Of a DNA stretch of 19,008 nt, positions 1 through 19,008 are shown in pieces; positions within the stretch are counted from its first letter, which is position 1, and each line of letters begins with the position of its first letter. Both the position numbers and the translations under genes were made by a program. The DNA comes from Myxococcota bacterium. GTDB taxonomy: Bacteria; Myxococcota_A; UBA796; GCA-2862545. The DNA lies in the NCBI GenBank assembly GCA_039208735.1, contig JBCCQY010000177.1, positions 1 through 19,008 of the forward strand, given 5' to 3'. The notes beneath the pieces are model-generated. The model had not been told where the DNA came from and searched no databases. It saw only the letters and a list, made by a program, of their open reading frames with translations.

Positions 1-1310
1 AGCACGAGTGCCAAAGCCGTGCCCCGAGCTACGGCGAGCCCCCAGTCCATCAACACCACCTGGCCATGCGGACCGACTTTGATGTTGGCCGGCTTCACAT
101 CGCCATGAACGATGCCTTGGCTGTGGGCGTAGCCAAGCGCATCCCCCACCCGGGCGATGACCTCGGCAAGCCGACGCAGGTTCCACCCGTTCGGGGTCAC
201 GCCAAAGCCGTGGGGCCCGGAACGTTCGTGGAACGCCTGCAGGACCTCGCTGAACTCGGGCCCGCTGACCTCCTCCATCGTGTAGAAGGCGCGACCATCT
301 TCGAGTCGGCCGAACTCGTGTACGGCGACGATGCCCGGATGCGAGAGCGCCGCGGTGCGACGGGCCTCGTCGACGAACGCATCCTCGTCTCGGTGCTCGG
401 GATGCTGCAGCTTCAGGGCCACGTCACGCCGCATGACGGCGTCCCGCACGCGCCAGACCTCTCCCATCCCGCCAACTCCTAGCTGAACGTCTGGCGTGTA
501 GCGGCCCGCGCCCAGTCGGACGACGGCATTCACCTCGGCGAGCTGTTGCACGATGGCGACGTCGGATTCGAAACGGCCGTCCTCGAGACGTTCGCATACC
601 TCGTCGAGCCCCCTAATGGGCGCTTGCGCTGACGAATCGGCCAACCGCCACCCCCGAATCAGCTCGCCGAGTTGGCGACGGTCCTCGGCGAAACTTCCGT
701 GACGGTGCAGGGCCGGAGGTGGCAACACGATGGAGCCGCGAGGCGTGACCCCGGGGGCCCCGGCCGACAGTCCACCGTGAGCGGCTCCTCGTTCATGCAG
801 GGTGGCCATCGCGGTGGCCGCTTCCATGGCCCACCGCACCGAGGCCAGTGGGTCGATGCCGAGGTGCTGGGGCAGCGACCGACGCGGCGGCAATAAGGCC
901 ACGACCTGCCATCCGTCCTCCGTTCGGGTGACGGCATCCCACGCCACGATGGCATCGGGCATGTCGAGGGGGCCAAGGGTGGCCTGGCGGCGCTCGAGGA
1001 CCGACGAGACATCGGCCGGCAAAAAGGCCAACAGTCGCTCGGAGTCGCCCCACCGTTCGATGCGGAGAGGCACCAAACCGTCTCCTGCGATGAGTTCGAC
1101 GAAATCGCCCATGGCGATTCGCGTGAGCGCATCGGACCACCGGGCGACGGATGGATCGGGTGGCAGCGTGGTCTGGGGCGACGACACAAACCGCTCGGCA
1201 TCGATCAAACGCCTTCGCTCGACCCGACACGCCGGACAGCCCGCCAGGTGGTCCTCGGTGGCCGGGTCGAGCGGGGTGGCCAGCAGGTGGTCGGCCCCAG
1301 GATGATCCAT
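1..1310 (-). CDS. Hanks-type Ser/Thr protein kinase with N-terminal zf-HC2-like zinc finger and degenerate kinase-like domain (3'-partial, continues past the left edge)
   Basis: Absent from the ORF track because it has no stop in the window; translated by hand from ATG 1310. It begins MDHPGADHLLATPLDPATEDHLAGCPACRVERRRL. Kinase motifs: LGVGGMGEVW (Gly loop, ~453-482), DVALK (~411-425), FVDEAR, LSHPGIVAVHEFGRLEDGRAFYTMEEV, YAHSQGIVHGDVKPANI (~81-131), VVLMDWGLA (~33-59). The frame is open from 1310 to the window edge. Confidence 0.93.
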   Translation of the reverse strand, partial: MDHPGADHLLATPLDPATEDHLAGCPACRVERRRLIDAERFVSSPQTTLPPDPSVARWSDALTRIAMGDFVELIAGDGLVPLRIERWGDSERLLAFLPADVSSVLERRQATLGPLDMPDAIVAWDAVTRTEDGWQVVALLPPRRSLPQHLGIDPLASVRWAMEAATAMATLHERGAAHGGLSAGAPGVTPRGSIVLPPPALHRHGSFAEDRRQLGELIRGWRLADSSAQAPIRGLDEVCERLEDGRFESDVAIVQQLAEVNAVVRLGAGRYTPDVQLGVGGMGEVWRVRDAVMRRDVALKLQHPEHRDEDAFVDEARRTAALSHPGIVAVHEFGRLEDGRAFYTMEEVSGPEFSEVLQAFHERSGPHGFGVTPNGWNLRRLAEVIARVGDALGYAHSQGIVHGDVKPANIKVGPHGQVVLMDWGLAVARGTALALV

Positions 1311-1330
1311 CGCGGCGGCATATCGCGCCC

Positions 1331-3520
1331 CTACGGGGACGCACCACTCCACCGATTCGGCGGAACGTGGGCCGCCACCGCGTCCGGAATCGGAACGAAG
1401 ATCGCATCATCGATCCGCACCGGACCGAACCGGCCCGTCGCCGCCAACGGCTGTTCGAGGATGGCCTTTGCATGATCCCGGGCCTGGGTGTGATTGAAGG
1501 CGGGACGAGCCCCGTTCTTGAGGCTGCGGATCCAAAGGTAGAGCGTCGTATACACCCCATCACCCTTGTCTTGGGAAATGACGTTGTGACCATAGACGCC
1601 AGGCCAGCCCGGATGGATGATCTCGCCACCCTCGAGGATGACGTGGGCCTGCCAATAGCGAACCCCCCGGTCCTGATCCCCCGTCGTGGCACTGCCATCG
1701 GCGCCGCGCAACCTGGCGGTCCCCCCGCTGGGAGCCGTGCCTAGCGCCGTCCAGTGGTCGACGTACCGGATGCGGGGAATTCCTTCAATGGCCGGTCGCG
1801 AGACGTTGTTCCGCTCCGCGAAGTCCGCCGGCAGACGCTCGAGTTCGCGATCGGGCCAATACCGCGGATCGAGTTGTGGGAAGAGCTGCGGGACGGTGAT
1901 CGGCATGCCAGGTGAGGTGAGCCGCTCGACCAGCCGCCACAGTTGCTCGAGGCAGTCCTCGGGAGGGATGCGCACCGCGCCCGCCCGATGCTGTGGAGGC
2001 CACGGAAGCCACGGAATGGTCAAGCGCTTCGTCGGGTCGTTGTACTCCGCCACGTCTTGGACCGTGTCGCGCCCGGCCGTCGAGAAGTTCCAATCGTTTT
2101 GGACCTCGATGCCGATCGACGTGTCGCTGTGGGCATCCGCGTGGGACACGCGTTCCAGCAGGTCTGCCATCTGCGACACGGTTCCGCCGCGGGCCGCCCG
2201 GAAGTGCGCGCTGATGTTGGTCGAGGACGCGTTGCTCGTGGTGTCGTGAATGACCACCGAACCCGTATTCCGCACCGTCCGGATCGTGGTGTAGTCGTAG
2301 CGATCGATGCGTTTGGAATAGTGGTGGACCTGCGCTGCCGACCAATTCTCGAACTGAGCGATCCCGCGGGTTGCGTACTCCGCACAGCCCACGATCATCG
2401 TATTCTGCCTTTGGGGCGTATAGTCCGGAACGCTGTTTGGATTCCCTCCCCGTCTGGCGGCATCCGTACAGTCGAGCCCCGGGGTGACGATCGTGCCCCT
2501 GGGTTCACCGCGTCGACGATTCTCGAACTGCGCATCCGACCCCAGGAACCGAGGGGGCAAGGCGGCGGGGGTCGGGTTGGTGTACTCGAGGGCGAAGACG
2601 TAGCTCTCTGGACCATTCTCGGCGGCGAAGGTCTTGCGACGTCCGGTGTGAGTCGGCCGACACGTCCGCTCCAGGTAGGGATAGGTCGGCGGGTCCGTCG
2701 GGGGCTCGACCACGGGGATGATGTGCTGAGCAAAGCCATCCGTCGTTGTGGGAAAGAGGCTGATGTCATCGATGGAGTCGATGTCACGGAAGTGTGGTCC
2801 GATGCTGTCGAGCAGTTCCGTATACGCAATGTCGCCGTTGAGGGAAAGGGCATCCTGCAAGATCGAAATGGGGCAGACGAAGGACTGATCGGCGCGCTGG
2901 GCGGTGATGCGCAGGTTCGGAACGGCGAGGTCGAATGCCGTCAGGGGGAAGCCCTTGCGCAGGAAGAGGCTGGCCTCGCCCCAGGCCGTCGTCCAACGGA
3001 TCCACTGGGAGATGCGCAAGATGTCCGTCTCATCACTGGGCTCCGGGGGGCGTGGATCCGCCCCTGGAGGAGGGGGCTCGGTGGGACCTCCCCCGGCGAG
3101 GTAGTCCCGCCACCATTGCTGGAGATGCCCCACCCCGCCAGCGGTCGACTGTAGGCGAAGGACCTCGGCATCGATCGCCGTACTGAATTGCACCAGGTCC
3201 ACCCCCATGAAGTAGAGGTGGGTGATCCGAGGGTTGTCGCGGTTGCGCCGCCGATGCAAACGCCCACGGCCGTGGTGCGGAAGTTCGCACACGATCGTCG
3301 TCCGAGGCACCGTTCCCGGGGGCAGCGCGGCGATGGCGGGCGTAGTGAGATCTTCAGCTCGGAGCGCCCGGTAGTGGCCGTCGACGACCGTGTGAATCCG
3401 AAACAGCGCCGAGGACGGTGCGGGCCGAAGCAACCGGACGAGCAGTTCGGACCACCCGGGCAAGAACCCTACGGCCACATGGAGGTCCTCGAGATTGGGG
3501 TTGGGTTCGATCATCCCCAT
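1331..3520 (-). CDS. N-acetylmuramoyl-L-alanine amidase (Amidase_2/AmpD/PGRP-like) domain protein, paralogue B, 729 aa, with unrecognised N-terminal domain
   Basis: C-terminal 729 aa of track ORF 1331..4270. The start is placed at ATG 3520 (MGMIEPNP) because GGAGGAG lies at 3533-3527, the upstream stop is at 3525-3523, and it aligns with the start of paralogue A. Amidase motifs: VVIHDT (Zn His), ISAHF, VSHA, SIGIEVQN (catalytic Glu), VYGHNVISQDKGDG (Zn His and Asp, as in AmpD GH...K.D.G). Confidence 0.85.
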   Translation of the reverse strand: MGMIEPNPNLEDLHVAVGFLPGWSELLVRLLRPAPSSALFRIHTVVDGHYRALRAEDLTTPAIAALPPGTVPRTTIVCELPHHGRGRLHRRRNRDNPRITHLYFMGVDLVQFSTAIDAEVLRLQSTAGGVGHLQQWWRDYLAGGGPTEPPPPGADPRPPEPSDETDILRISQWIRWTTAWGEASLFLRKGFPLTAFDLAVPNLRITAQRADQSFVCPISILQDALSLNGDIAYTELLDSIGPHFRDIDSIDDISLFPTTTDGFAQHIIPVVEPPTDPPTYPYLERTCRPTHTGRRKTFAAENGPESYVFALEYTNPTPAALPPRFLGSDAQFENRRRGEPRGTIVTPGLDCTDAARRGGNPNSVPDYTPQRQNTMIVGCAEYATRGIAQFENWSAAQVHHYSKRIDRYDYTTIRTVRNTGSVVIHDTTSNASSTNISAHFRAARGGTVSQMADLLERVSHADAHSDTSIGIEVQNDWNFSTAGRDTVQDVAEYNDPTKRLTIPWLPWPPQHRAGAVRIPPEDCLEQLWRLVERLTSPGMPITVPQLFPQLDPRYWPDRELERLPADFAERNNVSRPAIEGIPRIRYVDHWTALGTAPSGGTARLRGADGSATTGDQDRGVRYWQAHVILEGGEIIHPGWPGVYGHNVISQDKGDGVYTTLYLWIRSLKNGARPAFNHTQARDHAKAILEQPLAATGRFGPVRIDDAIFVPIPDAVAAHVPPNRWSGASP
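2102..2120 (+). repeat. 19-bp exact direct repeat, copy 1 (GACCTCGATGCCGATCGAC)
   Basis: Identical to 17505-17523; encodes SIGIEV in both amidase paralogues. Confidence 0.85.
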
Positions 3521-3522
3521 GG

Positions 3523-4860
3523 TCAACTCCTCCAACCCGGAAGGGACCAGGCTTGCTGGCTGCGGGCCCGCAGCGTCCAAGCTGCACTCGTGGCGACGAC
3601 CCGTACGAAGGTCACGGGGTCCAACGGACGGGCGAAACGCAGGACGACCGCCACCGACGCCCTGCCCTGGGCCGGCACGTGCACGAGGGGCTCGCGCAGC
3701 TCGTGGGCAACCGTGCGCCAGCCGTACCCATCGGGCGCTCCGAGGCGCTCCTCGAACGTCAGTGCCACATCCTCGGCATCGACATCGCCTTCGTTGGTCA
3801 ACGCTACGACGGCGAGCACCTCGACAACGTCGTCCTGGACTCGGGAGTCTCGTGCCGACAACGCCACCGCGATCGTGGGTGAGGGAACCTCCGCCGGGTT
3901 CAAGACGTCGGACGCCACCGGAGCGCTGGCCTGAAGGCGCGTGGCGGATCGCACCAAGGCTCGGAATTCGTGAGGCGCCGCGACCTGCCGCCAATTCAGC
4001 GAAGCGTGCCCCACCATCCCGTCCGGACTGGGGGTTCCCGGTTCCCACAAGCCGACGGGGAACCAACCTGGCGCCCCTTGGGAGCGCACTTGGATCTCGA
4101 CGTCGGCGTCGCCCAGCGGGGTCGTCGTGCGAAGGGTCAAGGGGATCCGTCGGGCGGGCCCGGTATCGACCGGCGCTCCCGCCTCGAGCACCAGATCCCC
4201 AGGCGTAGCGTCCCCCAGGGCCACATCGACCGTCGCGACCTCTGGCGCATGCGCGGTTCGAGGCCACCACGCGAGCGCCCGCAGCTTGGTGGTCGCAGAG
4301 GACCGATGGCCGTGTCGAATCGTCGCGTCGATGCGAAAGGTCCGCGTCTCGCCAGGCGAAAGCGAAGGCACCGCGATGGGCGCATGAAGGGGAGGTTCGA
4401 CCACATCGGGTCGATCGGCCACCAGGTGCACGACGAGGCCCTCGAGCACGCGGGACGTGGCATTGGTCAAGGACACCGAGGCCGCGGTCTCCGCATTCCC
4501 CAGGTCGGTCTCGATGACCGGAGTCGTCTCGAGCAACAACCCCAAGAGCGGAGCCGGCGCCGTCGTGCCCGCGCGGTGGTCGGGAGAAAGAACGTCGAAC
4601 CGGAGTTGTTGGCCGGTCGTAGGGGGGCGCGGAACCCGTTGACGACGCAGCCAGAGATGCGGGCGGCCGTCCGTTCCTCGAGCCAGCACGTACCGGGTTT
4701 CAACCCGGACCCCGAGTTCTGAAATGACTCCGGCCTCGATGGCGTGCACCGCGCCCGAAGGATCGGCGAGCAGGGGACTCCGGGGCTCGGGCGTCAAACG
4801 AGGTTCGCCGTCGCGAAGATCGGCGAGTCGGGACTGGACGAATCGGCGATGGGTGGGCAT
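3523..4860 (-). CDS. Hypothetical protein, 445 aa: conserved ~90-aa module (normally the C-terminus of the upstream family) followed by Ig/CARDB-like beta domains
   Basis: Track ORF 3523..4965, start moved to ATG 4860 (GGAGG at 4870-4866, upstream TAG at 4874-4872). N-terminal motifs are RRFVQSRLAD, GVRVETRYVLARGTDGRPHLWLRRQR and LRFDVL. These are followed by SVSLTNATS...VPSLSPGETRTFRI and VVALTNEGDVDAEDVALTF...VHVPAQGRASVAV, which resemble CARDB/Ig-like folds. It could instead be the frameshifted 3' part of the upstream gene. Confidence 0.72.
   Translation of the reverse strand: MPTHRRFVQSRLADLRDGEPRLTPEPRSPLLADPSGAVHAIEAGVISELGVRVETRYVLARGTDGRPHLWLRRQRVPRPPTTGQQLRFDVLSPDHRAGTTAPAPLLGLLLETTPVIETDLGNAETAASVSLTNATSRVLEGLVVHLVADRPDVVEPPLHAPIAVPSLSPGETRTFRIDATIRHGHRSSATTKLRALAWWPRTAHAPEVATVDVALGDATPGDLVLEAGAPVDTGPARRIPLTLRTTTPLGDADVEIQVRSQGAPGWFPVGLWEPGTPSPDGMVGHASLNWRQVAAPHEFRALVRSATRLQASAPVASDVLNPAEVPSPTIAVALSARDSRVQDDVVEVLAVVALTNEGDVDAEDVALTFEERLGAPDGYGWRTVAHELREPLVHVPAQGRASVAVVLRFARPLDPVTFVRVVATSAAWTLRARSQQAWSLPGWRS
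3527..3533 (-). promoter_or_regulatory. Shine-Dalgarno GGAGGAG for amidase B
   Basis: The minus strand reads GGAGGAG-TTGACC-ATG (6-nt spacer), spanning the upstream TGA. Confidence 0.8.
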
Positions 4861-4865
4861 CGGGA

Positions 4866-4870
4866 CCTCC
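4866..4870 (-). promoter_or_regulatory. Candidate Shine-Dalgarno GGAGG for the 445-aa gene
   Basis: The minus strand reads TAG-C-GGAGG-TCCCG-ATG (5-nt spacer). It could also be chance GCG GAG GTC coding sequence. Confidence 0.55.
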
Positions 4871-4871
4871 G

Positions 4872-6170
4872 CTACGTCGTATCCGCGACGTGATCGTGGA
4901 CCGGGCCCACCACGTCCACATGACGCTCGAGTTGAGGGGGAAGCTGCAAGGTGTAGGGGTGCCAATGCGGCCGGAGCGGCGACGTGGGGTCGTACCGCTG
5001 CGCCACGGCCTCCGAGGCATCCGCCACAAAGCCAGGCTCGAGGGGCTCCCGGTCTTTGGGGCGCTCGTCAGAGACCTCCACGCCATCGATGCGCCGCTCC
5101 ACGGCCCAGAGCAAGTTGGCATCTTCGTCCACGGCGAGATCGACCTCGTCGATCGGCGGCCCCGCCAGAGGGCTCGCGGCCAAGGGGAAGACCGGCAGCG
5201 ACCAGCGAGAGGGCACCCCGTCGACATCGAAGAGCGACCAATCCCCCTCCGGAGGCGACAGCGTGTGGCGTTCTCCGAAGGAATCGGTGACCTCGATGGA
5301 CGACAGCGTCACCATCTGGCCCACCAGCGGGGTTTCGGGCGCCTTCACCAGAAAGAGGAACCAGTCGTCGCTGTGGGAACTCACCACGTCGATCAACAGC
5401 AGCGTGGCAAAGTGGCTCCGATCGGGAGGAAATCCACCCACATCGAAGGATCGAGGCTCAATCTCCCACCATCTCGGCGCAGGTGCACCCTGGTAGTTCA
5501 TACGGATCGGGAGAGTGACGGCACGCTCCATCACGCTCTGGTCTGGAGCCGGACCGGGGCGACCATCCGCCGAATACCAATCGATGGCGCCTCCCGTCGA
5601 CGCGATGTCGAACCGCACGGGCCCCGCATCGACCTGCCCGGTATGGATGAATCGACTTGGGTCCCACGTGTCACCGAGCGGAGCCCGCGCCTCGTCGGGG
5701 AGGTCGGCAAGCCACTCGGCAGGCACGCCCAATGCCTCACGGGTCCGTGCGATGCGCAGCCCGTCCGGGGCGACCCCATTGAACGCATCGTACGGCGGAG
5801 GCAAGCCACGGGCCGATAGGGCCCGGAGGCCCTCGACCAAATCCGGCCGTTCGGCCTCGGCCCTCGCCACCCATCGCGCCCCATGCCGAAGCCGTCGTCC
5901 TGGCGTCCACCACTGGTCGGGATGGGCTTCGACCAACGCGGACGTCGGAGTGGTTCGTGCATCGCGGCCCTGTGGATCGGTGAGCGGCTGCAGGGTGACT
6001 TGGTAGTGCACCAAGATCGGCGAGCCAGCATCTTCCCCTTGCAACTCGCCCAGTTGCCACTGCCGAGTCAAGAACCAGGCAGGATCCGCAATCGGCGCGG
6101 TGAATCCCTGATCGAGGTCGCCGGATGGAGCCGCGGGCTCCAGACGAGCGTAGCTATCAAAGAACGGCAT
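4872..6170 (-). CDS. Conserved hypothetical protein of DUF6603-associated clusters ('DPAWFLTRQWQLGELQGEDAGSP' family), 432 aa, apparently lacking its usual C-terminal module
   Basis: Track ORF 4872..6176; ATG 6170 preferred because GGGGAGG lies at 6183-6177, 6 nt upstream. Motifs RLEP, DPAWFLTRQWQLGELQGEDAGSPI, IDWYSAD, YQGAPAPRWWEIE, DDWFL, IEVTDSFGE and DEDANLLWAVER match a recurrent uncharacterised family that I recall being encoded next to DUF6603 genes. Confidence 0.82.
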   Translation of the reverse strand: MPFFDSYARLEPAAPSGDLDQGFTAPIADPAWFLTRQWQLGELQGEDAGSPILVHYQVTLQPLTDPQGRDARTTPTSALVEAHPDQWWTPGRRLRHGARWVARAEAERPDLVEGLRALSARGLPPPYDAFNGVAPDGLRIARTREALGVPAEWLADLPDEARAPLGDTWDPSRFIHTGQVDAGPVRFDIASTGGAIDWYSADGRPGPAPDQSVMERAVTLPIRMNYQGAPAPRWWEIEPRSFDVGGFPPDRSHFATLLLIDVVSSHSDDWFLFLVKAPETPLVGQMVTLSSIEVTDSFGERHTLSPPEGDWSLFDVDGVPSRWSLPVFPLAASPLAGPPIDEVDLAVDEDANLLWAVERRIDGVEVSDERPKDREPLEPGFVADASEAVAQRYDPTSPLRPHWHPYTLQLPPQLERHVDVVGPVHDHVADTT

Positions 6171-6176
6171 GGGCAC

Positions 6177-6183
6177 CCTCCCC
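6177..6183 (-). promoter_or_regulatory. Shine-Dalgarno GGGGAGG for the 432-aa gene
   Basis: The minus strand reads TGA-GC-GGGGAGG-GTGCCC-ATG (6-nt spacer). Confidence 0.75.
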
Positions 6184-6185
6184 GC

Positions 6186-9100
6186 TCACGCGTCTTCCAC
6201 TTCAAGTTCGACCGCGGCGGGACCGTGCTGGGGCACGAGGGCCGTCGGCAGGAACGACGCGAGCCCTGCGATCGCATCGTTGGTAGGTTGAACGGACCGA
6301 ACCCGCGCCAAGGCTCGGGCTTCGAGCACCACCTCGAGCAGGTCGAGGCTCGACGGCTGCCACACTTCGTCCACCGTGGGGGGAACCGCGACGAGGAACG
6401 CTTGGGGACTGCGCGAGGCAGGCGCGTCAAATCCAAACGCCACCGCGGCCGGCCGCTCGGGCTCGGGCACCAACTCGGCAAACCGGTCGATGAGCAGCAT
6501 GGCCACGGGCCCATCGAGGTCCGCTCCATCGTGAACCAGAACCACGACCAAAGGCGGCGCCCCGAGCTGATCGAGCTGCCCGAGCTGCCAGGGATCCGTT
6601 GGACGACTGCACCGGAGCGTTGGGGGCGGCTCTCCCGCGAGATCCGCGTCGAACCACGCGGCTTCGGTGGCGGCCAGGGCCGGCTGGACGGGGGCGACCG
6701 AGGAGATCCAGTCTCGAACCTCCTCCCCCGCGTCGAGCAACTCGGGCAGCGCCGTGCGGGCCAGGCCCGTATCCAGGTTGCTGATCGCGTACTCGCCGTG
6801 AGGCGCGACCAGATCCGTGAGCAGGCGACAAAGGTCGGGCAAGGGGAGTTTCGACAACAACCGCTGAACGCGTTCGGCCGTCCAATCCGACAATCGCCAG
6901 GAAGCGGGCGGCCCGACGGCCGGATCATCGTCTTGCGCACTCGCCGTGAGGGCTTCCTCGAGGCGGGTCGAAGCGGTGGTGTGACGTCGGCGCAGGTTCG
7001 CGGCGTAGGCCAGGCCCCCGGTCGGCTCCACCGCCGGAAGGCCCCATCGCCGCAGTTGCTCGAGGGTCGCGCCCAGCAAGGGTTCGGCGGTCGTCAGGCC
7101 GGCGAGGAGGGTGTCGAGGTCGCTTAGGCACTCGAGCACACGCTCCAGCGCCTCCTGTCCGATCCGCTCGCGATCGCGTTGAACCTCGGGGCGCGCATCG
7201 TATTCGGCGCCTCCGCTGCTCAAGTCCGCGACCGTGAAGGGGCGGGACCCGAGGGCACGGACGAACCGCCCCATCCGCGTTCGTGAGGCCGAGCCAGGCG
7301 CCGCGGATCGTTCCATCGCAACCGCATGACGAGGGACGCCGAGCGAGATCGCGATTTGCTCGGCCGCGACCCCTCGGGCCACCTCTTCGAGGTCCGGGCC
7401 GGAAAGACACGCCGCGGAACTCGGAGTGAGCCCAAGGTCTGACAGCGCGACGGTAGTGTCGGCTTGTTGCCCCTGGGTCCGGCCCACGAACGACCACGTC
7501 CATGGCGCAGTGCCAAACTGACGGTCGAGGAGCTGTGCCACGTGGGGATCCGCACGTTCGGCCGGAGTCGTTCCGGGCGGTGCCACAGGCAGGATCGCCA
7601 CCACGACGGTGCGGAGGTGCCGCGCTTCGACGGGAGACGGCAACACCTCGAGACTCGGGGGGATGCTGAGCCCCGCCGCCGCATCGAGGGCCGCTCCTGC
7701 GAGCTGGCCTCGGCCTTGCACGACGTGGTGCACGGACTGTGCGACGAGGAGGTCTGCGTAGACGTCGACCAGGTCGGCGAGGTGCGTCCGGATCCGCTCG
7801 GTGACCGCAAATCCCTCGAAATCGGGCCAAAGGTTGCCGCTCGTGCGGGCCTCCTCGAGTACGCGGAGCCCGTCACACACGCGCCTGCCGCCGTCCGAAC
7901 GGCGAGCCGGGAACCGCCGGCGGAGGTCTTCGATGCGAACCGGGTCGTCCACCAGGGTCTCGATCTCGAGGCCCAACGCAAGCGTCGGGTGCAACCCGGA
8001 TCGCACCTGCTCCGCCAATTGCTTGGCAAGACGGGCCTTGCGACCGGTCACGTTCATTGCGAAGCGTCCGGGATCCGGGTCCCGCAAATGACGTTCACGA
8101 AGGATGGCGGCCGTCTTCGCCTGGTCCTGCGAAGGAGCGAGGACCGCCCCTCCGAGCGTGGGGCCGCCGCCCCCCGGCGCGAGCCCTTCGACCCATCCGT
8201 ACGCCCCAAGTCGCGAGGGGACCGCCGCGGATCGCAGCACCCGGTCGAGGCGGCGGGTGGCGGGAGCCGACAACCAGGTGTCGAGACGGTGCGATGCGGC
8301 ATCGAGGGCGCCTCGCAAGCCGCGGTCGATCCCCTCGGCCTCGGTCGCGATGAGGTCGGCGAGCCGCTGTAGCGCTGCGATCATCCGCCCGGTTGGAGAG
8401 TCGGCGGGTTGCGGCGGAGCAGCCTCGATCCAAGCGACGAAGTTCGACTCGCGGAGCTGGAGGATGGCGTCGAGGGTCGGACCGGGTTCGCCAAGGGCCC
8501 GACGGCCTTCATCCGCCAACGCGAGCTGCAGCGACGAGCGGGCGAGCCGCAGGAATACGCTCGCGTCCGAACCCATGCGATCGGCCACCGCCTTCCCGTC
8601 GGCAAACGCACCCGGGTCCCAGCCCGACACGAGGGGTTCGACGAGATTCCGCAGCGCCTCGGCGACGATCGTGGCGTCGCCATCGACGGGAATCACGCGA
8701 GGCAGGCTCGTTCCACGGACACTGTACACCGAAGCCAGACGCCGCCAGGGCACAATCCCGAACGTCGTGAGTTCGTCGGTCAGGTCGTGCCACGCTTCTG
8801 CATGAGGCAGGGGCGGCGGCCCAGCCGGCGTGTCGGCAAAGAGGAGGTCGTAGGGAAAGACCTTGCGCCACCAGATGTCGTGGCTGACGGGCGCTCGACC
8901 TGCGAGATCGAGCAGCTGCTCGGCCGATGCTCCTTCGACGGTGCCCTCACCGTCCGCGGCCCTAAGCCAGGTCCCCCGAGCCAACGACAGGCGAGGCACC
9001 ACATGCGACAGGAGCGAAGCAGGCTCCTGGAAAGCGTCGTGGGCCTGGAGCCGGGCCAACGGCGCGACCGGAAGAATGCCGTAGGGTTGGTCGTCGATGC

Positions 9101-10067
9101 GGATGGGCGGAAGCGGACCTTCGGGGCGAAGGGCCTCCATGGCCCAGGAGGCGAGGTCGACAACCGCGTCGCCCGTCCGCCAGAAGTTGCCGAGGCCATG
9201 ACCCCACAACGCAGGCCAGAGGGCCGAGATCACCGCGCCTTGAACCTCGTGCGCCACCGAGGGGGAGGACGCGGGGGCCTCATCAAGGCCATGGGCATCG
9301 CCGAGGAGCAATTGGGCCAACCGCTGAAGAGGCCCCGACGAGGATGGCGTCGGCGGTGTAAGGGGCTCGCTTGCATCATCGTCTCTACGGGCGGGGGTGG
9401 GCGCGCCCTCCACCGTGTTGGTCGGCTGGCCTGGCGTGAGCACGGCAAGCTTTCCGGCGTCTCGATGCGCGGCGAACAGCCCGTCCGCCGGCGTGTCTCC
9501 CACCCCCACCACCACCAGGGCGTCAAACGGCAGGCGAGCCCGATCCTCGTCCGACAGCGGAACGGTTCCCGCAAGACCGACGTCCTCAGCGGCTCGAAAG
9601 GAGTTCCACCAGCGCTCCCCTTCGGCCGTGTCCGGATCGGAATCGGGAAGGTCGAGGTCGATGGCGGCCAGGTTGGGTCGCAGGACGATTCGCGGTCCCG
9701 ACTCCGTGTGTTCGAGTCCATCCAGATCGGGCAGGAGCCACACGTCGAGCTGGGAGGGCAGGCCCACGATCTGCCGCCATCGGCCTTGCACATCGGTCCC
9801 GGTTCCGTCCGAACCTCGGCGCACGAGCCAGCGGGCACGTCCAAGGCCTCGACGATCGACGAGGCGTTGCCATCGCGCCTGCCGCTGGGTCGAGGTCTCC
9901 GCGTTCTCCCACGCCCGAAGATCGGCCAGCTCCGCCTCGGTCGGCTCCGGAGCGTGGTCATCGAACCAGGGCTCATCCGGGATCACCCGAATCTTGAGGG
10001 CCGTGGGGAACTCGGGTGTCGGATGGAACCGCGTTTCGATACGCAGCGGAAGCAGCAGCGGCGTCAT
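6186..10067 (-). CDS. Large conserved hypothetical protein of DUF6603-associated clusters, 1293 aa
   Basis: Long ORF with protein-like composition and an ATGA overlap with the upstream gene at 10064-10067. Recurrent family motifs: LLLPLRIETRF..LKIRVIPD, PGQPTNT, RPEGPLPPIRIDDQPYGILPV, LDAASHRLDTW, GAYGWVEGL, LAPSQDQAKTAAILR, RVCDGL, and C-terminal AFGFDAPASRSPQAFLVAVPP..W..ALARVRSV. Confidence 0.88.
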   Translation of the reverse strand: MTPLLLPLRIETRFHPTPEFPTALKIRVIPDEPWFDDHAPEPTEAELADLRAWENAETSTQRQARWQRLVDRRGLGRARWLVRRGSDGTGTDVQGRWRQIVGLPSQLDVWLLPDLDGLEHTESGPRIVLRPNLAAIDLDLPDSDPDTAEGERWWNSFRAAEDVGLAGTVPLSDEDRARLPFDALVVVGVGDTPADGLFAAHRDAGKLAVLTPGQPTNTVEGAPTPARRDDDASEPLTPPTPSSSGPLQRLAQLLLGDAHGLDEAPASSPSVAHEVQGAVISALWPALWGHGLGNFWRTGDAVVDLASWAMEALRPEGPLPPIRIDDQPYGILPVAPLARLQAHDAFQEPASLLSHVVPRLSLARGTWLRAADGEGTVEGASAEQLLDLAGRAPVSHDIWWRKVFPYDLLFADTPAGPPPLPHAEAWHDLTDELTTFGIVPWRRLASVYSVRGTSLPRVIPVDGDATIVAEALRNLVEPLVSGWDPGAFADGKAVADRMGSDASVFLRLARSSLQLALADEGRRALGEPGPTLDAILQLRESNFVAWIEAAPPQPADSPTGRMIAALQRLADLIATEAEGIDRGLRGALDAASHRLDTWLSAPATRRLDRVLRSAAVPSRLGAYGWVEGLAPGGGGPTLGGAVLAPSQDQAKTAAILRERHLRDPDPGRFAMNVTGRKARLAKQLAEQVRSGLHPTLALGLEIETLVDDPVRIEDLRRRFPARRSDGGRRVCDGLRVLEEARTSGNLWPDFEGFAVTERIRTHLADLVDVYADLLVAQSVHHVVQGRGQLAGAALDAAAGLSIPPSLEVLPSPVEARHLRTVVVAILPVAPPGTTPAERADPHVAQLLDRQFGTAPWTWSFVGRTQGQQADTTVALSDLGLTPSSAACLSGPDLEEVARGVAAEQIAISLGVPRHAVAMERSAAPGSASRTRMGRFVRALGSRPFTVADLSSGGAEYDARPEVQRDRERIGQEALERVLECLSDLDTLLAGLTTAEPLLGATLEQLRRWGLPAVEPTGGLAYAANLRRRHTTASTRLEEALTASAQDDDPAVGPPASWRLSDWTAERVQRLLSKLPLPDLCRLLTDLVAPHGEYAISNLDTGLARTALPELLDAGEEVRDWISSVAPVQPALAATEAAWFDADLAGEPPPTLRCSRPTDPWQLGQLDQLGAPPLVVVLVHDGADLDGPVAMLLIDRFAELVPEPERPAAVAFGFDAPASRSPQAFLVAVPPTVDEVWQPSSLDLLEVVLEARALARVRSVQPTNDAIAGLASFLPTALVPQHGPAAVELEVEDA

Positions 10068-13000
10068 GATCCACCTTCCGAGACGAGGCGATCGCCCCGC
10101 AGCATCACGCGCACAGGATTTGCGAACGTGTTCGCGGCGACGTGCGCGCCGCTGTCGCCTCGATCCACCCCCGCAAGCGCCTCCGCGAGACGCTCCTGGT
10201 CATCTTGGACCGACCAGAAGCGAAAGCCCCGCGACGGTTCTTCGAGCACGAACCAGTGCCCTGCCGCCTCTTCTGGCGACACGTCAAACCCGAAGAAGAC
10301 CACGTCGTCACCGATGGCGCCCTGAAAAATCGGGTAGCTCCTGGCGAGTCCTGCGTGGCTGTCGGGGTCCGAAAAGTCGGGGTTCTGCGGGTCGGGGCCG
10401 GCGGGCAAGAGGTAGGTGAGCGTGGCGGGATAGCGCCGGAACAACTCCGTTCGAAGGACGACCACCAATGATGCGCGGCCGTCCCCTGGCTGATGGGAGG
10501 CATCCGCCAGCGGCGTGTTGGCCCACTTGCCGAGAGGTTCGACGTCGTAAAGCGTCTCGCCCGTTTCGGGATCGACGCGGCCCCAGAAGCGACGCAGCGG
10601 TGAGCAGCCCGGCGTGATGGGAAGTCCGCGCCACTTCAGTTCGGCGAGCAGCTGCTGGTTGATGCCCACCAGCAGGCTCTCCACAAAGGCCCGGTCGGTG
10701 CGAAGGGCAACGACCGCGTGGGGGGTGAGCGAGGCGAGGCCCGGCAAGAGCCAGTCGGCCCGTCGCGCCCGAAGCAGCTCCCACACCGGCAGGGGCACGT
10801 CGGGACACACGCCGATGGGCTCGATGCCGGCATCGGGGTCCCGGCCCGGGAGGGTCCGATTGACGCGATCGATGACGCGATAGTTCGGCCCTGTCGGATC
10901 GAACGCCTGGACCAGCACCTCGTCGAGCCGCGCCAAGTCGACGGGGGCGCAGGGGGGATGAGGGGATACCGGCGGGCGAGGTCGGTCCCGTAGCGCCTGT
11001 CCAAGCGCCCGCACGGTCACCGCATCGAGGCCTTCCCAGGGGGTGCCTTGGAGGTTCTCGCCCCAGGTGTCCAAATCGTCGGCCGTCGCGTTCTCAGCCC
11101 ACGGCCGAAGCTGACCCCAGATGCGTTCCGCCTCGCCGCTCCGACCGGGGGCACTCCGCGTCGCAAGCACGAAGGGGACGAGCCACGGGGTGGTCGAGAA
11201 GCTGACGGTGCCGCCGGCCGGTCTGGGGACCTGAAGCACGCCCGTGGCCCGACCCTCGACGACCACCGTAGGCGAGGTTCCGGTCGTGTCTGCGGGCAAA
11301 TCCACCGGTTGGGTGACCTGGGTCGTCGCCCCCGCTGGCACGTCGACAGCAAGGGGAATGGACGTGCCTCCGACCTCGACGGTCGCGGCGCGAAGGGCCC
11401 TCTCCGAGGGGTTGGTGATGTCGAGCTGAAGCGAAGCGCGGAGCCTATCGGGCGTCCACGTATTGGGGGTGAGCGTGGCTTCGACGAAGTGCGTACCGAG
11501 TTGAAGCCAAACGGAATCCCGACCCGGGGCCTGCACTTCGTCGCCGTCGAGTTCGACGATGACGTTCACCCCTCGCTCCGGAGGTCGGCTCGGCAGGCGA
11601 TAGCGCAAGCTCCCGCCCGTACTTTCCGACATGGAAAGCAGGGTCCCCGCCACGTCGATCGAAAGGCGCCACCCGACGATGCCCGCCGCGATGACCATGA
11701 TCTCGAGTTCGTCTTCGCTTGCGTCGGACCGGGTGCTGAGGGTCACGTCGGCGGTGGCAAACCGTGGCAGCTCGAGGCCTCCGCCCGCCAGTGGCCCGCC
11801 GCCGGGACCGCTTAGCGGGGGCAATTGCACGACGATGGAGACCCGCTGGCTATCGAACACGGGGGACGTCCCCGCGGTCACCGGAGTGCCCGAGCCCCCC
11901 CCGGTCGCCTCCTCGAGGGCGGTGCGGAGCCGGCTGAGCGCCTCGGCGTCCTGCGGCGTACGCCCGAGGGCCGGATCGAGATGCCCCAGGACCGCGGTCG
12001 CATCAAGGGAACGGTCGACGTCCAGCGGGTCGGGTTCCACGACCATGAGTCCGCGAGGGTCCGGAGGAGGCACCGGGCAGGCGTTGGCGGCCTCGAGCAG
12101 GTCCTCCTTGCGATGGGCGTTGGGGGAGGCCCGCTCGGCTCGAGGAGGTCCCCGCCGAAGCACCCGACGCGCCGCCGACGAGAAGAGCGCCCGCGAAAGC
12201 GACCGCGTCGAACCCGTGGCAACGTCCGCCAAGGGCCCCTGTTCGGTCATGATGCGGGGCATCGCCGTGCCGAGCAGCAAGACGCGCTCCGCGCGGGTCG
12301 CCGGAAGATGCCGGTTCCACAGCGAGCGCGCCGCGGACACCCCGAGCGCCAAGTGCCGCACCCGCTGTTGGGCTTCCCGCACCGGGCCCATCGCCTGCAT
12401 CGTGAGATCGACGAGGCGGTCTTGGTCCGCGATGCCAAGTTCTGCACCAAGCCCTGCCGCCCCCCGATGGCGTGGATCGGCGTTGAGTTCCGTGGACCAG
12501 AGGTCGGTGGTCGACCAGGGCTCCCCGTAGTGAGGCAGGGTCACGATAGGTCGGCCACGCTCGTCCCGGCCCGAGGAGGCGAAGCTTCGGAGTTCCGCGA
12601 GGTCGTCGGCGACCGTGGCGGGCAGTGCCTCGACGATGGGCCAGGGATCCTCCGCATCAGGGGCCGGCAACGGCGTTTGAGCGGCCAAGGCCCCGGGAGC
12701 GGAAAGCCGCGGAGCCAGCGGTTGCCGGGGATACCGCAGGGCGGTTCGTCCAAGGTACGGCGGCGCGACTTGCGGCTCGAGCGCTTGGGCGAGCGCGAGG
12801 AAGTCGTCGTCTTCACCGGTTCGGAAACGCCAATGCGCATAGGCGGGCAACCGGACCGACTCGGTCGAAGACGCGGACCAGGCATCGACCACGGCCTCCC
12901 CTTCCCGCACGAACGCGGGCACCAACACCGCGGTGTAGTCGGTGTGGGCCTCCAACCGTCGGGGCGCGAGCAGTCGGGCCAGTCGATCGCCTTCGAGATC

Positions 13001-13483
13001 TTGCACGTGGGCCCAGGCGTGGGAGTCCGTCAGGGGAAGCGTGGCGAGGAACGCGGGCTCGAGTGTGACCTCGACCGGATCGGCATCGAGATGCAGCGAC
13101 AGATCGGCACGATCCTCTTCGGTGGCGTGTTGCCCGACGACGAGCACCAACCAAGGCCGTTTGCGTCCGTCGGTGGCTGGTTCAGGCGAGTACAGCCATG
13201 GAAGCGCCGGATCGTCGAACTCGACCAGCGCCAGTCGCGTGCGTTCGGCGTCTCGCACCCCGGGAGCGGGGAACCGACGAGTCACCGCACCCGCCTCGAG
13301 GGACTGGACATCGTCCACCGAAGCCAGATCTACGACGATCTCGGCGGGCAGATCGTTGGCCACGCCATCGGCGGAACGCTCGGTCATCGTGAAGCGCAGC
13401 GACGCTCGAGGTCGGCCCGTGGTGTAGGCCACCGAATCCAGCAACGGAGGATGGCTCCAATTGTGAAACCGGATCATCGGCAT
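10064..13483 (-). CDS. Large conserved hypothetical protein of DUF6603-associated clusters, 1139 aa, with central beta-rich Ig-like insertion
   Basis: Long ORF with a TGATG overlap with the DUF6603 gene at 13481-13485 and GGGAGA upstream. Family motifs: LVEFDDPALPWLYSP, RPWLVLVV, SHAWAHVQ, RLLAPRRL, YAHWRFRTG..DF..LA..L, ELNADPRHRGAAGLG, FVESLLVGINQQLLAELKWRGLP, LRRFW, ELFRRYP, WFVLEE. Confidence 0.88.
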   Translation of the reverse strand: MPMIRFHNWSHPPLLDSVAYTTGRPRASLRFTMTERSADGVANDLPAEIVVDLASVDDVQSLEAGAVTRRFPAPGVRDAERTRLALVEFDDPALPWLYSPEPATDGRKRPWLVLVVGQHATEEDRADLSLHLDADPVEVTLEPAFLATLPLTDSHAWAHVQDLEGDRLARLLAPRRLEAHTDYTAVLVPAFVREGEAVVDAWSASSTESVRLPAYAHWRFRTGEDDDFLALAQALEPQVAPPYLGRTALRYPRQPLAPRLSAPGALAAQTPLPAPDAEDPWPIVEALPATVADDLAELRSFASSGRDERGRPIVTLPHYGEPWSTTDLWSTELNADPRHRGAAGLGAELGIADQDRLVDLTMQAMGPVREAQQRVRHLALGVSAARSLWNRHLPATRAERVLLLGTAMPRIMTEQGPLADVATGSTRSLSRALFSSAARRVLRRGPPRAERASPNAHRKEDLLEAANACPVPPPDPRGLMVVEPDPLDVDRSLDATAVLGHLDPALGRTPQDAEALSRLRTALEEATGGGSGTPVTAGTSPVFDSQRVSIVVQLPPLSGPGGGPLAGGGLELPRFATADVTLSTRSDASEDELEIMVIAAGIVGWRLSIDVAGTLLSMSESTGGSLRYRLPSRPPERGVNVIVELDGDEVQAPGRDSVWLQLGTHFVEATLTPNTWTPDRLRASLQLDITNPSERALRAATVEVGGTSIPLAVDVPAGATTQVTQPVDLPADTTGTSPTVVVEGRATGVLQVPRPAGGTVSFSTTPWLVPFVLATRSAPGRSGEAERIWGQLRPWAENATADDLDTWGENLQGTPWEGLDAVTVRALGQALRDRPRPPVSPHPPCAPVDLARLDEVLVQAFDPTGPNYRVIDRVNRTLPGRDPDAGIEPIGVCPDVPLPVWELLRARRADWLLPGLASLTPHAVVALRTDRAFVESLLVGINQQLLAELKWRGLPITPGCSPLRRFWGRVDPETGETLYDVEPLGKWANTPLADASHQPGDGRASLVVVLRTELFRRYPATLTYLLPAGPDPQNPDFSDPDSHAGLARSYPIFQGAIGDDVVFFGFDVSPEEAAGHWFVLEEPSRGFRFWSVQDDQERLAEALAGVDRGDSGAHVAANTFANPVRVMLRGDRLVSEGGS

Positions 13484-16400
13484 CAGAGATCTCCCACCAT
13501 GATGAGGTCATCCACGGGGAGGGCGACCCCGCCTCGGTGACGCGCCACCTGGTGCGCCGTGGTCTCGTGGCTGGACTCGCCCTCGCTTTCCCCGCCGTGC
13601 ACCTCCCAGCGCTCCTCCTCGAGCCCCAGTTCGGCGTTCACGGTGATGCGCGCCCCTTGGGTACGCGCCAACACCGCCGCGAGCACGTGGGGCTCGAGGG
13701 AGGGACCGGCCACCCGGCTCGGTTCCGGCCGGCCCACGACAAAGACGTCCGGGGTCAGCGCGACCTCTTGGGCGGGCGAGACGAGCCTTCGGTCTTCGCC
13801 ATCAAAGAGGAACCCTGCTCTCAGCCGTTCGAAGGACTTGCGGCCGATCGCTTCGGCATCCGTCAGATCGAGGAAGGAGGCGGGAGCGAACCAGTCGTAG
13901 GCATCATCCAGAGGGTCGCCCGTGGCCAACGCCAGATCGACCTCGACGGGTGCAGCGAGTGGGGTCCCTTCGAGACGCTCGATGATGACCCCAATGGGCA
14001 CCAGGCCTTGCGTCCACGACAGGCCCCCTCCAGGGTCGAACCGGGCCGCTTCCGCCGATTCCGAACGAAGGAGGATCCCGCGATACGGCGAAGGCTCGGA
14101 CCGAAGGGTCTCGGCTCGAAGTTCAGCCGCAAAGCGTTGAAGGACCGATTCGACATCGGCGATTTCGGCAGGGGCTTCCGAACCGATGCTGAACGAACCC
14201 GACCAGCAGGCCTTGAAGAAGAGGATTTCAATGCAGACTTCGCCCGCGAAGGTAACGGGGCCAGGGCCCGTCATGACCCCTTTCATCGAGACGCCGGCGA
14301 GACTCACCGAAAACAGCTTCACCTTGAACGCGGCCATGAAGCCGACGGAGAAGTAGAACGGGTCGAACACGATGAGAGCGTCGAACGCCAGCATTCCCTC
14401 GGCCTTGATGACCTCGAGGTTCAGGCGCACCTCGACCGCCGCGCCGAGCTGGAAACTCCCGGTCGTAATTGCCACATAGGTGGCCAGCCGCAGGTAGAAG
14501 AAGTCGCCCGGCTCTCCGTAGGTCAGCCCAACGCGCTCGGGGACGGGCACAACGGCCGGTTCCGGCACGAACTCGGGGTGGAAACCTCCGATGCTCATCA
14601 AGGCATAGGGACGGTCCCCCCAGCTCAAGCGCAGGGCGGCTCCGCCCGTGATCTCGAACACCTCGAGCAGCGAGGAATCCCGCAGGGCCGCGTCGATGGA
14701 CAGCAGGCGCGCCTCGAAGTCGATGATGCCGAGCACTTCGAGCTGGATGCGCACGATGGCGACATCTCCAGCCTCGATGGCAATGAGCGCGCGACCGAGG
14801 AGCACGATCTTGTTGGGCCCCGGCAGCTCGATCATGACGCCGACATCGAGCCGAACGAGTTCGACCCACCGCAGCTGGAGCGACAACCCGATGACGAAGT
14901 GGTCGACCGCGGTGGGGAAGTAGCGCTCCAGCTGCCCGATGAGCTGGGCTGGATTGTCGAGCCGGGACCCCGGATCCAGAAGCGTGCTGACCGCACCATT
15001 CGCGACATCCGCCCGGAGCGCGTCGGCGTCGATCTTCCGGTGGAGGCCAAAGATGCCGCCGATGCCGTTCAGGGTGAACCCGTAGCCGATCTGGATCCCG
15101 GGGAATTCCGCGGTGATCAGGATGAGCAAGCTGTACTCGGGACCGGGTTGAGGCAGGTCGACCTGCACAAGACCGAGTGCGGTCACCGCAAACTCGCTCA
15201 CCCGGAGGGCCAGAAACCCGGAATACCGACCGATCTCGGGCTCGAGGGTGATGTAGCCGGCTCCCGTGACCGCACCCGCGTCAATGGCTAGGCCGACCCC
15301 CGATGGGGGTTTGAAGCTGGCGGCAAGCTCGGCGGGGCCCAGATTGCCGCCTCGTTCCGGAAACGTCAGCTCGGCGACGAGGCCCATTCGCTCGACGGTG
15401 ACAACCAGGGGGCCCAAGGTGCCCTGAAGGCCCGTGGCCGCCATCAACTCGACGGTGGTGCCATCGAAGCCAAGGCGCAGGGCAAGCTGGTTGAGCGCAA
15501 TGGGGCCAAGCGAAACGTTGAGCGGCACGACCAGTTCGAGCCCCACGGCACCCCGAACCACAAGCCCCGTCGCCTGGCTCCAGTCGATCTCCAGATCGAA
15601 TCCGATGGCCAGGGCTTCTTGCGGGACGACGCCCTGAAGGAAAGAATCCGCGTCGTCGAAGCGAAGGGCCACCTTCAGTTGCTTGAGGGCGAGGCCAAGC
15701 CCGACGTCCACGTCACCCAACGGCGTCGCCTCGACATCGAGGTGGGTCTTGAACTCGAACGCCCGGGTATCGAGTTCGATGGGCCCGAGACGTGCGCCGT
15801 GGCCTGTCAGCGCCCCACTCCCCCCAAAGGTGCGCTCGTCGCCGGCCCCCCCAGGCTGGCGGGACAGCGCGATGGTGCCCCCGACGGCCGTGTCGAGCCG
15901 AGCCCCCAGATCGACAGCGAGGGTGTTGGATGTCGGATCCGCCTCGATTTCAAGGGCCACGGCGGGGGATGGAAGATTCGCTGCGAGCCGGAGGCTCCAG
16001 ACCTCCGCGAAGGGGATCGTGATTTCCGTCAGGCCCTGCACCACAGGGGCTACGCCAAGTCTCACCCGCTGGGCCGCGTCGATTTCGGTCACGTATAGCG
16101 TGGCGCCAGCAAAGCCCGTGGTGCCGATCTGACGGCCCATCAACATCGCCTGATCGATCCGAAGGTCACCGGGCATCGCGACATTTCGTACGTCTTCGAC
16201 GGTACGAAGCCAGTCTTCGTCATGACCCGCATCCAAGATGCGCTCACCGGTAAGCGTGGCGAGGGCCGCGAGGAACCCGCTGGAAGCAAGCGGACTCTCT
16301 CGATCGTGGATGCGATCGACGAGGTACGCTTGGGGATCTCGAAAGAGGAGGCCCAACCGGTGGCCCGCCGCACGGCGCACCGTGATGGGAACGGGCAGCG

Positions 16401-16824
16401 TCGGGGCCTGAACGCGTCGCATCTCGATGAGACCAAGCGCCCACAGCGCACCGCTTGCGCCAGCCTCCAGCTCTTCGAGCACCGATGCGAGCAACAGCAG
16501 CACCATGTTCAGTGCGTTGTCGAGCTGCAACGTAGCCCCGACCGTCGAGGTCAGTCGGTCCACAAGGTCGATCAGTCCGCGGATGAGGTCCACGGCCCCG
16601 GCGATGAGATCGGCTCCCGTGCCGACGGGATCCGCTTCGGGATCCTCAAGGAGGTCTGCAATTTGTTCAAGCACCGTCGCAAGGCCCCCGCTCGTGGTCG
16701 CGACCGCGGACTGGAGCGCCGCGAGGTCCGAGGGCGACGGAGACTGGCGGGTCTCGGCCAAGAGGTCGGACAGCCAGTCCGCACGCCTCACGATCTCGGC
16801 CGCCGTGCGCAACTCCTCAATCAT
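13483..16824 (-). CDS. DUF6603 domain-containing protein, 1113 aa
   Basis: ATGA overlap with amidase A at 16821-16824 and GGAG at 16835-16832. A helical N-terminus is followed by a long run of Gly-rich alternating beta-strands: LGPLVVTVERMGL, FKPPSGVGLAIDAGAVTGAGY, YSLLILITAEFPGIQIGYGFTLNGIGGIFGLHR, LSIDAALRDS, SIGGFHPEF, FQLGA, FDALIVFDPFYF, TGPGP. I recognise this as the DUF6603 signature (~14180-15420). Confidence 0.88.
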   Translation of the reverse strand: MIEELRTAAEIVRRADWLSDLLAETRQSPSPSDLAALQSAVATTSGGLATVLEQIADLLEDPEADPVGTGADLIAGAVDLIRGLIDLVDRLTSTVGATLQLDNALNMVLLLLASVLEELEAGASGALWALGLIEMRRVQAPTLPVPITVRRAAGHRLGLLFRDPQAYLVDRIHDRESPLASSGFLAALATLTGERILDAGHDEDWLRTVEDVRNVAMPGDLRIDQAMLMGRQIGTTGFAGATLYVTEIDAAQRVRLGVAPVVQGLTEITIPFAEVWSLRLAANLPSPAVALEIEADPTSNTLAVDLGARLDTAVGGTIALSRQPGGAGDERTFGGSGALTGHGARLGPIELDTRAFEFKTHLDVEATPLGDVDVGLGLALKQLKVALRFDDADSFLQGVVPQEALAIGFDLEIDWSQATGLVVRGAVGLELVVPLNVSLGPIALNQLALRLGFDGTTVELMAATGLQGTLGPLVVTVERMGLVAELTFPERGGNLGPAELAASFKPPSGVGLAIDAGAVTGAGYITLEPEIGRYSGFLALRVSEFAVTALGLVQVDLPQPGPEYSLLILITAEFPGIQIGYGFTLNGIGGIFGLHRKIDADALRADVANGAVSTLLDPGSRLDNPAQLIGQLERYFPTAVDHFVIGLSLQLRWVELVRLDVGVMIELPGPNKIVLLGRALIAIEAGDVAIVRIQLEVLGIIDFEARLLSIDAALRDSSLLEVFEITGGAALRLSWGDRPYALMSIGGFHPEFVPEPAVVPVPERVGLTYGEPGDFFYLRLATYVAITTGSFQLGAAVEVRLNLEVIKAEGMLAFDALIVFDPFYFSVGFMAAFKVKLFSVSLAGVSMKGVMTGPGPVTFAGEVCIEILFFKACWSGSFSIGSEAPAEIADVESVLQRFAAELRAETLRSEPSPYRGILLRSESAEAARFDPGGGLSWTQGLVPIGVIIERLEGTPLAAPVEVDLALATGDPLDDAYDWFAPASFLDLTDAEAIGRKSFERLRAGFLFDGEDRRLVSPAQEVALTPDVFVVGRPEPSRVAGPSLEPHVLAAVLARTQGARITVNAELGLEEERWEVHGGESEGESSHETTAHQVARHRGGVALPVDDLIMVGDL

Positions 16825-18701
16825 GGGCCGACTCCAGGCAATGGCAGCGTGTTTCGTTCGAGGCGAAGGGGTGGCTCGAGTTCCGGAACGGCAATGAACC
16901 GTGCGGTGCCGACCAGGATGACTGGGGACTCGAGGAGGGTGATGGCTCCGCGACGGGCCTGAAGATGGGTGCGACCAAGGCTTCGGAGCCAGAGGTACAC
17001 GATGGTAAAGACGCCGTCGCCTTTTCCGTCACGAATGGCGCAGTGCGCATAGATCCCTGGATAGGCCGCTTCGATGATGCGGTCCGCGTGACTGCCAATG
17101 CTGACGTGCCAAAACGCGTGGTCGGCCCAATCGGGACGGCGGCCCAGCGCAGTGGCCCACTCCGTGAGGATGCGCCTGGCCAACGGTCCAAGGCTGCGAC
17201 TCTGAATGGCCCAGTTGGGCCAATAGCGAGGGTCCAATTGCGTGAATAGCCGAGGAATCCGAAGCGGTATCCGTGCGCTCGTCAACCAATGAACCAGGCG
17301 CCAGGTGCTCTCGAGGCACCCGTGGGGAGGCACCCGTAGCCACTCTTGGGGTCCCCCTCGAAAGAGAGCCGCGTTTCTTACGTAGCACCGGCCGTCGGTG
17401 GCGTGCTCCCCTTCTCCGTCCCCTTCCTCGAGTTCCGTGTCGCCGCTCGTACAGCCATCGCCGCGCGGTCGGTACCCCGAATGAAGGTAGTTCCAATCAT
17501 TTTCGACCTCGATGCCGATCGACCCCGAACTGTGCTCGTGGGCGTGATTGACATGCTCCAGGAGGTCGGCGAGCTGGGTGACCTGATGACCCACGCGATG
17601 AACCAGGTAGTGGGCGTGGATGTTGGGGAGGTTGTTGTGGGAATTGTGGCTGGTGGTGTCATGGATCACGACACCACGGATCATCCCGGACGTCCGGATG
17701 GTGGTGTAGTTGTAGTCATCGAGCCGGTCGTCGTACCAGGGTCGCTGGTTTCGCCTCGTCGCCCAGGTCCCATAGGTGACCCCCACGGGAGCGGGGTACT
17801 CGATCGATCCGAGAACCGCGGACGTGTTGGAGGTCGGAACGAACGGCCGTTGGCGTCGGCCGCCCGCGCGGGACGGATTCGTGTATTCCAAGGGAAACAC
17901 ACGAGAATCCACGGTTGCGTTTCGACGGAAGGTGGTTCGCCTCGCTACGTGATCAGGCCGACGTGTGTCATCGATGTCGAACACCGGAATGAGGAATTGC
18001 GTCAAGACGTCTGTCGATCGCGGCTGGCGGCTCAGATCCTCGATCCGGGTCAGCGGCTCGGGAGGAGCGGCATCGCGGGTGGGGGTGTACGAAACCGTCC
18101 CGTTGAAGCTCACGATGTCCTGAATCACCGCCATGGGCGTCACGAACCCATCCCGGTGGGTCTTGGCCAGAATGCGCAGCCCATCCGCTCCGTCAAACAA
18201 CCCTATCGGCGTCCAGCGTCGCAGATCCACGCCATCGCGCCCTTCGAGGGCCAGGTGAATCAAAATACGCCGCATGAGTGCATCGGGCACGGGACCTGTG
18301 GGAGGAGGTTGCAAGCTCGTAGGCAGCGTTACTTGACGAACCATCGGCACCCACCCACGAAGGCGTTGACTGGAGAGGGTGCCCACGGCGGTGGTCAATC
18401 GTTCCGTGAACGAAGCGCGACTGATGCCACTGAGAAAGAGCTGTTTGATTCGGTGGACCGATGAGCCCCGGAGTCTCGCCAGATTCGTTCCGGCATTCGG
18501 CAACTCGCACACGACAGTATCTCCCGCGATGGGGGGCACCGCATCGTGGGAAGTCGCCATACGATAGGCACCGTGGGCGGGGCTCAGCACGACGAGGGGG
18601 CTGCTCGACCGGTTGAGGATCCACAGAGCACCAAACCCGGCGGCGAAGTCGAGGGCTACGTGTAGATCGTCTTGCACGACCGTTGGCTCGAACAGTCGCA
18701 T
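16821..18701 (-). CDS. N-acetylmuramoyl-L-alanine amidase (Amidase_2/AmpD/PGRP-like) domain protein, paralogue A, 626 aa, with unrecognised N-terminal domain
   Basis: ATG 18701 is preceded by GGAAGG and the upstream TGA (18710-18708). Motifs: GVVIHDT, IHAHYLV, VNHAHEHS, SIGIEVEN, IYAHCAIRDGKGDG. Colinear with CDS 1331..3520 over its whole length. Confidence 0.87.
   Translation of the reverse strand: MRLFEPTVVQDDLHVALDFAAGFGALWILNRSSSPLVVLSPAHGAYRMATSHDAVPPIAGDTVVCELPNAGTNLARLRGSSVHRIKQLFLSGISRASFTERLTTAVGTLSSQRLRGWVPMVRQVTLPTSLQPPPTGPVPDALMRRILIHLALEGRDGVDLRRWTPIGLFDGADGLRILAKTHRDGFVTPMAVIQDIVSFNGTVSYTPTRDAAPPEPLTRIEDLSRQPRSTDVLTQFLIPVFDIDDTRRPDHVARRTTFRRNATVDSRVFPLEYTNPSRAGGRRQRPFVPTSNTSAVLGSIEYPAPVGVTYGTWATRRNQRPWYDDRLDDYNYTTIRTSGMIRGVVIHDTTSHNSHNNLPNIHAHYLVHRVGHQVTQLADLLEHVNHAHEHSSGSIGIEVENDWNYLHSGYRPRGDGCTSGDTELEEGDGEGEHATDGRCYVRNAALFRGGPQEWLRVPPHGCLESTWRLVHWLTSARIPLRIPRLFTQLDPRYWPNWAIQSRSLGPLARRILTEWATALGRRPDWADHAFWHVSIGSHADRIIEAAYPGIYAHCAIRDGKGDGVFTIVYLWLRSLGRTHLQARRGAITLLESPVILVGTARFIAVPELEPPLRLERNTLPLPGVGP
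17505..17523 (+). repeat. 19-bp exact direct repeat, copy 2 (GACCTCGATGCCGATCGAC)
   Basis: Identical to 2102-2120; residual DNA identity from gene duplication. Confidence 0.85.
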
Positions 18702-18707
18702 CGTGGC

Positions 18708-19008
18708 TCACCTTCCCAGGGCCACGAGCTGCTGCAGCCTCGTGGACCGGAAGGTGGACTGATCCAGAGCTAGCTCCAACGTCATCAAGGCGTGCAACAC
18801 CGCAGACGCTTCGCCGAGACTCGCGCCGTCCACGCGTTCCACGAGCGACGGCGCAGGGGTCACCATCACCTCGTCGAGCGTGGCCGGCCCGAGCGCTCTC
18901 CAATGCCCGGGGAGGCGACTGTGCCTGACCAGCCGTGCCTTGGTGACGATTTCTCGCAGGTGGTGGGCGGGGGTTTCCGTGAGGGAAACCATAGGAAGGA
19001 AGGCCAGC
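18708..19008 (-). CDS. Hypothetical protein, probably the 3' end of a gene starting beyond the right edge
   Basis: The frame of track ORF 18708..18992 stays open to the edge (LAFLP-MVSLTE...). The 16 nt upstream of ATG 18992 are pyrimidine-rich with no SD. The stop lies 6 nt before the amidase A start, which fits operon packing. Confidence 0.6.
   Translation of the reverse strand, partial: LAFLPMVSLTETPAHHLREIVTKARLVRHSRLPGHWRALGPATLDEVMVTPAPSLVERVDGASLGEASAVLHALMTLELALDQSTFRSTRLQQLVALGR

Follow-up and report, generated by a model that had tools for sequence, protein, structure and literature searches.

A conserved four-gene cassette centred on DUF6603 and its possible role in carrying exchangeable hydrolases

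A set of four adjacent genes, the first encoding a DUF6603 protein, recurs in several bacterial phyla and in haloarchaea. We tentatively propose that its products assemble into a soluble particle of four proteins, loaded with interchangeable hydrolases and fitted with interchangeable binding tips.

Locus layout

According to the ORF list of the window (the whole 19,008-nt stretch of DNA that was analysed), the open reading frames lie where the earlier note had placed them, on the minus strand. They form a tight run of amidase A, the DUF6603 gene (1113 aa), genes for 1139 and 1293 aa, two pieces of 432 and 445 aa, and amidase B:

18708..19008, minus strand: gene fragment upstream of amidase A; 3' end, cut by the contig end; no Pfam match
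16821..18701, minus strand: amidase A, 626 aa; PF01510 at 341-404; variable front slot
13483..16824, minus strand: core 1, long-form DUF6603 protein, 1113 aa; PF20248
10064..13483, minus strand: core 2, 1139 aa; family regions 1-490 and 835-1139 plus an insert
6186..10067, minus strand: core 3, 1293 aa; member of an unnamed family whose proteins span about 1000-2050 aa
4872..6170, minus strand: core 4, N-terminal piece; 432 aa from ATG (434 from GTG 6176)
3523..4860, minus strand: core 4, C-terminal piece with added tail; first ~100 aa family, then a ~350-aa tail; own ribosome-binding site
1331..3520, minus strand: amidase B, 729 aa; paralogue of amidase A; rear slot
3..1310, minus strand: Ser/Thr kinase gene; PF00069 at 63.5 bits, weak zf-HC2; cut by the contig end

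The dense packing with an amidase gene at each end, also claimed in that note, was borne out by the junctions read from the sequence. Amidase A overlaps the DUF6603 gene by 4 nt (ATGA), the next two junctions are TGATG (core 1/core 2) and ATGA (core 2/core 3), and a 15-nt gap containing GGGAGG runs from core 3 up to the ATG at 6170. The two core 4 pieces are separated by 11 nt with GGAGG, and the second piece is followed by amidase B after 2 nt (GGAGGAG present). Since the upstream gene fragment ends only 6 nt ahead of amidase A, the operon may start further upstream; 7 of the 10 listed strain differences in this fragment are in third codon positions. The kinase gene, which is probably outside the cassette, follows amidase B by 20 nt, assuming that its start is the ATG at 1310, as read from the ORF list. 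No repeats were found in the window beyond the amidase paralogy, and predictions of sigma-70 promoters (0 found vs 1.2 expected) and terminators (4 found vs 10.1 expected) were uninformative. The GC content of amidase A is 62.5%, vs 66-69% for the core.

A conserved core with variable neighbours

That the core is syntenic and lacks a described function, stated without a search in the earlier note, held up on searching. The order 1-2-3-4 was present in 61/62 loci (those with at least 9 kb upstream, from 80 fetched), in 5/5 further loci of the phylum, as well as on annotated plasmids from Nocardia, Streptomyces, Rhizobium and two haloarchaea. The source genome contains three divergent cassette copies and the spread is patchy, with DUF6603 in 0/18 same-family genomes. 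Scanning genome and metagenome collections with single proteins yielded no locus. The four-gene set has thousands of divergent members and no description in the searched literature, where DUF6603 is not named.

Variable hydrolase neighbours had been anticipated, and they are indeed enriched, with differing enzymes in the front and rear slots across cassettes. Among 40 regions, the front slot contained PhoD (7), S8 (2), M14 (2), NAL1/trypsin, PLD, TseH-like and M64 enzymes (1 each), unknown genes (3) or a split-off DUF6603 N-terminus (1), and 21 had no coupled gene. In the rear slot, S8 scored above the cut-off in 4/5 tested and was also seen in Nocardia, and M64 and M14 occurred as well; many loci had no coupled rear gene either. 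Considering these empty slots, the core can stand without an adjacent load. A front gene was coupled to 17/23 long DUF6603 forms vs 1/16 short forms, an association between the long N-terminus and the front gene that is not independent, because all short forms belong to one clade, and the 6 long forms that lack a front gene to one subclade. In the window's own DUF6603 clade (SH-aLRT 99), all 7 other rows have a coupled front gene, of at least 5 kinds.

Further modules are fused to the core or lie beside it. In L089 and L098, core 4 carries two fused PG_binding_1 domains; in haloarchaea the core 4 fusion is to lamin-tail domains, and core 3 bears a BGTF surface domain. Adjacent to the second cassette of the source genome, a divergently oriented gene encodes a PG-binding protein with what we take to be a lysozyme-like motif; in L129, a protein of the same type is fused to PhoD. 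The loads proved to have no docking domain in common; a helical tail links three loads only (S8, NAL1-type and L037) and is absent from the amidases.

The amidases of the window

Bracketing amidases had been put forward as a feature of the system, and this part was not supported by the comparison: 0/40 front slots hold one, and 0/80 Amidase_2 matches in 50 other cassette genomes adjoin a cassette. Nor do amidase relatives lie beside the source genome's two other cassettes. The amidases are occupants of the variable slots, not core.

Amidases A and B are full-length paralogues (30% identity over 737 columns, E 1e-71). Because the ATG at 3520 (729 aa) lets amidase B align to amidase A from the first residues, it was chosen as the start instead of the ORF finder's GTG at 4270. 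Amidase A consists of a ~300-aa N-terminal part without a known family and an Amidase_2-type domain with long insertions. The pair scored 25.3 and 23.5 bits against Amidase_2 (PF01510) in the protein scan, under the cut-off of 26, and 28.9 and 26.2 bits in the genome scan, with only the first two thirds of the profile aligned. H347, H386, E398, H553 and K560-G-D562-G are common to both paralogues; from the Amidase_2 family motif, we take H347, H553 and D562 to be the zinc ligands (His, His, Asp/Cys) and E398 to be the catalytic Glu. The domain has no solved relative by sequence. The paralogues are near-orphans: a relative search with amidase A returned only itself, the pair was not found in metagenome or viral contigs, and the only other relative, from G202 of the same genus, is on a contig without core genes.

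The core proteins

Core 1 matches DUF6603 (PF20248) at 362.8 bits (curated cut-off, 27 bits) over residues 436-990, covering profile positions 2-501 of 502. This region is beta-rich and is preceded by a helical N-terminus (about 1-170), whose profile gave weak matches to solved structures, helical bundles only. There is a second DUF6603 class (1400-3800 aa) with different neighbours and, in 3/6 loci, a weak core-2-like N-terminal domain.

Searches of Pfam, NCBIfam and PADLOC gave no match for the other core proteins, and PHROGs gave none below E 0.07. The core 2 family has 3529 cluster representatives at E≤0.001, and among 8000 scored candidates each, the core 3 and core 4 families have 92 and 351 proteins, the latter mostly ~505 aa. 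Core 2 also contains a clade-specific insert of about 340 aa between the family's N- and C-terminal regions, occupied in 17-33% of 111 aligned rows. "Ig-like add-ons" had been described in the earlier note; they are variable inserts, but the Ig folds were not supported, as no Pfam or PDB match was found, including for the ~350-aa core 4 tail. Sequence searches against solved structures gave nothing meaningful for core 1, core 2, core 3 (no relative below E 0.25), the amidase domain or both add-ons. A comparison of core 2 with core 4 showed no homology, core 4 was not found in viral contigs, and a Protein Atlas search returned only unnamed clusters with scores under 0.9.

The 432-aa and 445-aa pieces are a single ~505-aa family gene in two parts, the second extended by a tail. 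The first piece aligns to positions 4-411 of the family profile, and the start of the second to positions 399-502 (E 6e-23). A frameshift artefact is disfavoured by a contig from run X1 (possibly the source sample, hence not independent) that crosses the split without an indel, by the second piece's own ribosome-binding site, and by the two closest relatives, which leave the family profile at the same point. A natural split would mark a domain boundary.

Structure prediction and fold search covered one of the four core proteins, represented by P0244, the closest core 4 relative. The predicted model is a beta-sandwich with a helical insert, with no match at E≤0.001 in PDB or BFVD. The best fold-search hit was FN3-like (Z 4.3) and 0/48,161 chains reached Z≥5, which does not establish a new fold; the last ~100 residues were predicted with low confidence and depart from the family. 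Model confidence is lowest in the best conserved motifs (residues 1-50 and 232-254), as expected if these segments fold on a partner, but low confidence in a single-chain model has other possible causes, which tempers its value for a multi-protein particle.

A possible carrier particle and its alternatives

From the observed gene set, its order, the slot variability, the fusions and the missing export signals, we infer a complex, cargo binding, release and a target as follows. The four core genes would encode a soluble, non-enzymatic complex that is assembled in the cytoplasm and acts as a carrier. It would take up the front- or rear-slot hydrolase, most likely via the helical N-terminus of the long DUF6603 protein, and display variable binding modules as insertions in, or fusions to, core 2, 3 and 4. 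The particle would need neither Sec nor Tat to leave the cell, its exit probably occurring on lysis, and would deliver the enzyme to a cell surface or dead biomass. At the window's locus, the load would be the duplicated peptidoglycan amidase. The target would not be one polymer, because haloarchaea lack peptidoglycan. Other points that count against this reading are the empty slots, the non-independent link of long DUF6603 forms with front genes, the lack of a docking domain common to the loads, and the absence of a holin or membrane protein from the window. Such a particle would be a modular scaffold and a new route for signal-less enzymes to other cells or dead biomass, and the window's locus would add a load with a simple read-out, peptidoglycan cleavage. 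A bolder version seems doubtful to us: that this is a new class of large particle with new folds, unrelated to tails, Tc or umbrella toxins, bearing exchangeable hydrolases and binding modules in bacteria and archaea, and that the window's copy is antibacterial and delivers its amidases to other cells.

The reported lack of signal peptides was upheld in a crude test (0/116 core 2, 0/92 core 3, 0/120 core 4 proteins and 0/35 neighbours), which also found one membrane-like stretch among 328 core 2/3/4 proteins; the same 328 contain no twin-arginine motif. The absence of any export signal would also suit an intracellular scaffold or cage that silences a dangerous hydrolase and releases it on cue (stress, phage or development) to act on its own cell, in which case the amidases would lyse the producer. 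Patchy spread, plasmid copies and three divergent copies in one genome are typical of conflict systems, and in the ORF list amidase A and core 1 have no small immunity-like gene between them. We nevertheless consider this unlikely, given that 0/7 proteins matched the PADLOC 2023 defence profiles at E≤0.01 and the core has no nucleotide-binding, sensor or nuclease domain. In addition, PG-binding, lamin-tail and BGTF modules and PhoD-, M64- and TseH-type enzymes usually act outside the cytoplasm.

It is quite unlikely that the amidases are release enzymes, like the type 10 secretion endolysin for Tc toxins, and that the core particle has its own effect. The window has no holin, spanin or membrane protein (one mildly hydrophobic stretch; DNA beyond 19008 is missing), no amidases lie beside other cassettes, where the slot otherwise holds non-lytic enzymes, and the amidases have no viral relative. 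The idea draws on the PG-binding protein beside the genome's second cassette, PhoD-fused in L129, and on Yersinia entomophaga, in which holin/endolysin lysis releases large signal-less proteins (available part of PMC10847048).

The dedicated export machine suggested earlier fared worse, and a trans-envelope secretion or contact-killing apparatus is very unlikely. A conserved coupled operon with variable enzymes would be compatible with one, and the beta-rich DUF6603 region could be a channel or groove. However, trans-envelope secretion is disfavoured because the core proteins lack a membrane helix; they also lack a lipoprotein signal or ATPase, and the same four genes occur in diderms, Actinomycetota and haloarchaea, whose envelopes differ.

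We give even less credence to the amidases being passengers that inserted at either side of the cassette and are not connected with it. Their near-orphan status, the G202 relative and the lower GC of amidase A would fit, but one paralogue is coupled to each end of the cassette (4-nt overlap, 2-nt gap), both in hydrolase slots, and a coupled front gene is present in all other members of the window's DUF6603 clade.

Hardly credible, and largely refuted, is a degenerate contractile-tail derivative with core 4 as sheath: the core 4 profile matches 9ZDK chain S (E 2.4e-5), gp76, the tail sheath of Pakpunavirus P7-1 in the available part of PMC12697256, but controls with homologues, a reciprocal search and a profile-profile comparison all went against the match (the 6 near-identical sheaths scored 23-26 bits, their more distant relatives at most 2.2 bits; reciprocal best 2.1 bits; hhalign probability 0.75%), no sheath family is among 95 core 4 members, no sheath, tube or baseplate fold is among the matches listed for the core 4 relative, and the locus has no tube, baseplate or spike gene.

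Comparison with known systems

Core 1 belongs to Pfam DUF6603 (PF20248), a family without an assigned function, and its three companion proteins belong to no family. The amidase pair resembles the Amidase_2 N-acetylmuramoyl-L-alanine amidases (AmpD, T7 lysozyme) in that both paralogues match the profile weakly and have their motifs in the expected order, but it is 2-3 times longer, with long insertions, an extra N-terminal half and no export signal.

Profile scans for T6SS, eCIS, tail and Tc markers in the window were empty, in agreement with the earlier note. Neighbour enzymes overlap eCIS/T6SS cargo types (TseH-like; an eCIS_core protein in L124), but no sheath, tube, baseplate or spike accompanies the cassette: tube, baseplate and spike genes are missing from the window (contig cut at both ends) and from complete loci, and TssB/TssC, Hcp, VgrG and the T6SS membrane complex from the window. 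VipB was not found in the source genome (93% complete) and occurs in only 7/51 cassette genomes; 25/51 have neither a sheath nor a VipB match, and a contractile system is thus dispensable for the cassette.

Tc complexes with type 10 secretion likewise have very large signal-less operon proteins near a peptidoglycan hydrolase (available part of PMC10847048). Unlike these, the window has no TcA, TcB (SpvB) or TcC (RHS/YD) domains, holin or spanin, the genome's single SpvB match is on another contig, and the load has its own gene instead of forming a C-terminal extension.

In the Streptomyces umbrella toxin particles UmbA/B/C, as described in the available part of PMC11062931, UmbC combines a TAT signal and ALF repeats with a fused toxin, UmbA includes a trypsin-like domain, and immunity genes follow. 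The core showed none of these features (ALF and trypsin matches were absent), and what the two systems share is the logic only: a conserved scaffold, a variable enzyme and variable binding tips.

Gene layout and families of the core

The window encodes a four-protein system that is real, widespread and undescribed in the searched literature. The window spans the full 19,008 bases of its contig, in a genome of 9.4 Mb, with the following genes from right to left:

Minus strand, 3' end of a gene without identity
16821..18701, minus strand, amidase A, 626 aa
Minus strand, core 1, the DUF6603 protein, 1113 aa
Minus strand, core 2, 1139 aa
Minus strand, core 3, 1293 aa
Minus strand, core 4, first piece, 432 aa
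Minus strand, core 4, second piece, 445 aa
1331..3520, minus strand, amidase B, 729 aa
3..1310, minus strand, Ser/Thr kinase, interrupted by the contig end

The junctions are as the earlier note had read them (ATGA, TGATG, ATGA, 15-nt and 11-nt gaps with ribosome-binding sites, and a 2-nt gap). Among 40 of the 151 strain differences, 31 of the 39 usable ones fall at third codon positions, and because the differences lie mostly there the reading frames are considered real. The kinase has a weak zf-HC2 finger and an apparent degenerate kinase-like region ahead of its kinase domain. Lysine makes up 0.2–0.6% of cores 2–4 (window 3523–13483), near the lowest tenth for the genome's long frames (median 1.6%), and cysteine is absent from both core-4 pieces.

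Judged by sequence, the core comprises four families, not five. The ~505-aa core-4 family profile spans the 432-aa protein and the initial ~100 residues of the 445-aa protein, and the two are a single gene in most related loci. As the two closest relatives depart from the family sequence at this same point, then continuing into another domain, the split marks a natural boundary. A single-base difference (window 3873, in the 445-aa gene) distinguishes the window from a long contig of sequencing run X1 that spans the split. The 445-aa protein adds ~350 residues beyond its family part, while a ~340-residue insert in core 2 is present in its three closest relatives and few others; the Ig-like add-ons proposed for both are compatible with the sequence pattern, with confirmation from neither Pfam nor PDB.

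Spread and synteny

Clustered at 50% identity, core 2 comprises 3529 representatives, and scanning a single genome for each species yielded at least 461 core-4 relatives among at least 597 stretches. The best 80 come from Actinomycetota, Pseudomonadota, Chloroflexota, Acidobacteriota, Planctomycetota, Verrucomicrobiota and Bacteroidota. The recurring gene order, proposed in the earlier note, held in 61 of the 62 of these 80 loci that have at least 9 kb upstream, and in 5/5 further loci of the window's phylum. Five plasmid records, two of them haloarchaeal, agree with this order; the Rhizobium copy among them is in more pieces. The same genome carries two further complete cassettes (C8:89216–98702 continued by C277:3–2635, and C180:3140–15323), divergent at 27–30% identity and with other neighbours; a 1074-aa gene without known identity follows the C180 copy. 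The spread is patchy, with DUF6603 over the cut-off in 13/301 genomes of the phylum and 0/18 other genomes of the window's family.

Giant DUF6603 proteins make up a second class (loci L186, L190 and L194, in genomes G227, G129 and G292); in 3/6 loci examined, the following gene weakly resembles the core 2 N-terminal domain (E 6e-12, 7e-8 and 1e-12). An unannotated record filed as bacteriophage, MT835531.1, has a core-4-like match (30694–31812, E 1e-7) and may be bacterial DNA.

Exchangeable genes at the front and rear

Variable hydrolase neighbours, anticipated in the earlier note, are found on both sides, where several enzyme kinds exchange. Across 40 regions lying upstream of other DUF6603 genes, the gene coupled at the front was PhoD-like (7), an S8 (2) or M14 (2) peptidase, NAL1/trypsin, PLD, TseH-like or M64 (1 each), unknown (3) or a split-off DUF6603 N-terminus (1), and 21 had none. 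The cassette does not, then, invariably follow an enzyme gene. Behind core 4, S8, M64 and M14 peptidases recur. The cell-wall theme takes other forms where core 4 is fused to two PG-binding domains and where a PG-binding protein, joined to PhoD in L129, neighbours the C8 copy.

Amidases A and B, both weak Amidase_2 (PF01510) matches, are full-length paralogues (30% identity) that retain the Amidase_2 motif order including H347, E398, H553 and D562, whose functional roles we assign from the family motif. Amidase A found only itself in a homologue search; relatives occur in 2/182 genomes of the class, this one counted, and the single match outside this genome is on a contig without core genes. 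An amidase was the coupled front gene in 0 of the 40 regions, which does not support bracketing amidases as a system feature; the bracket is a local variant. When 80 Amidase_2 matches in 50 cassette genomes were compared by eye with DUF6603 positions, the closest was ~27 kb from the DUF6603 gene of a four-gene cassette. On this comparative evidence, the amidases are slot fillers.

A C-terminal helical tail, not in the amidases, is common to an S8 protease (L123:5000–7627), a NAL1-type protease (L124:6487–8097) and a third front gene (L037:1–420), at E 1e-5 pairwise and 6e-11 by profile; it is a candidate docking tag. Divergent from the second cassette is a gene of 1086 aa (C8:85818–89078; L032:7119–10376, minus strand); its last ~690 aa, which combine PG-binding with a lysozyme-like motif, share homology with the C-terminal region of a PhoD fusion (L129, E 3e-31).

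DUF6603 itself occurs in a long form (~1100–1140 aa) and a short form (~750 aa) without the initial ~350 residues. A coupled front gene accompanies 17/23 long forms versus 1/16 short forms. In a quick-method tree of 39 rows, with the window on a long branch, the short forms make up a single clade and all six long exceptions fall within one subclade, so this reflects few events, not 39. The long N-terminal part is possibly a cargo handle. In L142 (8212–9255, genome G342) this part is a separate gene ahead of a short DUF6603 (E 6e-4). The window's DUF6603 clusters with seven actinobacterial proteins (support 99). In front of these seven lie M14 (two), S8 (two), PLD and unknown (two) genes, a diversity indicating fast slot turnover in this clade.

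Proposed function

Strict order, coupling, the lack of any enzyme domain and the presence of conserved segments unable to fold on their own suggest that the four proteins form an obligate complex. Since a membrane anchor is missing in all three envelope types, this would be a soluble particle, not a channel; a crude test found a membrane-like stretch in one of 328 core 2/3/4 proteins. With two slots in which hydrolases exchange, and with surface-binding modules that exchange as well, the particle would be a carrier, and our tentative reading, at somewhat under even chances, is that the cassette encodes a carrier delivering an enzyme to a target. An adjacent load is absent in half of the loci, so the carrier model must invoke loads encoded elsewhere.

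Signal peptides were absent, as the earlier note had it (signal-like N-termini in 0/328 core 2/3/4 proteins and 0/35 neighbours by the crude test). An intracellular cage or suicide device is unlikely. Amidases serving as release enzymes, as in type 10 secretion of Tc toxins (PMC10847048), are improbable given 40 regions lacking one. A true secretion machine, for which the coupled gene order might speak, is slightly more doubtful still, as a channel fits poorly with the missing anchors. That the amidases are passengers, one relative lying away from any core and both here abutting it, is the least probable of these four.

Comparison with known machines

DUF6603 is the only family name among the core proteins. 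The core-4 profile matched a phage tail sheath (E 2.4e-5; sheath in PMC12697256), a hit that was rejected because it passed none of its controls. Among 51 cassette genomes, many of them incomplete, a sheath match is present in 22, VipB in 7 and neither in 25; the window's own genome has five sheath matches and, on a separate contig (C153:10847–11044), a frame of 3497 aa that weakly matches SpvB. A close core-4 relative was modelled as a beta-sandwich with a helical insert (pLDDT 72, pTM 0.71), its best-conserved motifs at low confidence in the lone chain, and a structure search with this model gave no clear match. DUF6603, PF20248 and DUF7800 appear in no paper of the searched literature, which covers few subscription papers and no supplements, where the family might be tabulated; widening the search brought up umbrella-toxin papers alone (for example, PMC11062931). 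Against this literature the four-protein system is new, with a function that we infer.
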